From the IMG/VR virus record IMGVR_UViG_3300028805_003982: a stretch of 64,000 nucleotides of DNA, one strand, 5' to 3'. The notes beneath the pieces are model-generated. The model saw only the letters and a list, made by a program, of their open reading frames with translations. It did not search any database and had not been told where the DNA came from. Below, in pieces: positions 1 through 64,000 of the stretch. Position numbers and translations under genes: made by a program. Each line of letters opens with the position of its first letter. Position 1 is the stretch's first letter. The stretch comes from a virus. Its lineage: Duplodnaviria > Caudoviricetes.

Positions 1-250
1 CATAATTATGAGTCATTACCCCATTTTGGCTTATAAGCATGACATAGATCCCAATACTTTGATGCTTCACGGCCACGTTCACAATACCGATGAGTTTCAG
101 GCGGTTAAAGAGGCCGTAAAAACGATGAAGGAGTGCTGCGAGGTAAAGGGGTATCAGTATAGGGGCAGACTCTATAACTGCTGGTGCGGTTTTTACGGTT
201 GGGCTCCGACAACCTTGAACGGGATATTAACCAATAAGCTTAACCACTAA
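1..250 (+). CDS. Calcineurin-like metallophosphoesterase, C-terminal part (5' end probably outside window)
   Basis: SHYP...LHGHVH motifs; resembles the C-terminal half of 34196..34786. Confidence 0.7.
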   Translation, partial: IIMSHYPILAYKHDIDPNTLMLHGHVHNTDEFQAVKEAVKTMKECCEVKGYQYRGRLYNCWCGFYGWAPTTLNGILTNKLNH

Positions 251-260
251 GGATAAGGAA

Positions 261-482
261 GTGACTTCTATGAAAAACAGAGTATACATAGTTGTAAAAC
301 ATTCCCCTGTTACATCGCGTGCCGGTGAAACTTTGTATGCTTCGGAAAACATAGGAGTCTTTGCCAAGAAAGCTGCTGCCGAGACATACCTAAACGAGGA
401 GTCTAAAAAGATAAGAGAATCCAATTCTTCAGGTCGCAGGGGTTCCTTTTTAATGGTCGAAACTTGGGAAAATATAGGGTAA
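261..482 (+). CDS. Hypothetical protein
   Basis: ORF with AAGGA RBS. Confidence 0.55.
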   Translation: MTSMKNRVYIVVKHSPVTSRAGETLYASENIGVFAKKAAAETYLNEESKKIRESNSSGRRGSFLMVETWENIG

Positions 483-501
483 GTTTTGAAAAGAGTTTGC
501 C

Positions 502-547
502 AAACTAGGGTATTACTCCATGTTTACCAACGGTCATATGTTAGAAT
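502..547 (+). promoter_or_regulatory. Conserved box promoter copy 1 (AAAC-tag-GGTA-tt-AC, 22 bp, TGtTAGAAT)
   Basis: One of six equally spaced copies; about 90 bp of near-identity with 11309-11400. Confidence 0.75.
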
Positions 548-583
548 TAGGTCAGGATACGAATCGCAGAAAGGGAAAAAATA

Positions 584-856
584 ATGACTAATAATGAAGA
601 GGCTGTTGAGAGGCTAGAATATATCAAAACACATGATACAGACCCCGAGGATTACGAGGTGTTTGACCTTGCTATCAAAGCGCTTGAAACACAACTGACA
701 TGCGAATGGATATACCACGAAGAGTGGGAAAACGAAGGCGGCTGTGGTTATGAGTGTCCCCGTTGTGGTCGCGCGTATGACTATGATATGAACTTTTGTG
801 GCTACTGTGGTACAAGAATGACGGGTGTGAAGAATGAAAGCGAAGAAGCGTGTTAG
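584..856 (+). CDS. Phage-like small protein with C-terminal Zn ribbon
   Basis: ECPRCG...NFCGYCG. Confidence 0.7.
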   Translation: MTNNEEAVERLEYIKTHDTDPEDYEVFDLAIKALETQLTCEWIYHEEWENEGGCGYECPRCGRAYDYDMNFCGYCGTRMTGVKNESEEAC

Positions 857-1014
857 AGATGGAATGGTGCATATTCCTTTATGTGTGGTAAATTGTGGAA
901 CGATTTGTGAAGAGATGATACCAGGCGGGCATTGTATTTATTCAGAGTTTTGCCCTATTGCAGAGAATAACACAACTTCAAGATTGATAGTTAAGATTAC
1001 AAAGGAGAATTGAT

Positions 1015-1314
1015 GTGCAGATAGTAATTGATATACCTGAAGATAGATACAGACAGATAAAAGACATGCCTAATGCTTTTGGTTCTGATATTTGTAAGGC
1101 AATTAGAAACGGCATACCTTTGCCCAAAGGACACGGAAAATTGGTCGACGAAAAGGAAGCAATGGGTCTTATTGCTGAAGGAAAAAACGGCAAAGCATAT
1201 TTTGGGACAGTAAATAAGGACTGGGAAGTTATAGACTTTCTCAAAACAATACCACCAATCATAGAGGCAGATGAGGAGACAGAGAATGAGCACAGTAGAT
1301 ATTCCGATATATGA
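1015..1314 (+). CDS. Modular phage-like hypothetical, paralog 1 (IVIDIPE / PLPKGHG / PIIEAD)
   Basis: Three conserved blocks shared with 2079, 2603 and 2952. Confidence 0.8.
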   Translation: MQIVIDIPEDRYRQIKDMPNAFGSDICKAIRNGIPLPKGHGKLVDEKEAMGLIAEGKNGKAYFGTVNKDWEVIDFLKTIPPIIEADEETENEHSRYSDI

Positions 1315-1462
1315 GAGACCTATAGATGAGTGGTTAATGGCAGTTATTGAGGAGCTTGAAAGTCGCAAGAGCTATGGCATAGAGTATGCACAAGCTATGG
1401 AAGATGTTATTGCTATCTTAACGGCAAGGTTAAATGCAGATAAGGAGGCAGAGAATGAGTAA
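1286..1462 (+). CDS. Small hypothetical protein
   Basis: ATG after GAGGAG; ends ADKEAENE. Confidence 0.6.
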   Translation: MSTVDIPIYERPIDEWLMAVIEELESRKSYGIEYAQAMEDVIAILTARLNADKEAENE

Positions 1463-1652
1463 GATAAGAGTTACTAATCCTTATTTTGAAAAAGAATATA
1501 AAGTTGTAGAGGGGTTTGGTGATATTGAATACAATCTTCACAACATCAAACAAGGCTTGGGAGAATTTCTTCTTCTCCATACAACAGATGGAGAAACGAT
1601 TACTATAAATCCTTCGAATTATGCAAGTGTCGAGATCGCAGCAGATAAGTGA
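1455..1652 (+). CDS. Small hypothetical protein
   Basis: ATG after AAGGAGG; ends AADK. Confidence 0.65.
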   Translation: MSKIRVTNPYFEKEYKVVEGFGDIEYNLHNIKQGLGEFLLLHTTDGETITINPSNYASVEIAADK

Positions 1653-1663
1653 GGTAGATTGAT

Positions 1664-1891
1664 ATGACATACACAAACGCACAGTACAAGAGAGCATTTG
1701 AAATTGCTTGTGATTTGCTTAATGGCAGTAATCTTTATGGCATAGATACCGATAATTTATTTGCTTTAATTATGCAGGAATACGGTATAGTTTCTACTCT
1801 TGAGTATCAGAAATTCATTTTGGAACATCTTGATAGGTTTAGTGATGATGACGAAATCAGATTAAAAGCCGTTGAGAGATTAGGCTGGTGA
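1664..1891 (+). CDS. Small hypothetical protein
   Basis: GAGGT RBS. Confidence 0.65.
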   Translation: MTYTNAQYKRAFEIACDLLNGSNLYGIDTDNLFALIMQEYGIVSTLEYQKFILEHLDRFSDDDEIRLKAVERLGW

Positions 1892-2078
1892 GGTAGATTG
1901 ATTTGAAGCATAAGAAACCTAAGTGGACAATCAAGCGTATTAAGAACCGCATTATTCATTTAATGCAGAAGCAATATGTTGCTAACCATATTTGGTGTTA
2001 TGGGTGCAAATATTTGCATAATCATACCTGTGAAGAGCTTGACCCCCTTAAAAGTAAATGTAAGTGAGGAGAATTGAT

Positions 2079-2366
2079 ATGCAGATAGTAATTGATATGC
2101 CAGATGACCTGAAAGATAAGATTTGTAATTCAACTGAAGAGTGGGCAGCTCGTTATGTAGCTGGATGGGATATGGAAATTGCAAGGATCGTTAGAAACGG
2201 TACACCACTTCCTAAAGGACATGGAAGATTAAAAGATGTTGATTGGATTGATGATAATTGCGAGGTCCATTATTCGGATAAAGACGGAAGTTGGTGTTAT
2301 GCGTGGAGAGACATTGATAATGCTCAAACAATCATAGAGGCAGATAAGGAGGCAGAGAGTGAGTAA
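2079..2366 (+). CDS. Modular phage-like hypothetical, paralog 2
   Basis: MQIVIDMPD...NGTPLPKGHGRL...TIIEADKE. Confidence 0.8.
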   Translation: MQIVIDMPDDLKDKICNSTEEWAARYVAGWDMEIARIVRNGTPLPKGHGRLKDVDWIDDNCEVHYSDKDGSWCYAWRDIDNAQTIIEADKEAESE

Positions 2367-2589
2367 GTTACGCATAAAGGTCTCCAAAGACAATGCCCCT
2401 TTCATTATCTATAATCATTTATTTGTAAAAGAAGAACGATTCACAATTGATGAATTACAAGCCGAACTTTTAGAGCAATATGGTTTAGATGTGGATAAGA
2501 ATTTCATTAAATCTGAAATCGAGGAATATTTAAATTGGGGGTTAGTAGTGCATAGTTTGGATAAATATAAATCGCGTATGAAAGATTAA
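2359..2589 (+). CDS. Small hypothetical protein, possible winged helix
   Basis: GTG after AAGGAGG, overlapping the upstream stop. Confidence 0.6.
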   Translation: MSKLRIKVSKDNAPFIIYNHLFVKEERFTIDELQAELLEQYGLDVDKNFIKSEIEEYLNWGLVVHSLDKYKSRMKD

Positions 2590-2602
2590 GAGGAGTATTG
2601 AT

Positions 2603-2938
2603 ATGAAGATATTAATTGATGTACCTGAAGAGTATCTTGATAGCGAAGTTATACACATTACTGCGGTCACGGGTGTGAATAACAAGATTACAGACGTTAA
2701 TGTTGAAAGTGCGTATGCAGAGTTTCAAGTTCTTCCTAAAGGGTACGGAGATTTGATTGATAAGTCAAAAATATACAAAGCCATTCCTGCGGAAGAAGAT
2801 AACAGTACCGGTATGGGAATGACGCGTGAAGAGATGGACGCTTATAACGAGGGTATTGATGCTATGTATTCACGCGTTCAAGACGCACAACCAATCATAG
2901 AAGCAGATAAGGAGCATCAATATCCTTACAATCTATAA
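2603..2938 (+). CDS. Modular phage-like hypothetical, paralog 3
   Basis: MKILIDVPE...LPKGYGDLID...PIIEADKEHQYPYNL. Confidence 0.8.
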   Translation: MKILIDVPEEYLDSEVIHITAVTGVNNKITDVNVESAYAEFQVLPKGYGDLIDKSKIYKAIPAEEDNSTGMGMTREEMDAYNEGIDAMYSRVQDAQPIIEADKEHQYPYNL

Positions 2939-3243
2939 GGAGGGACAAGATATGGAGATAGTAATTGATATACCAGAAGGAATGTATGAGGCATATAAAG
3001 GCAGACCGCCGATGTTTGGCGATGAGGGCTTGGATAGTATCTGCCAAGCAATAGCAAACGGCACACCGCTTCCGAAAGGACACGGAAAATTGATTGATGC
3101 TGATGATTTAGACATAACAACAATCACAACAGATGATTATAACGGAAATGAAGTGTTAGAAGTTGTGTTAAAAGAAGACATTGATAATGCACAACCTATC
3201 ATAGAAGCAGATAAGGAGCATCAATATCCTTACGATCTATAAG
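2885..3243 (+). repeat. 55-bp direct repeat (2885-2939 and 3189-3243, 2 mismatches) at the 3' ends of paralogs 3 and 4
   Basis: gcacaaccWatcatagaagcagataaggagcatcaatatccttacRatctataag. Confidence 0.95.
2952..3242 (+). CDS. Modular phage-like hypothetical, paralog 4
   Basis: MEIVIDIPE...NGTPLPKGHGKLIDAD...PIIEADKEHQYPYDL. Confidence 0.8.
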   Translation: MEIVIDIPEGMYEAYKGRPPMFGDEGLDSICQAIANGTPLPKGHGKLIDADDLDITTITTDDYNGNEVLEVVLKEDIDNAQPIIEADKEHQYPYDL

Positions 3244-3255
3244 AAGAGGCAAAAT

Positions 3256-3534
3256 ATGAAGGCAGTGGTTACCGTAGATGTAGATCTGAAACATGCCAGA
3301 ATTGCACTTGGCATTGCAGGATATGACGTGGAACATAAGACGGATCAGGAGATCTTAGAGATGGCCGTTCGTATGAATGACTGCTACGCGGTCAATACGT
3401 TAGAGATAAACACAGAACTTGAGCCTGTCTTCCCTAAAGTCGACAGCCATGCGGAGTATTGGGATAACATTGGTAGTGCTGATATTAGCGGAGCAAAAAT
3501 GGAGAATGGGGGAAAAGATAAACATGAACTCTAA
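3256..3534 (+). CDS. Hypothetical protein
   Basis: GAGG RBS, co-directional. Confidence 0.6.
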   Translation: MKAVVTVDVDLKHARIALGIAGYDVEHKTDQEILEMAVRMNDCYAVNTLEINTELEPVFPKVDSHAEYWDNIGSADISGAKMENGGKDKHEL

Positions 3535-3877
3535 GATCGGATATCTATCCCCTACCGGGGAATTACACGAATGTGCACCATACGATCATCTTTCCCTTGC
3601 AAGAGACATGATCGATGATATGGTTAATGCCGGAATCAACGTCCCTGCCCAAGCCAAGGTAAATACTGTCGAAGCAGAGGGATATCTACTATCTTTAGGG
3701 TATATCGCTATCAGGTCACACGACTGCTATGGTCATATCGGATACTTTGTAGAAGATAACAGCGGTCGAAGGATACATATGACAGACGAACAAAAGAAAT
3801 GGCTGTTGGATAATTACGGTAATTTTGGCGCTGAGAAGCAAAAATGTGTAGATCGATTATTTGATTGGGATATGTAA
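3524..3877 (+). CDS. Hypothetical phage-like protein
   Basis: GYLSPTG...H motif; overlaps the upstream stop. Confidence 0.65.
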   Translation: MNSKIGYLSPTGELHECAPYDHLSLARDMIDDMVNAGINVPAQAKVNTVEAEGYLLSLGYIAIRSHDCYGHIGYFVEDNSGRRIHMTDEQKKWLLDNYGNFGAEKQKCVDRLFDWDM

Positions 3878-3916
3878 TGTCATAAATCTATTTGATGACT
3901 GATAAGGAGAGAATGA

Positions 3917-4273
3917 ATGAACACGCATGAATTGAAGATATTACCGAGATGGTTTGAGGATGTATTGACCGGCAAGAAGAATTTTGAGATCCGCAGAAAT
4001 GACCGAGATTTTAGAGTGGGCGATTATCTCCTGCTTAAGGAATACGAGCCAGCAATTGCGAAGTTTAGTGGCAGAGAGATTATGAAGCGGATTCAGTATA
4101 TCTACGAAGGTGATGGGGCTTACGGTTTGTCGGAAGGGTTCTGTGTTCTCGGATTGGAGGCTTATAAATGTTGCCCAAAGAATTGCAGAGAATGTCCTTA
4201 TAAGACTTTTGATAGTGATAGCAGTCAGGAATTTATCTGTGATTTGTATGGTCATCCTATATATCCTGTATGA
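3917..4273 (+). CDS. DUF3850 / ASCH-PUA-like protein with Cys-rich tail
   Basis: HELKI.P.WF..V..G.K.FEIR.NDRDF.VGD signature. Confidence 0.85.
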   Translation: MNTHELKILPRWFEDVLTGKKNFEIRRNDRDFRVGDYLLLKEYEPAIAKFSGREIMKRIQYIYEGDGAYGLSEGFCVLGLEAYKCCPKNCRECPYKTFDSDSSQEFICDLYGHPIYPV

Positions 4274-4286
4274 AAGGCGGTGCGGA

Positions 4287-4559
4287 ATGAATTTTATTGA
4301 TTTTCTTTCACAAAGATTTGAAACAGAGCTTGAAGGGCCGCTGCAATTTGGTGATGAAGTTATAGATGAATACGGTATCAAAGCCGTAGTGGTTCGAGAT
4401 CCCTATCCGCTCGGTTCTGATAAGGAGCTTTTTACCTTAATCTATTATGGAAGGATTTTGTCTTCGACATGCGTCAGAAATCTTAAAAAGACCGGGAAAA
4501 GTTATGCTAAAGAACTTAATACAATTTTTAACGGATTGAAGGAAGGCGGTGTGGAATGA
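4287..4559 (+). CDS. Hypothetical protein
   Basis: ATG after AAGGCGGTG. Confidence 0.6.
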   Translation: MNFIDFLSQRFETELEGPLQFGDEVIDEYGIKAVVVRDPYPLGSDKELFTLIYYGRILSSTCVRNLKKTGKSYAKELNTIFNGLKEGGVE

Positions 4560-4771
4560 AATGTCCTAAATGCGGTGCTGATATGGTTTGGATGGGTAAT
4601 GTCCAAATCTTGATTAAAGATACAGATAAATACCTTCATCGATTATCCAAGAAAGCATTTCGTAGTAAAGATATTCAATTGTTGGGAGTTGATTGGAGCA
4701 AAGGCGATTTATATTGTCCTAACTATTTACAGTGTGGAAATCATCCAATATTGAAAGGCGATGCGAAATGA
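4556..4771 (+). CDS. Small Zn-finger-like protein
   Basis: MKCPKCG...CPNYLQC; ATGA overlap. Confidence 0.65.
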   Translation: MKCPKCGADMVWMGNVQILIKDTDKYLHRLSKKAFRSKDIQLLGVDWSKGDLYCPNYLQCGNHPILKGDAK

Positions 4772-4941
4772 CTAACGCAGAAAAGTATGAAGAAGTTTTT
4801 GGATTTAAGCCAGCATATGTTTGTCCAACTTGTACTTGTTCAAATTGTCCTATCGGCTTAATTACTTGTCAGATGAATAAGTATGCGTTGATACCAATAG
4901 CGAAGTGGTGGAATGAAGAATATAAAGGTGGTGCAAAATGA
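4768..4941 (+). CDS. Small Cys-rich phage-like protein
   Basis: MTNAEKYEEVFG..CPTCTCSNCP..WWNEEYK; ATGA overlap. Confidence 0.65.
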   Translation: MTNAEKYEEVFGFKPAYVCPTCTCSNCPIGLITCQMNKYALIPIAKWWNEEYKGGAK

Positions 4942-5072
4942 AAGGCGGTGTGGTTGCAAATGCTACATGTTGGGAGTGCAGTTCACGCGGAATGGTTTCT
5001 TGTAAAACAAGTTTAGTCAAGAAAGTTGACTTTTAGTCAAGGAATTAGTCAAGGAAAAAGAGGCAGAGAGAT

Positions 5073-5657
5073 ATGAAACGGAAAGAAACAACGAAACCGT
5101 TGACGGAAATCCTGATACAAGACAGGCTTTCTGATCGCAAATACTATGCCAAAGAAGTTACACTGGATTATGGAACGAATCACGCAAAGCGGATAGATGT
5201 AATGCAATTTGTACCGGCCGGCGTGGTGCACACTTCTGATATTGAAAAGGGTATTTTCATCTGCTATGAAGTCAAGTCCTGCCGAGAGGATGTTTATTCC
5301 GGTAACGGACTTAATTTCTTCGGCGAGAAAAATTATATCGTGACCACGATGGAGACTTATAAAAGGCTCCAGGATGATTATCGAGAAGGAGTTCTTGACA
5401 GGTATATTGAGGAAAATTACCCCGAATCGTCTCCGTGCTATGGTTTCATGGTACCGGTGCCTGCACATCTTGATCTGCGCGACGCGAATGCCGTATATGA
5501 AGAATTCCAAAATCCTACTGCGTTTACGGGACCGGCAAAAGACTGGAAGCTTTGGATGGCAATCCCTTGCAGGGAGCATGGGCGGAGCAGGTCTACCGTG
5601 GAACTTCTGTTCTGTATGCTGCGGAGCAAACATTCTGATACAAATCAGAGCGCTTGA
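5073..5657 (+). CDS. Putative PD-(D/E)xK nuclease-fold protein (MmcB-like)
   Basis: EVTL...RIDVM...CYEVKS..D..SG. Confidence 0.6.
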   Translation: MKRKETTKPLTEILIQDRLSDRKYYAKEVTLDYGTNHAKRIDVMQFVPAGVVHTSDIEKGIFICYEVKSCREDVYSGNGLNFFGEKNYIVTTMETYKRLQDDYREGVLDRYIEENYPESSPCYGFMVPVPAHLDLRDANAVYEEFQNPTAFTGPAKDWKLWMAIPCREHGRSRSTVELLFCMLRSKHSDTNQSA

Positions 5658-5703
5658 TAGGAGGGCGATATGGATTGTCCTTATTATGAAAAGGAGAAGA
5701 AAA

Positions 5704-5946
5704 ATGACACTTGAAGAAAAAATCAAGCTTTGTGAAGAAAAGGCTAAAGAACAAAGGTCTAAAGCGGTAGGCTATTTTAATGGCAGTTATAGTTCACAGA
5801 TAGAGGGTAAAGCTTGTCTTAAATGTGCAGACGAACACGAACAGCTGGCTGCGTGGCTTACGCAATTAAAAAGATTAAAGGAAGCCTATGAATCTGACTA
5901 TCAGATAGATGACTTGATACAGGTTTGTTTAGATATTTGGGGGTGA
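5704..5946 (+). CDS. Hypothetical phage protein
   Basis: MTLEE.I...C..EHEQLA.WL..LK; AAGGAG RBS. Confidence 0.65.
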   Translation: MTLEEKIKLCEEKAKEQRSKAVGYFNGSYSSQIEGKACLKCADEHEQLAAWLTQLKRLKEAYESDYQIDDLIQVCLDIWG

Positions 5947-6229
5947 GGAAGAATGACCTTTTACTGCGAAGATTGCAAATTTATTGACGAGTGTAAACCT
6001 CATAAAGATAATCCACAATCCATTGGTTGTTGTGATTTTGGATTGTTTGATGATGAGGGTTTAATTGAGGATTGGGATATAGAAAGGAGCGATGAAAAAT
6101 GATGGACATCGAAGCTAAAGCAAGGTGGATATGCTGTCCTATGTGCGACAGAGATACTTGCAACAGGAATGCCAACGATTGCGATGTGAAGATATGGCTT
6201 GAAAAACATAAGGAAGAGAGTGATGAATA

Positions 6230-6451
6230 ATGGCGATTACGGTTTTACAATGTTTTGAATATCAACTTGAATGCGATGTTTGTGGTGATTGGGAAGTTTT
6301 GCATACAGGTGATGGCGTAAGGTCGGGCGAATATGTTCACGACATTGAGAGTGCAAGAAGGTGTTGCAATTATCACACTAGTAAGGGTTTAGTTCTTTGT
6401 GACAAGTGTTTTAAGGAAAGAAAGGCGGTGCGGAATGAAGCTGATGATTGA
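6230..6451 (+). CDS. Small Zn-binding protein
   Basis: CDVCG...LCDKC. Confidence 0.6.
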   Translation: MAITVLQCFEYQLECDVCGDWEVLHTGDGVRSGEYVHDIESARRCCNYHTSKGLVLCDKCFKERKAVRNEADD

Positions 6452-6725
6452 TGTAGATGAAAAAGTATATCGCTTTACTAAAGCAAACCCTTCCTGGAAT
6501 GATGGAGTTAATGCAAAGCATATTCTTGATGCGGTCAGAAAAGGCAAGCCGCTTCCGGATATAGACGCATTGAAAAAGGCAATAAATGACGCTTATGAAG
6601 AATATGACGGCTATGACCCACACGACTTGAGTAGATTTGCTGAGCGGGTTGAAGATTTAATCGACAACGCCCTGACAGTAAATGAAGATAGGGATATAGG
6701 AAGGAGTGAGGGAGGATTCAGGTAA
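6435..6725 (+). CDS. Hypothetical, distant member of the IVID/PLP family
   Basis: MKLMIDVDE...AVRKGKPLP. Confidence 0.6.
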   Translation: MKLMIDVDEKVYRFTKANPSWNDGVNAKHILDAVRKGKPLPDIDALKKAINDAYEEYDGYDPHDLSRFAERVEDLIDNALTVNEDRDIGRSEGGFR

Positions 6726-6991
6726 TGAAAATAACAGATGATGATTTTGGAGCCCTTGCTGTATGCGCAATAAGGTATTGTCAGGGTAGAAAAACTTATA
6801 TGCCCGAGTTAGTCCGAGGAATAGTTCGAAAGCATATATCAGAAGTAACCGATAAGGACTTGCAAGTAATGATAAATGATTGCGAGTCTCAAGTAACCAT
6901 GCAACTTTGGGGCGATGAGCTGATTGATAAGCAAGGTTGGCTGGAGTGGAAAGACTTCTTGATAAAAGAGCAGAAAAGGAGAAAAGAATGA
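6725..6991 (+). CDS. Hypothetical phage protein
   Basis: CAIRYCQGR.TYMP motif. Confidence 0.7.
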   Translation: MKITDDDFGALAVCAIRYCQGRKTYMPELVRGIVRKHISEVTDKDLQVMINDCESQVTMQLWGDELIDKQGWLEWKDFLIKEQKRRKE

Positions 6992-7818
6992 GTAAAGCAG
7001 ATGTTTATTTTCAGAAAGATATAGAACACATCTTAAATGACGGGTTTTATGATGTTGATCCGAGACCTAAGTATGCAGACGGTACGCCGGCACATACGAT
7101 CAGCGTTAATCACAACGTTCGTCAATATGACATGTCCAAGAACGAATTCCCAATCTGTACGTTAAGGAAGATGCCCTGGAAGACGGCGATTCGTGAGATG
7201 TTTACAGTGTATCTCCGTCCTACCAACAACATCGCCGAGATGAAGGAAGATGGTGTTACGTGGTGGGACAGCTGGGATATCGGCGACGGCACCATCGGTC
7301 AGCGTTACGGTGCTACCGTTGCCAGATATCATCTTCTCGATAAGCTTGTTGAGGATATTAAAAACGACCCATATGGCAGGAGAAAGATAATGTCATTGTG
7401 GCAGGAAGCAGACCTTGCTGAGACTGCAGGTCTTGCACCTTGCGCATTCTGCACCATCTGGAACGTCAGAGGAGAATATCTTGATATGATGCTCATCCAG
7501 AGGTCCGGTGATATGTGTGTTGCTTCGGGTGCGGGGCATTCCAACGAGATTCAGTATGCTGCACTTCTTATGATGGTCGCTAATTCCACCGGTTATAAGC
7601 CGGGTGTGTTCACACATGTTGTTGCAAATGAACAGATCTATGACAGACATATCGATAATGCCAAGGAGCTGCTTAGCAGAACACCCTCCGAGAAGAATCC
7701 CGTATTAAGGATCAAAAAGGAGCCCGGCTGCGACATCCATTTATACACCATAGCTGATTTTGAACTTATTGATTATGAACCCAATACTGATCAGCTTAAG
7801 TTCGATCTCGGCATTTGA
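6988..7818 (+). CDS. thyA: Thymidylate synthase
   Basis: YGRR, LAPC (catalytic Cys), QRSGD...N..QY, QIYDRH; C-terminal FDLGI. Confidence 0.95.
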   Translation: MSKADVYFQKDIEHILNDGFYDVDPRPKYADGTPAHTISVNHNVRQYDMSKNEFPICTLRKMPWKTAIREMFTVYLRPTNNIAEMKEDGVTWWDSWDIGDGTIGQRYGATVARYHLLDKLVEDIKNDPYGRRKIMSLWQEADLAETAGLAPCAFCTIWNVRGEYLDMMLIQRSGDMCVASGAGHSNEIQYAALLMMVANSTGYKPGVFTHVVANEQIYDRHIDNAKELLSRTPSEKNPVLRIKKEPGCDIHLYTIADFELIDYEPNTDQLKFDLGI

Positions 7819-7831
7819 TCAGGAGGTTCTT

Positions 7832-8218
7832 ATGGGCACTATGATATATGGTGGAACTACTCTAAACGGTATTATCATCCAGGATGAACTGGATGATTCC
7901 TATTGTTATGATTACATTAACGAGCATGTGGAAAATTTCTTTGTGCGACTTGTACAAAGTTACGAGAATGGTTCTATGCAGACTGCGCATCCTGCGCTGG
8001 CTCTTTTTGCCAACGATGAACCTTTAATCCCTCTTTATGCAGAGGTTATTGCAGAGGATTGGGGTGACATCAGATCAACAGATATTTCGTTTAATGGAAA
8101 GTTTTACGATGCGCTTGCAGCCTTCTGGAAGAAGGTCATTGCTGATTTTAACAGCATTTATGTAACTGCTAAGGCTGAAGGGTTATTGCAGGTTCCGGAA
8201 GACAACAAAGATTTATAA
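7832..8218 (+). CDS. Hypothetical protein
   Basis: AGGAGG RBS. Confidence 0.65.
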   Translation: MGTMIYGGTTLNGIIIQDELDDSYCYDYINEHVENFFVRLVQSYENGSMQTAHPALALFANDEPLIPLYAEVIAEDWGDIRSTDISFNGKFYDALAAFWKKVIADFNSIYVTAKAEGLLQVPEDNKDL

Positions 8219-8233
8219 GAAAGGAAATCTGTT

Positions 8234-8728
8234 ATGGGTTTGGAAGGATTGTTTATAGGCATCATAGGTACGGCAGTATTAATCGCGGCTTCTTATTTTA
8301 TAGCAGTCCGCATTTCGCGTACATACCGGAATGCCAAGCTGAAAACGGTGATCTACGGTATAACCGTGCTCCTGGTAGCCGGCTGGTGGATCTGTCTTGC
8401 CTGGTGTCAGCAGGGTCTCTCATCCGGGGCGTCGGTCAAAAAGTTGCAAAACAGTGGCTTTACGCAGGGCGTTGAGAAAATAATTACCGTTTATGATACA
8501 GATGGAGACGTATTAGAACAGTACCGGGGTAAGTTTGATCTTGAATATGGTGACGAATGTATCACATTTAACGACATCGGAGGCAACAGGCACCTGATCA
8601 GCTATTCATCCGGAACAGTTACCGTACATGAGGTGTCCGGCAGCTCCGTGTTCCCTACTCCGACTCCGCAGCCGACGCCTGCTGCCGTTAACCCGAGCCC
8701 TACGATCGTCGCCGCCACGGATGAATAA
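8234..8728 (+). CDS. Membrane protein with two TM helices and a Pro/Thr tail
   Basis: Two hydrophobic N-terminal segments. Confidence 0.7.
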   Translation: MGLEGLFIGIIGTAVLIAASYFIAVRISRTYRNAKLKTVIYGITVLLVAGWWICLAWCQQGLSSGASVKKLQNSGFTQGVEKIITVYDTDGDVLEQYRGKFDLEYGDECITFNDIGGNRHLISYSSGTVTVHEVSGSSVFPTPTPQPTPAAVNPSPTIVAATDE

Positions 8729-8790
8729 ATGATAAGGAGTTTTCTGCGGGGCTAAGTTCAGAATACCCTAAGTGAATAAAGGAGGCGTTT

Positions 8791-9147
8791 ATGGACGGAT
8801 TAGACATCATCAAAGCCGATTATATCTATACCGGAGGCAACATATACCTTTTCTGGGGACAGTTATCCGATAACACATTCTTTTTGGCAGACGGTGATCT
8901 GTTCGACGTAACGATTGTTAATGCCGATCCGGATCTGTTTGATACAGCTGATGAGATCTGGCAGCCCGAGTGGCAGAAAGAGCATCTCGTGCGCTATGCC
9001 GATACTGAATCCGAAGGGCCTGCGTTTGTTATCCGGGTGATCGATTTTATCAAAGAACACAATAAAGACAAGCAGTATATAGACCCTTATCTGGATAATA
9101 TCCGGGACGATGCCGAGAACTACGTCGGTCATATAGGCTGGAGATAA
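8791..9147 (+). CDS. Hypothetical protein
   Basis: AGGAGG RBS; YTGGNIY motif. Confidence 0.7.
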   Translation: MDGLDIIKADYIYTGGNIYLFWGQLSDNTFFLADGDLFDVTIVNADPDLFDTADEIWQPEWQKEHLVRYADTESEGPAFVIRVIDFIKEHNKDKQYIDPYLDNIRDDAENYVGHIGWR

Positions 9148-9164
9148 ATAAGGAGGATCGTAAT

Positions 9165-9437
9165 ATGGCTGAGACCGGTTATTTATATATGGCGGAAGTA
9201 ACCAAGTTCGGACCCGGCGGGTTTGAAAAGAGCGGAGAGATCTCGCTTATACCCGACGACGGCTCCTTTAAACCCTTTCATACTGAATTCGGAAGGTTTG
9301 ATGGTAGCGATGACGGATCTGTTGACAGGGCTGCTTTTAAGACTAAGGAAGAGGCTTTGGAGTGGCTGGAAGCGCATCAGGTCTGGCCGTGTGAGATCAC
9401 AGACAATACTTTGGATCAAGAAGGACCTTCTATATAA
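9165..9437 (+). CDS. Hypothetical protein
   Basis: AGGAGG RBS. Confidence 0.65.
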   Translation: MAETGYLYMAEVTKFGPGGFEKSGEISLIPDDGSFKPFHTEFGRFDGSDDGSVDRAAFKTKEEALEWLEAHQVWPCEITDNTLDQEGPSI

Positions 9438-10195
9438 TGATATATATTACAGGAGACACCCATGGCAAGATAGACCTTGAAAGGATAGCTGCGTTTTCTT
9501 CTTCTGCTAACGGCAAAAAGCTCACAAAAGAAGATTACCTTATCGTTTTGGGAGATTTTGGCTGCTGCTGGTTCGGCAAGCCGAGAAAAGGTACAAAGTG
9601 GTATTATGCCCTGGAGGCCGACGGTCTTCTGGATTACGATTCAGATGTCAAGGGTTTTTGGAGAACCAGAAACTGGACAACACTGTTTATTGACGGCAAC
9701 CATGAAAATCACGATCTTCTGGATAAATATCCGATATCTGAATGGCATGGTGGCAAGGTGCATTTCATTGCAGATAACGTGATACATCTCATGCGCGGGC
9801 AGGTTTTTGACATTGAAGGAAAGACTTTCTTTACCATGGGTGGAGCGCAATCTACTGATAAGGAATACCGTAAGCCGGGTAAATCCTGGTGGGCCAGAGA
9901 GATGCCTTCTGATGCAGAATATAAAGAGGCTTTGGCAAACCTCGAAAAGCATGATATGAAGGTAGACTATGTTCTTACGCACTGCTGCCCCGAAAGATAT
10001 ATCAGCACGATGATGAGAGCGGTCTATAACCGGTCTAACAATCAGCTCACCGGATTTTTCGAGCATTTATTGATCGATCTAAACCTGGATTTCGGGCACT
10101 GGTATTTCGGGCATTACCACTGGAATGAGGATAAGGGCCGGTTTCACTTAATGTACCGTAACATCCGACAGATCGATGAAATTAATGAAAAATAA
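9437..10195 (+). CDS. Calcineurin-like metallophosphoesterase
   Basis: GDTHG, LGDFG, DGNHEN, LTHCCP, FGHYH. Confidence 0.92.
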   Translation: MIYITGDTHGKIDLERIAAFSSSANGKKLTKEDYLIVLGDFGCCWFGKPRKGTKWYYALEADGLLDYDSDVKGFWRTRNWTTLFIDGNHENHDLLDKYPISEWHGGKVHFIADNVIHLMRGQVFDIEGKTFFTMGGAQSTDKEYRKPGKSWWAREMPSDAEYKEALANLEKHDMKVDYVLTHCCPERYISTMMRAVYNRSNNQLTGFFEHLLIDLNLDFGHWYFGHYHWNEDKGRFHLMYRNIRQIDEINEK

Positions 10196-10293
10196 ACAAA
10201 TGATAACCCCAAAACGCGGGATATCTGCCTATTTACGGTTTATGCTGTAATAATAAAACCAGAATGATCCAAGAGTTTTTCGGAGGAGTATTC

Positions 10294-10722
10294 ATGAATC
10301 ATAATGTAAAAGCTTTCTTTACGGACAACGGTCGCTGCGTTGGTGTTGCAGACCCTGCCGACACAGAAAAATACGTGAATATGCATCAAATCCTGCGCAA
10401 TTGCTTCGGTAATGTTACAGTCCGGAGTATCGAAGATGTGATAACGGAACCGTCTGATTTTGCAAAACAGCTTGAACAGTTGTGTGAGAGCACCGGCGTA
10501 GGATACGTAGATGACATCGCAGCCCGTGCCGTCGGCGTGTATATTGAAGGCGACTGGAAACATGATCACAGATTCTTTGATGATTGTGTTAAAACGGTTT
10601 TTGGTGTTAATCCCGTAGCTGAAGATATTGTCGGTCACTCGGATTCCGACTGGTACGAATCCGTTCATTATTATCCGGTAGGTCTGGAGCTTACTCTGGA
10701 AATAGATCGTCCCCTGATCTGA
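10294..10722 (+). CDS. Hypothetical protein
   Basis: GGAGGAG RBS; GDWKHDH motif. Confidence 0.7.
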   Translation: MNHNVKAFFTDNGRCVGVADPADTEKYVNMHQILRNCFGNVTVRSIEDVITEPSDFAKQLEQLCESTGVGYVDDIAARAVGVYIEGDWKHDHRFFDDCVKTVFGVNPVAEDIVGHSDSDWYESVHYYPVGLELTLEIDRPLI

Positions 10723-10815
10723 TCTTCTATATTCCGCAAAATGGAAACCCGGACAAAAATTAACAGGTGACAAATTATTTATATTTGTTAAAATTATACA
10801 AACACAAGGCGTGAT

Positions 10816-11108
10816 TTTGGTGTCATTTCAACAAATGAAATTGGTGTCAAATTGGTGTCAAACACCCCGCAAAGGCCCGTATTTAAAGGGCTTTACAAAT
10901 GTTTGAACAAAGTCAACAAATTTGTTCAAAAAATACTTTACAAAATCTTGTGACCCTTATAACTACTGGGTCTGTCGCTACCTAAAAAGACACCATATTT
11001 TTGGTCCGTTTTTTCCTAATGTATCAAATATGCGTTGTTTTTATCAAATTAAGGTGTCTGCCTTGCCCGTTTTGGTGTCAGCAATTTGACACCAATTTGG
11101 TGTCAAAT
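10816..11108. repeat. att-like region with six TTGGTGTCA copies in two clusters and a 24-bp palindrome
   Basis: Direct copies at 10817, 10841, 10852, 11072, 11097; inverted copy at 11087; aaaggccc-N-gggcttt at 10871-10894. Confidence 0.75.
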
Positions 11109-11326
11109 CAAAGAGATTTTTCTGATTTTCGGCTGTCCTATTATAGGTACTGTCTTTTTAGGGGCTTTTGGAAACTCCGCCGAAAACCGAAAACAACTAT
11201 ATGCGTTTCCGGGGATCTTGCCTCAGGTATCGGAGCTTATTATTTAAAATAATATCCTTAACTTTATCGTCGACGGATCAGCTGCTAAAAAAAAATATTT
11301 TTCACAGATTTTGAAAAAAGTTTGCC

Positions 11327-11372
11327 AAACGAGGGTATTACTCCCTGTTTACCAACGGGCATGTGTTAGACT
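11327..11372 (+). promoter_or_regulatory. Conserved box promoter copy 2
   Basis: AAAC-gag-GGTA-tt-AC, 22 bp, TGtTAGACT. Confidence 0.75.
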
Positions 11373-11413
11373 TAGGTCAGGATACAAATACAGAAAGGAC
11401 GGAGAAAATCCAT

Positions 11414-12403
11414 ATGTCGAACTTTAACATTTCGCGTAGGGAGATAACAGAGTATCTGAAGCTGTCTTCTCCCGTATTCGATCTCGCATTTGCTCTTAAC
11501 AAGGGTAATCTCGAAGGCGAATACAAGCAGGATTCAAAGGGTTATTACCACTTTAACCCGAAGGCGATCGACCTGATGGAAGAGTTTTTGGAGGGCTTTG
11601 ATGAGAGAAAGATCACTCTTGATGAAGTATCTTCCGTAATAGGCGCTCCCGCAGATCAGATCTACTACGCATTGTCCGGAGCGGCGCTTGAAAGCCAGTG
11701 TCTTATCACAAACCTGGTTCCTTCATTTAAGAAGTCAGGCAGCTCTTTCGGAACATTCACATTTAAGGGGTGCGATTCAGACGCTCTCTTGAATATCATC
11801 AAGGATCTCCAGAAGAATGAGGATCAGACCTCCGAGGCACCGGAGACATCTGAGACATCAGATCTTCCCGAAGAGATCGGAGATGAAGCACCCGACACAG
11901 CAGAATCCACAAATACTACAGACACTAAAGGAGACAACAACATGAGCGACAACACAGTATTTAACCCCGGCGAACTTTTCGGACTTTCAGAAGTAGCAGC
12001 ACCCGAGCCTGCACCCGCTCCCGTAGAGCAGGCAGCAATGCCCGTAGAAGTAGCGGCACCCGAGCCCACACCTGCACCCGCGCCTACACCCGCGCCTGCT
12101 GAGGCTAAGACGCCCGCAGCTCCCAAGAAGGTCAGGAAGAACAAGTACTCGCTGGATAAGAAGTTCTACACGGAAGCGGCAGATCCCGAGAAGATCGACG
12201 TCAAGGCGGTTCGTAACTTCTTCATCGAAGGCAAGGTGGTCAAGCTCGAAGAGATCGCCGTTATGAGCGACAACGAGATCATCAACCGCTTCGCTAACGA
12301 ATACTACCTCCTCACGACAGAGAAGGGATACGTATTCATCAACAAGGAATGGATCAAGGACAACATCGCCGGAATTACGGACAATGTGTTCCTTGTAAAC
12401 TAA
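11414..12403 (+). CDS. Two-domain hypothetical with acidic and Pro/Ala linker
   Basis: GGAG RBS; PEPAPAP repeats; followed by a terminator. Confidence 0.75.
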   Translation: MSNFNISRREITEYLKLSSPVFDLAFALNKGNLEGEYKQDSKGYYHFNPKAIDLMEEFLEGFDERKITLDEVSSVIGAPADQIYYALSGAALESQCLITNLVPSFKKSGSSFGTFTFKGCDSDALLNIIKDLQKNEDQTSEAPETSETSDLPEEIGDEAPDTAESTNTTDTKGDNNMSDNTVFNPGELFGLSEVAAPEPAPAPVEQAAMPVEVAAPEPTPAPAPTPAPAEAKTPAAPKKVRKNKYSLDKKFYTEAADPEKIDVKAVRNFFIEGKVVKLEEIAVMSDNEIINRFANEYYLLTTEKGYVFINKEWIKDNIAGITDNVFLVN

Positions 12404-12431
12404 GCCATTTTCTCCTCCCTATCCTACGCAA

Positions 12432-12461
12432 GGCCGCGGATCTAACAAATCCGCGGTTTTG
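12432..12461 (+). terminator. Intrinsic terminator
   Basis: ccgcggat-N7-atccgcgg followed by T run. Confidence 0.75.
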
Positions 12462-12541
12462 TTATGTTGTCCGATAGCACAAGAAAACGCTATATGTCCG
12501 TACGGATGGTATAATATAAGCAGTAATTATTTGTGGAGGAT

Positions 12542-13966
12542 ATGTTTGTGAATTCTGACGTTGCCGGCGTTAAAAGTCTGTTTATCTCCCCGAACAAAAT
12601 GAATGCCTTTGTGAAACAAGAGATCCAGGGCATTGCTGAGGAGCGTGATTTTGTTTCTAAAGTGAAAGAATATATTCGAGGGGACTATCATCAGGGCCTT
12701 TTAATAACTGGTATCCGCAGTACAGGAAAGACCGTAGGGGTGCTGCAGGCAATCCCTTCTGATGTCAGTGCATTTTATTTTTCTCCCGTTTACCGTGGGG
12801 TTAATTTGGATTTGGATGCTTTGTGCGACATGTTTTCATCTGCAAAGGCCGATGTATGGGTGTTAGATGAGTATTCTTGGATAAATGATCCGGATCTGAA
12901 ACTGGCCAATTATTTAGCCGGACAGGCAAAGTTAGGTAAAAAGATAATCATAACCGGTACCGATTCCGCAAAAATTCACAGTTTGGTAAACAGTGAATTT
13001 GTTCACAGGGCTATAGAGTTACACACAACGGTATTTACTTATGATGAGTTCAAAAGACTGTATCATTTACCCAATAATCAGGAGACGATGAAAAGATATC
13101 TTTCTGTCGGAGGAATCTTTGAAACTTCTGTGCATGAGAATTTCGGCTCTTTACAGGACTTCATTAAAAATGCAGTCTTAGATAATCTATCCTCTTATTA
13201 TACCGGGTTTGATCCGGTTATGATCAAAGCCTGCGTTTACACCATTTTTTATGATTGTGTATGCAACCTGTTTGGTCGTGAAGGTTCAGAAGTGCCCGTA
13301 TACGGGTATGATACGGAGATATTGTCTTTAAATGAGTATCTGGAGCGAATAGGTATTGATCCGGCCATCACCATAGACAATAGCGTATTAAGTGAAATCG
13401 CGCATAAATTGTCCGAGATAGATATCGTGTTTACAATAAATGACTATAAAAGAAGAGATAACTACCGGTCTTACATAACAAATCCCTGCTTAAGCTACCA
13501 GTTGACTAAAGCCGTTTTCAACCAGGAAGATTTAAGCACCGGATATTTAGGGCGTCTTTATGAAGCCGCCGTTGTTTGCAGTACTTATGTAAAGTATGTT
13601 AAGAGTCCTGCAAATGGGTTTTATGAAACTCATTTTTTGTTCGGGCGTAAGAACCGTGAAAACTATGAGATCGATCTTATTCTTTGTGATCCCTCTTATG
13701 CATATATCATAGAAACTAAAATGAGCCATAATGATGATTTTACCCTGTCAGATAACGCCTCTATTGTCAAAGATATAATTCCCTCAATCTTAGGGGATCT
13801 GGAAATTGGCGGGCGATACGTGATTTATCAGGGCAAAGAAAAAGCCGGCATGGTTAACGGAAAAAACATAATATATACCAATAATTGGGGGATTGATTTT
13901 AAGAAAACAGAAGAGCATCTGGAGCGGTTGAAATCTTTGCCGGAGAATGATGACGGCATCAAATAA
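12542..13966 (+). CDS. P-loop ATPase (AAA_14-like) with C-terminal PD-(D/E)xK-like domain
   Basis: GIRSTGKT, VLDE, ITGTDS; C-terminal EIDLI...IETK. Confidence 0.75.
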   Translation: MFVNSDVAGVKSLFISPNKMNAFVKQEIQGIAEERDFVSKVKEYIRGDYHQGLLITGIRSTGKTVGVLQAIPSDVSAFYFSPVYRGVNLDLDALCDMFSSAKADVWVLDEYSWINDPDLKLANYLAGQAKLGKKIIITGTDSAKIHSLVNSEFVHRAIELHTTVFTYDEFKRLYHLPNNQETMKRYLSVGGIFETSVHENFGSLQDFIKNAVLDNLSSYYTGFDPVMIKACVYTIFYDCVCNLFGREGSEVPVYGYDTEILSLNEYLERIGIDPAITIDNSVLSEIAHKLSEIDIVFTINDYKRRDNYRSYITNPCLSYQLTKAVFNQEDLSTGYLGRLYEAAVVCSTYVKYVKSPANGFYETHFLFGRKNRENYEIDLILCDPSYAYIIETKMSHNDDFTLSDNASIVKDIIPSILGDLEIGGRYVIYQGKEKAGMVNGKNIIYTNNWGIDFKKTEEHLERLKSLPENDDGIK

Positions 13967-14014
13967 AACGCTTGCATATAGTACAAAAAGGTTTTGCCTT
14001 TTTGTGAGTGTTGC

Positions 14015-16159
14015 TCAAAGACTAAAAGGTATGTTACCATTTTTTGAACCGCCAAACCTGTTATGGCTGTTCCAACCGTAGTTCCCCTGCCTGCCGTACC
14101 CGTAAGAATCGCTGCTGTACTGCATGTTATGAACATCAAACAGTTCCTTTATCTCCGGCTTGTTCAAATGACAAGACAGTTCGCCTTCTACAAACTGACC
14201 GTTTATCTGCACTGACGTCGCATATGACACCACCAGGTTCTTTTTGGCTCTTGTTAAAGCAACATACATACACCTTAAATCTTCTCTTGTATCCGGGCAG
14301 TCCTCTTCGCTATACGGGAAAATGCCCATTAAGGGGTCTAAAAGAAATACTGAATGAAATTCCAGCCCCTTAACCGAGTGGATCGTTGAAATGGTCACGA
14401 TATTATCCCCGTCTGTCGTTGCAGGCGTATTAAGGATGAAATCATCCAGCATTTCCACTTTGGATGTATAAGACGCTGCCATTTCTTCCAAAGCGTCCAA
14501 TGACTTGGCTTCTCTTTGCAGCGTGTCTAATGATTCCATTCTCTTTTCATCAGATGTATTTCTCTCGTCTATGACGTTTTTCATTGTTGTAACGTAATAA
14601 CGGCCGAGATAGTTTATCAGATCCTTCGGCTGCATTGTTTCTGATCTTGACAGGGTCTCATACAGTTTAGTCAGGCCGTCAGCGTAAGGCTTTCCCCAAT
14701 AAAACGGCGATACCAATTCTCCGCGGCCTGCGGACATGACTTTCTTATATATCTTCTCAGCGTTGACCGGACCTATACCCGGTACTATATTCAGTATCCT
14801 CATCCAAGCAAGCTCATCGGCCTCCGACAGCTGCGCCCTTACAAGAGACAATACATTTACCACTGCATCGAGTTCAAAGAATCCTTTGCCGCCATACTTG
14901 GCAAACGGTATGTCTGCCTTTCTAAGCTCATTCTCCAAAAAGAATGTCTGACTGCCTCTGCGGGCGACGACAGCCGTTTCTTTATACGGGATACCCGCAT
15001 TTTTCAGGCTCTTTATCTGCCTTACAATGTCCATACTCTCGTCCGACGTCGTTCTGTATATGTTAAGCTTAGGTTTATCGCCGTTTGTAAAGCCCTGCAA
15101 GTCTTTGCGGATGCCTTCTTGCGCATAGCTCATTACGGCGTTGGACACATCAAGTATCTCTTGAGTAGATCTGTAGTTTCTTATGAGCTTGACCGTTTTA
15201 CAGTCAGGGTGTCTCTTATCAAAATCTATGATATTCCTTATCTTCGCGCCTCTGAACATGTAAATGGACTGATTGTCGTCACCTACGATGCACACATTTC
15301 TTACGTCCTTGGACAGGAGTTCCGTGATCGCGTCCTGGATCACGTTCGTATCCTGGTATTCATCGACCATGATATATCTGAACAGCTGATCCAAACCGCT
15401 CCTTACCCCTTCATCTGTTGACAGGAGATGATAAAAAGCGCCCAACAGGTCATCATAATCCATCATCTTATGCTCATACTTATAAGTGCTATACTGCTTG
15501 ATGATATTTATGGCATCCGGTATGAACTTGGGGTCAAGCGGTTTGTTTGTGTCCTGAGTTGCGTCAAAATAAGCCTCTACGACGTCGTCTAAGGGCTGGA
15601 GGTCGTTTATCATGATACTGTTCATTTCGAGAAGCTGGCTTGCCGTAGGGAACGTTTTTAACGATATTTCTTTTAACTTTTTCTTTATCTCTTTATCCGT
15701 CAGACCTCTGTTCATATATCTCTGCATAGCCTCATCTTTGAGAGCCTTCACATAATCTTCTCTGACCGGGTTTCTCTTTAAGGTCATAGCCTGTTCGGAG
15801 TCAGATGAGTTAAGGATCTGGAAATCTGCCGGAAAGCCGATCTTTGCAGCATACGTTCTCAGCAGTGTGGCACACAAAGAATGGAATGTTGTTGCCGTTA
15901 TCTTTGTTCCTTCGGGACCTATAAATGCACAGACCCTATCCCGCATTTCCTTTGCGGCCTTCTTGGTGAAAGTTATCAGAAGGATGTTCTCAGGCCTGAT
16001 CCCGCAGCCCATAAGATATGCTGTCCTTGAGACGAGCGTCTTTGTTTTGCCGGTACCGGCGCCGGCGATTATCCTGACAAAACCGTCAACCGTTGTTGCA
16101 GCGTCTCTTTGCTCAGGATTAAGGTCGTTGATATAATCAGCTGTCATTTCAGTCTCCAT
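14015..16159 (-). CDS. UvrD/PcrA-family SF1A DNA helicase
   Basis: AGAGTGKT, VDEYQD, GDDNQSIY, STIHSVKGLEF, YVALTRAK. Confidence 0.95.
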   Translation of the reverse strand: METEMTADYINDLNPEQRDAATTVDGFVRIIAGAGTGKTKTLVSRTAYLMGCGIRPENILLITFTKKAAKEMRDRVCAFIGPEGTKITATTFHSLCATLLRTYAAKIGFPADFQILNSSDSEQAMTLKRNPVREDYVKALKDEAMQRYMNRGLTDKEIKKKLKEISLKTFPTASQLLEMNSIMINDLQPLDDVVEAYFDATQDTNKPLDPKFIPDAINIIKQYSTYKYEHKMMDYDDLLGAFYHLLSTDEGVRSGLDQLFRYIMVDEYQDTNVIQDAITELLSKDVRNVCIVGDDNQSIYMFRGAKIRNIIDFDKRHPDCKTVKLIRNYRSTQEILDVSNAVMSYAQEGIRKDLQGFTNGDKPKLNIYRTTSDESMDIVRQIKSLKNAGIPYKETAVVARRGSQTFFLENELRKADIPFAKYGGKGFFELDAVVNVLSLVRAQLSEADELAWMRILNIVPGIGPVNAEKIYKKVMSAGRGELVSPFYWGKPYADGLTKLYETLSRSETMQPKDLINYLGRYYVTTMKNVIDERNTSDEKRMESLDTLQREAKSLDALEEMAASYTSKVEMLDDFILNTPATTDGDNIVTISTIHSVKGLEFHSVFLLDPLMGIFPYSEEDCPDTREDLRCMYVALTRAKKNLVVSYATSVQINGQFVEGELSCHLNKPEIKELFDVHNMQYSSDSYGYGRQGNYGWNSHNRFGGSKNGNIPFSL

Positions 16160-16220
16160 AAATAAGAAATTACCTTTTAAGTATGACGTGGGGCTTTTGT
16201 TTTAGATCAGTGTTTACGGT

Positions 16221-16273
16221 GACCAAATAAGACCGAATAAAGACCAAATAATGACTAAATAAGACCAAAATAA
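16221..16273. repeat. Five tandem GACCAAATAA-like units upstream of the helicase
   Basis: gaccaaataa gaccgaataaa gaccaaataat gactaaataa gaccaaaataa. Confidence 0.85.
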
Positions 16274-16548
16274 TCAGAGGATAAAAGGCATATTGTGATC
16301 ACGGCAAAAACGTAAAAATGTATTTGTTAAAATGCTGAAAATAATAGTGATCTTTGGCGCGTTTTTATACACAGTTTTTTAAGTAAAAAATACAATTTCT
16401 CAAAAGCGATGTCATATTAATAGTAGAGATGGTAATCCCACAGGTTTTACACTAACAAGGGTTCTTTCAAACAGGTTGAAAAGCCTAATGTTTAATACGC
16501 TTTCGGGACTTGGAAAGGGGCTGAAAAAATTAATTAAAAAAGTTCCCG

Positions 16549-16594
16549 AAACTGCGGTATAACACACGGTTTAACATGTGGCGTATGCTATACT
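16549..16594 (+). promoter_or_regulatory. Conserved box promoter copy 3
   Basis: AAAC-tgc-GGTA-ta-AC, 22 bp, TGcTATACT. Confidence 0.7.
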
Positions 16595-16627
16595 TCAATT
16601 ACATTAAAAGAAAGGATTTTTCCAAAC

Positions 16628-16984
16628 ATGAAGACTTTTACTTTAACACTTTTGGCGCTTGTTTCGATCGCGTCTTCCGTTCTCATCGGAGCTGATCTCG
16701 GAACCCAGGACAACACTGCTTCCAAGCCCGTTGTTTGTCAGGTAACTGACACGGCGTGTCTCACCTCATGCGGGGACATTCTCGTTCAGGATGGAAGTGC
16801 AAATTACAGACATAAGATCTTGTCTGTAGAGAAGGTGAATATCGGTGCCGCAGCAGACTACGTTAAGTTTGAGTGCGCTGATGATTTCGTCCTTTTCGTA
16901 GGTGAGGAGACTACCGTTTCACTTGACGGATCAAATGTCTGCGTTGACCTTGCAGAGGTAGACCGCGGAATAATCAGTAAGTGA
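16628..16984 (+). CDS. Putative secreted protein
   Basis: N-terminal signal peptide. Confidence 0.7.
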   Translation: MKTFTLTLLALVSIASSVLIGADLGTQDNTASKPVVCQVTDTACLTSCGDILVQDGSANYRHKILSVEKVNIGAAADYVKFECADDFVLFVGEETTVSLDGSNVCVDLAEVDRGIISK

Positions 16985-17048
16985 TTTTGATCTTTAGTAA
17001 GTAACAACAAAGCTGTACTATCGGCTATACGGGTAGAAAGGATAAAAG

Positions 17049-17456
17049 ATGAAAGAGAACGCCAACTCTGATCCGGGGCAGATGAAAATGACGAAGAAAG
17101 AGATTATTGAACAATTAGAGTGGGTAAAGAAAAGAATAAGTACTATTACTTATTCACCCGAATCCTTTGAAGCTCTTAACCTTGCCGAGAAAGCAGTGTC
17201 TGCATTGGAAAATCAAGCTTCAGTCGACACCTTCATCAATGAGTTCAGAGAGCGTTTGAAGAGGTACGGACAAAGTCACGGTAACAATCGAACTTTAGAA
17301 GACGTGTTCCAGATACTAAATGCGACCAAACAGTCTTACGAAAAAGGTGAGCTGTCTCCTAAGCCTCAGCACAATCCCTGCAACGATATGGCAGATATCA
17401 TGGCAGATCCTGAACTCTACAAGCATTGGTTGGAAATTACCGGGAGGTCATTATAA
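17049..17456 (+). CDS. Hypothetical protein
   Basis: AAGGA RBS. Confidence 0.65.
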   Translation: MKENANSDPGQMKMTKKEIIEQLEWVKKRISTITYSPESFEALNLAEKAVSALENQASVDTFINEFRERLKRYGQSHGNNRTLEDVFQILNATKQSYEKGELSPKPQHNPCNDMADIMADPELYKHWLEITGRSL

Positions 17457-17526
17457 GTAACTCCGGAAGTGGTAACGAAATTGCTCGAATGCGAGCAACC
17501 TGATTTGTGAAAGAGAGGTATTTGAT

Positions 17527-17751
17527 GTGGCAGTTTACGTTTTAAGAGACAGAGACAGCAAGGCATGTGACATCACGGCTATCCTTTTCACCGGGAAGAG
17601 CGCTGATGACATAGACAAGGTTGTTTGTGACGTTAAGAACATGCATCCGGATGATTACACTTTTGACGATGTTAAGAGTGAACTCCAGAAGATGGACCCG
17701 ACCATCCGCATCCTGGAGGCATCATCGGATTACAAGGAGATCTACTGGTAG
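17527..17751 (+). CDS. Hypothetical protein
   Basis: GAGGT RBS, GTG start. Confidence 0.6.
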   Translation: MAVYVLRDRDSKACDITAILFTGKSADDIDKVVCDVKNMHPDDYTFDDVKSELQKMDPTIRILEASSDYKEIYW

Positions 17752-17942
17752 CCCCTGACACCAGGGCTATATCGGGCTCATTAACAGCAGGAGGGAAATA
17801 TGGATAACGAAGTAATGACAGCAGACATCGAGATCGTTTCTCGTTCGGTAATATCAGACAAGGACGCTATGGCTTTTCTTTTGTCAGAGAGCCTTTGCGG
17901 AGATATGGAAGCAGAGCCTTTTGGCTGATCGGAGGTTTAGAT

Positions 17943-18188
17943 ATGGGGGATATTAAGGTATATTACATTGACTTTTACAGGATGATCTGCGACCTGATCC
18001 CCTTGAGGTCTGTTAAGATCACCGCGTCTTCGAAGGAGGACGCTCACCGGAAGGCTGAAAAGCTTGCTTTAGCCTGGGGTTATAACCCCGAGAAAATGGT
18101 GATACAAAGCACCGATACCCCGGTAAGTTATTATGATTCCAGACCCCGCATTCGTGAAGGAGACATAGAGTTTATATCCGGCAGTTAA
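17943..18188 (+). CDS. Hypothetical protein
   Basis: GGAGG RBS. Confidence 0.6.
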   Translation: MGDIKVYYIDFYRMICDLIPLRSVKITASSKEDAHRKAEKLALAWGYNPEKMVIQSTDTPVSYYDSRPRIREGDIEFISGS

Positions 18189-18209
18189 ATGTGAAATAAA
18201 AAAAGCCTG

Positions 18210-18255
18210 AAACGGCGGTATAACGGGACTTAGCGGAAGCCCCGTGTGTTATAAT
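18210..18255 (+). promoter_or_regulatory. Conserved box promoter copy 4
   Basis: AAAC-ggc-GGTA-ta-AC, 22 bp, TGtTATAAT, then gtaggataacaaca leader. Confidence 0.8.
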
Positions 18256-18306
18256 ATACTCGTAGGATAACAACATAAAACTACTGTTTTTGAGAGGAGC
18301 TTTCTT

Positions 18307-18951
18307 ATGAGTAATGTCAAGGTCATCGAGAAGATCAAGAAACTGTTTGAACTGTCCAAGAACAACCCGTCTGAGGAAGAGGCTCGCAGTGCTGCGTTGA
18401 AAGCCCAGGAGCTTCTTGTTCAGCATAATATAGACATCGCTGAGGTTGAAGATTGCAGCCTGGATAAGATCGAGAAGATCGGAGGGGTCGAGGTTGATCT
18501 GGAAGCAAAGAAGTGGAAGTATGAACTGGCTATCATCGTTTCAAAGAATTCCCGCTGCAAGCATTTCTATCACGGCAAGGATCAGCTCGTTTTCTACGGA
18601 CACGAGACAGATGCGACCGTAGCAGCAGAGACCTTTAAGTACCTCTTTAATGCCGGTAACAGGCTCGGCAACAAACTTGCCCGCGAAGCCCGTAAGGAAT
18701 ACGGATATGCAGATAATGTATATAACTCCTGCGTTGTCGGATTCTGTCAGGGCATAAGACAGGCTCTTGCAGAACAGAGCAGCGCTCTTATGGTAGTTGT
18801 ACCTGAAGATGTTAAGGATGGATTTGAGGATCTTTCCAAGAATTTCAAGAATATGCGTCTGAGCTGTGTTAAGGCTTATCACAGGGGTGCTTTTGAGGCA
18901 GGTAAGCAGCAGGGTTATGACGCTATGAGACGTAACCGGATATGCGCATAA
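18307..18951 (+). CDS. DUF2786-domain protein
   Basis: IEKIKKLFELS.NNPSEEEA.SAALKAQELL..HNI; FYG. Confidence 0.85.
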   Translation: MSNVKVIEKIKKLFELSKNNPSEEEARSAALKAQELLVQHNIDIAEVEDCSLDKIEKIGGVEVDLEAKKWKYELAIIVSKNSRCKHFYHGKDQLVFYGHETDATVAAETFKYLFNAGNRLGNKLAREARKEYGYADNVYNSCVVGFCQGIRQALAEQSSALMVVVPEDVKDGFEDLSKNFKNMRLSCVKAYHRGAFEAGKQQGYDAMRRNRICA

Positions 18952-18966
18952 AGGAGACTAAATAAT

Positions 18967-19545
18967 ATGGCTAACATCTGCGAATTTGAACTTACTGTCA
19001 ACGGTCTTGAAGAAGATGTTCTTCGCGTTGTAAATATACTTGAAGGCGAAGATCCCGAATACCGCGTATCTCGTGCCTCTGTTATCGACAGTTTTGAATC
19101 GGATGACGGGTTTATTGTGTACGGCGAGTGTGATTGGTCTGTACACAGCAGTATGATGACGGAGAACAACCATATCTGTGATGACGGAAAGAGGTTTATC
19201 ACGCTGGATAAGATGGCTGTTATGTTTAATGTCTCGTTTTTGGTCGACTCCAGAGAGCCCGGTTTGTGCTTTTCCGAATGCGGTGTCATTAATAAAGATG
19301 ACACAAGGATCGAATGTCTTTGTTACAGAGACTATGTTAGGGACTTCGAAGATGATTATGATCCTTCCCGGGGAAGTTTTTATGATTATGTCATCGGAGA
19401 GTTTCTGAAGTTTTTCAAGAAGCATTCGGAGGATTACGATACAAAGCAGTGTTTGACAAAAGAAGACATCGAGGTGTTGTGCGATGACGATGATCACATA
19501 ACCCTTCGTGTTAAGCCTTCTATCACGCCGGAGGTGGGTTTATGA
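18967..19545 (+). CDS. Hypothetical, possible YubB-like ferredoxin fold
   Basis: MAN.C...L.V.G, C.WS, EPG..F. Confidence 0.55.
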   Translation: MANICEFELTVNGLEEDVLRVVNILEGEDPEYRVSRASVIDSFESDDGFIVYGECDWSVHSSMMTENNHICDDGKRFITLDKMAVMFNVSFLVDSREPGLCFSECGVINKDDTRIECLCYRDYVRDFEDDYDPSRGSFYDYVIGEFLKFFKKHSEDYDTKQCLTKEDIEVLCDDDDHITLRVKPSITPEVGL

Positions 19546-19586
19546 AAGCAGCTCCCCCGTGACATGTCCAAAGTAACAACTAAAGC
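19542..19586 (+). pseudogene. Internally deleted remnant of the 19958..20380 gene
   Basis: atgaaagcagc (its start) fused to ctcccccgtgacatgtccaaagtaa (its end, compare 20333-20357). Confidence 0.7.
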
Positions 19587-19655
19587 AACAACAATTGTCA
19601 ACGCCTTGAGTTGTTGTCTAAACTCAAAATATACATCAAAGAAAGGAAACACATT

Positions 19656-19961
19656 ATGACAAACATCAAATTACTCACATTTTCATGGCCTGATTCAGAT
19701 TATGACGGTGAATCATTAGTTTATTCCGTCGCTATCCAGACACAGCTCGATGACGAAGCCATCAGTAAATTACTCGATGCTGTCGAAGATGCTATGGCAA
19801 ATAATGAGATCGACGAAGAAGACGGCTGCACGACTTGGGACGAACAGATCTATTCCGTTCTCGTAGGCCTGCAGGATGAATATCCGTTCAAGATCATCGA
19901 AACAAGAGACTTCTACAGAGAAGTTCCCGGAACAAACATCTCGCCGGATGTGGGTTTATGA
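19656..19961 (+). CDS. Acidic hypothetical protein
   Basis: AAGGA RBS; ends SPDVGL, like TPEVGL of 18967. Confidence 0.7.
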   Translation: MTNIKLLTFSWPDSDYDGESLVYSVAIQTQLDDEAISKLLDAVEDAMANNEIDEEDGCTTWDEQIYSVLVGLQDEYPFKIIETRDFYREVPGTNISPDVGL

Positions 19962-20380
19962 AAGCTGCATTAAAGCTGCTGCCTGTTTACAAGGATTACG
20001 GCAGGAAGAACCGCAGATCAATACAGAAATGCAGATACAGCGATGAGGTTGTTAATCTCATCGCTAAACATCTTGCCAAGGAGCCTTCCCTTCAGGATTG
20101 TACCATTGAGTGCTACGGTCCTTTCGGGCTGGATGCCGAGTGCTCTGTTTCCGTTCGGAGGAACAGCATTAATGAAGAGCCTGATATTGTAGGTTTTTTA
20201 ACGGTTACGGACAGAAGAGATGCTCAAGATAATCTTGTCTGGGTTTACAAGGATTATAGTAAACCTTCGACCGGGGCGTATCCGAAGGGTTTCATAGGTG
20301 ATCTGAACGGGTTTAACCGTCCTGTCTGTAATCTCCCCCGCGACATGTCCGAAGTAATGAGGCTCGTTTTAAGCGTGTAG
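19958..20380 (+). CDS. Hypothetical protein
   Basis: GPFGL and IGDLNGFN motifs; ATGA overlap. Confidence 0.7.
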   Translation: MKAALKLLPVYKDYGRKNRRSIQKCRYSDEVVNLIAKHLAKEPSLQDCTIECYGPFGLDAECSVSVRRNSINEEPDIVGFLTVTDRRDAQDNLVWVYKDYSKPSTGAYPKGFIGDLNGFNRPVCNLPRDMSEVMRLVLSV

Positions 20381-20484
20381 GAGTCTTTTATTTGCTGTCT
20401 GTTCTATCTTGATGATCGGAGGTTATCTTATATGAATAACATCTTAAATAGAATAACATCTTAAATAGAATAAGAGGTTTTATT

Positions 20485-20871
20485 ATGTTTAATTCTGATC
20501 CTATGAACAGTGCTGCGGCAACCAAGCCCGACGGCAGGGACAATCCTTCTTATCCTGCCCTGATCCAGTGTATCGAGTCAGCAGCTAAGGAAGGGTTTCT
20601 ACAAAGAGATCCGGAGTCTTACGGCAGGATCTTGGTCTACAGAGAAAATATGGATCAGTCCCGATACGGTATTTCGGAGGGGTGGTTCTCCCAGAGCATC
20701 CTGGATGTAGCCGGAGAGATCAAGACTGATCTTCTTTTCGGCAGCGGTGAGCAGTTTCAGGCTTTTATAAAGGCTCTGGAGGATAAAGACATCAGCGCTT
20801 GTTTTAATGATAACGGTAATTTTGAAGGGTTTGAAAGAATGAGATCCCTTGATTTGGAAAGAGAACTTTGA
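20485..20871 (+). CDS. Hypothetical protein
   Basis: GAGG RBS; ends RSLDLEREL. Confidence 0.7.
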   Translation: MFNSDPMNSAAATKPDGRDNPSYPALIQCIESAAKEGFLQRDPESYGRILVYRENMDQSRYGISEGWFSQSILDVAGEIKTDLLFGSGEQFQAFIKALEDKDISACFNDNGNFEGFERMRSLDLEREL

Positions 20872-20883
20872 GGTGCGTTATAT

Positions 20884-21195
20884 ATGAGCAGATCAGAATA
20901 TAACCTTAAGGGACTGAGAAACACATTAATAAAGTACGGCACAACCGGAGACCTTTGTGTTGAAGGTACACATTGGAAGATCGCAGCAGGCGGTTACGAT
21001 CTTCTCTGGGAACTTTATTATAGAGACAGACAGAAAGGCGAGATCCCGGTCATAGGATGCTTTAGGAGTGATGACCCTATGTGTTCCGGCGAGCTGGAGA
21101 ACTATTGTCTTTCTCAGGACGACTTTAACAGGATAGCAGACATTATAATCGACGAATACCCGGTAAAGATACAGGAAAGAAGTCTGGATCTTTAA
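20884..21195 (+). CDS. Hypothetical protein
   Basis: GAGGTG RBS; ends ERSLDL. Confidence 0.7.
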   Translation: MSRSEYNLKGLRNTLIKYGTTGDLCVEGTHWKIAAGGYDLLWELYYRDRQKGEIPVIGCFRSDDPMCSGELENYCLSQDDFNRIADIIIDEYPVKIQERSLDL

Positions 21196-21293
21196 GTCGT
21201 AAGCCGGGTCGTAAGTTTAGTCGTAAGAAGGATCGTTCGGGGCGCATTCTTAGTGTGTTCCGAACATTATTTTTTTTGTAAAAACAATCCCTG

Positions 21294-21339
21294 AAACATC
21301 GGTAAAACAAGGCTTTGCGGGTATCCCGTTTGGTATAAT
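21294..21339 (+). promoter_or_regulatory. Conserved box promoter copy 5
   Basis: AAAC-atc-GGTA-aa-AC, 22 bp, TGgTATAAT; near-identical to copy 6. Confidence 0.85.
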
Positions 21340-21391
21340 AACCTTGTAGGATAACAACAAAGAATGCGTTTTGTTTTAGGAGATTTTTTTT

Positions 21392-21814
21392 ATGAGTATG
21401 AAGTCTTGGACAGAGGAAGGTTTCGGTTTCCCGCTTTTCGTTAATAACAATTTTGATAAGGTAAAGGCATTTGTTGCCGAGCGTCTCAGCCCCAGTGAGA
21501 GGACAGACGTTATGGCTTGTGAAGACGATTTTGAATTAAGCGAATATATTGCAGATAATACCGGCAGCACTTGTACCGCAGAGTTTATTGCAGAGTGCTT
21601 TCGTGAAACCTTGAAGGTCAACTCGCTCTACGGTTTTACGTTTGACGGCGACACTGACCAGGACGAGATGATCGGGTTTAGGCCTACTTATTCTTGGAGC
21701 GATGACGCTGACAAGCTTTCCTATGAAGAAGCTCTTAAGATATTAAAGGACCTGGCTGACAAGCTGGGCATCAACGCCACTCCTGATTACTTTACGGCTG
21801 AGTATTGGGGGTGA
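21392..21814 (+). CDS. Hypothetical acidic protein
   Basis: AGGAG RBS. Confidence 0.7.
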   Translation: MSMKSWTEEGFGFPLFVNNNFDKVKAFVAERLSPSERTDVMACEDDFELSEYIADNTGSTCTAEFIAECFRETLKVNSLYGFTFDGDTDQDEMIGFRPTYSWSDDADKLSYEEALKILKDLADKLGINATPDYFTAEYWG

Positions 21815-21818
21815 TGAT

Positions 21819-22004
21819 ATGGCACAGGTCTATGTAGGTTGTTTTAACGAAGCTGATCTGAACGAAGGGCGCGACAAAAGCCTTGTCGCCCGGAAGATGG
21901 CTGAGACAGGTCTTAACTACACTAACACCAAGATAGTCTACAAGAACGGCGTTCCGGCAGGACTTAAGATCTGGGTGTGTGACAAGGACACTTTTACAAT
22001 CTGA
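21819..22004 (+). CDS. Small hypothetical protein
   Basis: GGGGTG RBS. Confidence 0.6.
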   Translation: MAQVYVGCFNEADLNEGRDKSLVARKMAETGLNYTNTKIVYKNGVPAGLKIWVCDKDTFTI

Positions 22005-22037
22005 TGCATTAAGAATAATTATCAAGGAGGTTTTTAT

Positions 22038-22388
22038 ATGGTAGTTTCAAGTTATTATTACGGTAACCCGGGTAAGCTTTCAGGGATCGTTATAGATACC
22101 AATAAGAGAGTTTATGCCACCTTTAACGGGATTGATAAGAGTATCTGGTGTGACAGGCTGAGGACGGTTCCGGGAAGTGAGCCTCTGGCTTCGTTTAAGG
22201 ATGATTTCCACATTCCCGGAGATATGCTGTTCAGGACTAGGAAAAAATCAGATCTCCACGATATTTTGAGAGTCGTGGATGAGATCGGGTATGAAAGAGA
22301 GCCTGATAAGATTCTTGATTTCGGGTGCTATCAGGCTCCTGAGACAGACCTACAGTATATCAATCAGCATCCCGGAAGAGATCTTTGA
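22038..22388 (+). CDS. Hypothetical protein
   Basis: AAGGAGG RBS. Confidence 0.7.
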   Translation: MVVSSYYYGNPGKLSGIVIDTNKRVYATFNGIDKSIWCDRLRTVPGSEPLASFKDDFHIPGDMLFRTRKKSDLHDILRVVDEIGYEREPDKILDFGCYQAPETDLQYINQHPGRDL

Positions 22389-22519
22389 TCCTCCGGGCCG
22401 CTTTGGCGGTGCTATCCTATGCAAACGCGGTAATAATAAGAGAACAGTTTGATATGTCTTAAAGAACATAAAGAGCATACTGATATGTCATAAAGAGCAT
22501 ATTTATCGGAGGTATTGTT

Positions 22520-22957
22520 ATGAAAAAGAATTATCCCGGAGAGAGCGCAGCGGATTTCTTTGACGCTGTCAAACAGATAATGGCTGAAGCCAGGGCAAAG
22601 TATCCCGAATACAAAGATTCCAACCTGGATACGAACGGTGAGATATTCTATATGAACGGCAATGACTCAACCAAGTTTGACTGGGAGGTGAACGACCGCC
22701 TCTGTGAGTTTATGATCTTCCACAAGGACGAAATGGGCTTTATCAAGGTTTGCGCCGATACCAACGGAAACATTGACGGCTATATCTATAAGGCCGGCAG
22801 CATGTCTCCTGATGAGCGTTTTACCTGCAGCATTTCAAAAGATGCAGTCTACGATGCCTATGAATGGATATCAGAGCACGCGGATGGCCTCGATCTCTGG
22901 GATAAGTCATTGGACGAACTTAAGGTTCCGTCCAACTCCAGGGGTCTTAGCATCTGA
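22520..22957 (+). CDS. Hypothetical protein
   Basis: GGAGG RBS. Confidence 0.7.
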   Translation: MKKNYPGESAADFFDAVKQIMAEARAKYPEYKDSNLDTNGEIFYMNGNDSTKFDWEVNDRLCEFMIFHKDEMGFIKVCADTNGNIDGYIYKAGSMSPDERFTCSISKDAVYDAYEWISEHADGLDLWDKSLDELKVPSNSRGLSI

Positions 22958-22986
22958 CGATCCGGCAGTTAATGGAATAAAGGCTT

Positions 22987-23018
22987 CCCGGGATACTTAA
23001 TTCCCGGGTTTTCTTTTG
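22987..23018 (+). terminator. Intrinsic terminator
   Basis: cccggga-N8-tcccggg followed by T run. Confidence 0.75.
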
Positions 23019-23035
23019 AACGTAAAAAGTCCCTG

Positions 23036-23081
23036 AAACATCGGTAAAACAAGGCTTTGCGAGGTGCCAGTCTGGTATAAT
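23036..23081 (+). promoter_or_regulatory. Conserved box promoter copy 6
   Basis: AAAC-atc-GGTA-aa-AC, 22 bp, TGgTATAAT. Confidence 0.85.
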
Positions 23082-23130
23082 AACATTGTAGGATAACAAC
23101 ATGAAATACTGTTTTGAGGGGGACTTTATT

Positions 23131-24528
23131 ATGGCATCTAACATCAGTTTGTTTGATATGGACTATCAGGGTATCCTGGACAAGCTTGCAAGCGGAGTTG
23201 ACAACAGGCGCTTTCTCCGCATCTGTCACTACATGCTGAGCTATTCAAGCTATGGTTCCTATTGCTCGTATCACAAGTATAACACCATTAACCTTATCTT
23301 CTTTAATCCTATGGACAAGTCTTTGAAATATGCTGAGGCAAGTCTTACTCTGCCCGACAGATACGACCGCTACGATAACAAAGAAGAGCTCGGGCTTAAG
23401 GATGAACCCGTTTCTCTGCGCTTCCGTTCTAATCCGGTTGTTGTTAAGCCCGTTACCAAGATGCTCATTAATCCTGTCATCGCAAATATCGGCGATTATA
23501 CTTCGTATCTTAAAGAGACTAACCCCTACGCTTATCAGTTCTGCAGAGAAGCTTTGTTTCATATGCTGATGTTTAACATGTACGCCTGCTGTCCGGCGAT
23601 CGAGATACTCTGGAAAGCCGGTTATGCTTTCGCGCAGCACTTTAGAGCGTGGGGTTACTCGGTACCCGTTGATGAGTTTAACCGCCTGGTCAAGGCAGAC
23701 GGTACCGATCCCAAGAGCATCTTTAAGTGCAGTAAGGTTGTCTATTCGGTTTTAAAGAATGAAAATCGCCTCAGCACCTGGGACATTTTCAGGAAGATGG
23801 ACAAGTTCGGCATTCTTTCCAAGGACGACATGGCTCTGCTCATCGATATGCATCTGGCACCCAAGCACATTGACAGGATGCGCTATATCCTGAACTATGA
23901 GCATCACGGCCGCAAGGTATTTACCCTGAGTTCTCTCGTGAACTACCTTAACCGCATCGATCAGTATGAAGCTATTGAAAGGCTTGAGGGCATTGAGATA
24001 CTCTTTGATTATCTTCATATGTGCAAGGTTCTTGATATGGAACCCAAGGTTGACGGAGACTCCCTGAAGCGCGAACACGACATTTCCGCAAGGCTCTGCC
24101 GTGAAGTCCGCAACGAGAGATTGGCGCTTGCCATGGAAGCTGCATCGAACAACAACGCTGACTACAACTTCGAGTCCGGTTCATATCTCATTAGAGCCAT
24201 CAAAGACTATAACGACCTCTTGGACGAAGCTAAGCAGCAGCATAATTGCGTTGCTTCCTACGCCGACCGCATCGCCAAGGGCACAAGCCGCATCTTCGTT
24301 ATGAGAAGAGTTGACGATCCCGACAAGTCTCTTGTAACTGTCGAGTTGGACCCTACGGCTTCCATCATCCGTCAGAAGTATCTGGCTTACAACAGACCAA
24401 TACACGACAAGTCAATGTCAGACTTCTTATCTCTCTGGCTTAAGCACTGCAAGGAGATCAATGCGGCCAATATGGAGATCATCCTGGCAAATAACGATTC
24501 TTCTGATGCATCTGTCTGTATCGCTTAA
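23131..24528 (+). CDS. PcfJ-domain protein
   Basis: DYLHMC..L...LKREHD; L..E...QHNCVASYA.....G.S.IF.MR....D.SLVTVEL. Confidence 0.88.
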   Translation: MASNISLFDMDYQGILDKLASGVDNRRFLRICHYMLSYSSYGSYCSYHKYNTINLIFFNPMDKSLKYAEASLTLPDRYDRYDNKEELGLKDEPVSLRFRSNPVVVKPVTKMLINPVIANIGDYTSYLKETNPYAYQFCREALFHMLMFNMYACCPAIEILWKAGYAFAQHFRAWGYSVPVDEFNRLVKADGTDPKSIFKCSKVVYSVLKNENRLSTWDIFRKMDKFGILSKDDMALLIDMHLAPKHIDRMRYILNYEHHGRKVFTLSSLVNYLNRIDQYEAIERLEGIEILFDYLHMCKVLDMEPKVDGDSLKREHDISARLCREVRNERLALAMEAASNNNADYNFESGSYLIRAIKDYNDLLDEAKQQHNCVASYADRIAKGTSRIFVMRRVDDPDKSLVTVELDPTASIIRQKYLAYNRPIHDKSMSDFLSLWLKHCKEINAANMEIILANNDSSDASVCIA

Positions 24529-24561
24529 CATTAAGAGCATTATCAGCTTCAGACAATATAA

Positions 24562-24606
24562 AGAGGACGGCTTTTGAAAGGAACCGTCCTCTGTCATTTC
24601 TTTTTT
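24562..24606. terminator. Hairpin between convergent genes
   Basis: agaggacgg-N13-ccgtcctct. Confidence 0.7.
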
Positions 24607-24616
24607 AACCCCGGGC

Positions 24617-26548
24617 TCAGACCTTGAAACCTATCTTGTGTCTTTCCGCTTCGATCTCCTCTCTTACAATGGCTTCTTCGATCGCTTTATCGAAATGGTC
24701 CGGGCTTACCGTGATAAAGTCACGCACCCCGCTCTTATCTTCCAGATATTCCCGGTACGCCGCAAGAGCTCCTGACCTTACTGCTTTGTTGTACTGTCTT
24801 AAGCTCCTGACACCTCTGTCGTACATTCTTTCAGTCACTTCGGATATAACCTTGCCCGGTACTTTGAGTCTGCCCTCATACACGGGCGACTTCATTTCCT
24901 TTAACATCATCTTGGACATGATGGACAGGCATCTGTCCCTGGTAGGCTCGGGGAACTCCACTATGTCACACCTGTCTTTGAGCCACGGCGCCATCCTGTC
25001 TTCTTCGTTCGCTGTTAAGATAAAAATGACGCCCTTGACATCAAAGTTCCTGTTGAGAAAATTGTCCGTTATCTGATGCGAGCCGTCCATCGCGCTCAAC
25101 AGTTCGTCCTGGATATTATGTACTGAGTCGCGCCTTGCGGATGCTTTGTCGATCTCATCTATGAGGATCACCGGGTTTAACGAGTCGGTCACAAGGCACG
25201 CCTGGGCGATCTCGCCGAACCTTGACTGCTTATATGTCGCCGAGTCACCCGTAAGTCCTCTGCCGGTCGCTGCGCTCTGGGCATCGATCTTATAGAAACC
25301 CAGGCCCAGAATCTCGGCAAGGAGTTTTCCAAAATACGTCTTTCCGATCCCGGCTCTCCCGCAGAGAAGTATAGGGGAGGTGCTGCCGCATCTGACATAC
25401 TCAAGAGAAATCTTTAAAAGAGGGAACACGATCTCTTCTGGCAGGTCGTGCGCTTCACAGAGCTCCTTTATTTTAACGTACAGGTCCCGGTTGTTGTTCT
25501 TCCCGGGATCGAACCCGGTTATCACCGGCGCTCTTTCTTCCAGATAGTCCAGCCTTACAAGTTCGTCTGTCGTGACATTATTGTTCTTGGCAACCTGCTC
25601 GTATTCTCTTTCCTTTCTGTTCCTCTCTCTTCTGGCATTAACTTCTTCTGTCAGGCTCTTATATTTAGCTGACGTTTTGTCTTCCGGATGTCTGGACTCA
25701 TAATAAGTAAGGAGCTGCTCGACTTCTTCATCGGTGGCCAGATCGCCTTCGGCTTCTTTCGGGAAGCCTCCGCTTGTTCCGGACTCATTGCTCTCCGGAG
25801 CATTTATATTAACTGCCGCCGGACACTTATCAGTCACTACCCGCCTTATAGGATCGTAATAAAGCTGCTGCACTTCAGGTGCACTATTCAGGTCTTCTGC
25901 CGGGGTGTCCGGATCATCTCCGGGGCGGGGAGTAAGGCCCTCGGTCTCATCCCAGTCGTCGTCTTCCGGATCGGGCTCACCGTCTTCATAGTAAGCGGTC
26001 AAGGCACCATAAATATCCTCCGGCGTATCCGTTATATCATCTATCTCATCTTTCCCGTCATCGTTGTCCTTAAAGAGAGGCAGCCTTAAGAAATAATAAA
26101 GCTCACCATACTCCTTGTTCATATATGTCTCGATCTTATTGAGGCTGAGATTTACAGAGCCTGCCAGAACGGAATACTTAACACCCGTGACGGCTGCGTA
26201 AAGCTCCAGGTAACCTGTCATCTGCACGCCGTCTTCTATCAGATAGTCCTCGTCAAACAATGTCTTCTCCGCGGGTGACAGACTCTTCTGGATCGCGTCC
26301 TTGAACTTCTCTGATCTTTCTTCGTACGATCTTAATACGACCTTTTCAAGTTCGGCGAGTTTGATCCTGGGGCCTTGCGGCATCTCGTCGCCAGCTGCCA
26401 TCTCCATCTCTCTTTTATCCCGGACCTGCTTTATTGCCCTGCGGACGATCTGATATTCCCTCTGGGTTATCGTCTCCTTTTCTTTCTTTAACTTGTTCTT
26501 CTCCTCCTCGCGGCGAAGCTCTTCCAGTCTTTCTTCTCTTCCTGCCAT
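24617..26548 (-). CDS. Lon-like AAA+ ATPase lacking the protease domain, with long charged N-terminus
   Basis: LLCGRAGIGKT, NPVILIDEIDK, FILTAN, L.DR; ends KIGFKV straight after the AAA lid. Confidence 0.8.
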   Translation of the reverse strand: MAGREERLEELRREEEKNKLKKEKETITQREYQIVRRAIKQVRDKREMEMAAGDEMPQGPRIKLAELEKVVLRSYEERSEKFKDAIQKSLSPAEKTLFDEDYLIEDGVQMTGYLELYAAVTGVKYSVLAGSVNLSLNKIETYMNKEYGELYYFLRLPLFKDNDDGKDEIDDITDTPEDIYGALTAYYEDGEPDPEDDDWDETEGLTPRPGDDPDTPAEDLNSAPEVQQLYYDPIRRVVTDKCPAAVNINAPESNESGTSGGFPKEAEGDLATDEEVEQLLTYYESRHPEDKTSAKYKSLTEEVNARRERNRKEREYEQVAKNNNVTTDELVRLDYLEERAPVITGFDPGKNNNRDLYVKIKELCEAHDLPEEIVFPLLKISLEYVRCGSTSPILLCGRAGIGKTYFGKLLAEILGLGFYKIDAQSAATGRGLTGDSATYKQSRFGEIAQACLVTDSLNPVILIDEIDKASARRDSVHNIQDELLSAMDGSHQITDNFLNRNFDVKGVIFILTANEEDRMAPWLKDRCDIVEFPEPTRDRCLSIMSKMMLKEMKSPVYEGRLKVPGKVISEVTERMYDRGVRSLRQYNKAVRSGALAAYREYLEDKSGVRDFITVSPDHFDKAIEEAIVREEIEAERHKIGFKV

Positions 26549-26921
26549 AACGGATTCTCCTCTCCCGAATCTCTTTGAGACACCGATACTTAAGAGAAGC
26601 TTCTTGCCTTAAGCTGCTCTCATTTTAGTGTCTCATATGTTGCTGCGTTTACTATTGAACCCGTGCTTTGCCTGTCACTTATTCAACTTCAACTATCTAT
26701 GTTATAACAGCAAAATCAGCAAAGTGCAGCGGAACTTAAGTTACAAAATAAAGAAACCCAAAGCTGCCTGGTGGGACAAATCTTCGGGTTTCGGGAGAAA
26801 GATAGTGCGTGGTCGGGGCTCTTTGGGAAAGCCCGCCAGCTTCCATTTAATCAATAACGATCACATAATTCAATCTTGTTTTAACTTCCTTTTTATGTTA
26901 TTGTCCGGCAACTTTTTCACA

Positions 26922-28274
26922 TCACTCGGAGTCCAATTTATGAATATCTTTTTTCAGCTGGCTGTCAGTCGAATGCATATACACATCCAGTGTGATCCCG
27001 CTGGTCTCGTGACCCATAACGGTCTGCGTGCTCTTGACTGCGGCACCGCTGTTAGCCAGTCTCGTTGCAAACGTATGCCTTAATGAATGCATACTGACAT
27101 GAGGTATCTCTGCCATCTGCGCTCTTTTCTTTAACGTCTGGTCGAACGTATGAGTCGTCTTGATGCCGCCGGTCTGCTTACTCCTGTAGACCAGATCGTT
27201 CCCGGTAAACGTAACCCAACGATCCGTCACTTCGTCCTTATACGAATACACCTGAGACTCGCCCTTGGACCAGATATCCTTCACTTCGCTGTGGGCTGAT
27301 CCGTCCTTCAGCATCTCTTTTTCAACTTCTTTTTTGATCCACATGATCTCCAGAAGTTCACTGCCTTTTCTGGTCAACGGTATCACGCGGTACCCTGCTT
27401 CAGTCTTCGGAGGGTTTATTTTTGTCTTGCCGTTCTCGTCCGCGCTTGCTGCGTGAGTTACCCTGATGAAGCCTTCTTTAAGATTCACATCCTGCCAGGT
27501 CAACGCTCTCAATTCTCCTATCCGAAGGCCCGTTTCGAGGACCAGCAGCACGGCGTTATCGTTCGGGTCTTTAACATTGAGAACTCTATTGAGCTTCTCT
27601 ATCTCGGTCTTATCCAGCACCTTGACTCTCTTGGTCTCCGTTCTGGAAGCTCTCTTATCAGGCAGTCTGGTCTTGAAATCCGACAGGTCTTCCGTCATAA
27701 GTCCTTTCTTCTTGGCGTCCCTTAACACTCTTCGCAGCATGACAAACAGATCGCTGACGCTGCATCTTGCGTAACCTTTTTCGAGCAGCTTATCGTTAAG
27801 CTCGTCGAGGTCTTTTTCCCTTATCATGAACAGCCACTTATCTCCTATAAAGGGTGCTGCCATCCTCTCGTATTTACTGACATAGTTTCTATAAGTGCTC
27901 TCTCTGATCCTGCTTTTTTCCTTTTCCGACCACTCCTCGAACCACTCGTTCAGCGTAAGCGGCCGGTTGTCCCATTTGGTACTGAACGGGTTGGTCCTGC
28001 TCAGTTTCTTCCCCCGTGAGACTCTGAATGGCTCTTCTCTTTTAGCTCTACTGCCAAGAAGACTTGCGGAGGGAGTGGTGCTCTCAGATGCTGCCCCGAC
28101 GGTTGCTTGGGGGTGGGCTTTTGCATGGTTAAGCCATGTTCTGGCGTCTCTTAATCTGACAAATATCTTCTCTCTTCTGACTCCGGTTTTGTCGGTGAAC
28201 CTTGCTGAGAACCTTCCGTCTTTTCTCTGCGTTAAGCCCATGCCGAGGTTTTTACCGTCAAGTGATCTGCCCAT
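26922..28274 (-). CDS. int: Tyrosine integrase with N-terminal arm-binding domain
   Basis: QRKDGRF.AR; TGLRIGEL, PPKT, HSLRHTFATR, MGH, LDVY. Confidence 0.95.
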   Translation of the reverse strand: MGRSLDGKNLGMGLTQRKDGRFSARFTDKTGVRREKIFVRLRDARTWLNHAKAHPQATVGAASESTTPSASLLGSRAKREEPFRVSRGKKLSRTNPFSTKWDNRPLTLNEWFEEWSEKEKSRIRESTYRNYVSKYERMAAPFIGDKWLFMIREKDLDELNDKLLEKGYARCSVSDLFVMLRRVLRDAKKKGLMTEDLSDFKTRLPDKRASRTETKRVKVLDKTEIEKLNRVLNVKDPNDNAVLLVLETGLRIGELRALTWQDVNLKEGFIRVTHAASADENGKTKINPPKTEAGYRVIPLTRKGSELLEIMWIKKEVEKEMLKDGSAHSEVKDIWSKGESQVYSYKDEVTDRWVTFTGNDLVYRSKQTGGIKTTHTFDQTLKKRAQMAEIPHVSMHSLRHTFATRLANSGAAVKSTQTVMGHETSGITLDVYMHSTDSQLKKDIHKLDSE

Positions 28275-28349
28275 ATATCCCTTATCTCCTTTCTTTAGAA
28301 TCTTCCCATAGAGGTCTCGCCGTCATAACTTCGTCGGCGTTTTGTTCAG

Positions 28350-28565
28350 TCATTCAATACTGTCGGTGTTGCGGAGAAACTCCTCAAAGGCTTCTCTTTT
28401 GACAAGTCTCTTGGTGGGGCCGACATATATGACAAAGGGACAACCAGGCTCCGAAAGAAGTCTCTTGATGGAGTCTTTTCCGATGTTTGTATACGCGGAA
28501 GCCTCTTCGATCGTTAACAAGAATTTTTGCGGGATGGGTATTCCCGGTTCGGATAAGACGCTCAT
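28350..28565 (-). CDS. xis: Excisionase
   Basis: LLTIEEASAYTNIG...VG..KRLVKR..FE.FL, directly upstream of int. Confidence 0.85.
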   Translation of the reverse strand: MSVLSEPGIPIPQKFLLTIEEASAYTNIGKDSIKRLLSEPGCPFVIYVGPTKRLVKREAFEEFLRNTDSIE

Positions 28566-28568
28566 TTG

Positions 28569-29120
28569 TCAGCCTCCTACTTGATCATTATGCTCGTCAA
28601 GCAACTCCTGAAAGTCTGCGTCGAGACGTTCACGGCGGGTTGCCGCGGATTCTTCCTTGACCTGTTCTTTTGTTGTCGGCGATGCTAATAAAGAATCTAT
28701 CTTAAGACTTAATATCTTTAAATCGATAGGGGCAAGACGGGGAAGATACATGATGATCTCAGACAACAAACGGGTACTGTCAACTGTCGTTACGCCTGAC
28801 GCAACATAGTCAGAACTGCCTTTGTGAAACTCCACTTCGGTTGGGTTGTAGAACTCGTCATCATCCGGCCCGACGCTCTCTCCGAAGATAAGATAACTGG
28901 GATTTACGTTGATGCGGTTAGCCAACTCAACATACTTCGGATACTTCAACTCAGCCGCCCCACGTTCTATTGTATTGTAATAACTGGGGGTGTACTGACA
29001 AGCTGTTGCAAAGTCTTTCTGCTTTATCTTTCTTGATTTTCTTATTTCTTTCAAGCGCTCTCCGATCGCTTTCCGATCAAGATTTTCTTTGTCAAATAAT
29101 GGTTCTGAAAAGTATGCCAT
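28569..29120 (-). CDS. XRE-family HTH regulator
   Basis: IGERLKEIRK...QKDFA...IERG...YLIFG. Confidence 0.88.
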   Translation of the reverse strand: MAYFSEPLFDKENLDRKAIGERLKEIRKSRKIKQKDFATACQYTPSYYNTIERGAAELKYPKYVELANRINVNPSYLIFGESVGPDDDEFYNPTEVEFHKGSSDYVASGVTTVDSTRLLSEIIMYLPRLAPIDLKILSLKIDSLLASPTTKEQVKEESAATRRERLDADFQELLDEHNDQVGG

Positions 29121-29207
29121 ATTGTGTTTCTCCTTCGTTTCCTTCGTCGTCGTTGGGGCTGAACAGTTGCGCAGAGCGCTCCTTCGGAGCCTGCTTCAGC
29201 TGCGCTT

Positions 29208-29250
29208 ATCTTCTCGCATCTCGCCCTCGTTGTCAAGCTAAAATTTCGAT
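29208..29250 (-). promoter_or_regulatory. Promoter of the XRE-xis-int operon with adjacent ATCGAAATTTT site
   Basis: TTGACA (29231-29236), 17 bp, GAAGAT on the minus strand. Confidence 0.55.
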
Positions 29251-29550
29251 TCGGATTGTGAAAATTGCGGTAAAAAATCAAAAGAACGCAAAAATAGCAG
29301 ATTCGACGCCGATCAACGTTTGATTCACCTCTGATTCTCCCGTGATTGCCCAATAAGGTATCAATTTACACCCACAACGGACTCCAAATGCCTCTTCTTC
29401 TTCTAAAATGGGGTGATATTGAGGCTAGCATACTGTCGGGTTTTTTTTGAGCCGGCGGTCTTTGAGAAGCTGTTTAAAGCAATCTTGTTGCGTTTTAAAG
29501 CGGACGTATTCGAAAACTTCGATAATTGTTTAGAAAATTTCAAAAAGTTA

Positions 29551-29578
29551 TTGAAATATCGAAATTTTGAGATATAAT
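29551..29578 (+). promoter_or_regulatory. sigmaA-type promoter of the sigma factor gene, with ATCGAAATTTT in the spacer
   Basis: TTGAAA, 16 bp, TATAAT. Confidence 0.7.
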
Positions 29579-29645
29579 GCAAACAAGAGATAGTGAGTGG
29601 CCGCATAAGAGTCACATTAAGAACGATTATTCAGGAGGTGCTGCA

Positions 29646-30662
29646 ATGAATAATTCAGGAAACAACAAGGAGCAGAAAAAGGATCTTGATCTGGCCGTTT
29701 CTGAGAGCTGGGTTGAAGAAGATATTCTGCTTGACGGCGTAGACGCCGATCAGATTGAGGAAAAGGCTAACGAGGATATCCGTAAGCTTCAGACTGAAAT
29801 GCGCGGTTCGGAAAGCTTCTACACTGAGGATGGTCTTAAGATGTTTTTGTATGAAGCGTCTGAGTATCGCATTCTCACTAAGGAAGAAACCACTGCCCTG
29901 CTCCGCAGGTTTGCAGACACTGGTGATCCGGAAGCGTTTCAGGAGCTCGTTAACCATAACCTCAGATTGGTATACGGTATTGCTATCAAGTACACCAACC
30001 GTGGCGTGGATATTCTGGATCTTATCCAGGAGGGTAACCTTGGTCTGATGAAGGCCATATCCAAGTTTGACGTTGAAAGAGAGACAATGCTTTCTACTTA
30101 TGCGGTTTACTGGATCAAGACTTCTATTACCAGAGCGATCAACAAGTACGGCAGAATGATACACATCCCCGAGTCAGAGGAACAGACGTTGTTTAAGATC
30201 AAGAGGTTCATCAAGAACTTTGAACAGGACAACGGTTATACTCCCGAACCGGAAGAGATCTCCGAGTTCCTTAACATTGACGTTAGCAGAGTTAAGAATC
30301 TGATCACCGCAGGTCAGCCTGTAGAATCTCTTGACTTTACAGAAGATGATGACCCCGAGCGCGGCAATAAGTATCGTGCGGTCGTAGCCGACGACGTATC
30401 TTGCCCTGTTTCCGAGTTCGAGAGGGCTTGCCTCGACGAGCTGCTCAAGAAGACAGCATCTATTCTGAGTCCTGAAGAAGCTTTCGTATTCAGTCACTTC
30501 TACACAGTCAATGCGCACGATAAGATGTCCATCCCGGAATTGGCTGACGCGTTGGGTTTGAAGTCTAACCAGATCAGGACTTTGAAGGCTAAGGCTATCA
30601 AAAAGATCAGAGGCAGCAGCCTTGCTCCTGCATTGGCAGAATTTCTCGCAGACAGAACTTAA
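29646..30662 (+). CDS. RpoD/SigA-like sigma-70 factor (element-encoded)
   Basis: LVNHNLRLV..IA.KYTNRG....DLIQEGNLGLMKA..KFD; STYA.YWI; divergent region 4. Confidence 0.92.
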   Translation: MNNSGNNKEQKKDLDLAVSESWVEEDILLDGVDADQIEEKANEDIRKLQTEMRGSESFYTEDGLKMFLYEASEYRILTKEETTALLRRFADTGDPEAFQELVNHNLRLVYGIAIKYTNRGVDILDLIQEGNLGLMKAISKFDVERETMLSTYAVYWIKTSITRAINKYGRMIHIPESEEQTLFKIKRFIKNFEQDNGYTPEPEEISEFLNIDVSRVKNLITAGQPVESLDFTEDDDPERGNKYRAVVADDVSCPVSEFERACLDELLKKTASILSPEEAFVFSHFYTVNAHDKMSIPELADALGLKSNQIRTLKAKAIKKIRGSSLAPALAEFLADRT

Positions 30663-30679
30663 TTATTGGGGGTATATAA

Positions 30680-31525
30680 ATGTATTCAAGAGCTGAATTA
30701 ATGAATCCGGTTGAGTACGCCAGACTGGAATCGCTGCAGGAACGTCTTTATAAGAAGTGTAAGAACTTAAAGGCGGATGTAAAGGTTCCTGTCATGGCTT
30801 GCTTCCGTTATAGAATGAAACCTTCGCACATGGTTGAGGAGTATCTGGATTATACATTCGTAGCTCCTAACGGTACCCTTAACATGGCGGACCCCAGTGA
30901 ATCTTTAGAAGATATCAGAGAAGCTATGGCCAACAGCAATCGCGGTAAAGAAGTTGTCTTATCCCGTTATTACCACAATAACAAGTTTATGCGTAAAGAC
31001 GGCAAGCTCAATGTAAGTTCCAGGCAGATCCGTTCTTATGCTTTGGGCGTATTAAGAAACTCCGGAGAGCTAAATAACATGGATTACTACCGGATGTCCG
31101 CCCTCATGAGGTTGCAGTATGGCCGTCAGGCTATCTCACCCGACAGCTTGGGTGAGTATGTTGAATGCCAGGATGCCGAAACACTGGCTGAGATGGTCGC
31201 CAATAAGGTCAGGGAATGCGTCAAGCTGACTAAGATCGAAAATGTGATGCTCGACTATTTTATCAGGCCCGGTTCGATGGATTACGAGCTGATGCAGCAG
31301 GTTTGGGGCGTCGGCATTCTTGATGATGACAAGTTGATAAAGCAGGCAAAGAACAAGATGCAGATAGCCATTAAAAGGTTTGTGCGGAAGGTTAATGAAT
31401 GCCGCGATATCACAGACGATACCTTTTATGCTTTCCTCGCAGCGTCTAATTTTGATTTTTACCGCAGGGGTCTTTTTGTACCGGAGCGTGTTTATGACGG
31501 AGCTAAAGGAGGGCTTGGAGTATGA
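30680..31525 (+). CDS. Hypothetical protein
   Basis: Operonic with the sigma factor. Confidence 0.75.
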   Translation: MYSRAELMNPVEYARLESLQERLYKKCKNLKADVKVPVMACFRYRMKPSHMVEEYLDYTFVAPNGTLNMADPSESLEDIREAMANSNRGKEVVLSRYYHNNKFMRKDGKLNVSSRQIRSYALGVLRNSGELNNMDYYRMSALMRLQYGRQAISPDSLGEYVECQDAETLAEMVANKVRECVKLTKIENVMLDYFIRPGSMDYELMQQVWGVGILDDDKLIKQAKNKMQIAIKRFVRKVNECRDITDDTFYAFLAASNFDFYRRGLFVPERVYDGAKGGLGV

Positions 31526-32715
31526 GCAGCAATAAGGGCTACGATGGAGACTTTGAATTCCAGAGACTTTTACCAAAAGATAAGGATGACTTACTATCTG
31601 ATCTCAAAGAGATAAGATCTTTGCAAGATAATCCGAACGCGGTTACTGCAGGGCTCAATCCTTGGTTTTACAACGAACAGGATGAACAGAAGATAACCGA
31701 CGACATCGATGCCGGTATCAACGAGTTCCTAACCGATCACGGTTTGCAAGCCCGCTTTTCCCCGAAAGAGTATGAGGAAAACCTTAAAATATTTCAAAAC
31801 ATATTGAATCACAAGTCTAAGAGGTTCAACAGAATGGTAGACCTGAACTTTGAACTGCTTCTTGATCACATCTTCAGCGATTCAGAAAAAGGGCTGCCTT
31901 TACCGGATAGCAGGATCTCCAACGGCGAGTTTATGGATAGGGTTTATGATGAGGTGTATAAGGTTACGTTCAATAAGCTGGTTGCTGCCCGGGGTAAAAC
32001 CCATAAGAGCCTAACTATTGGGTTTAAGACGGACTGCATGTTTACTGCGGATATGTTGCCCTTCGTGTCGGCCAAGATCATTATTGCGGTAATGAGTGAT
32101 CTTACCAGGCAAAAGGATCAGCAGACTTTTAATCAGGGCAAAGAGAATCCTTCGGACGAGTTAGACAGACTAAAAGACCTTTGTTCTGAACAGCAGATGA
32201 CCATAAATAGGCTCAAGGCTAAACTAAACTCCGTATCCGGCGGTCAGAACAAACAATCTCTGCAAGGTTATGATGCACGCGAAGAACAGCGTAAACTAAA
32301 CAAGCTTCAAAAACAATATGACAAACTGATGGATAAGTATCAAAGACTTCTTGCCGAAGAGGAGATAGACGAAGCCGCAGGGGATCTGTTGGACGCTGAA
32401 GATACGGAAACTGCCGGGCTGCGTGTTACGGACCGCATATATTTCTGCAGAACCCTGCCTAATAATCTTGCGGTGGCCGGTATGGACGAACGTCTTAAAG
32501 CTAAGTTCCCTAACAGTAATGCGGGTGATAACATTCCCGTCAATATTGACACTTATGATGCGGTCGTCATACTGACCCGTTATATGAAGCACGGACACTA
32601 TTGGGGCGTGCGGGATACTTGCAAAAGACGCGGGGTTCCCGTATATCACTGTTTTGAATGGAATGTTGACGCTATAGCCCGCAGGCTTGAAGGCGGAAGC
32701 AATTATTCTTTGTAA
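31522..32715 (+). CDS. Coiled-coil protein with C-terminal DUF2325-like domain
   Basis: D.VVILT.YMKH..YW.VRD.CK.RGVP. Confidence 0.65.
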   Translation: MSSNKGYDGDFEFQRLLPKDKDDLLSDLKEIRSLQDNPNAVTAGLNPWFYNEQDEQKITDDIDAGINEFLTDHGLQARFSPKEYEENLKIFQNILNHKSKRFNRMVDLNFELLLDHIFSDSEKGLPLPDSRISNGEFMDRVYDEVYKVTFNKLVAARGKTHKSLTIGFKTDCMFTADMLPFVSAKIIIAVMSDLTRQKDQQTFNQGKENPSDELDRLKDLCSEQQMTINRLKAKLNSVSGGQNKQSLQGYDAREEQRKLNKLQKQYDKLMDKYQRLLAEEEIDEAAGDLLDAEDTETAGLRVTDRIYFCRTLPNNLAVAGMDERLKAKFPNSNAGDNIPVNIDTYDAVVILTRYMKHGHYWGVRDTCKRRGVPVYHCFEWNVDAIARRLEGGSNYSL

Positions 32716-32727
32716 GGGAGGTTTACC

Positions 32728-33156
32728 ATGCTGCAGTATACAGACGATCATTTGTGTTATCTTGTTCAGCAATTGTGTAAGCGGGATAAGGATCTGTTGT
32801 TTGACAAGGAAGCTAAGGAGTTGGTTGAAGAACTTATGGTCAGGTTTGATATAAACAGAAAAATCCTTGAGGAGCAGCGGATCAGATTGGAAGAGATAGA
32901 TCGGGAGGCTTATAAGAACGAAGAATTGCATTCCTTGGAGGAAGCCAACCGGGTTCTTAAGGATCAGCTCAAGGATAAGATAGGTCTTACTCTGAGAGAA
33001 AGAAACAGATTAAATGAATGGACAAAACAGCACGAGGAGTCTGACAAGACGGTAATACACACATACAGTTATGTCCTCCACCCTTTAGGGGATACCGGAA
33101 GATATATATGTAACGTAGTCAGATGCTCGTGCGGAGCCGAGTGCATTGTCATTTAA
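32728..33156 (+). CDS. Hypothetical, coiled coil plus CSCG
   Basis: GGAGG RBS. Confidence 0.65.
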   Translation: MLQYTDDHLCYLVQQLCKRDKDLLFDKEAKELVEELMVRFDINRKILEEQRIRLEEIDREAYKNEELHSLEEANRVLKDQLKDKIGLTLRERNRLNEWTKQHEESDKTVIHTYSYVLHPLGDTGRYICNVVRCSCGAECIVI

Positions 33157-33231
33157 TTTTTATGTTAACGACTCATTGTATAGATATTCCGATGATACAA
33201 TGCCTACCAAATAATAAAGGAGGACGCGTTT

Positions 33232-34074
33232 ATGAAAAAGTTAATGAGTTTGGTATTAATATCTTCCCTGCTTATCGGGTGCTGCGCCTGTAGCGGTAAA
33301 GACAACGGATCTTCTGATCCCGTAAGCCCCGGCGAAACTGAGGTAACGGAAGAGTCGGTAAAAACAGATACTTCATCTGATATCATAAATCTGTTGAATA
33401 CTGTTCCATCAAACGGTATGAAGGGTTCTGCTTTTGAAGCATCCCTCGGAAAAGATTTTAAGTTGTTCCTTAAAACAGGCGACGGTATCATGTATAGGAA
33501 TCTCGCAGCTTACAGAGCTGACGGAACGGACGAGTCCCAGATAAAGTCATATACTATCAACGGTTTTGATACAGAAAGTCAGATGGATGGTGATGTAGCT
33601 TTTAAAAGGCTTGATTATTCGACGGATTCATTGGGCTACGAAAGAACCACTTGGCAGGCGGAAAGTCTGTATGAGAGTTCTTTTTATGTGACATCGGTCT
33701 ATGCGACAATAACCACTTACGCTGAAGCTGAAGCCGTGTATGAGTCCCTTTTAACATATTATAAAGGCATCTACCCTAATATATCGGATGTTCGAGACAA
33801 TGCTAAATGGATCGCGAACGCCGATAATGCAATAAAGGTGTCAGATCCGGCCAAGAATATGTTTGACAACGATTCGAAACTGATGAAACAATACTCTGAG
33901 TATATAAGTACTGACGACAACGGGAATGAGGTCTTCATATACAACCCGGCTCCTCAGATATTGACTATGTCTCGTTTGGGTAACGGGACATACGAAATAT
34001 GTGCTACCAATTACATAGCCGCATTTGATATGTTAGAGTTTGTCGAAAGCGTACGTGATCTTAAAGCTTCATAA
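33232..34074 (+). CDS. Lipoprotein
   Basis: MKK, hydrophobic stretch, then CCAC lipobox-like Cys. Confidence 0.75.
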   Translation: MKKLMSLVLISSLLIGCCACSGKDNGSSDPVSPGETEVTEESVKTDTSSDIINLLNTVPSNGMKGSAFEASLGKDFKLFLKTGDGIMYRNLAAYRADGTDESQIKSYTINGFDTESQMDGDVAFKRLDYSTDSLGYERTTWQAESLYESSFYVTSVYATITTYAEAEAVYESLLTYYKGIYPNISDVRDNAKWIANADNAIKVSDPAKNMFDNDSKLMKQYSEYISTDDNGNEVFIYNPAPQILTMSRLGNGTYEICATNYIAAFDMLEFVESVRDLKAS

Positions 34075-34100
34075 TATAATCGAATTAATTAGCCAACAAG

Positions 34101-34129
34101 TAAACCCGCAACCTGCGGGTTTATTTTTG
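34101..34129 (+). terminator. Intrinsic terminator
   Basis: taaacccgca-acc-tgcgggttta followed by T run. Confidence 0.8.
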
Positions 34130-34195
34130 TAGTTTGTTCTAAATAAACCGTAATAAGTAATAATACTTCTTAGAATATGGTTTAAGGAGAAAAGC

Positions 34196-34786
34196 ATGGG
34201 GCGCATTCTTTTTATTGCTGATACGCACTTCGGTGACTCAGGTATATCCAAGTATCAAGCCGGTATAGACGATGTCAAGGTTAGAGATGACATGCTGCTT
34301 TCCTTTTGGAATGACAACGTGCATCGCAGCGATGATGTTTACATTCTCGGAGATCTTATCAGTCACGCACACAAACCGTTCGAATGGTATTTGAAAAGGC
34401 TTCCGGGGCACCTGCATCTTATCGAGGGAAATCACGACTATGATCTGGTGAGATCCAGAAATGCTATGAAATATTTTGAGAGTGTGGATCAGATCAAGTT
34501 CGTCAGAGACGTTGATTCTGACGGGCACGGTGCGATCCTTTGTCACTACCCCATAGCGGAATGGAACGGCTACAGAAAAGGCGTTAATCATGTTTACGGA
34601 CATATTCATGGGCAGCCCGGCAGCGCGGACGTAGCACAATTTATGAAAGATAAAAGCGAAAAAGGATTTGGGGTTGCCATAAACTGCGGTGCTACCCCGA
34701 TCCCGACCCCGCCAATGGAGTTTGAGGAATGGTTGAAGCGTTCGATTGCCGACAACTCCGGCACAGACATTAGCACTTTGTTATAA
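34196..34786 (+). CDS. Calcineurin-like metallophosphoesterase
   Basis: ADTHFG, ILGD, GNHD, CHYP, YGHIH. Confidence 0.92.
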   Translation: MGRILFIADTHFGDSGISKYQAGIDDVKVRDDMLLSFWNDNVHRSDDVYILGDLISHAHKPFEWYLKRLPGHLHLIEGNHDYDLVRSRNAMKYFESVDQIKFVRDVDSDGHGAILCHYPIAEWNGYRKGVNHVYGHIHGQPGSADVAQFMKDKSEKGFGVAINCGATPIPTPPMEFEEWLKRSIADNSGTDISTLL

Positions 34787-34797
34787 GGAGGTTTTAT

Positions 34798-35334
34798 ATG
34801 GGTTACAGATCTGATGTTGTCATACTGGCTACAGAAAGCATTGCAAAAAGGATCATCGAGATGTCTAAAGAAGCTTCTTACATTCCCGATAGCATCGAGA
34901 AAGGCACCGGTGTGTTTTACACTAACGAAAAATATGAGTGTGCTAAATATGCGTGTGTTGGTGATAAAGGGCCTAGAACGGGATATCAGACCAGCTATGT
35001 TATCAAGTGGAATAATGTGAAATGGTATAAGGATGACCCTTTTGTTATGATGGTTAACGAGTTCTTATCCGATTTTGATGATTCGCATGACAGTTTTGAA
35101 AAGTGCGCTTCTTTTGACAGTGACGGTAAAGTTACCGGTGTGGATGCATTTGTTTTCCATGAAATAGGTGTATATGATGTCGAGGATTACACGGTTATCA
35201 AATCTGCTTGTGCTTGGGATACATCTTTGATCAGTTCGGGGTTAATGAGATCTATAGATTACGAAGACGCGGTTATGCAGACAGATGAGATAGAAGTATC
35301 AGATATCGTTTCTGATACAGGCGAGCATTTGTAA
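34798..35334 (+). CDS. Hypothetical phage-like protein
   Basis: MGYRSDV...W..VKWY. Confidence 0.7.
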   Translation: MGYRSDVVILATESIAKRIIEMSKEASYIPDSIEKGTGVFYTNEKYECAKYACVGDKGPRTGYQTSYVIKWNNVKWYKDDPFVMMVNEFLSDFDDSHDSFEKCASFDSDGKVTGVDAFVFHEIGVYDVEDYTVIKSACAWDTSLISSGLMRSIDYEDAVMQTDEIEVSDIVSDTGEHL

Positions 35335-35350
35335 TGGGAGGATTTGATAT

Positions 35351-35785
35351 ATGAACATGAACAGTTTTGTAAAAAAGTGGGATGGTAAGGGTATTCAAGA
35401 CGATGGGCCCGTGACCAGCGATGAATTCAAAGAGTTTGCAAAGGATTTCAAAGGGGTTCTTAAAGACATGTGTCAGCGAAATGGTTGGAGTCTAGAGGAC
35501 TTTTCCAAGGGTCATTATGACATATCCGGGTTTTTGAGCCGTCCTATGAACAACGGATCTAAGGCTTATATCTATTATAATTTTAATGTTCCCAGAGGAG
35601 AATTTCCTTTATCGTTAAGAACTGAACAGTTCAGACAGGCGTTGCTCTATAGAACTGCTAAAAACATTCATGACTATACCGGCGGGTCTAACAGCTACTG
35701 TGCCGTAGCCGATATGGAAGACTGGATACAGACAAAGTTTGGCAGGATTGAAAGGATGGAAGGCGTTGAGCCAAGATCCTTATAA
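35351..35785 (+). CDS. Hypothetical protein
   Basis: GHY..SGF and YRTA....DYTGG.N motifs. Confidence 0.7.
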   Translation: MNMNSFVKKWDGKGIQDDGPVTSDEFKEFAKDFKGVLKDMCQRNGWSLEDFSKGHYDISGFLSRPMNNGSKAYIYYNFNVPRGEFPLSLRTEQFRQALLYRTAKNIHDYTGGSNSYCAVADMEDWIQTKFGRIERMEGVEPRSL

Positions 35786-35798
35786 GGAGGAATATAGT

Positions 35799-35966
35799 AT
35801 GAACATTTATTTTAGCGACCTTAATAAAGATGCCCAGCAGCGCCTTTTGGCAGAGGCCGGCATTAATGATCCCAAGGAGGCTAACTGGGATATGGATATA
35901 GTACCTTTGGCTACGATCAACGCCAATGGTTTAGACGATGATGAAGGTTTTGGTATTTCCGATTAA
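35799..35966 (+). CDS. Small acidic protein
   Basis: AAGGAGG RBS; IYFSDL..DAQ..LL...NWD. Confidence 0.65.
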   Translation: MNIYFSDLNKDAQQRLLAEAGINDPKEANWDMDIVPLATINANGLDDDEGFGISD

Positions 35967-36014
35967 TGTAATAATATGTATATAATAATATGATAACTAT
36001 ATAAGGGGCTTGTT

Positions 36015-37235
36015 ATGGGCAAAAAGTTTGTTGTAGATGTTGCGGAATATGAACTCATGCATAAAGACAGGGTGGTAGCTACTGTATATATGGATGAGGA
36101 TTATATGAACATACTCGGTATAAAAAAGGTGTATTCTGAAAAAGATGTTCCATTAGGTATCAGGGAAAAACCTGATAAGAAGTCACCTGTTAACCGTAAT
36201 AAGCTCCGTGACTGGTGGTCCGGAAGGGTTCTTCCCGCAACCAGAAGACATATACAAGATGCGCTGCATTCGTTAGGGGTTTCTGTACCGTCTAAGTTGT
36301 TGGAATACAATTTCGGATTAAGCCTTTCTGACAGTTATTGGGCAAGACCAGCAGGCAGAAATGATCTGAGCTGGGATAGTCTCAATTTTTACAACAATGA
36401 TTTTGTCGATGATTTAGGTTATTATCTCGTTGAAGATTCTCCTTCATCTGTAACTTACGCCAAAGAGATCAACCTGTTTACTCCGGATGGTACTACAAAC
36501 GGAGATCTTATTAAAGGATGGATTATATCTGACGGTAACAGGTTTCTGTTAAAAAGAGGATACACCCCTGCTCAGGATGCTAACGAAATAATCGCGTCTG
36601 AAATATGCAAAAGACTCGGCATTCCGCACGCTGAATACACAGCCTTCAGATTTTCAAATCTTACGGTTAGCGCCAGTCTTCTTTTCACAAGCGAGTCTGT
36701 TGAATATATCCCTATGATAAGCGTAATAGATTCCTTAAAAGCATCCAACAGCTTATCTGCGTATGAGCATTCAGTTGCGGCTTGCGTAGATCTCGGTATT
36801 CCGGAAGAAGATGTGAGGAAAGGTCTTGAGCAGATGCTGGTGGTAGACTATCTTACAAAGAACTATGACAGACACTACGGTAATTTTGGTGTGTTAAGGA
36901 ATGTTGATACAGGGGAGTTTATAGGTATGGCGCCTGTATTTGATACCGGCAGTTCGTTTAGGTTTGTCAGTCGTGAAGACTCGATCGGAGGTTTGAAGGT
37001 AGCTGAATGTAAGCCTTACAGAAGTACGCACGATAAGCAGATCGAGTATGTAAAGGATCTATGCTGCTATGATTTTGATTCTTTGTCCGATATGAAGGCT
37101 TTTATCGAAAACACTTATGAAACTTTCGGGCTTGATAAAGAGTCCCTCGAATGCAAAGACGCAGTGCGTATATTTGAAAACCAGTTAGACAAGATCAAGA
37201 ACTTGCAGAACAGAATGGACTGCCCGACTCTTTAA
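36015..37235 (+). CDS. HipA/CtkA-like kinase with no adjacent antitoxin
   Basis: SLSDSYW, G.L.K.W, L.K, NE..AS, NYDRHYGNFG, APVFDTG. Confidence 0.88.
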   Translation: MGKKFVVDVAEYELMHKDRVVATVYMDEDYMNILGIKKVYSEKDVPLGIREKPDKKSPVNRNKLRDWWSGRVLPATRRHIQDALHSLGVSVPSKLLEYNFGLSLSDSYWARPAGRNDLSWDSLNFYNNDFVDDLGYYLVEDSPSSVTYAKEINLFTPDGTTNGDLIKGWIISDGNRFLLKRGYTPAQDANEIIASEICKRLGIPHAEYTAFRFSNLTVSASLLFTSESVEYIPMISVIDSLKASNSLSAYEHSVAACVDLGIPEEDVRKGLEQMLVVDYLTKNYDRHYGNFGVLRNVDTGEFIGMAPVFDTGSSFRFVSREDSIGGLKVAECKPYRSTHDKQIEYVKDLCCYDFDSLSDMKAFIENTYETFGLDKESLECKDAVRIFENQLDKIKNLQNRMDCPTL

Positions 37236-37262
37236 ACTTCTGAACCCAATTGCATCTTATAT

Positions 37263-37294
37263 AAACTCCGCAGGCCAAAACAGGCGGAGTTTTT
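37263..37294 (+). terminator. Intrinsic terminator
   Basis: aaactccgc-N12-gcggagttttt. Confidence 0.7.
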
Positions 37295-38095
37295 AATTGT
37301 GTTAAAGTGGAACAATCAGAGCCTGCAATTTTGTCCAATTTGTACAAAGGTAACAGGATAGGTAAGGGGCTCGTGTTTGGCACATTAACACAAACGTGAA
37401 GGCGTTTATTATATAAAATGACAATGAAATAGGATTTGATTTTCAAGAGAAGACTGTTTTTATTGCACATGCAATACAGTATTGAGGACGTTTTTTCGTC
37501 ACGTCAACATTTTTTTGGCTCTTATTGGGCTGTTTTAGAAAATCGCACAGGTCCGAATGCACATATTTTTTCAAAGTTAAGAAGAATAATAAGGTGATTT
37601 TCAACAAACGGAGAGCTTGAAAAAATTGTTTTATCGAATTTTTCAAAATTGGAGCAGGTCTCAAAATGTTGAATAATCGAAAAATTAAGCAAAACGCAAG
37701 TTTGCAAAAAAAGTGTGTTTTAGATAAACCAAAAACAAATACGATAAAACAACATTTTATTTTACGACAAATCAAAAAGATTTCTATTTATTATTTATTA
37801 TAATAGTGAAAAGATTATTGAATACCCTAACTTTTGAAATTAATTAAACTTTATTTTTGTAATTCATTTTTTATATATTATTATCGCGCTCTATACATAT
37901 ATAATTTTTATCTTAATGTTTTTTCAAACTTTCGTCATTTCAACAAAATAGCCTTTTGATCAACTTACCTTAAACCTTCCCCGATCCTTCTGCCGGTAAA
38001 ACTTGTTCTACCTTTAATTTTGTCTGTAATAATTAACTCATAATAAAGATCTCTTTGCTTGGGGGCTTTGAAAGAGATCTTTTAATAAATGTGAT
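37295..38095. other. AT-rich non-coding region, candidate oriT and/or replication origin
   Basis: No credible ORF; minus-strand ACCTATCCTGT at about 37353-37363; very AT-rich 37720-37930. Confidence 0.4.
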
Positions 38096-38109
38096 AAGGA
38101 GTGTTTTGT

Positions 38110-38568
38110 ATGGCAATCAAAAACATTTCAGACGAGATCAGAGCCAAATATGAGCTTTATAAACCTTTAGACTTCAGTCCGAAGGCAGTTGATAATTTTG
38201 ATAAATACTACAGGGCTTTCGTGAGTGCTATCGTGGATGACGTTTCAGGTCCTGACGGCATTGCCGAAGTCAGAAGGTTCCCGTGTTTTATGGATAATGA
38301 TGATTACGGAGTGTTTTCCTTCCGTTTCAATCTGGTTAATGTTGGCGACGATAATATACATATAAGTATGGTTTCCGAAGATGAATCCCTCGATTTCAGT
38401 CTCAGAGAAGCGTATGTAAAGAATGAAGGAGATAACCTGTCTTCCTGGTTATATGACTTTACTGATAACGGCAAAGCTAAAGTCCTCTCTGATGACAGGT
38501 CTTCTGAAACTACTCTTTCCGAGCTTCTTAAAAGCATTAAAAGTCCTGAACATGATTTTGTTTTATAA
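38110..38568 (+). CDS. Hypothetical protein
   Basis: AAGGAG RBS. Confidence 0.7.
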   Translation: MAIKNISDEIRAKYELYKPLDFSPKAVDNFDKYYRAFVSAIVDDVSGPDGIAEVRRFPCFMDNDDYGVFSFRFNLVNVGDDNIHISMVSEDESLDFSLREAYVKNEGDNLSSWLYDFTDNGKAKVLSDDRSSETTLSELLKSIKSPEHDFVL

Positions 38569-38580
38569 AGGAGAGTTGCT

Positions 38581-40110
38581 ATGGCTGATAAAGACCTTTC
38601 GATCAAGATTACTACAAAAAACGGTGCTGTAATAGCTTCTGATGTCGTTGAAAATTCTCAAAACGCTTGTTTTGAGTTTATCGGCAAAGTGTTTAAGCAG
38701 CGTGCAGAAGAAGGCATGATCCCGGAAACGCTCTTGGTAGAAACGTCTGCCGGTAATGCATCTTACGCCTTAAATAAAAGGGGCACTTACGTACGCAACA
38801 GTGACGGAGCCACTATGCCGTCAATGTTTGTTGTTGAACATTATAATAATATAATCACCATGGATGAGAGTCCCGATTATAAAGAAAAGTATCTTACCTG
38901 CGTTAACTTCGGCAGCAATAACTATAAGTACTATTGGTTAAAGCCGGGGCCTAACGGCATTGATGCCACTTATGGCAGAATAGGAGCCAAGAAAGGCGAG
39001 ATGTTCGGTGAAAAGTCTTTGGACGAGCCTTATCCCGAGCATATGTATTGGATCAGGTATTACGAAAAACTGTCTAAAGGATATGAAGATTCTACAGATA
39101 TTTATCTTAACGAAGAAACCGTCGATGCCAAGACTACTGACGCAGACGATTCTCAGGTTGTAGATGTTGCTAAAACAAATAACGCAGTTGTTGACGCCCC
39201 GTCTATGGCTCTTTACAGAAAACTTAAGGCTTGTTCCAGACAGTACGTACAGGATCGAGTCAGTATAAGCACACAGAAGATCACTTCTGCTCATTTTGAA
39301 GCTTGTACCAAATCTCTTAAAGAACTTTATGATCTTGCTAACGGCGGCTGTTCTGTCGACGCTTTTAATAATCAGCTCAGAAAACTTCTTATGATAGTTC
39401 CACGCCCTGCTCGTTTTATCGAAGAGGCGGTGGCGCATTCCTCTAAGGATTTTGCCAAGGTGCTCGATAGAGAGCAGACACTTGTTAATGCTATGCAGTG
39501 TCTTGTAGCTGATCATGTAGCACTTAAAACGGAAGACGGTTTCGGAAGTCATAACATTAAGGTGTATGAGGCTACCGATAAGCAGAAGGAAGAAGTTCTT
39601 AAAAAGCTTCCTGCCAATCTGGCAAGCTGCGTAAAGCACGTTTACAGGGTTATACCGGAAGGACAGAAAGCAAAATTCAATCAGTATCTTGAGGATAATC
39701 ACATACATAAGGTAAAACAGTTCTGGCACGGTTCCCGCACAGAAAACTGGTTTTCCATTATATTGAACTCGCTTCAGCTTTCCCCGGATGCCGTCACAAC
39801 AGGAAAGATGTTCGGTCAAGGCATCTATTTTGCCCCGTCGGCGCAAAAGTCTTGGGGTTATACTTCCGGCCGCGGTTCCTATTGGGCGCACGGGCGCGAT
39901 AATACTTCATATATGGGACTGTTTGCGACCGCCTACGGACATCCGTATGATGTAAATTCCGCATTGGGATCTTATTTTAACAAGAGTGGGCTGCCTCGCG
40001 GAACTGACTGCGTTCATGCACATGCCGGTACTCAGCTCCGTAATGACGAGGTTATCTTTTATGATGAAAGTGCGGTGCTGTTGAATTACATAGTTGAGTT
40101 TGAAAACTGA
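38581..40110 (+). CDS. Poly(ADP-ribose) polymerase-like protein (WGR, helical and catalytic domains)
   Basis: NNYKYY...YGRIG (WGR); WHGSR, GKMFGQGIYFA....KS.GY, LRNDEVIFY (H-Y-E triad). Confidence 0.9.
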   Translation: MADKDLSIKITTKNGAVIASDVVENSQNACFEFIGKVFKQRAEEGMIPETLLVETSAGNASYALNKRGTYVRNSDGATMPSMFVVEHYNNIITMDESPDYKEKYLTCVNFGSNNYKYYWLKPGPNGIDATYGRIGAKKGEMFGEKSLDEPYPEHMYWIRYYEKLSKGYEDSTDIYLNEETVDAKTTDADDSQVVDVAKTNNAVVDAPSMALYRKLKACSRQYVQDRVSISTQKITSAHFEACTKSLKELYDLANGGCSVDAFNNQLRKLLMIVPRPARFIEEAVAHSSKDFAKVLDREQTLVNAMQCLVADHVALKTEDGFGSHNIKVYEATDKQKEEVLKKLPANLASCVKHVYRVIPEGQKAKFNQYLEDNHIHKVKQFWHGSRTENWFSIILNSLQLSPDAVTTGKMFGQGIYFAPSAQKSWGYTSGRGSYWAHGRDNTSYMGLFATAYGHPYDVNSALGSYFNKSGLPRGTDCVHAHAGTQLRNDEVIFYDESAVLLNYIVEFEN

Positions 40111-40123
40111 TCAGACTAATCGC

Positions 40124-40151
40124 AAAGAGGGAAATCAGTTCCCTCTTTTTG
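40124..40151 (+). terminator. Intrinsic terminator
   Basis: aaagagggaa-N5-ttccctcttttt. Confidence 0.8.
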
Positions 40152-40256
40152 TTGTAGAACAATCGTAGGAATACAATTAGTAAAATTTGCTGTTATACTT
40201 AAATTGTCCCTATATAGTGTATCTTGACGGGACTTTTTTACGGAGGTCATTATTAA

Positions 40257-42464
40257 ATGATAGGTATTTTGGTAGAAAAAAGCTCAGCGCGAGACAATTT
40301 TAAGAAGGCTCTGGGCGGTTATAGCGGGACTTTTGACGGACAGGAATACTTGATCGTTGCCGCAGCAGGCCACGTTTATGAGTATCGCCAGCCCGAAGAT
40401 ATGGTCAGCGAGGAACTCTATAATCGTTACAAGAAATGGAACCTTGATTATTTGCCTTGGAATCACAAAGATTTCAGCTGGGTTAAAAAAGTGTGTGATG
40501 ATAAGAAAGAGGTTTTTAAGCGCGTAAAAGAAGCCCTTTCTGGTTGTGATGAAGTAGTTATAGCAACTGATGATGACCCTACCGGAGAAGGCGAGATGAT
40601 CGCCTGGGAACTGTTTGACGGCATAAAGCTTAAAGGGAAAAAGATTTCCCGTATGTATTTTGCCGATGAACAGGAGAAGGAAATACGTAAGGCATTCAAG
40701 AACCGAGTGCCGATTACGTCAAAAGAGGAAGATAAGGATTATATCAAAGCTGAGTTCCGTGAACGCTGGGATTATCTGTCAATGCAGTGGACCCGCATGA
40801 TGACTTGCATCGCTCCCGACAGGGCCAAATTAGTTACAGGACGTGTTAAGGGATATATGACGGTGCGTGTCGGTGACCAGCTTGAGCTGATCAAGAACTA
40901 TAAAGAGATACCTTTTTACGAAAACCGTTTTAAGGATGATCACGGTATAGTCTATTCCAACAAGGAAGAAGAAAAATATGCGAGCAAAGAGGAAGTCCCT
41001 CAGATCTATCATTCTTCTGAGGTTGTGTTGGACAATACTCAGCGCAAGCATTCAGGTCCTCCCGCGTTGCTTGACATGTCTTCGCTTGCCGCCGTTCTTG
41101 CAGAAAAAGGCTACAGTGCAAATCAGGTTAAAAATACATATCAGAAAATGTATGAAAACCAGGTTTTGTCATATCCGCGTACTGCAGATAAGACCATTAC
41201 GCCGGATCAGTTTGCAGAACTTCTGCCTTTAGCAGATGATATTGCCAAGGTGATCGGAGTCGATCCTTCCCTGTTAACTCATCGTGAGCCCAGAAAAACA
41301 CATGTTAAAGCTGACAGTGGTGCCCACGGAGCTAACCGTCCGGGTCCCAATGTACCCAAGTCTTTAAAAGAACTTGAGGACAATTACGGGGGCAAGTTGG
41401 CTTCTGCGATCTACGTGATCCTTGCAAGAAACTTTTTAGCTCTGCTTGGTGAAGACTATGTGTATGATCATCAGACAGGGCATGTTAAAGACTATCCGCA
41501 GTTTATAGGAAGCTGTAATATCCCGGTTGACTACGGTTTTAAAAAGATCTTCGACATCAAGGATTCCGAAGAAAACAAGGACATCAATGCGCAGGGGCTT
41601 GGCACTAAGGCTGATCCTTTTGTCTATGAAGGATTCCCGCCTAAACCCCAGTCTCCTACGATGCGTTGGCTTATGAAAGAGCTTGAGAAGCATGATGTGG
41701 GAACTGGTGCTACAAGAACTCAGATATATGCTCAGATGACGGATACTAAGAATAAGTGTCATCTTTTTGAAGATACCAAGGGTAAGATCAAGATGACTGA
41801 GTTTGGTGAAGAGGCCTATTATCTGCTGAAAGACACTCATATAGGTTCTCTTGACCTGACAAAACAGCTTTGGGAAGATATCAAGGGTGCCGTAGATGAT
41901 GAGAACAAGGCTAAGATGATCATATCCCAGGTCGCCGTTTTTATTGAAGAAGATATGTCTGTGATGAAAAAGAATGCAGAAGCTCTTCCCGAAAAATTCA
42001 AAAAGAAAGAACAGATCCAGTATCCTAAAAAGGAAAAGTATACAGGCGTCTGGCAGGGAGACAGTGTTACCTTTAATCGTGAATGGATGGGACATAAGTT
42101 TACAGACGATGAGTGTGAGCAGCTTTGCGCCGGCAAAACCATTCAGATAACTTGTGTATCGTCTAAGGGCAAGGAGTATACCTGTAAAGGTTATCTGTCT
42201 GAGCAGGAATTCATCAACGAGAAAAAGCAGAAGGTGTCCTTTGTAGGCTTCTGCAGACTTGATGAGATTCCAGCCGAGTGGTGTCACCACAGATTCAGTC
42301 AGGATGAATTGGATAAGCTGGCTGAGGGTGAATCCATTGAGATAACGGCACACAGCGATACGAAAGGCAAGGATTTTACCTGTAACGTATCGTGGGGCAA
42401 GAATTCCAAAGGATTCATGTCCATTATTCCCGAGTTTGAGAAAAAGATAAAGAAGAGGTCTTGA
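40257..42464 (+). CDS. Type IA DNA topoisomerase (TopB-like, mobile-element type) with C-terminal repeats
   Basis: LVEK.S, ATD.D..GE.I, GRV, LSYPRT (catalytic Tyr), H.A.RP, GTGATR. Confidence 0.93.
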   Translation: MIGILVEKSSARDNFKKALGGYSGTFDGQEYLIVAAAGHVYEYRQPEDMVSEELYNRYKKWNLDYLPWNHKDFSWVKKVCDDKKEVFKRVKEALSGCDEVVIATDDDPTGEGEMIAWELFDGIKLKGKKISRMYFADEQEKEIRKAFKNRVPITSKEEDKDYIKAEFRERWDYLSMQWTRMMTCIAPDRAKLVTGRVKGYMTVRVGDQLELIKNYKEIPFYENRFKDDHGIVYSNKEEEKYASKEEVPQIYHSSEVVLDNTQRKHSGPPALLDMSSLAAVLAEKGYSANQVKNTYQKMYENQVLSYPRTADKTITPDQFAELLPLADDIAKVIGVDPSLLTHREPRKTHVKADSGAHGANRPGPNVPKSLKELEDNYGGKLASAIYVILARNFLALLGEDYVYDHQTGHVKDYPQFIGSCNIPVDYGFKKIFDIKDSEENKDINAQGLGTKADPFVYEGFPPKPQSPTMRWLMKELEKHDVGTGATRTQIYAQMTDTKNKCHLFEDTKGKIKMTEFGEEAYYLLKDTHIGSLDLTKQLWEDIKGAVDDENKAKMIISQVAVFIEEDMSVMKKNAEALPEKFKKKEQIQYPKKEKYTGVWQGDSVTFNREWMGHKFTDDECEQLCAGKTIQITCVSSKGKEYTCKGYLSEQEFINEKKQKVSFVGFCRLDEIPAEWCHHRFSQDELDKLAEGESIEITAHSDTKGKDFTCNVSWGKNSKGFMSIIPEFEKKIKKRS

Positions 42465-42465
42465 T

Positions 42466-42981
42466 ATGGCTGATGAGATAAAATCAAACGATTTTAATGT
42501 CGTTGTGTATCACGATTTGAGCAAGGTATCGGACGTAGTGCTGATCAATTCAGGTACTTTGATAGCCAGGGGCGAAACAGCAAACCGTTTGCTCGAAGTG
42601 AAAGTCGTCGGTGACGTAATGATCTGGTGGAAAGACCCGGATTCAGACCGTGACCTGACGCTTTATCTTTATCCCAGCGAATTTCCTAAAGCTCTTACTG
42701 ATTTTATTAACAGCAGCCGGAACTGGGATCTCAAAACGGTACCGGGACAATTTGAACTCGATTCCAAGAACCGGTTTGAATTCAGTATCTGTAATAAAAG
42801 GGGTTCTGAAGTAGAGAAGATAGCCGTCTCCGAAGAAGATCTGTGCGGTAAGACGAGCGATGAGATCAAAGCTTGGATGATCGCCAAATATGTCCGCGTT
42901 ATAGAACAGATCTCAGACACCAAAAAGAGAGAACGTAAAATACAGGGATACGTCCATGATAACCCTGATATTTTCATATAA
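42466..42981 (+). CDS. Hypothetical protein
   Basis: GAGG RBS. Confidence 0.65.
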   Translation: MADEIKSNDFNVVVYHDLSKVSDVVLINSGTLIARGETANRLLEVKVVGDVMIWWKDPDSDRDLTLYLYPSEFPKALTDFINSSRNWDLKTVPGQFELDSKNRFEFSICNKRGSEVEKIAVSEEDLCGKTSDEIKAWMIAKYVRVIEQISDTKKRERKIQGYVHDNPDIFI

Positions 42982-43071
42982 ACAGGCAACTGAACCATTA
43001 ATAGTACATGCAATGTAAAATAAATGTTGCAAAAAGAACATCTGTTTGATAAAATGGGGGCACTTAGAGGG

Positions 43072-44514
43072 ATGACGGAACAAAAAACGGCTGTACAGTT
43101 TATACCACACGGGTATCAGAGAGTCGCTATAGACAAGGTTAAAAACACCAAGGATGTTGCATTATTGCTTGATTGCGGATTGGGTAAGACGATGATTACT
43201 TTGAAGGCTATAGTAGAGATGGGGCTCCACAACATTTTGATCGTAGCACCTAAACAGGTGGTTGAAAATGTTTGGGAACAGGAAGCCGCCAAGTGGACAG
43301 ACACTATGGGTCTTACTTTTTCAAAGATCCTGGGTACTCCTGCGCAGCGCTTAAAGGCCCTTAATACTCCGGCAGATATCTATCTGATCTCCAGGGATAA
43401 CATAACATGGCTGAGGGGGCTTAATCATCCGAAGGCTAATCTTAACACTTTTCAAATGATAGTTTTGGATGAGTCTTCAAGCTTTAAAAATCCTACGGCC
43501 GCAAGGACTGAGGCTCTTTATGGCTTTGATGTTCCCAAAAAGGTGCTGCTGACGGCTACACCGATGCCAAAGCACCTGCTGGACCTTTTTTCACAGTTTA
43601 AGATTATGGATTGCGGACGTATGTTGGGCAATGATTATTTTGCCTTTAAGACGACGTTTTTTGCAAACCACAACCCTCACTTCCCTGACTGGAAGCCTAA
43701 GAAGGGTGCTGAAGAGGCAATCTACAACAGGATCGCTCCTGTAACTCTTTCTATGAAGAACAAGGATCTGTTGAAGTTGCCCGAATTGGTCAAGGCGGAT
43801 AATGTGGTTTATTTCACTCTTGAAGAAAGGGCTTTGTATGATTCTTTGCGCGAGGATGCTGTTATCAAGATAATAGATGAGGCAGAAGGCGACGCAGAAA
43901 AGATCATACAGGCGGTTAATAAGGGCGTTCTGCAGGGTAAGCTGAGACAGCTTGCCAACGGGTTCTTATATGATACAAATGAGATGACCGGTGAAACTTC
44001 CGTCATAGACATAAGTAAATCTAAGATACATGCCCTGGAAAGTATCCTTGAAGCCTGCAGCGGCGAAACGGTCTTGGTGGCGTATCAGTTCAAGCATGAC
44101 CTTGAATTGCTCAACAAGATGGCTGAAGAAATGAAGCTTAATTATTGCAATCTGAGCGACCCTGACGGAATGATGAAATATGAGAATGGCGTTGATGTAG
44201 CTTTTCTTCACCCCAGGTCTTCCGGGTTTGGGCTTAACCTTCAGTCAAAGAGCCACAGACTTGTGTGGTATGCGCTGCCCTGGAGTTACGAAGAATATGA
44301 GCAGACTTGCGCCCGTGTATATAGACAAGGACAGAAGAATACCACATATATTCATACGATTGTCGCTGATGACACTGTTGATAATGACATCATCGATGCG
44401 CTGGCTTACAAGGGGGGCTTTAACGAAAGATTGAAAGCGTGTACGTTGGCGTATCTGAAAATGGCAAACGGTGCCATTTTGCTTAACAGAGTAAACACAG
44501 ACCATACATTATAA
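43072..44514 (+). CDS. SNF2-like phage-type helicase
   Basis: PHGYQ, GLGKT, LDESS.FK, LTATP, G.GLNLQ, ARVYRQGQ. Confidence 0.92.
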   Translation: MTEQKTAVQFIPHGYQRVAIDKVKNTKDVALLLDCGLGKTMITLKAIVEMGLHNILIVAPKQVVENVWEQEAAKWTDTMGLTFSKILGTPAQRLKALNTPADIYLISRDNITWLRGLNHPKANLNTFQMIVLDESSSFKNPTAARTEALYGFDVPKKVLLTATPMPKHLLDLFSQFKIMDCGRMLGNDYFAFKTTFFANHNPHFPDWKPKKGAEEAIYNRIAPVTLSMKNKDLLKLPELVKADNVVYFTLEERALYDSLREDAVIKIIDEAEGDAEKIIQAVNKGVLQGKLRQLANGFLYDTNEMTGETSVIDISKSKIHALESILEACSGETVLVAYQFKHDLELLNKMAEEMKLNYCNLSDPDGMMKYENGVDVAFLHPRSSGFGLNLQSKSHRLVWYALPWSYEEYEQTCARVYRQGQKNTTYIHTIVADDTVDNDIIDALAYKGGFNERLKACTLAYLKMANGAILLNRVNTDHTL

Positions 44515-44529
44515 CAGGAGGTATTGAAG

Positions 44530-44805
44530 ATGGAAAAAGATACGATGATTCTTAAGATCGCGGTCGGTACAAACGGCAATTGTTCCGTAGGGTATGACAA
44601 AGGCCAGATCGAAAATGCGGCTGATTTTTTGGACGCTCTGTCAGACGGGTTTTATGCTTTGCTGAAGTTTTATGATAAATTGCCTTCCAATTCGCAGCTG
44701 CGTTCAGTGGACAGCGATTCACAGGCGCCTGATGCAGAACAGCTTTTGCTGAATGCCGTGGATATTGCGATTTCTAAGTACAGGGATTTCGAAAATGGCG
44801 ACTGA
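44530..44805 (+). CDS. Hypothetical protein
   Basis: GGAGG RBS. Confidence 0.6.
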   Translation: MEKDTMILKIAVGTNGNCSVGYDKGQIENAADFLDALSDGFYALLKFYDKLPSNSQLRSVDSDSQAPDAEQLLLNAVDIAISKYRDFENGD

Positions 44806-45169
44806 TTCTTCATTCTGGGTAACTATTACCGAATACATATATCTGTATAACCCTTTACATGAACTGGCAAACAAAGAAAAGGCTGCTGGATCAAAGGCTT
44901 TATCTGAAATGCTCGATCTGATGGATCGTGCATGGCCGGATGCCGTAAGAAGGTTATCGCCGGCTCAGGCTCGTATTATTGATTGCTCGTGGGGCGGGTG
45001 TTCGGACGATGCAAGTCTTGCAGCAACTTTCGGCAAGACCGACCGGTGGATCAGGATGCAGCGCAGAGAAGCGTTGGAATCCTTGTGTGATTTTTACAGG
45101 AACGAGTGCGGGATCAACATATACGTCAATGAGTCAGCACATCAGTTATCCGAAGAAAGGGGGTTGTAA
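44795..45169 (+). CDS. Sigma region-4-like HTH protein
   Basis: LSPAQARII...SLAATFGKTDRWIR...REALESL. Confidence 0.55.
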   Translation: MATDSSFWVTITEYIYLYNPLHELANKEKAAGSKALSEMLDLMDRAWPDAVRRLSPAQARIIDCSWGGCSDDASLAATFGKTDRWIRMQRREALESLCDFYRNECGINIYVNESAHQLSEERGL

Positions 45170-45171
45170 AC

Positions 45172-45684
45172 GTGGGCTTAGGAAATTACCTTGAGAGGAG
45201 AAGAGAGCGTAAGGCCGCTAAAAAAGAAGCACGGAAGCAGAAATCCTTAGCGGAATACGCCCGCAGAAAGCTGTTTGGTAACATTATGACGGACGAAGAG
45301 TTCGATAATTTTTGCAAGACAGCCGAAGCAGAAAGGGCTGAGCAGGAAAAAGCCGATTGCTACGGATACTTTGTATATACTATGGATTTCGGATATTCAT
45401 CGGGGGCAAAGATCAAAAACAGTGATCAGTGCCTTTATTTTGACAACCTCTTTGAAATACGTGAGTGGGTAAGACAGTCCCTTTTGGGCAACAGGGTTTT
45501 TGGTACATATTCCTACAATCCTCACAAGTTTCTTCGTTTTATGCCGATCATCGCCGAGTTTGTGTCCGGTGATAAGATAAGGCGTATCTTAAGGATCACT
45601 GATATCGACGGGAGGGAACACTTTAATGCCCTGGAACGGAAATCCACGGAGCAGATCGACAATCTTCTCCGGTCACTCCCCTGA
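45172..45684 (+). CDS. Hypothetical protein
   Basis: Co-directional ORF. Confidence 0.65.
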   Translation: MGLGNYLERRRERKAAKKEARKQKSLAEYARRKLFGNIMTDEEFDNFCKTAEAERAEQEKADCYGYFVYTMDFGYSSGAKIKNSDQCLYFDNLFEIREWVRQSLLGNRVFGTYSYNPHKFLRFMPIIAEFVSGDKIRRILRITDIDGREHFNALERKSTEQIDNLLRSLP

Positions 45685-45912
45685 TAAAACCCGAGATCCC
45701 GGTTTTATATGTCGTTTATCGGCGTTTGCTAAATAAAAACACGTTATAAACCACCCATATTTAATTTTTTAGAGCATTGGTAACGATGCTCTTTTTATTT
45801 TGTCCTGAAATTCGGTGCACTTTCTAAAAACTGCCGTTATACTAATAAATATACTCGTGGGTTATTTAGTAGGATACCTACGCGCAAAAATGTATTCGGC
45901 GGTGCAGTTCAT

Positions 45913-46356
45913 ATGTATGATGACTTGGAATTTGGTAAAAATGAATATCTTACCGAAAGAAAGTCCTTGGTTCGCAGGATCAAAAGACAGGAAGATTCCA
46001 TAGATCTTCTTCGTGAAAAGCTTTTTGGGTCTGCGGGGGTGACTAACTATGAAGGCGGCTTTTTTGCCGGCTTTAATCCCGACAAGATCGACTATGTGGG
46101 ATACCAGATCGCTCTTAGAGCAAAACAGGTAGATGAAGCACATCTTCGTTTGAAGAGACTTGACTCTGAGTTTTGTTCGGCTGTTAACAAGTTTACCTAT
46201 AAGGAACGTATCATACTTTTTTGTATCTACTGGGACCAGAAAACTTTCACGGAAGCCGAAAGAGAAGTTCACGTAGCTCCCGGATATATTACCAATTCCA
46301 AGCTGTTGGATCGTTTTAAGTCGATCTTTTTAGTTGAAGGAGGGACGCAGTCATGA
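45913..46356 (+). CDS. ArpU/RinA-like transcriptional activator candidate
   Basis: Coiled coil, then KERIILFCIYWDQKTFTEAEREVHV. Confidence 0.5.
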   Translation: MYDDLEFGKNEYLTERKSLVRRIKRQEDSIDLLREKLFGSAGVTNYEGGFFAGFNPDKIDYVGYQIALRAKQVDEAHLRLKRLDSEFCSAVNKFTYKERIILFCIYWDQKTFTEAEREVHVAPGYITNSKLLDRFKSIFLVEGGTQS

Positions 46357-46790
46357 TAAAGATGATCCCTCAACAGTTTATTATTGCTCCTCAGAGCAAG
46401 GCGGAGTTTTCCAGAACCAGTGTTGCTTTGGTTTCCGGTAAATACAAGACCCTCTATTGGAAAAAACTGTCTGATTATGACCCTGAGTCCGATGTTAAGC
46501 TTTACACGGTTTCCCGCGAATATAAAAAATGGTTTGTCCATTATTACGGGGGAACAACGCCCGTAGATTTTATATATTACGACAAGTGCGAGCAGGCGAT
46601 GGCGGCAGCTGCCTCTTTGATGCATATGAGCGTGTCGTCCGCGAAGGAAGTTTGGAAGAATCTCGGGTTAATGCCCGGAGACGTGAAGATCCCCATCAGC
46701 GCAACACACGCAAGAAAGATCAAAGAAAGTGTCCGCAAAGACAACCGTGTTCCTAAGGATGTTCATGTAATCCAGAAGGAGGGTAAGTGA
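46353..46790 (+). CDS. Hypothetical, repeated-domain family member A
   Basis: QAMAAAASLMHMSVSSAKEVWKNLGL. Confidence 0.7.
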   Translation: MIKMIPQQFIIAPQSKAEFSRTSVALVSGKYKTLYWKKLSDYDPESDVKLYTVSREYKKWFVHYYGGTTPVDFIYYDKCEQAMAAAASLMHMSVSSAKEVWKNLGLMPGDVKIPISATHARKIKESVRKDNRVPKDVHVIQKEGK

Positions 46791-46791
46791 T

Positions 46792-47331
46792 ATGAATGCA
46801 CTGGCTCATCCTAACGTTAGAAAGGGACTGGTTGCTGTTCTTTCATCAGACGGAAACAGGATCGTATGGCTGCCTAAACAGCAGACTGAGGGTCGTTTGT
46901 ATAAAAGGCCGTGCTTTCCTGTCCGTAACAAGGGCGCTTGGGCGCTTGTCTGGCACGATACGGGCGAATTAGCGTCTAACTATTATTCCGATAAGACGAC
47001 CGCGTTGAGAGCAGCTTCTAACATTATGGGGGTTTCCTACACGAAAGTTCTTGATCTTATGTACAGCGTCGGCTTAGGAGATCGTGACCGTGAGGTGACC
47101 TGGAGCTGCAGACCTGTGGTCTGTGATCCGGCGGATTCCGAAGATGTTCTCGATGCCTTGCAGGATACCTTGGGGTATATGGCCTTTTCGACTCAAACAA
47201 GGAATCCGGATATATGCAAAGCTGCTTTGGACAGGGTTGTTTTTGAAGGTTCGGCTGATGCGGAACCCATAAAGAAATATTACGCGAAGAACACAAGAAG
47301 ATTGTTAAAAGGGAGGGTTAACAATGGGTAG
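46792..47331 (+). CDS. Hypothetical, repeated-domain family member B
   Basis: TALRAASNIMGVSYTKVLDLMYSVGL. Confidence 0.7.
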   Translation: MNALAHPNVRKGLVAVLSSDGNRIVWLPKQQTEGRLYKRPCFPVRNKGAWALVWHDTGELASNYYSDKTTALRAASNIMGVSYTKVLDLMYSVGLGDRDREVTWSCRPVVCDPADSEDVLDALQDTLGYMAFSTQTRNPDICKAALDRVVFEGSADAEPIKKYYAKNTRRLLKGRVNNG

Positions 47332-48259
47332 AGAGTATGAAGGCGTGAATACGCAAAGCAGTGATCTTGGAGATGTCAGGAGTTATGAGGACTTCCTCAA
47401 GTGGTTTGAGGATAATTATCCTAATGCCGCAATGAAAAAGGCGGAATTTACATTGGATAAGCTTAAGGAAAAATATCCGGAGCTGGAGAACTATGTTCTT
47501 TCCGCAAAGGATCGGGTCAGATATAACACTTTATGTCAGGATATCAGACTTCAGGCGTTGTATAAACTGATCGCCACAAGGCCGGCAGTAGATACCGAAC
47601 CCTGTGTGGGGATGGTGAATGGTAAGCCGCACTTTACTTGGGGGAAGGCTAAAGAGCATATTATCCATGGCACACATCCTATATACGTGGTCTCGTTTGA
47701 TTGCGAGGACTGGGTCGTGCATAAGCCTCTTAGCAACGAGGTCGTTAAGGCTTTTACTGTAGAAGCGCCGAATTCCAATGCTATAACGAATATTTATCCC
47801 GCTATTAAAGCACAGGCGGTTGCAGCAGCTGCTGAGCTGATGCATGTATCGGTTTCGGATGCATATAAGCTCTGGGCAAAGATGGGTTTTGCTCAATATT
47901 CTCCTGCAAACCCTGACAAGAATTTTGTTGTTTCGTTCTATCCGCCGACGGTCTTTAATTCGGCAAGCAAACTTATAGTCAATTTGATGGGAGACGAGTT
48001 TGTTTACAACGGTATTAGCAGAAACACGAATGAACCCGCTAAAAACAGACCCTTCCAGATATATGAGTGTTATAAGCATCTTGATATACAGGGCAACTTT
48101 TATGGTATCGACGCTGATGAGAAGTATCTGTACAGCAAGATCGAAAAGATCATCAGTATTAACAACGCTGCTCAGAGTGTTGAGGTGCAGATCAACGTCT
48201 TTGACTTGATGGAAGAGCTTACGGGGGTGCATATAGACCCAGTAGAACCCGGATTATAA
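47324..48259 (+). CDS. Hypothetical, repeated-domain family member C
   Basis: QAVAAAAELMHVSVSDAYKLWAKMGF. Confidence 0.7.
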   Translation: MGREYEGVNTQSSDLGDVRSYEDFLKWFEDNYPNAAMKKAEFTLDKLKEKYPELENYVLSAKDRVRYNTLCQDIRLQALYKLIATRPAVDTEPCVGMVNGKPHFTWGKAKEHIIHGTHPIYVVSFDCEDWVVHKPLSNEVVKAFTVEAPNSNAITNIYPAIKAQAVAAAAELMHVSVSDAYKLWAKMGFAQYSPANPDKNFVVSFYPPTVFNSASKLIVNLMGDEFVYNGISRNTNEPAKNRPFQIYECYKHLDIQGNFYGIDADEKYLYSKIEKIISINNAAQSVEVQINVFDLMEELTGVHIDPVEPGL

Positions 48260-48274
48260 GAAAGGAGGCCTGAC

Positions 48275-48817
48275 ATGACACAGTATGCCATAGCTTTGGA
48301 AACTACAGGAACAGATACCATGAGTGAGATCATTAAGGTCTCTTTGGTCGATATGTCTAATGATCAGGCAATACTTGATTGTCTGCTCGATACAGATCAC
48401 TGTTCACCGGGAAGGTGGCAGTCGATATACAGGTATAACACCGGGATCACTCCTGAAATGGTCGCAGGAAAAAGTTGTCTGTTCACGGAACCCGCGGTTC
48501 GTGCCAAGTTCAGCAATCTTCTTTGCAGAGCAGATCAGTTAGTGGCATATAGCGGTGATTTTGTCAGACTTATGCTTCAGATCAGCGGTATACAGCATCC
48601 GCCGATATACAGTCTTCAGGATGCGTTTGCTGAAGTGTACGGGCTTACGAACGCTGACGGATCATCCGCTACAAAGTATCAGAAGTTTCAGACCATGTGT
48701 GATTTCTATGGTATCGGGGCGGATCTTTCTACTACTTTGGGCAAGGCTCGCGCAACAGCGGCGTGCTATAGGGCTTTGTCCGCCAGGATTATTAATGATT
48801 CGCCGTTGGGTATGTAA
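48275..48817 (+). CDS. DEDDh 3'-5' exonuclease fold with degenerate active site
   Basis: IALETTG..EII, TGITPEMV, LVAYSGDFV..ML, TLGKARATA. Confidence 0.75.
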   Translation: MTQYAIALETTGTDTMSEIIKVSLVDMSNDQAILDCLLDTDHCSPGRWQSIYRYNTGITPEMVAGKSCLFTEPAVRAKFSNLLCRADQLVAYSGDFVRLMLQISGIQHPPIYSLQDAFAEVYGLTNADGSSATKYQKFQTMCDFYGIGADLSTTLGKARATAACYRALSARIINDSPLGM

Positions 48818-48830
48818 CGTGGAGGTAAAT

Positions 48831-49898
48831 ATGGCAGAACGCACAATAGCAGGTAATCGAATGTCAATTCGCTCTTTGGTTAGAAGTATGATCGATTGCT
48901 GTGATCGTGATACGGATGTAATCAAGAAGGCACACAACATAGCTATAAGGGAATCTATCTTTTTTAAGGTGTTGAGCGAAATGACTTCACCGGAAACTGA
49001 GGTCGAATTTGAAAAGCTCTTTTGTTATTCCGTTGTTAATCTTGGAGCATATGTCAGTGAAAAGGGTAAAAATGACTTCTTTGACAGAGCTCTCGGTGAG
49101 GGAGAAGACGTTACCGTTTCAGAACAACTTCTCTATCAGATAATTGAGCGCATGGAATCAGAAAGCAAAGTATCTGATTTTGAAGCAGTGTATAGAGATT
49201 GCGTCAGGGAAGCTCTTTACGATCTGGACAGGGATATGAAAACCAGGGATAACTACATTCCCGGCGGGCGCGTAGGAGCTACGGAGTTTGATGCAGGCCA
49301 GACGGTTGACAAACTGATCTCAGACAGACTTGAGAGTTCCAGTAATAACTTAGGTAGCTCCGCTTATCTTAGTAAGATACTCAAAGCGATCCGCTTGCTT
49401 CCCGAATTTTCAGAGTCTTCTGCCAGACCGCTTTCTTATTATGAAGATGCCCGTTTTCTTACAAATGTTTATGCATTGCTGCATACGGTAAGTCAGGAAG
49501 AAAACTGTAATCTGGTCGGACTGGAAAGCAACGGGTTTGATGCAGAAGCTAAGGTCAAGGAGCTCAAACTGGATGAGCCTGAGATTACCGTGTCCCGTTT
49601 TATGAGCTTGGCAAAGTATTGCTATAACATGCTGTTTGATTCAGTCCTTACTTGTGAAGCTTTGACAAATGTTTGGGGTGATGACGGCAAATCCGGCGGT
49701 GCTAAGTACCCCGGAATCCAGACAAAGCACGTAATCCTGGCCTTTGTGCAGTCGGTGTATCCGACATTATTAAAGCCGTTGGCATTAGCCTTCAATAACG
49801 GAGACGAGGTAAGTGCTGAACAGATGATAAAGGAATCCTCGGCAATCAGGGATTTTGAAAATAAGAAGATCAATTTAGGAGGTAATGTAGGATTGTGA
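48831..49898 (+). CDS. Hypothetical helical protein
   Basis: GGAGG RBS. Confidence 0.7.
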   Translation: MAERTIAGNRMSIRSLVRSMIDCCDRDTDVIKKAHNIAIRESIFFKVLSEMTSPETEVEFEKLFCYSVVNLGAYVSEKGKNDFFDRALGEGEDVTVSEQLLYQIIERMESESKVSDFEAVYRDCVREALYDLDRDMKTRDNYIPGGRVGATEFDAGQTVDKLISDRLESSSNNLGSSAYLSKILKAIRLLPEFSESSARPLSYYEDARFLTNVYALLHTVSQEENCNLVGLESNGFDAEAKVKELKLDEPEITVSRFMSLAKYCYNMLFDSVLTCEALTNVWGDDGKSGGAKYPGIQTKHVILAFVQSVYPTLLKPLALAFNNGDEVSAEQMIKESSAIRDFENKKINLGGNVGL

Positions 49899-50413
49899 GC
49901 TTGTCGGATCTGTTGTCTTCTGTGTTAGATCCGGGGAACGGCGTTGATTGGAGGCTGCTGCCTTTTGCTCTGCTTATATTTGGTATTGTTCTCTTTGGGT
50001 TCTGGTACAAAGACCGCAAGGGCAGACATAACCTCAGAAGATATGGTCTGGCAGACATAGACAGAATGTCCGGTGAGGAATTTGAAGACTATCTGGCTCT
50101 TTTATATAAGTCACAAGGGTGGTCGGTGGAACAGATCGGCGGGAGCGGCGACTTCGGGGCTGATCTGATAATCAAAAAGAAAAACAAGTCGTATGTGGTG
50201 CAGGCAAAAAGGTACTCAGAAAAAGTATCGCTTCCTGCGATACAGCAGTCCTTTACAGCCATGTACTACTACAGAACAACCGGGTGTTTGGTGGTAACTA
50301 ACAGCTTTTTTACCCGAAACGCTCAAAAATTAGCGGATGCAGTTGGTTGTGAACTGATAGACAGAAACAACCTTGCAGAATACATAGAAGATCTTAAGAA
50401 AGGAAAGGTATAA
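49895..50413 (+). CDS. Membrane-anchored Mrr-family endonuclease
   Basis: TM helix; MSGEEFE, D.GADL, VQAKRY, VTNS.FT..A. Confidence 0.9.
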   Translation: MSLSDLLSSVLDPGNGVDWRLLPFALLIFGIVLFGFWYKDRKGRHNLRRYGLADIDRMSGEEFEDYLALLYKSQGWSVEQIGGSGDFGADLIIKKKNKSYVVQAKRYSEKVSLPAIQQSFTAMYYYRTTGCLVVTNSFFTRNAQKLADAVGCELIDRNNLAEYIEDLKKGKV

Positions 50414-50417
50414 CGTT

Positions 50418-50618
50418 ATGAATTTTGAAGACAAGATCAGATTGTTAAGAAAGCTTAAGGAGGCTAAGATCACCGATGCAAAGGCGATCGAGAAGCTGAC
50501 TACCAAGGATATGCTTGTCATATCAAAGAAGAATTACGCTACGATCGAAGGCCTCGTTGAACTTCAGGATAACGTAAAGGACATTTTTACTTGGCTGATG
50601 AATGACGATAAGGGCTGA
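50418..50618 (+). CDS. Small hypothetical protein
   Basis: AAGG RBS. Confidence 0.6.
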   Translation: MNFEDKIRLLRKLKEAKITDAKAIEKLTTKDMLVISKKNYATIEGLVELQDNVKDIFTWLMNDDKG

Positions 50619-50632
50619 TGAGGTTTTAGGAG

Positions 50633-51820
50633 ATGAACGAGGTACACATTCTCAATTATCTCTCGGCGCTTGGTATCGACTTTGAGCAGACCGGCCGTTT
50701 CAATGTCAATGTCCTGTCCAGCGATAAGTTCCCGTGCGAGAACTTTAGGGTTGATCCGGTAAAGGATACCTGGACATGGAGTGACAGAAGTCTTTATGGC
50801 AGGGGAGCCTGGGACTTTATCGACAAGTGTGAACAGGGTTCCGCAGGTGACCCGGACCGTATCAAGGCGCGTCTTGCGGAGGTAATGGACGGGGACATTT
50901 TTTCGGATGAATACGGGATCACCATCCCCCAGATCGGTAAGCCCGGTGCTAAACTGTCCGAAGGGTCTTTGGTGTCCATAGATGACGAAGACTTCCGTCT
51001 TCCTCCCAGAAGTTTTAATGCAGCCATGATGGAAAAATATCTCATTGATATTCGCGGCATAAGCAGGGCTGTTCTTAACTACTTTGTGAAGACCAAGCAG
51101 CTCTACGAGTCCGGCGAGGAAATCTTAAATGAGAGCGGAGCTCTGCTCGGGTATGACCATCGTCTTGTATTTTGCGGGCGCAATAACCTGGGTGTCGTGA
51201 TATCGGCTACGAAAAAGAGCATGGAGGAGAAGGGCTCGTATACCAACGTATCCAACTCCGACAAAGAAAACGCTCTCTTTACGTTCCCGGAAAACATACC
51301 GGATCAGACTGACGAGTTGATCATCTTCGAATCAGAGATAGATCTTATGAGTTACCTGTCCTTGCTGGAAGCGACCGGAAGAGACTGGCGATTATATCCT
51401 TGTGTTTCACTTGGGGGCATAACGGCTAATCTTTGGGTATCAAACGGCCTGAAAAAGCTGCTTCAGAGGCTTGCGGGGCTTAAGACCATTAGACTGTCTT
51501 TTGATAATGATGAACAGGGCAGGCGAGGGGCGGCTTCTTTAGCTTTGCATCTGACTGACTATTATGCGGATAACGGAGTTAAGCCTAAAGATATGCCGGT
51601 CATTACCGCGCTGCACCCAGGCGTCAGTTCTTTGTCATATCACCTGAATGCAGACATCAATGATTGGAATGAAGCTTTGAGAATGTATAAGGGTGTGACG
51701 CCCGACAGCAAAAATTGCAGCAAGTTTGATCTTAAAAAGACTTTTAAGGGTGCTGATGATCAGATAAAAGAGGAAGAAGCATCTGCAGACGACGATACAA
51801 AGGAGACAAAAGATGAATAA
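50633..51820 (+). CDS. DUF3991 / toprim primase-like protein
   Basis: YL...RGI, IFES.ID.MSY, SLGG, FDND..G, DWNE.L. Confidence 0.85.
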   Translation: MNEVHILNYLSALGIDFEQTGRFNVNVLSSDKFPCENFRVDPVKDTWTWSDRSLYGRGAWDFIDKCEQGSAGDPDRIKARLAEVMDGDIFSDEYGITIPQIGKPGAKLSEGSLVSIDDEDFRLPPRSFNAAMMEKYLIDIRGISRAVLNYFVKTKQLYESGEEILNESGALLGYDHRLVFCGRNNLGVVISATKKSMEEKGSYTNVSNSDKENALFTFPENIPDQTDELIIFESEIDLMSYLSLLEATGRDWRLYPCVSLGGITANLWVSNGLKKLLQRLAGLKTIRLSFDNDEQGRRGAASLALHLTDYYADNGVKPKDMPVITALHPGVSSLSYHLNADINDWNEALRMYKGVTPDSKNCSKFDLKKTFKGADDQIKEEEASADDDTKETKDE

Positions 51821-52346
51821 TGCTGACGTTGATAGGAGTAAGGTAAGGGCGTATCTGGAAGAACATCGTAGTATCACGGACGATGAAGCCCGCAGGTTTA
51901 TCGGAACGACCCGTGTCGGTGCCAGGATCTGGGATCTCAGACATCTGGACGGTTTGGACATAGTCACCTTTATGATTAGTGTGCCTAAACGGGAAGGCCG
52001 TACTGCAAGAGTTGCTAAATACATGTTCTGGACGGATGTTGCGGACTTAATATCTCCCGAAGGTGTTATAGAGGCTTTGAAGTCAATGAAGTATAAGGTC
52101 GTTGAAGAAAACTCTTCCAACAAAGAGTTCTGTCGTATGGTGAAGGAAAACCCTGATACACACAAGCTGTTTTGTGTAACGGTGCCTAAAGATGAGTATG
52201 GACTGACATACAAGACATCTCTTAGAAAGTGTGTTAATCAGGTTCTTTCAGATCCTGCCTATGCGGGCAACGAAGGTAAGCTTCTTACTTTGTTTGTGCG
52301 TTATACGGAAGAAGTCCGCAAAGAACCGGAGGAAAGAATATTATGA
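51813..52346 (+). CDS. N-terminal winged-HTH protein
   Basis: L....SIT..EA....G..R..ARI.DLR..G..I. Confidence 0.7.
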   Translation: MNNADVDRSKVRAYLEEHRSITDDEARRFIGTTRVGARIWDLRHLDGLDIVTFMISVPKREGRTARVAKYMFWTDVADLISPEGVIEALKSMKYKVVEENSSNKEFCRMVKENPDTHKLFCVTVPKDEYGLTYKTSLRKCVNQVLSDPAYAGNEGKLLTLFVRYTEEVRKEPEERIL

Positions 52347-53527
52347 ACAGCTATTACGTAGAGTATTTCAGAGATATGCGGAGCATAACATCTGAAGAGC
52401 TCGGCGCATTAATGCGCGGTGAACAGATAACAGAGGAGAATAGACGTACCAATGCAGGGTATGCAAATTCGATCATCCGTGAGTATCCCAAGCTGGATAA
52501 CGACACGATCGAGAAGCTGGCAAAGGTGCTTGAGGTTTCACCTTTGTGGTTTACGTGTGCGCCTTGCCTTTTATCTATTGAGGACCTCCATTATTATCTG
52601 AAAACGGTTCCCGATGAGCAGGACCCTGAAGGCAGAGGCAATCTGAGCAACATTCTTATACCCGTGCAGGATAAAGACAGTGCGGTAGCTTTTAAGTTTG
52701 AGATCTCGAACGGTGATCTGGCGCAGGCTCTTGCAACATACCAGAACCAGAAGAAAGCTTTCTGGAACGGCAGTCTGACCCCTAATGAGTGGAATAACTG
52801 GAGGCTTGGTTGTCTTAAAAAGAGCCCTGAGTTCAAGGCTCAGAAAGGTCGTACGATGAGGGATTTCATCAATATGTATGATGATCTTACATTGACTCAG
52901 TGCGCTGAGAAGATGGTCGCTCACGAGAATTCGGAGAACAATGCAGCCTACAGCGCGATGATATCTGCCATGATGAAGCGTATCAATAACAGTGTTAAGG
53001 AAATGGGTCTTGATGAGGCAGCGGCTAAGGAGCTCGCAAACGAACGCATCATAGAAGAACAGTCCAAGCTCAAAGCTCCCGAAGCGGTTACTAAGCAGAA
53101 CATGCTCAGAAGAATGAGGAAGTATTTTAATGGGGTTGCAGAGCCGCCCAGAAGGTTTGCCAAGAACTTCTGCGACGAGTTTAAGGATTACGGAATGACC
53201 CTGGATCTCTGGCATTGTGACTTTTATTTTTCGAGCTGGGAGGATTTTTACAATCTTATAGTCGTTGCAGACATCATGGTGTGTCCTGTCGTTTTCAGCA
53301 ATGTCGACAAGAAGGCCTTTATCACCTTTGATAAGAAGATCTTTACTTCGGCTATTGCAATGCCTATCAGGAATATCGTTGCCAATGTAGACACTTATGA
53401 TGACAGCGATGATGACGAAGACGATGAAGATTCATACGAAAAGGATTATCGTGCCAGAATGATCTATGACGCCAAGGCGGCAAGAGCGGCGGGCGGTGAT
53501 CCCAGACGCGGCGGAGCGAGGGGCTGA
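52343..53527 (+). CDS. Protein with degenerate XRE-like HTH
   Basis: FR.MR.IT.EELG...IEKLAKVLEVSP.W. Confidence 0.55.
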   Translation: MNSYYVEYFRDMRSITSEELGALMRGEQITEENRRTNAGYANSIIREYPKLDNDTIEKLAKVLEVSPLWFTCAPCLLSIEDLHYYLKTVPDEQDPEGRGNLSNILIPVQDKDSAVAFKFEISNGDLAQALATYQNQKKAFWNGSLTPNEWNNWRLGCLKKSPEFKAQKGRTMRDFINMYDDLTLTQCAEKMVAHENSENNAAYSAMISAMMKRINNSVKEMGLDEAAAKELANERIIEEQSKLKAPEAVTKQNMLRRMRKYFNGVAEPPRRFAKNFCDEFKDYGMTLDLWHCDFYFSSWEDFYNLIVVADIMVCPVVFSNVDKKAFITFDKKIFTSAIAMPIRNIVANVDTYDDSDDDEDDEDSYEKDYRARMIYDAKAARAAGGDPRRGGARG

Positions 53528-53955
53528 TGATTATGTGGATACGCATGAATGATAACTTTTACGATGTTAAGGTTAAGGTCACGACCTGCGAGAACGGCGG
53601 GCTTAATCTGGATTTGCATGAGAGGGGGACCGGCAGACTCATTTCCCGGCTCTCCAATAATTTTTGTGCGCTTGATAATCCCGGGTATTTTCTTCTGGAT
53701 TACAGTATAGCTTGGACTTTGACCGATATAGTGGAGTTTCTTTTTGATAACGACATCGCTATATATGCCGGGGCAAAAGTCGTGTCCAATACCGAAAGAG
53801 CCTACGTCTTCAGATGTAATCTCAGTCAGCTTTTGAAGTTTGACCGTGACGGTACAATGGCTTATATGGCCCGGCACCATATAGATAAGGCTCGACTTAC
53901 CCGGATAACGCGTGATTATTATGACGATCAGACCAATCTGGTGCTTGTAGTGTAA
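53527..53955 (+). CDS. DUF4313-like protein
   Basis: L.L.L......LS.N...FL.D...EFL..N.IA. Confidence 0.5.
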   Translation: MIMWIRMNDNFYDVKVKVTTCENGGLNLDLHERGTGRLISRLSNNFCALDNPGYFLLDYSIAWTLTDIVEFLFDNDIAIYAGAKVVSNTERAYVFRCNLSQLLKFDRDGTMAYMARHHIDKARLTRITRDYYDDQTNLVLVV

Positions 53956-54023
53956 TATATTGAGGTCTAAATCTTAAAACCCCTGTCAAAATCTGTATAA
54001 AGAGATTTTAGGGGGTTTTTATT

Positions 54024-55085
54024 ATGCCTTACATTAAACCCAACAAAAAGAAGTATGAAGGGCCTTCTAAAGAAGACCGTCTGAAAGAGTTCGCTCAAAA
54101 GATGGCGGATATGGTGCTCGATAATCTTAAATCTCAGAACGCTGTGTATTCAGCCGGCTGGGAAGGTGGCGAGGACGGACTGCCGTTTAGCCTTATCAGA
54201 GGTACTAATTATTCCGGAACAAATATGTGGATGCTGCTTCTTACCGGCGCAGATGCAAAGTATTCAAGCAACGCATGGCTGACATTTAAAGATGCTCAGA
54301 ATGAAGGCGGTCACGTTAAGGCAGGAGAGCATGGTACATCCATTATGAGAGTTATCTGGAAGGACGAGATCGTCATTAAGAAGGACAAAGACGGCAATCC
54401 GGAGCTTGACGCAAAAGGCAAGCCCCAGATGGTAAGAGCGTCCAAATTCGGTGGTGTTAAGTTCTTTACCGTATTTAACTATGACCAGTGTGAGGGGTTG
54501 AAGCCATTGGAAGAATACAGCTCATATAAGGCAAGGAAGAGAAATCACCATATTCCGGAGGATTCTTACATGGCAGTTGCCGAAGAAATGTGTGATAACG
54601 CTTTCGTTCCTGTTGAGTGGCGCGGAGTTGAAGCATATTACAGACCTTCTAAGGATTTGGTAGTTCTTCCGGATAAAGACAGGTTCCTTTCGGGGTTCAG
54701 GTGTTTTGGTACAGCTGCCCACGAATTGTCGCACGCGTCTGGAGCAGAAAGCCGTCTTAACAGGGATCTTAAACACAGATTTGCTTCCTCGGCATACGCT
54801 TTTGAGGAGCTTATAGCAGAGTTTTCAGCGTCGATGCTCTGCGCAATGCTCGGTGGTTCCAAAGAGATCGAGGAGAGCTCGGTAGCTTATCTGACCAATT
54901 GGGCTGAAGTAATCAAGAAAGACCCGGCAGTGCTGATCTATGACGTATTGCCGCAGGCTACCAAAGCATGTGCATACGTCAGTGAACATTGCGATCTTGA
55001 AAAGATATTGGAAAAGCACGGATTCAACACGGAAACCGGCGTCGATGATACTGGAGTGGCAGAAGATTCCGGACATTCGTTGTAA
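54024..55085 (+). CDS. ardC: ArdC-family antirestriction / ssDNA-binding protein with zincin domain
   Basis: YSGTN..L, WLTF..A...GG.V..GE.G, VFN..Q, AYY.P..D...P, HELSH, YA.EEL.AE. Confidence 0.92.
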   Translation: MPYIKPNKKKYEGPSKEDRLKEFAQKMADMVLDNLKSQNAVYSAGWEGGEDGLPFSLIRGTNYSGTNMWMLLLTGADAKYSSNAWLTFKDAQNEGGHVKAGEHGTSIMRVIWKDEIVIKKDKDGNPELDAKGKPQMVRASKFGGVKFFTVFNYDQCEGLKPLEEYSSYKARKRNHHIPEDSYMAVAEEMCDNAFVPVEWRGVEAYYRPSKDLVVLPDKDRFLSGFRCFGTAAHELSHASGAESRLNRDLKHRFASSAYAFEELIAEFSASMLCAMLGGSKEIEESSVAYLTNWAEVIKKDPAVLIYDVLPQATKACAYVSEHCDLEKILEKHGFNTETGVDDTGVAEDSGHSL

Positions 55086-55102
55086 CTAAAGAGGAGGGGA
55101 GT

Positions 55103-55747
55103 ATGGACACTTTTAAAAACTACGGTGACAAGGATTTCTTTAATTACGGGATACTTGTATCGGAGCAGTCAGATTCGGAGTTCCGTATTCTGATGTGCAG
55201 GCCTTATGATGAAGTCAATCCGGACGATGGGCAGATCCATTATCAGTTTGCAGACATGACAGTCGATATTAATGATAACTGGATCAAAGAGGATCAGGTA
55301 GCAAAATACGCGGGCGTTGATAAATCAACTGATCCGATCCGCTTTGCCATTGCTTGTGTTGATTATTATGGCCCGGAAAACTTTGGTGCGGAAGGTTATT
55401 CATATCAGTATGATTGGCGTGACTGTACTAAAGAAGAGGTATTAAAGCAGCTTGGCGGATATACATTTGACTGGGACGGCATGACTTTTGAAGGGCTTCC
55501 GTATGATCTTACTGATCTTAGCGGAACGGAGTACGTCGAATGGCTTCCCGTTTTTGTTCAGGATGCTTTGGCTGATCTGGTGGATAAAGCGTGTGCCGCA
55601 GATCTGGTAAAAAGGGATGAGTGGCTCCAGGGATTGGGGGATCGTCATTTAGATGAACTGAATGAGATCGTTGACTGGAGAAGCTATACGGACCACATGA
55701 CTCTTAGTGGCATGAGAACAATGGATGCACATACTTTAGGTGAATAA
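55103..55747 (+). CDS. Acidic hypothetical protein
   Basis: NYGD..F..YG motif; GGAGG RBS. Confidence 0.7.
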   Translation: MDTFKNYGDKDFFNYGILVSEQSDSEFRILMCRPYDEVNPDDGQIHYQFADMTVDINDNWIKEDQVAKYAGVDKSTDPIRFAIACVDYYGPENFGAEGYSYQYDWRDCTKEEVLKQLGGYTFDWDGMTFEGLPYDLTDLSGTEYVEWLPVFVQDALADLVDKACAADLVKRDEWLQGLGDRHLDELNEIVDWRSYTDHMTLSGMRTMDAHTLGE

Positions 55748-55759
55748 GGAGGAAAAAGT

Positions 55760-56221
55760 ATGAAACCTTTTATCTTTGATCTTGATAAAGACAAGTTTAG
55801 TCGCATGGAAGCGTATTTTGATCAGTCGTTGCATAAAACGGTAAAGCATTTATGCAATACTTTAACCAAGTTAGAACTTTGGAACAGGGCAGGCGTGATC
55901 AATAATCCCGGACAGAGGGCAATTATTAAGAACGAGATCTTTATTGAACTGACTCAGCTACAGAGTCTTGCGGAACGCTGCAGCACAACGGATATTCCCG
56001 CAGCAATGTATAATGTTCTTCAGTATTACAGAAAAGAGGTCGATAAGGCTCACAGATACATGAGCTTTGATAATCCTAAGTTTGCCATCGAATCTTTAAG
56101 AGAAGGCCTTTGGAGTGTTTGTTCGGCTATGGATTATCCTGATTTCCAGAATGCCAAGGATCATATATTGAAGCAGACACAGCAGGAATTGGATTCTGCT
56201 ATGACCATGCACGAGCTTTAA
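55760..56221 (+). CDS. Hypothetical protein
   Basis: AAGGAGG RBS. Confidence 0.7.
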   Translation: MKPFIFDLDKDKFSRMEAYFDQSLHKTVKHLCNTLTKLELWNRAGVINNPGQRAIIKNEIFIELTQLQSLAERCSTTDIPAAMYNVLQYYRKEVDKAHRYMSFDNPKFAIESLREGLWSVCSAMDYPDFQNAKDHILKQTQQELDSAMTMHEL

Positions 56222-56235
56222 GGAGGAAAGATCAA

Positions 56236-56634
56236 ATGATCAATGTTGTTGTCGGGAAATCTGACGCTTATGTCATGTCGCACTTTGGGTGCAAGTTTGT
56301 TGCAACGGCATATTTGGTGTCGGGCCCCGGTAAGGCACATGTAAAAGACAAAGCGTTCCTTAATACTAAGGATGAAATTGCTGATTGGGCATACAGTGTT
56401 AACGCAGATCACCTTAATTTTAATGACGACGTTCTAATTAAAGACATGATCGATGACACTGTACAGATCTTTAAAAAGCTTGATGATGAATCGGGTTTTG
56501 CATATGACCTTCCTGATTTTCTTGAAGCAGCCAAGCTCACTACTGACGATGCTTGGAATAAACTTATGCAGGTTTTGAAAGACAACGATTGTGAATTAAG
56601 ATCGGGCAGTTCCGTGGCTGATGAGGGGCTGTGA
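56236..56634 (+). CDS. Hypothetical protein
   Basis: AGGAGG RBS. Confidence 0.7.
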   Translation: MINVVVGKSDAYVMSHFGCKFVATAYLVSGPGKAHVKDKAFLNTKDEIADWAYSVNADHLNFNDDVLIKDMIDDTVQIFKKLDDESGFAYDLPDFLEAAKLTTDDAWNKLMQVLKDNDCELRSGSSVADEGL

Positions 56635-56706
56635 CATAAATAAGGAATACGATTTTTATTCGGGTTTGGACGATAATACACTTTAATGAAAACGGAGGGA
56701 GTGGTC

Positions 56707-57174
56707 ATGGATCTTAGCAGAGAGATACCTTGTTATAACAACATTGAAGAGGCCAGAGATAAATGGATCGGTCAGGACATAAGCAAATATGATTTTCTGG
56801 AATGCAATATAGCGGACACTCCAACCTTTTTGTGCTGTACGAATCTGGTGTACGAAGATGAGGTTTGGAATAAATGTGAAGAGATGCTTGAAAATGGCAG
56901 TCCGTACGATATTATGCCGCCTTTGTCTTTGATGTATTCTTGCTTTGACCTCGGATCTACCGCCGATGCATTCAGGGATTTTGAAGGTCCCCGAATGTCT
57001 GCGGAAACTGCCGAACGGTTGTGGACTGAGTTAAAAGAGGTGTTTGCGGATTATTCCAGCAACCCGGATAAAGACAGATTGGTGGATGCCGCATCAGCGT
57101 TCAGAGACATCGTTGTTGAAGCATTTGAAATATGCAGCGATCATAAACTTGAGTATTTGCTCGACAGTTATTAA
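56707..57174 (+). CDS. Acidic hypothetical protein
   Basis: GGAGGGAG RBS. Confidence 0.7.
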   Translation: MDLSREIPCYNNIEEARDKWIGQDISKYDFLECNIADTPTFLCCTNLVYEDEVWNKCEEMLENGSPYDIMPPLSLMYSCFDLGSTADAFRDFEGPRMSAETAERLWTELKEVFADYSSNPDKDRLVDAASAFRDIVVEAFEICSDHKLEYLLDSY

Positions 57175-57192
57175 TGACAGAGGAGGGAAGAT

Positions 57193-57747
57193 ATGAACGG
57201 CGTTGATGAAACAATGGAACTTCAAAACGAACTTAACGCAAAGGTTGATCTTGGTTTGCCCGATCAGCAGCTTGAAGCTCTGTATTTTGCCAAGAATGCA
57301 GCACTGCATAATAGACTGTCTTGGGGGTACTGCAGCGATCTGGCGGAACGTATCATAGGACACTCGTCTAAGTTTACCCCCGAGAATTGGGATACTATGG
57401 CTGAAGCCGTTAAAGAGCTGGATTTCAAAGAGACGGCTGCTGAAACTGTAGGCGGAACCATTGCAGGTAATTGCACGTTAAGGGCTTTTAACGCAATCCT
57501 CGTGTGGGATATGTTCAAATATACCAATCTCCGCAAAAAGATCGAAGAAAAATGGTGTACTGAGAAAAACCTTATACTGATGCAGTCTGATCCGGAGTAC
57601 TTTGGACCTGCGATCCATTATACAAAGAAGATCTTTAAGGAGAAGCTTATGGATTGTGAATTGCCGGATCAGCTTGCCAAAGCAGATAATATGTCCAGGG
57701 GTGCCCGGGCATATGAAAGACGGTATGGTAAAGGACTTCATATCTGA
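57193..57747 (+). CDS. Hypothetical protein
   Basis: GGAGG RBS. Confidence 0.7.
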   Translation: MNGVDETMELQNELNAKVDLGLPDQQLEALYFAKNAALHNRLSWGYCSDLAERIIGHSSKFTPENWDTMAEAVKELDFKETAAETVGGTIAGNCTLRAFNAILVWDMFKYTNLRKKIEEKWCTEKNLILMQSDPEYFGPAIHYTKKIFKEKLMDCELPDQLAKADNMSRGARAYERRYGKGLHI

Positions 57748-57812
57748 TTTGGTCAATTTTAGATAATCGCGGTTATACTATTTGTATAATAATTAGAAAA
57801 GGATGTAAAACT

Positions 57813-58316
57813 ATGGACTTTAATGATCTTTTTAAGAACGCAAATCTCCCGACGGCGGATGTAGTTACTAATTATAAGCAGTCTTTTGAGCAGCTTACCA
57901 AGGAATACACTGATCTGGACGCGCAGATCAGCAAGATGGAAGCGCGGCAGGAAGCCATCAAGGAGCAGCTTATGGCTGATATGCAGAAGTATGGATTAAA
58001 GAATGAAGAATCATCTACTTGTACTTTTAGCGTTTCGCCAGGAAAGACGACTCACAGTTGTTCCTTAAAAACTATCGAAGAAAAGGCACCAGATATTCTG
58101 GCGATGCTCCAGCAGAGACAGCTTATTACCGAGAAGGTCGGTAAGCCCAGTTTGTCTATTAAGATCAAAGGACCTGAAAAGACAAAAAAAACGCCGGCAA
58201 AGAATGCTCGTGCTATCAAACCGGCAGGGAATAGTACAGTTCCTTTGAATATACCCAGACCGATAGCACCCCCTACTGCGATCCCCGGTCTTGACACTCC
58301 GGTGGAATCTTTGTAA
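57813..58316 (+). CDS. Phage-like coiled-coil protein with Pro-rich tail
   Basis: Coiled coil, then L...M.KYG.K; own TATAAT upstream. Confidence 0.65.
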   Translation: MDFNDLFKNANLPTADVVTNYKQSFEQLTKEYTDLDAQISKMEARQEAIKEQLMADMQKYGLKNEESSTCTFSVSPGKTTHSCSLKTIEEKAPDILAMLQQRQLITEKVGKPSLSIKIKGPEKTKKTPAKNARAIKPAGNSTVPLNIPRPIAPPTAIPGLDTPVESL

Positions 58317-58388
58317 TTGAACGGCGCAGGGGCTTCTTGAAAATTGTGATCGAATCCTCACCTCAATCCGAAAGTTGAAGGAAGCTGT

Positions 58389-59195
58389 ATGAGAATAGAT
58401 TATGGAGAAGTATTATTTGTAGGACAATGCAATCTAAAATGCTTTTATTGTTTAGGAAATGAAATGCATGAGTCTACTAAGTGCAATACACTTAATACTC
58501 ACTTTCAGGATTGGCCTAACTTTGCTAAATGGTTATATCATCTAAAAAATAATAATGTAGAAAAGATCTACCTTTCATCTACAAATAGTGAACCTCTTCT
58601 ATATACATACTTATCTGACTTAATTGATTTCTTACAAGAACTTGGCTTTAAGGTGGGTATTAGAACTAATGCTTCCTTAGATACAACTGTTTGTGATAAG
58701 TGTAAAGAAGAGATTTCTTTGTCATTACAGTCTCTTAATCCAGAAACATTCGAAAAAATCACTGGAACACCACTTACTTTTGATTTTATCAAACATCTTG
58801 ATCAGCTTACTAACAACAATGTACGTGTTAGTATAGTTGTTAATAGATACAATTATCTTGAGATATTTGATATGCTCAATAGACTTAAGAACTATGGTCT
58901 TAGATATGTACAGTTAAGACAGTGTTATAAGTACTATGAAACTGATATTCAGCCAGATATAGAAGCGTTTAATGATGTAGTAAGTAAGCTTAAATCATTT
59001 CCCATAAAAGGTAACTTCAATGAGTCAGTTATCTATGATGTAGATGGACTTCCGGTGTCTGTATGGGAAACTGTATTTAAGAAAGAAAGTATTAGTTCTT
59101 CTAATTACTGGACAAATGGTGTTATTACTGAAAACAATCTTTTAGTAGAAGGATATGAAGATGAACGTAAAGGAATTTTACAACAACAATTTTGA
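58389..59195 (+). CDS. Radical SAM enzyme
   Basis: CNLKCFYC (CxxxCxxC), EPLLY, RTN; AT-rich codons. Confidence 0.9.
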   Translation: MRIDYGEVLFVGQCNLKCFYCLGNEMHESTKCNTLNTHFQDWPNFAKWLYHLKNNNVEKIYLSSTNSEPLLYTYLSDLIDFLQELGFKVGIRTNASLDTTVCDKCKEEISLSLQSLNPETFEKITGTPLTFDFIKHLDQLTNNNVRVSIVVNRYNYLEIFDMLNRLKNYGLRYVQLRQCYKYYETDIQPDIEAFNDVVSKLKSFPIKGNFNESVIYDVDGLPVSVWETVFKKESISSSNYWTNGVITENNLLVEGYEDERKGILQQQF

Positions 59196-59913
59196 TGAAA
59201 GTACTCGTTTATCTGGAAATGATAATCGACATAAGGTAGAGTTATATAGAAAGAGATTTCTATACAAATATACTATTGCACGTGTTAAACCTAAGAAAAT
59301 AATTCAGATAGCATGTGGTACAGGAGTTCATACTGATTGGTTATGTGAAAATTATCCTGATATAGAGATCTATGCGTCTGATATTATTCCTAAGCACATA
59401 GAACAGTTGAATGATTATCCTAACCTTCATAAACAGGTTTGGGATTGTACTGGTAAACTCCCTGAAGAATATTGGAGTGGTGCAGATCTTGTTATAATTG
59501 AAGGTGCTTGGTATCATACTGAGCATAAAGATCGCGGCAAGATTATCAATAACATCAAAAAGATTAACCCTAAATGTGTTATTATAGATTGGTTATCAGC
59601 TTGGCATGACACTATGCAGAGACTTCTTCAGGATAAAGCTTTACCTGAAGATTTTGCTAAGTCTAGACCTGAATCACCATTTATATTTGAAACTGAATGG
59701 GATTTAGAGTTTATGATTAATGTATTTAATAATGTATATCTCTATCCCGTTGATATGGATCTGAGATTTGGTTTTAGAGACTTGAATGAAGTGGATGATG
59801 AAACATTCCAGAAATTTATCAATATGATGAATTTAACTGTTCAAGTATATGATTCAGACAATATTTATCTTATGAATGCTACTGAGCATGGTTGTTATAT
59901 TATATGGCCATAG
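59161..59913 (+). CDS. Class I SAM-dependent methyltransferase
   Basis: IIQIACGTGVHT, YASDI. Confidence 0.8.
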   Translation: MNVKEFYNNNFDESTRLSGNDNRHKVELYRKRFLYKYTIARVKPKKIIQIACGTGVHTDWLCENYPDIEIYASDIIPKHIEQLNDYPNLHKQVWDCTGKLPEEYWSGADLVIIEGAWYHTEHKDRGKIINNIKKINPKCVIIDWLSAWHDTMQRLLQDKALPEDFAKSRPESPFIFETEWDLEFMINVFNNVYLYPVDMDLRFGFRDLNEVDDETFQKFINMMNLTVQVYDSDNIYLMNATEHGCYIIWP

Positions 59914-60346
59914 GAGATTTCATGTTAATTGATTATGATACACATCTATCAGAAACTTTTTGATAAAGCATATAACCAACTTGCAAAAACGATTTCGCCG
60001 CTGTGATGAGAAAAGTTCCAATCAGACTCAGCAAAAGAAGAAAACTCAGAACCCGCTTTGCTGCGGGTTTTGTTATTTGGGGGGCGTCGAGTAATAAATA
60101 CAAATAATGCAATTTATTGCACAAATAATACAAATATGACGAAAGACTATTTAATAATATAAGGAAATACAAAACCGCAAAGCCTCTGTTTGTCGGGGTT
60201 TGCGGGGAAATTAAACAGAAGGGAGGTGAAAATAGAAAATAAAAAGATATACAAAATAATACGTTTTTAAAAAAACGCTGTTATATTAAAGATAAGAAGT
60301 GTTTTCAGTCCCAGCCCGATAAGGGCATAAGAAATGAGGTGCGATT

Positions 60347-61069
60347 ATGAACAACAAGAAGATTACAGCAATCATATTAGCAGCTATGATGGCAGTTACG
60401 TCTGTAGCGGCACTGTCCGGCTGCGAAGTACATCAGTCTGTTCCCGAGCCTTCCGAGACATCTGTCACAGAGGCAACTGAGAGTTCTGATGTAACAGAGG
60501 CGACTTCCGAATCAGTTACTGATGTAACAGAAGAGTCGGTTATTACTTCAGAGACATCTGTTATGGTAACTGAAGAGACTGAAGCAACGACCGAAGCCAC
60601 AACGGAAGCTACTACCGTACAGACACAGTCTACCACAAGGGCAACGACAGCGCCTACGACCCGGGAGACGGAGAGAAGGGCAACGCCTACTCCCAAACCC
60701 ACAACGGCTCCTAAGCCCACTGAGCACCAGGCAACTTCTACGCCTAAGCCCACAACAGCACCCAAGCCCACATCAACTCCTAAGCCTACGGCAACTCCTA
60801 CGCCCAAGCCTACGAACACACCTACTCCTACTCCTAAGCCTCCCAGGCTCCATGCAACAGCAGACATATACTGGCAGGGATCTTTAATCGAAGACGATGA
60901 CGCCCTCGTTGAAGGTTGGGTTCGCAACGTAACGATTTATCGTAAGGACGAAGACAGCGCTTGGCACTATGATAATTCCATTGCGGACGAGATAGATGCT
61001 CAGAGAATTGCCGCAGGTGCCAGAAACTACAGCGCCGCAATCCGCAACATCCGTGACAAGAGACCTTAA
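60347..61069 (+). CDS. Lipoprotein with Thr/Glu- and Pro/Thr-rich stalk
   Basis: Signal peptide with LSGC lipobox; TPKPT repeats. Confidence 0.85.
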   Translation: MNNKKITAIILAAMMAVTSVAALSGCEVHQSVPEPSETSVTEATESSDVTEATSESVTDVTEESVITSETSVMVTEETEATTEATTEATTVQTQSTTRATTAPTTRETERRATPTPKPTTAPKPTEHQATSTPKPTTAPKPTSTPKPTATPTPKPTNTPTPTPKPPRLHATADIYWQGSLIEDDDALVEGWVRNVTIYRKDEDSAWHYDNSIADEIDAQRIAAGARNYSAAIRNIRDKRP

Positions 61070-61099
61070 ACACTAACTACAGTCCGTTGATACAAACAG

Positions 61100-61128
61100 A
61101 AGAACCTCAGCAATGGGGTTCTTTTGTT
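61100..61128 (+). terminator. Intrinsic terminator
   Basis: aagaacctc-N6-ggggttctttt. Confidence 0.75.
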
Positions 61129-61206
61129 GTAGACATATTTTAAATGTTTATTATTTTATACAATTCGTGGTATAATGTACATAATAATAAACATGGAGAC
61201 ATTGTT

Positions 61207-61512
61207 ATGAATAACAAAAAGCACATATTGATAATGCCCAAAACCTATCGTATTCTTAAGCAGGTCGGGGAGCAGATCAGACTCGCCCGGCTCCGTCGTA
61301 AGATCCCTGCCGGTCTGGTTGCTGAAAGAGCGGGTATCAGCCGTGCTACGGTATGGAAGATTGAGAAGGGTGATTCAACTGTTTCAATGGCAGCTTATGC
61401 AAAGGTTCTGGCTGCAATTGGTTTACAGAACGATCTTCTTCTGATCGCCAAGGACGATGAGCTGGGCAGGATCTTGCAGGATGCCGAATTAGATAAGCGT
61501 AAGAGAGACTGA
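61207..61512 (+). CDS. XRE HTH protein, HipB-like antitoxin type
   Basis: GEQIRLARLRR.....VAERAGISR.T...IEKG...DD.LGR.LQD. Confidence 0.88.
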   Translation: MNNKKHILIMPKTYRILKQVGEQIRLARLRRKIPAGLVAERAGISRATVWKIEKGDSTVSMAAYAKVLAAIGLQNDLLLIAKDDELGRILQDAELDKRKRD

Positions 61513-61683
61513 TGGAAGCTTTCCACCATATTATTTCTCCCCGCGGTGCGGACCTAGAGATTTCTAAGGCAAAAACTCCCGCGCTGTTTTGGTCTCCGCC
61601 GCCTAAAAAGCCTGAACAATCAGGCAATTGTTTATGCGAGTGTTATAATAAAGGTATAGTAGATTCACCAAAGGAGAGGTATT

Positions 61684-62775
61684 ATGCCACTTGTAACAGA
61701 GGGATACTTGTATAATAGGGATTGTGTTGTAGGAGAAATCCGTAATGATGCTGTCGTTCTTACTAACCTTTCTAAGGCTCCTTTGTTCTTTAAGATTAAC
61801 TCTTCTCTTGTTGATTGGCTGGAAACCAGGGTAATAGACGGTACAAGAAGTCATTCCAGGCTCCTTAAAAGAATGAAAGGTCTTGTAGGCAAATCCGATG
61901 CGGAAGTGGCCTTATCCGTTCATGGAGCCACAGTTACCGACGGATACTGGGTCAGATCTAAAGACGAAGATATTACTTATCGGCAGGTTTGTTTTACTTA
62001 TGACTCTCTTTTTGACGTTGCTGCTTACGGAAATACGTCGGTTACCGACACACAGGCTTCCGTAAATACACCGCAGCTTTCTCTTAACGGTTCTCTGGAA
62101 AAAGGTTGGAAGCTTGAGAACGGTCATTGGTGGATCTATAAGACCGAGGGTAATCGTGCTGCGTTTAACGAATGTTTTTGTGAGAGCGTAAGCCGTTTAA
62201 TGTCTGTTAAATCTGCTTTGTATTATCAGACTGAAGCCGGCGTTAAAAGCTTGAACTTTGCCGAACAACATGATTTTGAAGACTTGACCGGCCTCGTAGG
62301 TGATAACTGGACCGATTATTCTTTGACATATAATCTTATATGCAAGGCTTTCGGCGAGGATGCTGGTGCTCAATACCTGGAACTTATCTATTTTGATGCC
62401 GTTGTTTGTAACGGCGACAGGCATTCGGGTAATTTTGGCGTTTTAAGAGACCGAGATACAGGAGCGTTTATGTCTCTGGCTCCTAATTATGACTATGATC
62501 AGACCCTGTTTGGCGATGTTGATAATGCCCCTGTTATTAAGAAGGACGTTATAGAGGATACATTAATAAGGGATTTTTTGGATTGCGTTGAGGGACTCGG
62601 GATATGCTTTCAGCCGACAGTAATCACCCGTGAACAGCTTGAAAAAGAAACCGAGACTCTGTCCGGATTCCAGTTGTATCCGGCAGCTATAGACTTTGTT
62701 CTCAACAGACAGGAACTTCTTCTGGGCAAGTTAAAGGATGTTTGTGACCGTATCGGTGACGGTCGCCGATTTTAA
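61684..62775 (+). CDS. HipA/CtkA-like kinase
   Basis: TDGYW, GSLEKGW, YK, NE, NGDRHSGNFG, APNYD. Confidence 0.88.
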   Translation: MPLVTEGYLYNRDCVVGEIRNDAVVLTNLSKAPLFFKINSSLVDWLETRVIDGTRSHSRLLKRMKGLVGKSDAEVALSVHGATVTDGYWVRSKDEDITYRQVCFTYDSLFDVAAYGNTSVTDTQASVNTPQLSLNGSLEKGWKLENGHWWIYKTEGNRAAFNECFCESVSRLMSVKSALYYQTEAGVKSLNFAEQHDFEDLTGLVGDNWTDYSLTYNLICKAFGEDAGAQYLELIYFDAVVCNGDRHSGNFGVLRDRDTGAFMSLAPNYDYDQTLFGDVDNAPVIKKDVIEDTLIRDFLDCVEGLGICFQPTVITREQLEKETETLSGFQLYPAAIDFVLNRQELLLGKLKDVCDRIGDGRRF

Positions 62776-62917
62776 GAAGCAAAACCGATGTAGATAATAC
62801 AAAGGTATCCGATCATGGGGCCTTTTGTATTGTTATAGCGGTCTTGAACAAATGGGTAAATACCGATAGAGGTGTTATAATACAAATAGATGCGTACCGG
62901 AGGAGGGTTATGTTAAT

Positions 62918-63724
62918 ATGAAAGACTTTTTAGGTGTTGCGCATGACAGTAGACAGTGGAGAGATGTTTCGCCCAGGGCAAATGCGCAAAATCATCTTGT
63001 GTTATACCATGGGTCTGATCATTGTTTGCGCAAGCCTGCCTATAACCATCCTAATGCTCGCGAAGACAACGATTATGGAAAAGGTTTTTACACTACGCAG
63101 GATTTTGACAAAGCTTGCGCGTGGGCGGTTACAATGGGGCACCCGGAGGCTAATGTTGTTAATCGATACCTATTAAATACAGACGGCCTGACGTTTTTTA
63201 ATTTTGCTAACACCGGGATATTGGCATGGTGTGCAGAGATAGTGGCACATCGCGGTGAAAACCTTGAGTCCTTGTCAGAGGGGCCTCAGTTGTTTGTTAA
63301 CAAATATAAAGTAAACACTGAAATGTCGGATGTTATTATCGGGTATCGTGCAGACGACAGTTACATGAGTATTGTTGAAGCATTCTTTGATAATTTGATT
63401 ACCATCGAAGAGATGGAGAGAATGTTTCGTATTGGGGAGCTTGGTGAACAGGTTTTTATCAAGAGTGAAAAGGCTTTTGAAAATCTTATTTTTGACGGAT
63501 ATACAGATCAGATAAACAATGTGGAACAATATCTTTTAGAAGATTCTACTAATCGTTCAAAGGCAGAGACTTGGTTAAAAAAACGCAGGACTCAAATCTT
63601 TTCAGGTTTTTCTCCTCAAGGCATTACGGCATCAATGTGCATTCAGAATAATTATGTGTTTAATACGGAGTATGGTTTTTACGAAATGAAGCCGTTTGAT
63701 ACGCCGGGACGTGATGATATGTGA
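62918..63724 (+). CDS. DUF3990-family protein (ADP-ribosyltransferase-like fold)
   Basis: LYHGS, NDYGKGFYTT, A..WA, D.IIGYRADDSY, LGEQ...KS.KAF. Confidence 0.85.
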   Translation: MKDFLGVAHDSRQWRDVSPRANAQNHLVLYHGSDHCLRKPAYNHPNAREDNDYGKGFYTTQDFDKACAWAVTMGHPEANVVNRYLLNTDGLTFFNFANTGILAWCAEIVAHRGENLESLSEGPQLFVNKYKVNTEMSDVIIGYRADDSYMSIVEAFFDNLITIEEMERMFRIGELGEQVFIKSEKAFENLIFDGYTDQINNVEQYLLEDSTNRSKAETWLKKRRTQIFSGFSPQGITASMCIQNNYVFNTEYGFYEMKPFDTPGRDDM

Positions 63725-63733
63725 GGCATTTTT

Positions 63734-64000
63734 ATGGGACTTAATAACAACAAGTGTAAAAACGCAGCGTATATAAGAGAGTACCTGCCTTATGTGCAGC
63801 AATCTTTTTACTATATGCTTTATTTAGCGGAAGAAGAGAAGCGGTATGATCCTGTTTCAGTTTTACAAGCGTTTATGAAAACTTCCGAAAAGGCTGATTA
63901 TATCAGCCGTGGGAATCCAAGAGGGTTGAATGCTACTGGGAAACAGTTATATAACAGTATCGATTTTACTAAATGTAGGCCCTACGCCAAAGAGCGATCC
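63734..64000 (+). CDS. Partner gene of DUF3990, truncated by the window end
   Basis: Open frame MGLNNNK...GNP....TG.QL to the window end. Confidence 0.55.
   Translation, partial: MGLNNNKCKNAAYIREYLPYVQQSFYYMLYLAEEEKRYDPVSVLQAFMKTSEKADYISRGNPRGLNATGKQLYNSIDFTKCRPYAKERS

Follow-up and report, generated by a model that had tools for sequence, protein, structure and literature searches.

The question raised by this locus is whether six similarly built intergenic sites form one class of promoters and, if they do, which protein reads them. The window, which is the whole stretch of 64,000 nucleotides that was analysed, belongs to a giant uncultured mobile (conjugative) element of ~235 kb from a gut or rumen Firmicute. 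The 15-mer pattern AAAC-N3-GGTA-N2-AC has six matches in it, all on the + strand (start positions 502, 11327, 16549, 18210, 21294 and 23036), against a mean of 0.04 in shuffled sequence. An ungapped alignment places TG exactly 22 bp past this box in all six copies, as claimed in an earlier note on this DNA that had also listed the same six copies. The TG, at -15/-14, stands one base ahead of a TAnnnT hexamer (TATAAT in three copies, TAGAAT, TAGACT and TATACT in the others) and defines an extended -10. The T at -17 is likewise invariant. Matches to TTGACA at a spacing of 16-18 bp amount to 0-2 of its six positions in every copy, and none of the sites has a usable -35, which agrees with the earlier reading; scans of the window with the sigma-70 consensus picked up none of the six. 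Every site lies just 5' of a + strand gene with a ribosome binding site, and terminator hairpins immediately precede promoters 5 and 6 (21235-21265 and 22987-23008, respectively). The predicted promoters, their subfamilies (see below) and the units behind them are:

490..547, + strand: promoter 1, subfamily A; A-tract 490-494, box 502-516, TG 539-540, -10 TAGAAT 542-547
584-856, + strand: zinc-ribbon gene, followed by a ~10-kb array of small genes (unit of promoter 1)
11315..11372, + strand: promoter 2, subfamily A; box 11327-11341, -10 TAGACT 11367-11372
11414-12403: single gene with terminator 12428-12462 (unit of promoter 2)
16537..16594, + strand: promoter 3, subfamily B, divergent from uvrD; box 16549-16563, -10 TATACT 16589-16594
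16628-16984 and 17049-17456: two genes (unit of promoter 3)
18198..18255, + strand: promoter 4, subfamily C; box 18210-18224, -10 TATAAT 18250-18255
18307-18951: DUF2786/DUF7168 gene, followed by genes as far as 21195 (unit of promoter 4)
21282..21339, + strand: promoter 5, subfamily C; box 21294-21308, -10 TATAAT 21334-21339
21392-22957: unit of promoter 5
23024..23081, + strand: promoter 6, subfamily C; box 23036-23050, -10 TATAAT 23076-23081
23131 (probable start) to 24528: PcfJ-like gene (unit of promoter 6)

Transcription from promoter 1 is predicted to start at ~554. The starts of two downstream genes were revised, to 11414 rather than 11363 and, probably, to 23131 rather than 23101. Together the six units hold ~35 genes coding mostly small, acidic proteins with no assigned function, plus thyA and the ASCH/DUF3850, DUF2786/DUF7168 and PcfJ-like genes. 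Most of the unit proteins are leucine-tailed. Genes of anti-restriction type adjoin the units and ArdC is encoded nearby. No Rfam families or tRNA genes were found in the window.

The conserved module is larger than the box first described. It covers 58 bp with 22 invariant columns, from an A-tract to the -10, and is composed of AAAAA at -64..-60, AAAC at -52..-49, GGTA at -45..-42, (A/T)(A/T)AC at -41..-38 and the core T-N-TG-N-TA-N-A-N-T at -17..-7. The box thus spans -52..-38 and is centred near -45. Three A-rich words recur 11 bp apart, at about -62, -51 and -40. A scan of the window for the module with up to three mismatches revealed no copy beyond the six, and the box with one mismatch was matched three times where 3.4 matches are expected, i.e. 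at chance level with no sign of degenerate copies in the window. The copies fall into three subfamilies, A (502 and 11327), B (16549) and C (18210, 21294 and 23036), confirming a division made previously. Identity over the module is 0.69-0.90 within subfamilies and 0.43-0.52 between A and C, the most distant pair. At the 36 non-invariant columns A and C are only 11-14% identical, their flanks are 17-31% identical, and no indels are found in the 58 bp. The box and its spacing are therefore under selection. This supports the earlier proposal that selection, and not recent duplication alone, maintains them; the conservation is seen in three sequence families of one element.

Several other types of site were considered. 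The AAAC pairs with a GTTT 16 bp further on, as had been noticed for copies 1-3, in those copies only; a binder of this palindrome is a weak alternative, since half of the copies lack the pairing and the axis of the palindrome is off that of the inner GT-N3-AC dyad. An ECF-sigma type of promoter (GAAC/GAAAC, 16-17 bp, CGT) was rejected: GAAAC occurs in four copies, with nothing conserved 16-17 bp further downstream and no CGT-type -10. The alignment of the six copies also led to rejection of a sigma-54-type reading. Single-strand promoters of the Frpo type were discarded because as DNA the six regions of 101 nt do not fold better than shuffled sequences do (z from -1.41 to +1.51).

The class is private to this element in all collections surveyed. 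The composite motif has four single matches in 401 Clostridia-class genomes, one of them in the seed genome, against three for the reversed control, and it is not enriched in 185,579 species genomes. It is at chance level in genomes of the host type, and the common occurrence at host promoters against which the earlier note had warned is not seen among these 401 genomes. A genome collection of 596 Gb contains two matches to the strict module. Both are ordinary promoters, TTGAT(A/T)-17-TATA(A/C)T, with the 15-mer at the position of an UP element, and are regarded as chance matches. Viral contigs hold no match to the strict module and 80 single, unrelated matches to a looser pattern. A second element bearing the module was sought in viral contigs through the PcfJ-like protein, the element's sigma factor and the promoter 2 protein, with no close relative found. 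The DUF2786 protein has six homologous loci in metagenome contigs; the best, at 65% identity, has no such promoter 5' of its DUF2786 gene and lacks the box throughout. Among 5.8 billion clusters the promoter 2 product has a single relative, which is 97% identical and encoded on a contig of 17.9 kb. The sigma factor has one at 47% identity; in plasmids only ~33% relatives of this factor are found. No match to phages was obtained by Megablast with 20 kb of the window.

On balance it is probable that the six sites are real promoters forming one private, position-locked class of the element, with a core of the host sigma-A type and an element factor bound at about -45. Extended -10 promoters that are independent of a -35 are typical for Firmicute sigma-A, and the host sigma-A holoenzyme would read the core. 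The asymmetric upstream block, which would lie on one face of the helix because its distance to the core is invariant, most likely serves as docking site for an element-encoded factor with sequence specificity. Once docked, this factor would contact RNA polymerase through the alpha-CTD and/or sigma region 4 and so activate the six units jointly. A single DNA-binding factor probably switches on all of them, since they begin with a shared two-part promoter. The strong TRTGnTATAAT core might also fire without activator. A regulon under a master regulator, as postulated in the earlier note, is the right kind of model for a class locked in position and absent, beyond chance, from host-type genomes.

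The regulator favoured at first was the sigma factor encoded by the element itself:

29646..30662, + strand: divergent primary-like sigma factor with regions 2, 3 and a weak region 4

If this protein replaced host sigma-A, the box itself would act as its displaced "-35". The protein has the full set of sigma regions (Pfam regions 2 and 3 clear, region 4 at threshold), though its score falls far short of the RpoD cut-offs (180 against 572 bits). It is found at the switch beside an XRE repressor and an integrase, the location expected for a master regulator, and its own promoter is an ordinary one (TTGAAA-16-TATAAT, 29551-29578). Alignment to RpoD/SigA shows the replacements Q437T, H455S, E458Q, R584S, E585N and Q589T (E. 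coli numbering). Those in the recognition helix 4.2 (R584S, E585N, Q589T) imply that the protein must prefer an upstream element other than TTGACA. However, the residues that read TG (H455, E458) and -12 (Q437) are lost together with those for the -35, which makes it an unlikely reader of promoters whose TG and -12T are invariant in six of six. Furthermore, GGTA and the end of the box are 29 bp and 25 bp from the -10 hexamer, much more than the ~17 bp that sigma can span from region 2 to region 4. Direct reading by this sigma factor is accordingly judged quite unlikely. A repressor bound at the box is an unlikely alternative as well. The extended -10 would fire alone and the units would be silent until induction or entry into a new cell, in line with strong, -35-independent cores (TRTGnTATAAT in three copies) and with the resemblance of the acidic small proteins, DUF2786, the PcfJ-like protein and the nearby ArdC to early "establishment" genes of conjugative elements. 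Such genes must fire in cells without any element proteins. Yet a site at -52..-38 is clear of the extended -10 core, a spacing held strictly constant while the spacers diverged speaks for direct polymerase contact, and the box is unlike the operators that XRE probably uses at the sigma switch (ATCGAAATTTT).

A dedicated factor would be dispensable if the upstream block were an intrinsically curved, UP-element-like docking region for the alpha-CTD or the site of a host factor. Three A-rich words spaced by 11 bp where the alpha-CTD binds fit this explanation, as does the UP-element position of the 15-mer in the two chance genome matches. However, an invariant C at -49, an invariant GGTA at -45..-42 and an invariant C at -38 belong neither to UP elements nor to curvature, and the lack of enrichment in the Clostridia-class and species genomes argues against a widespread host regulon, so that this explanation is rather improbable. 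It is very improbable that the module is merely a duplicated, recombining promoter cassette without common regulation. Copies are 69-90% identical within subfamilies, with similarity reaching into the leader, but between subfamilies all except the 22 clustered positions have decayed to or below random identity in the absence of any indel.

For the preferred reading, a host-type core assisted by an element factor, candidates for the factor were drawn from the window, and the real reader may be encoded elsewhere in the ~235-kb element:

11414..12403, + strand: candidate reader 1, 329 aa, directly behind promoter 2, predicted MerR-type winged helix
44753..45169, + strand: candidate reader 2, 138 aa, residues ~48-120 predicted as sigma-70 region 4
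45913..46356, + strand: candidate reader 3, 147 aa, weak match to phrog_36 (E 2.6e-5), a family of phage transcription regulators

The first two are the best candidates and are placed above the element's sigma factor. In the predicted structure of the promoter 2 product, residues 1-66 form a MerR-type winged helix-turn-helix. Behind it come another beta-alpha-alpha-wing unit of similar build, which is poorly modelled, an acidic/proline-rich linker and a carboxyl terminal domain. Its top structural matches are all MerR-type DNA-binding domains with 10-12% identity and Z up to 8.5, the latter value for that of RacA (rmsd 2.3, 63 residues aligned); note that the structure models are single-sequence predictions with mean pLDDT of 62-64 and that Z of 7-8.5 is borderline. 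BLASTP between the two amino terminal halves detects no sequence repeat. Structural neighbours in the Atlas are weak, of HTH_17 type, with TM of at most 0.26. The 44753-45169 protein is predicted to carry the -35-binding domain of sigma and no other sigma region (TM 0.75 to SigL sigma-4 and 0.76-0.79 to SigD4, all top matches being sigma-4); it has no match in Pfam, PHROG, NCBIfam or PDB sequences. The third candidate has none in Pfam, NCBIfam or PDB sequences. The region-4/ArpU-like proteins suggested earlier thus gain a sigma-4 fold in one case and a phage-regulator match in the other, with neither linked to the box; for all candidates co-occurrence, operator similarity and known specificity revealed no tie to it. 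A small element protein, either the free sigma-4 protein or the tandem winged-helix protein from promoter 2, might dock on the box, one helical turn upstream of the usual place of a -35, and replace the contact of sigma-4 with the -35, though this is unlikely.

This kind of control is familiar, while the box itself is new. AcaCD of IncA/C plasmids, SetCD of SXT/R391, Mor and C of phage Mu and Ogr of P2 are master activators. As proposed here, and as the earlier note had suggested by analogy with AcaCD and SetCD, many operons respond to one element-encoded factor, whose private box keeps a fixed position 5' of a weak or absent -35. They are Gram-negative systems whose activators (FlhDC-like, Mor/C or zinc-finger) bind mostly dyad sites, in contrast to the asymmetric box of this element, and no FlhD/FlhC-like, Mor/C or zinc-finger (Ogr) family was detected among ~70 scanned ORFs of the window. 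Free sigma-region-4-like regulators from phages and transposons of Firmicutes (ArpU/RinA type, Tn916 Orf7) and sigma appropriation by T4 MotA/AsiA offer a further parallel, that of a small protein that supplies or replaces the upstream contact while the host core enzyme reads private promoters, as the sigma-4 fold of the 44753-45169 protein would allow here. The T4 MotA box is centred at -30 and replaces the -35, whereas the box here spans -52..-38, and ArpU/RinA target late packaging operons, whereas the genes controlled here are not structural.

In Spx-activated promoters a tetranucleotide at -45..-42 precedes an A-rich stretch (-41..-36), and the reader is Spx in its alpha-CTD-bound form (PMC2801614; PMC12242773). 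Those of Bacillus subtilis trxA, trxB, nfrA and yraA share with the present class a sigma-A-type core and this layout, here GGTA at -45..-42 followed by (A/T)(A/T)AC. They differ from it by AGCA, there the essential tetranucleotide, in place of GGTA (PMC2801614). In the present class the conserved sequence also continues beyond this, to AAAC at -52 and an A-tract at -62, and the core is an extended -10 without -35. No ArsC/Spx-family protein has a Pfam match among the ~70 scanned ORFs. TraN of the Enterococcus plasmid pIP501 uses two winged-helix domains to read asymmetric half-sites in two adjacent major grooves (PMC6158623), and BldC recognises head-to-tail direct repeats (PMC5859096). The likeness of the promoter 2 protein to TraN, BldC and RacA is a match at fold level only. 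By analogy, a TraN-like tandem winged helix would fit the (A/T)(A/T)AC words 11 bp apart in the box. TraN is a repressor acting near oriT, unlike the activator proposed here.

To our knowledge very little work exists on the large uncultured mobile elements that Firmicutes of gut and rumen carry, and the majority of genes on these elements lack an assigned function. The finding is a descriptive promoter class, of which similar private examples are already known in kind. It would place ~35 such genes in one co-regulated set, and the 58-bp module with its 22 fixed positions is a direct handle for finding the regulator. Should the box prove to be read by a free sigma-4 domain or by a tandem winged-helix adaptor, the Gram-negative master activators would gain a Gram-positive counterpart. 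Replacement of the sigma-4/-35 contact by such a small protein would, if true, mean that a giant conjugative element of a Firmicute has a private promoter code that is read with the host polymerase and, together with its own sigma factor, runs a phage-like, multi-tier transcription programme.

The box AAAC-N3-GGTA-N2-AC is found exactly six times in the 64 kb, always on the + strand (starts at 502, 11327, 16549, 18210, 21294 and 23036 for promoters 1 to 6, respectively), versus a mean of 0.04 copies in dinucleotide-preserving shuffles. The copies reported in the earlier note are thus confirmed, and the ungapped alignment of the six sites also confirms their invariant spacing of 22 bp to a TG (6/6), followed after one base by the hexamers TAGAAT, TAGACT, TATACT or, in three sites, TATAAT. 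The conserved part is larger than previously described: 22 positions are invariant across a module of 58 bp that runs from an A-tract through the -10 hexamer. Their distribution, with the last T of the hexamer set as -7, is the following.

Invariant words of the 58-bp module
-64 to -60, AAA-A
-52 to -49, AAAC
-45 to -42, GGTA
-39/-38, AC
-31, single T
-17 to -7, T-N-TG-N-TA-N-A-N-T

The T-N-TG word is the "-16 region" usual in sigma-A promoters of Gram-positive bacteria. TTGACA is absent from the -35 position, as noted before: all copies match it in only 0–2 of 6 bases at 16–18 bp, and none of the six sites is listed by sigma-70 consensus scans. A weak TT(T/G)-type word lies only 13–14 bp from the hexamer, a position too close for a normal -35 role. 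One helical turn separates the A-rich words (about -62, -51 and -40), which lie where alpha-CTD can bind. With three mismatches allowed, the 58-bp pattern still retrieves the six sites only from the window, and the box by itself has about as many one-mismatch copies as chance predicts (3 versus 3.4 expected). The class is therefore discrete, without decayed members in the window.

The three sequence subfamilies proposed from the sequence are recovered: A (502, 11327), B (16549) and C (18210, 21294, 23036). Module identity inside families is 69–90% and the likeness continues into the leader, marking same-family copies as products of recent duplication. An A-to-C comparison gives just 11–14% identity at the 36 module positions that vary and 17–31% in the flanks, yet no indel across the 58 bp. 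The claim that motif and spacing are selected, beyond simple duplication, thus stands, only the 22 clustered positions and their spacing being kept; such retention is a signature of functional constraint. Note that the subfamily C leaders (18256–18290, 21340–21375, 23082–23115) share GTAGGATAACAACA just after the -10, with a short AACA...TGTT hairpin between it and the ribosome-binding site (RBS), and that in subfamily A a comparable position holds AGGATAC. These leader elements may act as a second site of control or stabilise the 5' end of the mRNA.

All six sites occupy a short non-coding gap immediately 5' of a + strand gene with an RBS. Sites 1 and 4 begin a few bases at most from the stop codon that ends the previous gene, terminator hairpins (21235–21265 and 22987–23008) precede sites 5 and 6, and a uvrD-type helicase gene runs divergently from site 3. 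The ORF lists put two gene starts inside promoters; judged from position and RBS, one is corrected to 11414 and the other probably to 23131. The six units comprise about 35 genes, with family matches to a zinc-ribbon protein, DUF3850/ASCH, thymidylate synthase, DUF2786/DUF7168 and a PcfJ-like protein. The remaining proteins (584–22957) are mostly small and strongly acidic (e.g., 22 D/E versus 7 K/R), and many unit proteins end in a polar residue followed by Leu. Between promoter 3 and the start of uvrD, an 11-bp GACCAAATAA-like unit is repeated in tandem about 4.7 times (16221–16274), resembling iterons or arrayed binding sites for a regulator. Just 5' of promoter 2 (10767–11100), a canonical promoter of good quality (GTGACA-16-TAAAAT, with TG) points into roughly 600 nt without a convincing ORF and with a hairpin at 11072–11095; it may yield a small RNA or a leader.

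A scan for the strict module covered one genome per species (185,579 species, 596 Gb). Its two single matches both have a normal TTGAT(A/T) -35 at 17 bp, the 15-mer being by chance in the UP-element position; viral contigs have no match. A looser composite (box, 22 bp, TGnTAnnnT) gives 80 unrelated single matches in viral contigs and four in 401 Clostridia-class genomes, the seed genome among them, never more than one per genome (reversed control, 3). The motif was held to be element-specific and this is sustained, its frequency not exceeding chance in genomes of the host type, as distinct from the host itself; its six copies in 23 kb are accordingly a private feature of the element. The best relative of the DUF2786 gene (65% identity) lacks the promoter. 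The six sites form a genuine promoter class that is sharply delimited, specific to the element and maintained by selection.

This class most likely consists of activator-dependent extended -10 promoters, in which a host-type polymerase would read the extended -10 core and an activating factor would dock near -45. The layout matches exactly that of Spx-activated promoters of Bacillus subtilis, where Spx on alpha-CTD reads AGCA at -45 to -42, followed by an A-rich stretch at -41 to -36 (PMC2801614; PMC12242773), but the word at -45 to -42 here is the invariant GGTA. The likeness would concern mechanism rather than family membership; no ArsC/Spx-family protein is found among about 70 ORFs scanned. 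A box acting as a repressor operator would be attractive if the six units hold early establishment genes that must fire in a naive recipient, but its position at -52 to -38, without overlap with the core, makes this rather improbable. A pure UP-element or curvature role leaves the invariant C, GGTA and C unexplained. Single-strand (Frpo-like) promoters are excluded, the DNA folding no better than shuffles, and an ECF-type promoter with GAAAC as -35 fails since nothing is conserved 16–17 bp downstream. The earlier note also considered a dimeric palindrome binder. The AAAC/GTTT pairing does exist, as an AAAC-N16-GTTT dyad in three of the six copies; the axes of this dyad and of the inner GT-N3-AC dyad differ by half a base pair, so that a symmetric dimer is not favoured for this asymmetric box.

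The sigma-70 homologue of the element (29646–30662, + strand) had been put forward as a possible reader, a proposal that is not supported. It is ~35% identical to RpoD/SigA, with a single relative (47% identity), and its real start is 29646 because the ATG at 29577 falls within its own -10. Alignment to six RpoD-type proteins (E. coli numbering) reveals Q437T (WWIRQAITR to YWIKTSITR), H455S and E458Q (RIPVHMVET to HIPESEEQT) and, in the region 4.2 recognition helix, R584S, E585N and Q589T (VTRERIRQIE to LKSNQIRTLK). The residues with which primary sigmas read TG and -12T are thus lost, although both are invariant in the six promoters, and the box, with GGTA 29 bp and its end 25 bp from the hexamer, is out of reach of sigma region 4. 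The protein is therefore an unlikely reader, the least likely among the named candidates. It probably serves another promoter class of the element, of a non-TG, non-TTGACA type, as all three promoter-reading sites are changed and its only relative is 47% identical. Its gene has an ordinary TTGAAA-16-TATAAT promoter within a divergent switch region (29231–29600) that carries the following repeats.

29558–29568, ATCGAAATTTT word in the spacer of the sigma promoter
29240–29250, ATCGAAATTTT inverted
29513–29523, one-mismatch copy of ATCGAAATTTT

They do not resemble the box; the neighbouring XRE protein probably uses them as operators.

Three other proteins are candidate readers; none was tied to the box by the tests run. 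Gene 11414–12403, behind promoter 2, is a single-gene unit with its own terminator, and its 329-residue product has one relative (97% identity). Residues 1–129, modelled by AlphaFold from the single sequence (mean pLDDT 62, 75–85 at residues 20–60), are predicted to form two successive beta-alpha-alpha-wing units. Residues 1–66 match MerR-type winged-helix DNA-binding domains through the whole list (Z: RacA 8.5, NmlR 7.9, ParA2 amino terminus 7.7, pSK1 Par 7.3, GlnR/TnrA about 7), a predicted fold likewise carried by centromere-binding proteins. TraN of pIP501 also has two such domains per chain, which bind unlike half-sites in adjacent major grooves (PMC6158623). The 11-bp interval between the (A/T)(A/T)AC words would fit tandem winged helices, which is suggestive only. 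The 138-residue protein of 44753–45169 has no family match. Its supposed region-4 fold is supported by the predicted structure, in which residues about 48–120 (pLDDT 70–87) have sigma region 4 domains as all their top matches (TM 0.72–0.79 to SigL and SigD region 4). The protein of 45913–46356, also proposed as a regulator, weakly matches a family of phage transcription regulators.

Other genes in the window are listed below.

Minus strand: AAA ATPase, tyrosine integrase, XRE repressor
Elsewhere in the window: sigma factor, topoisomerase III, SNF2 helicase
36015–37235, first HipA-like kinase gene
49895–50413, Mrr-type nuclease
50633–51820, DUF3991/Toprim protein
51813–52346, winged-helix HTH_39 protein
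54024–55085, ArdC with zincin peptidase domain
61684–62775, second HipA-like kinase gene, adjoining a small XRE-type HTH gene (61144–61512)

The latter neighbourhood suggests that the HipA-like kinase genes belong to toxin-antitoxin pairs. The 49895–55085 block is typical of establishment regions of conjugative elements, and the gene content as a whole is that of a large element of conjugative or phage-like type; the contig on which the sigma protein is recorded measures 234,910 bp. Mobile elements with private regulons under a master regulator are already known. New here are the box, the geometry it has in an element of a Firmicute, and the candidate proteins that may read it.
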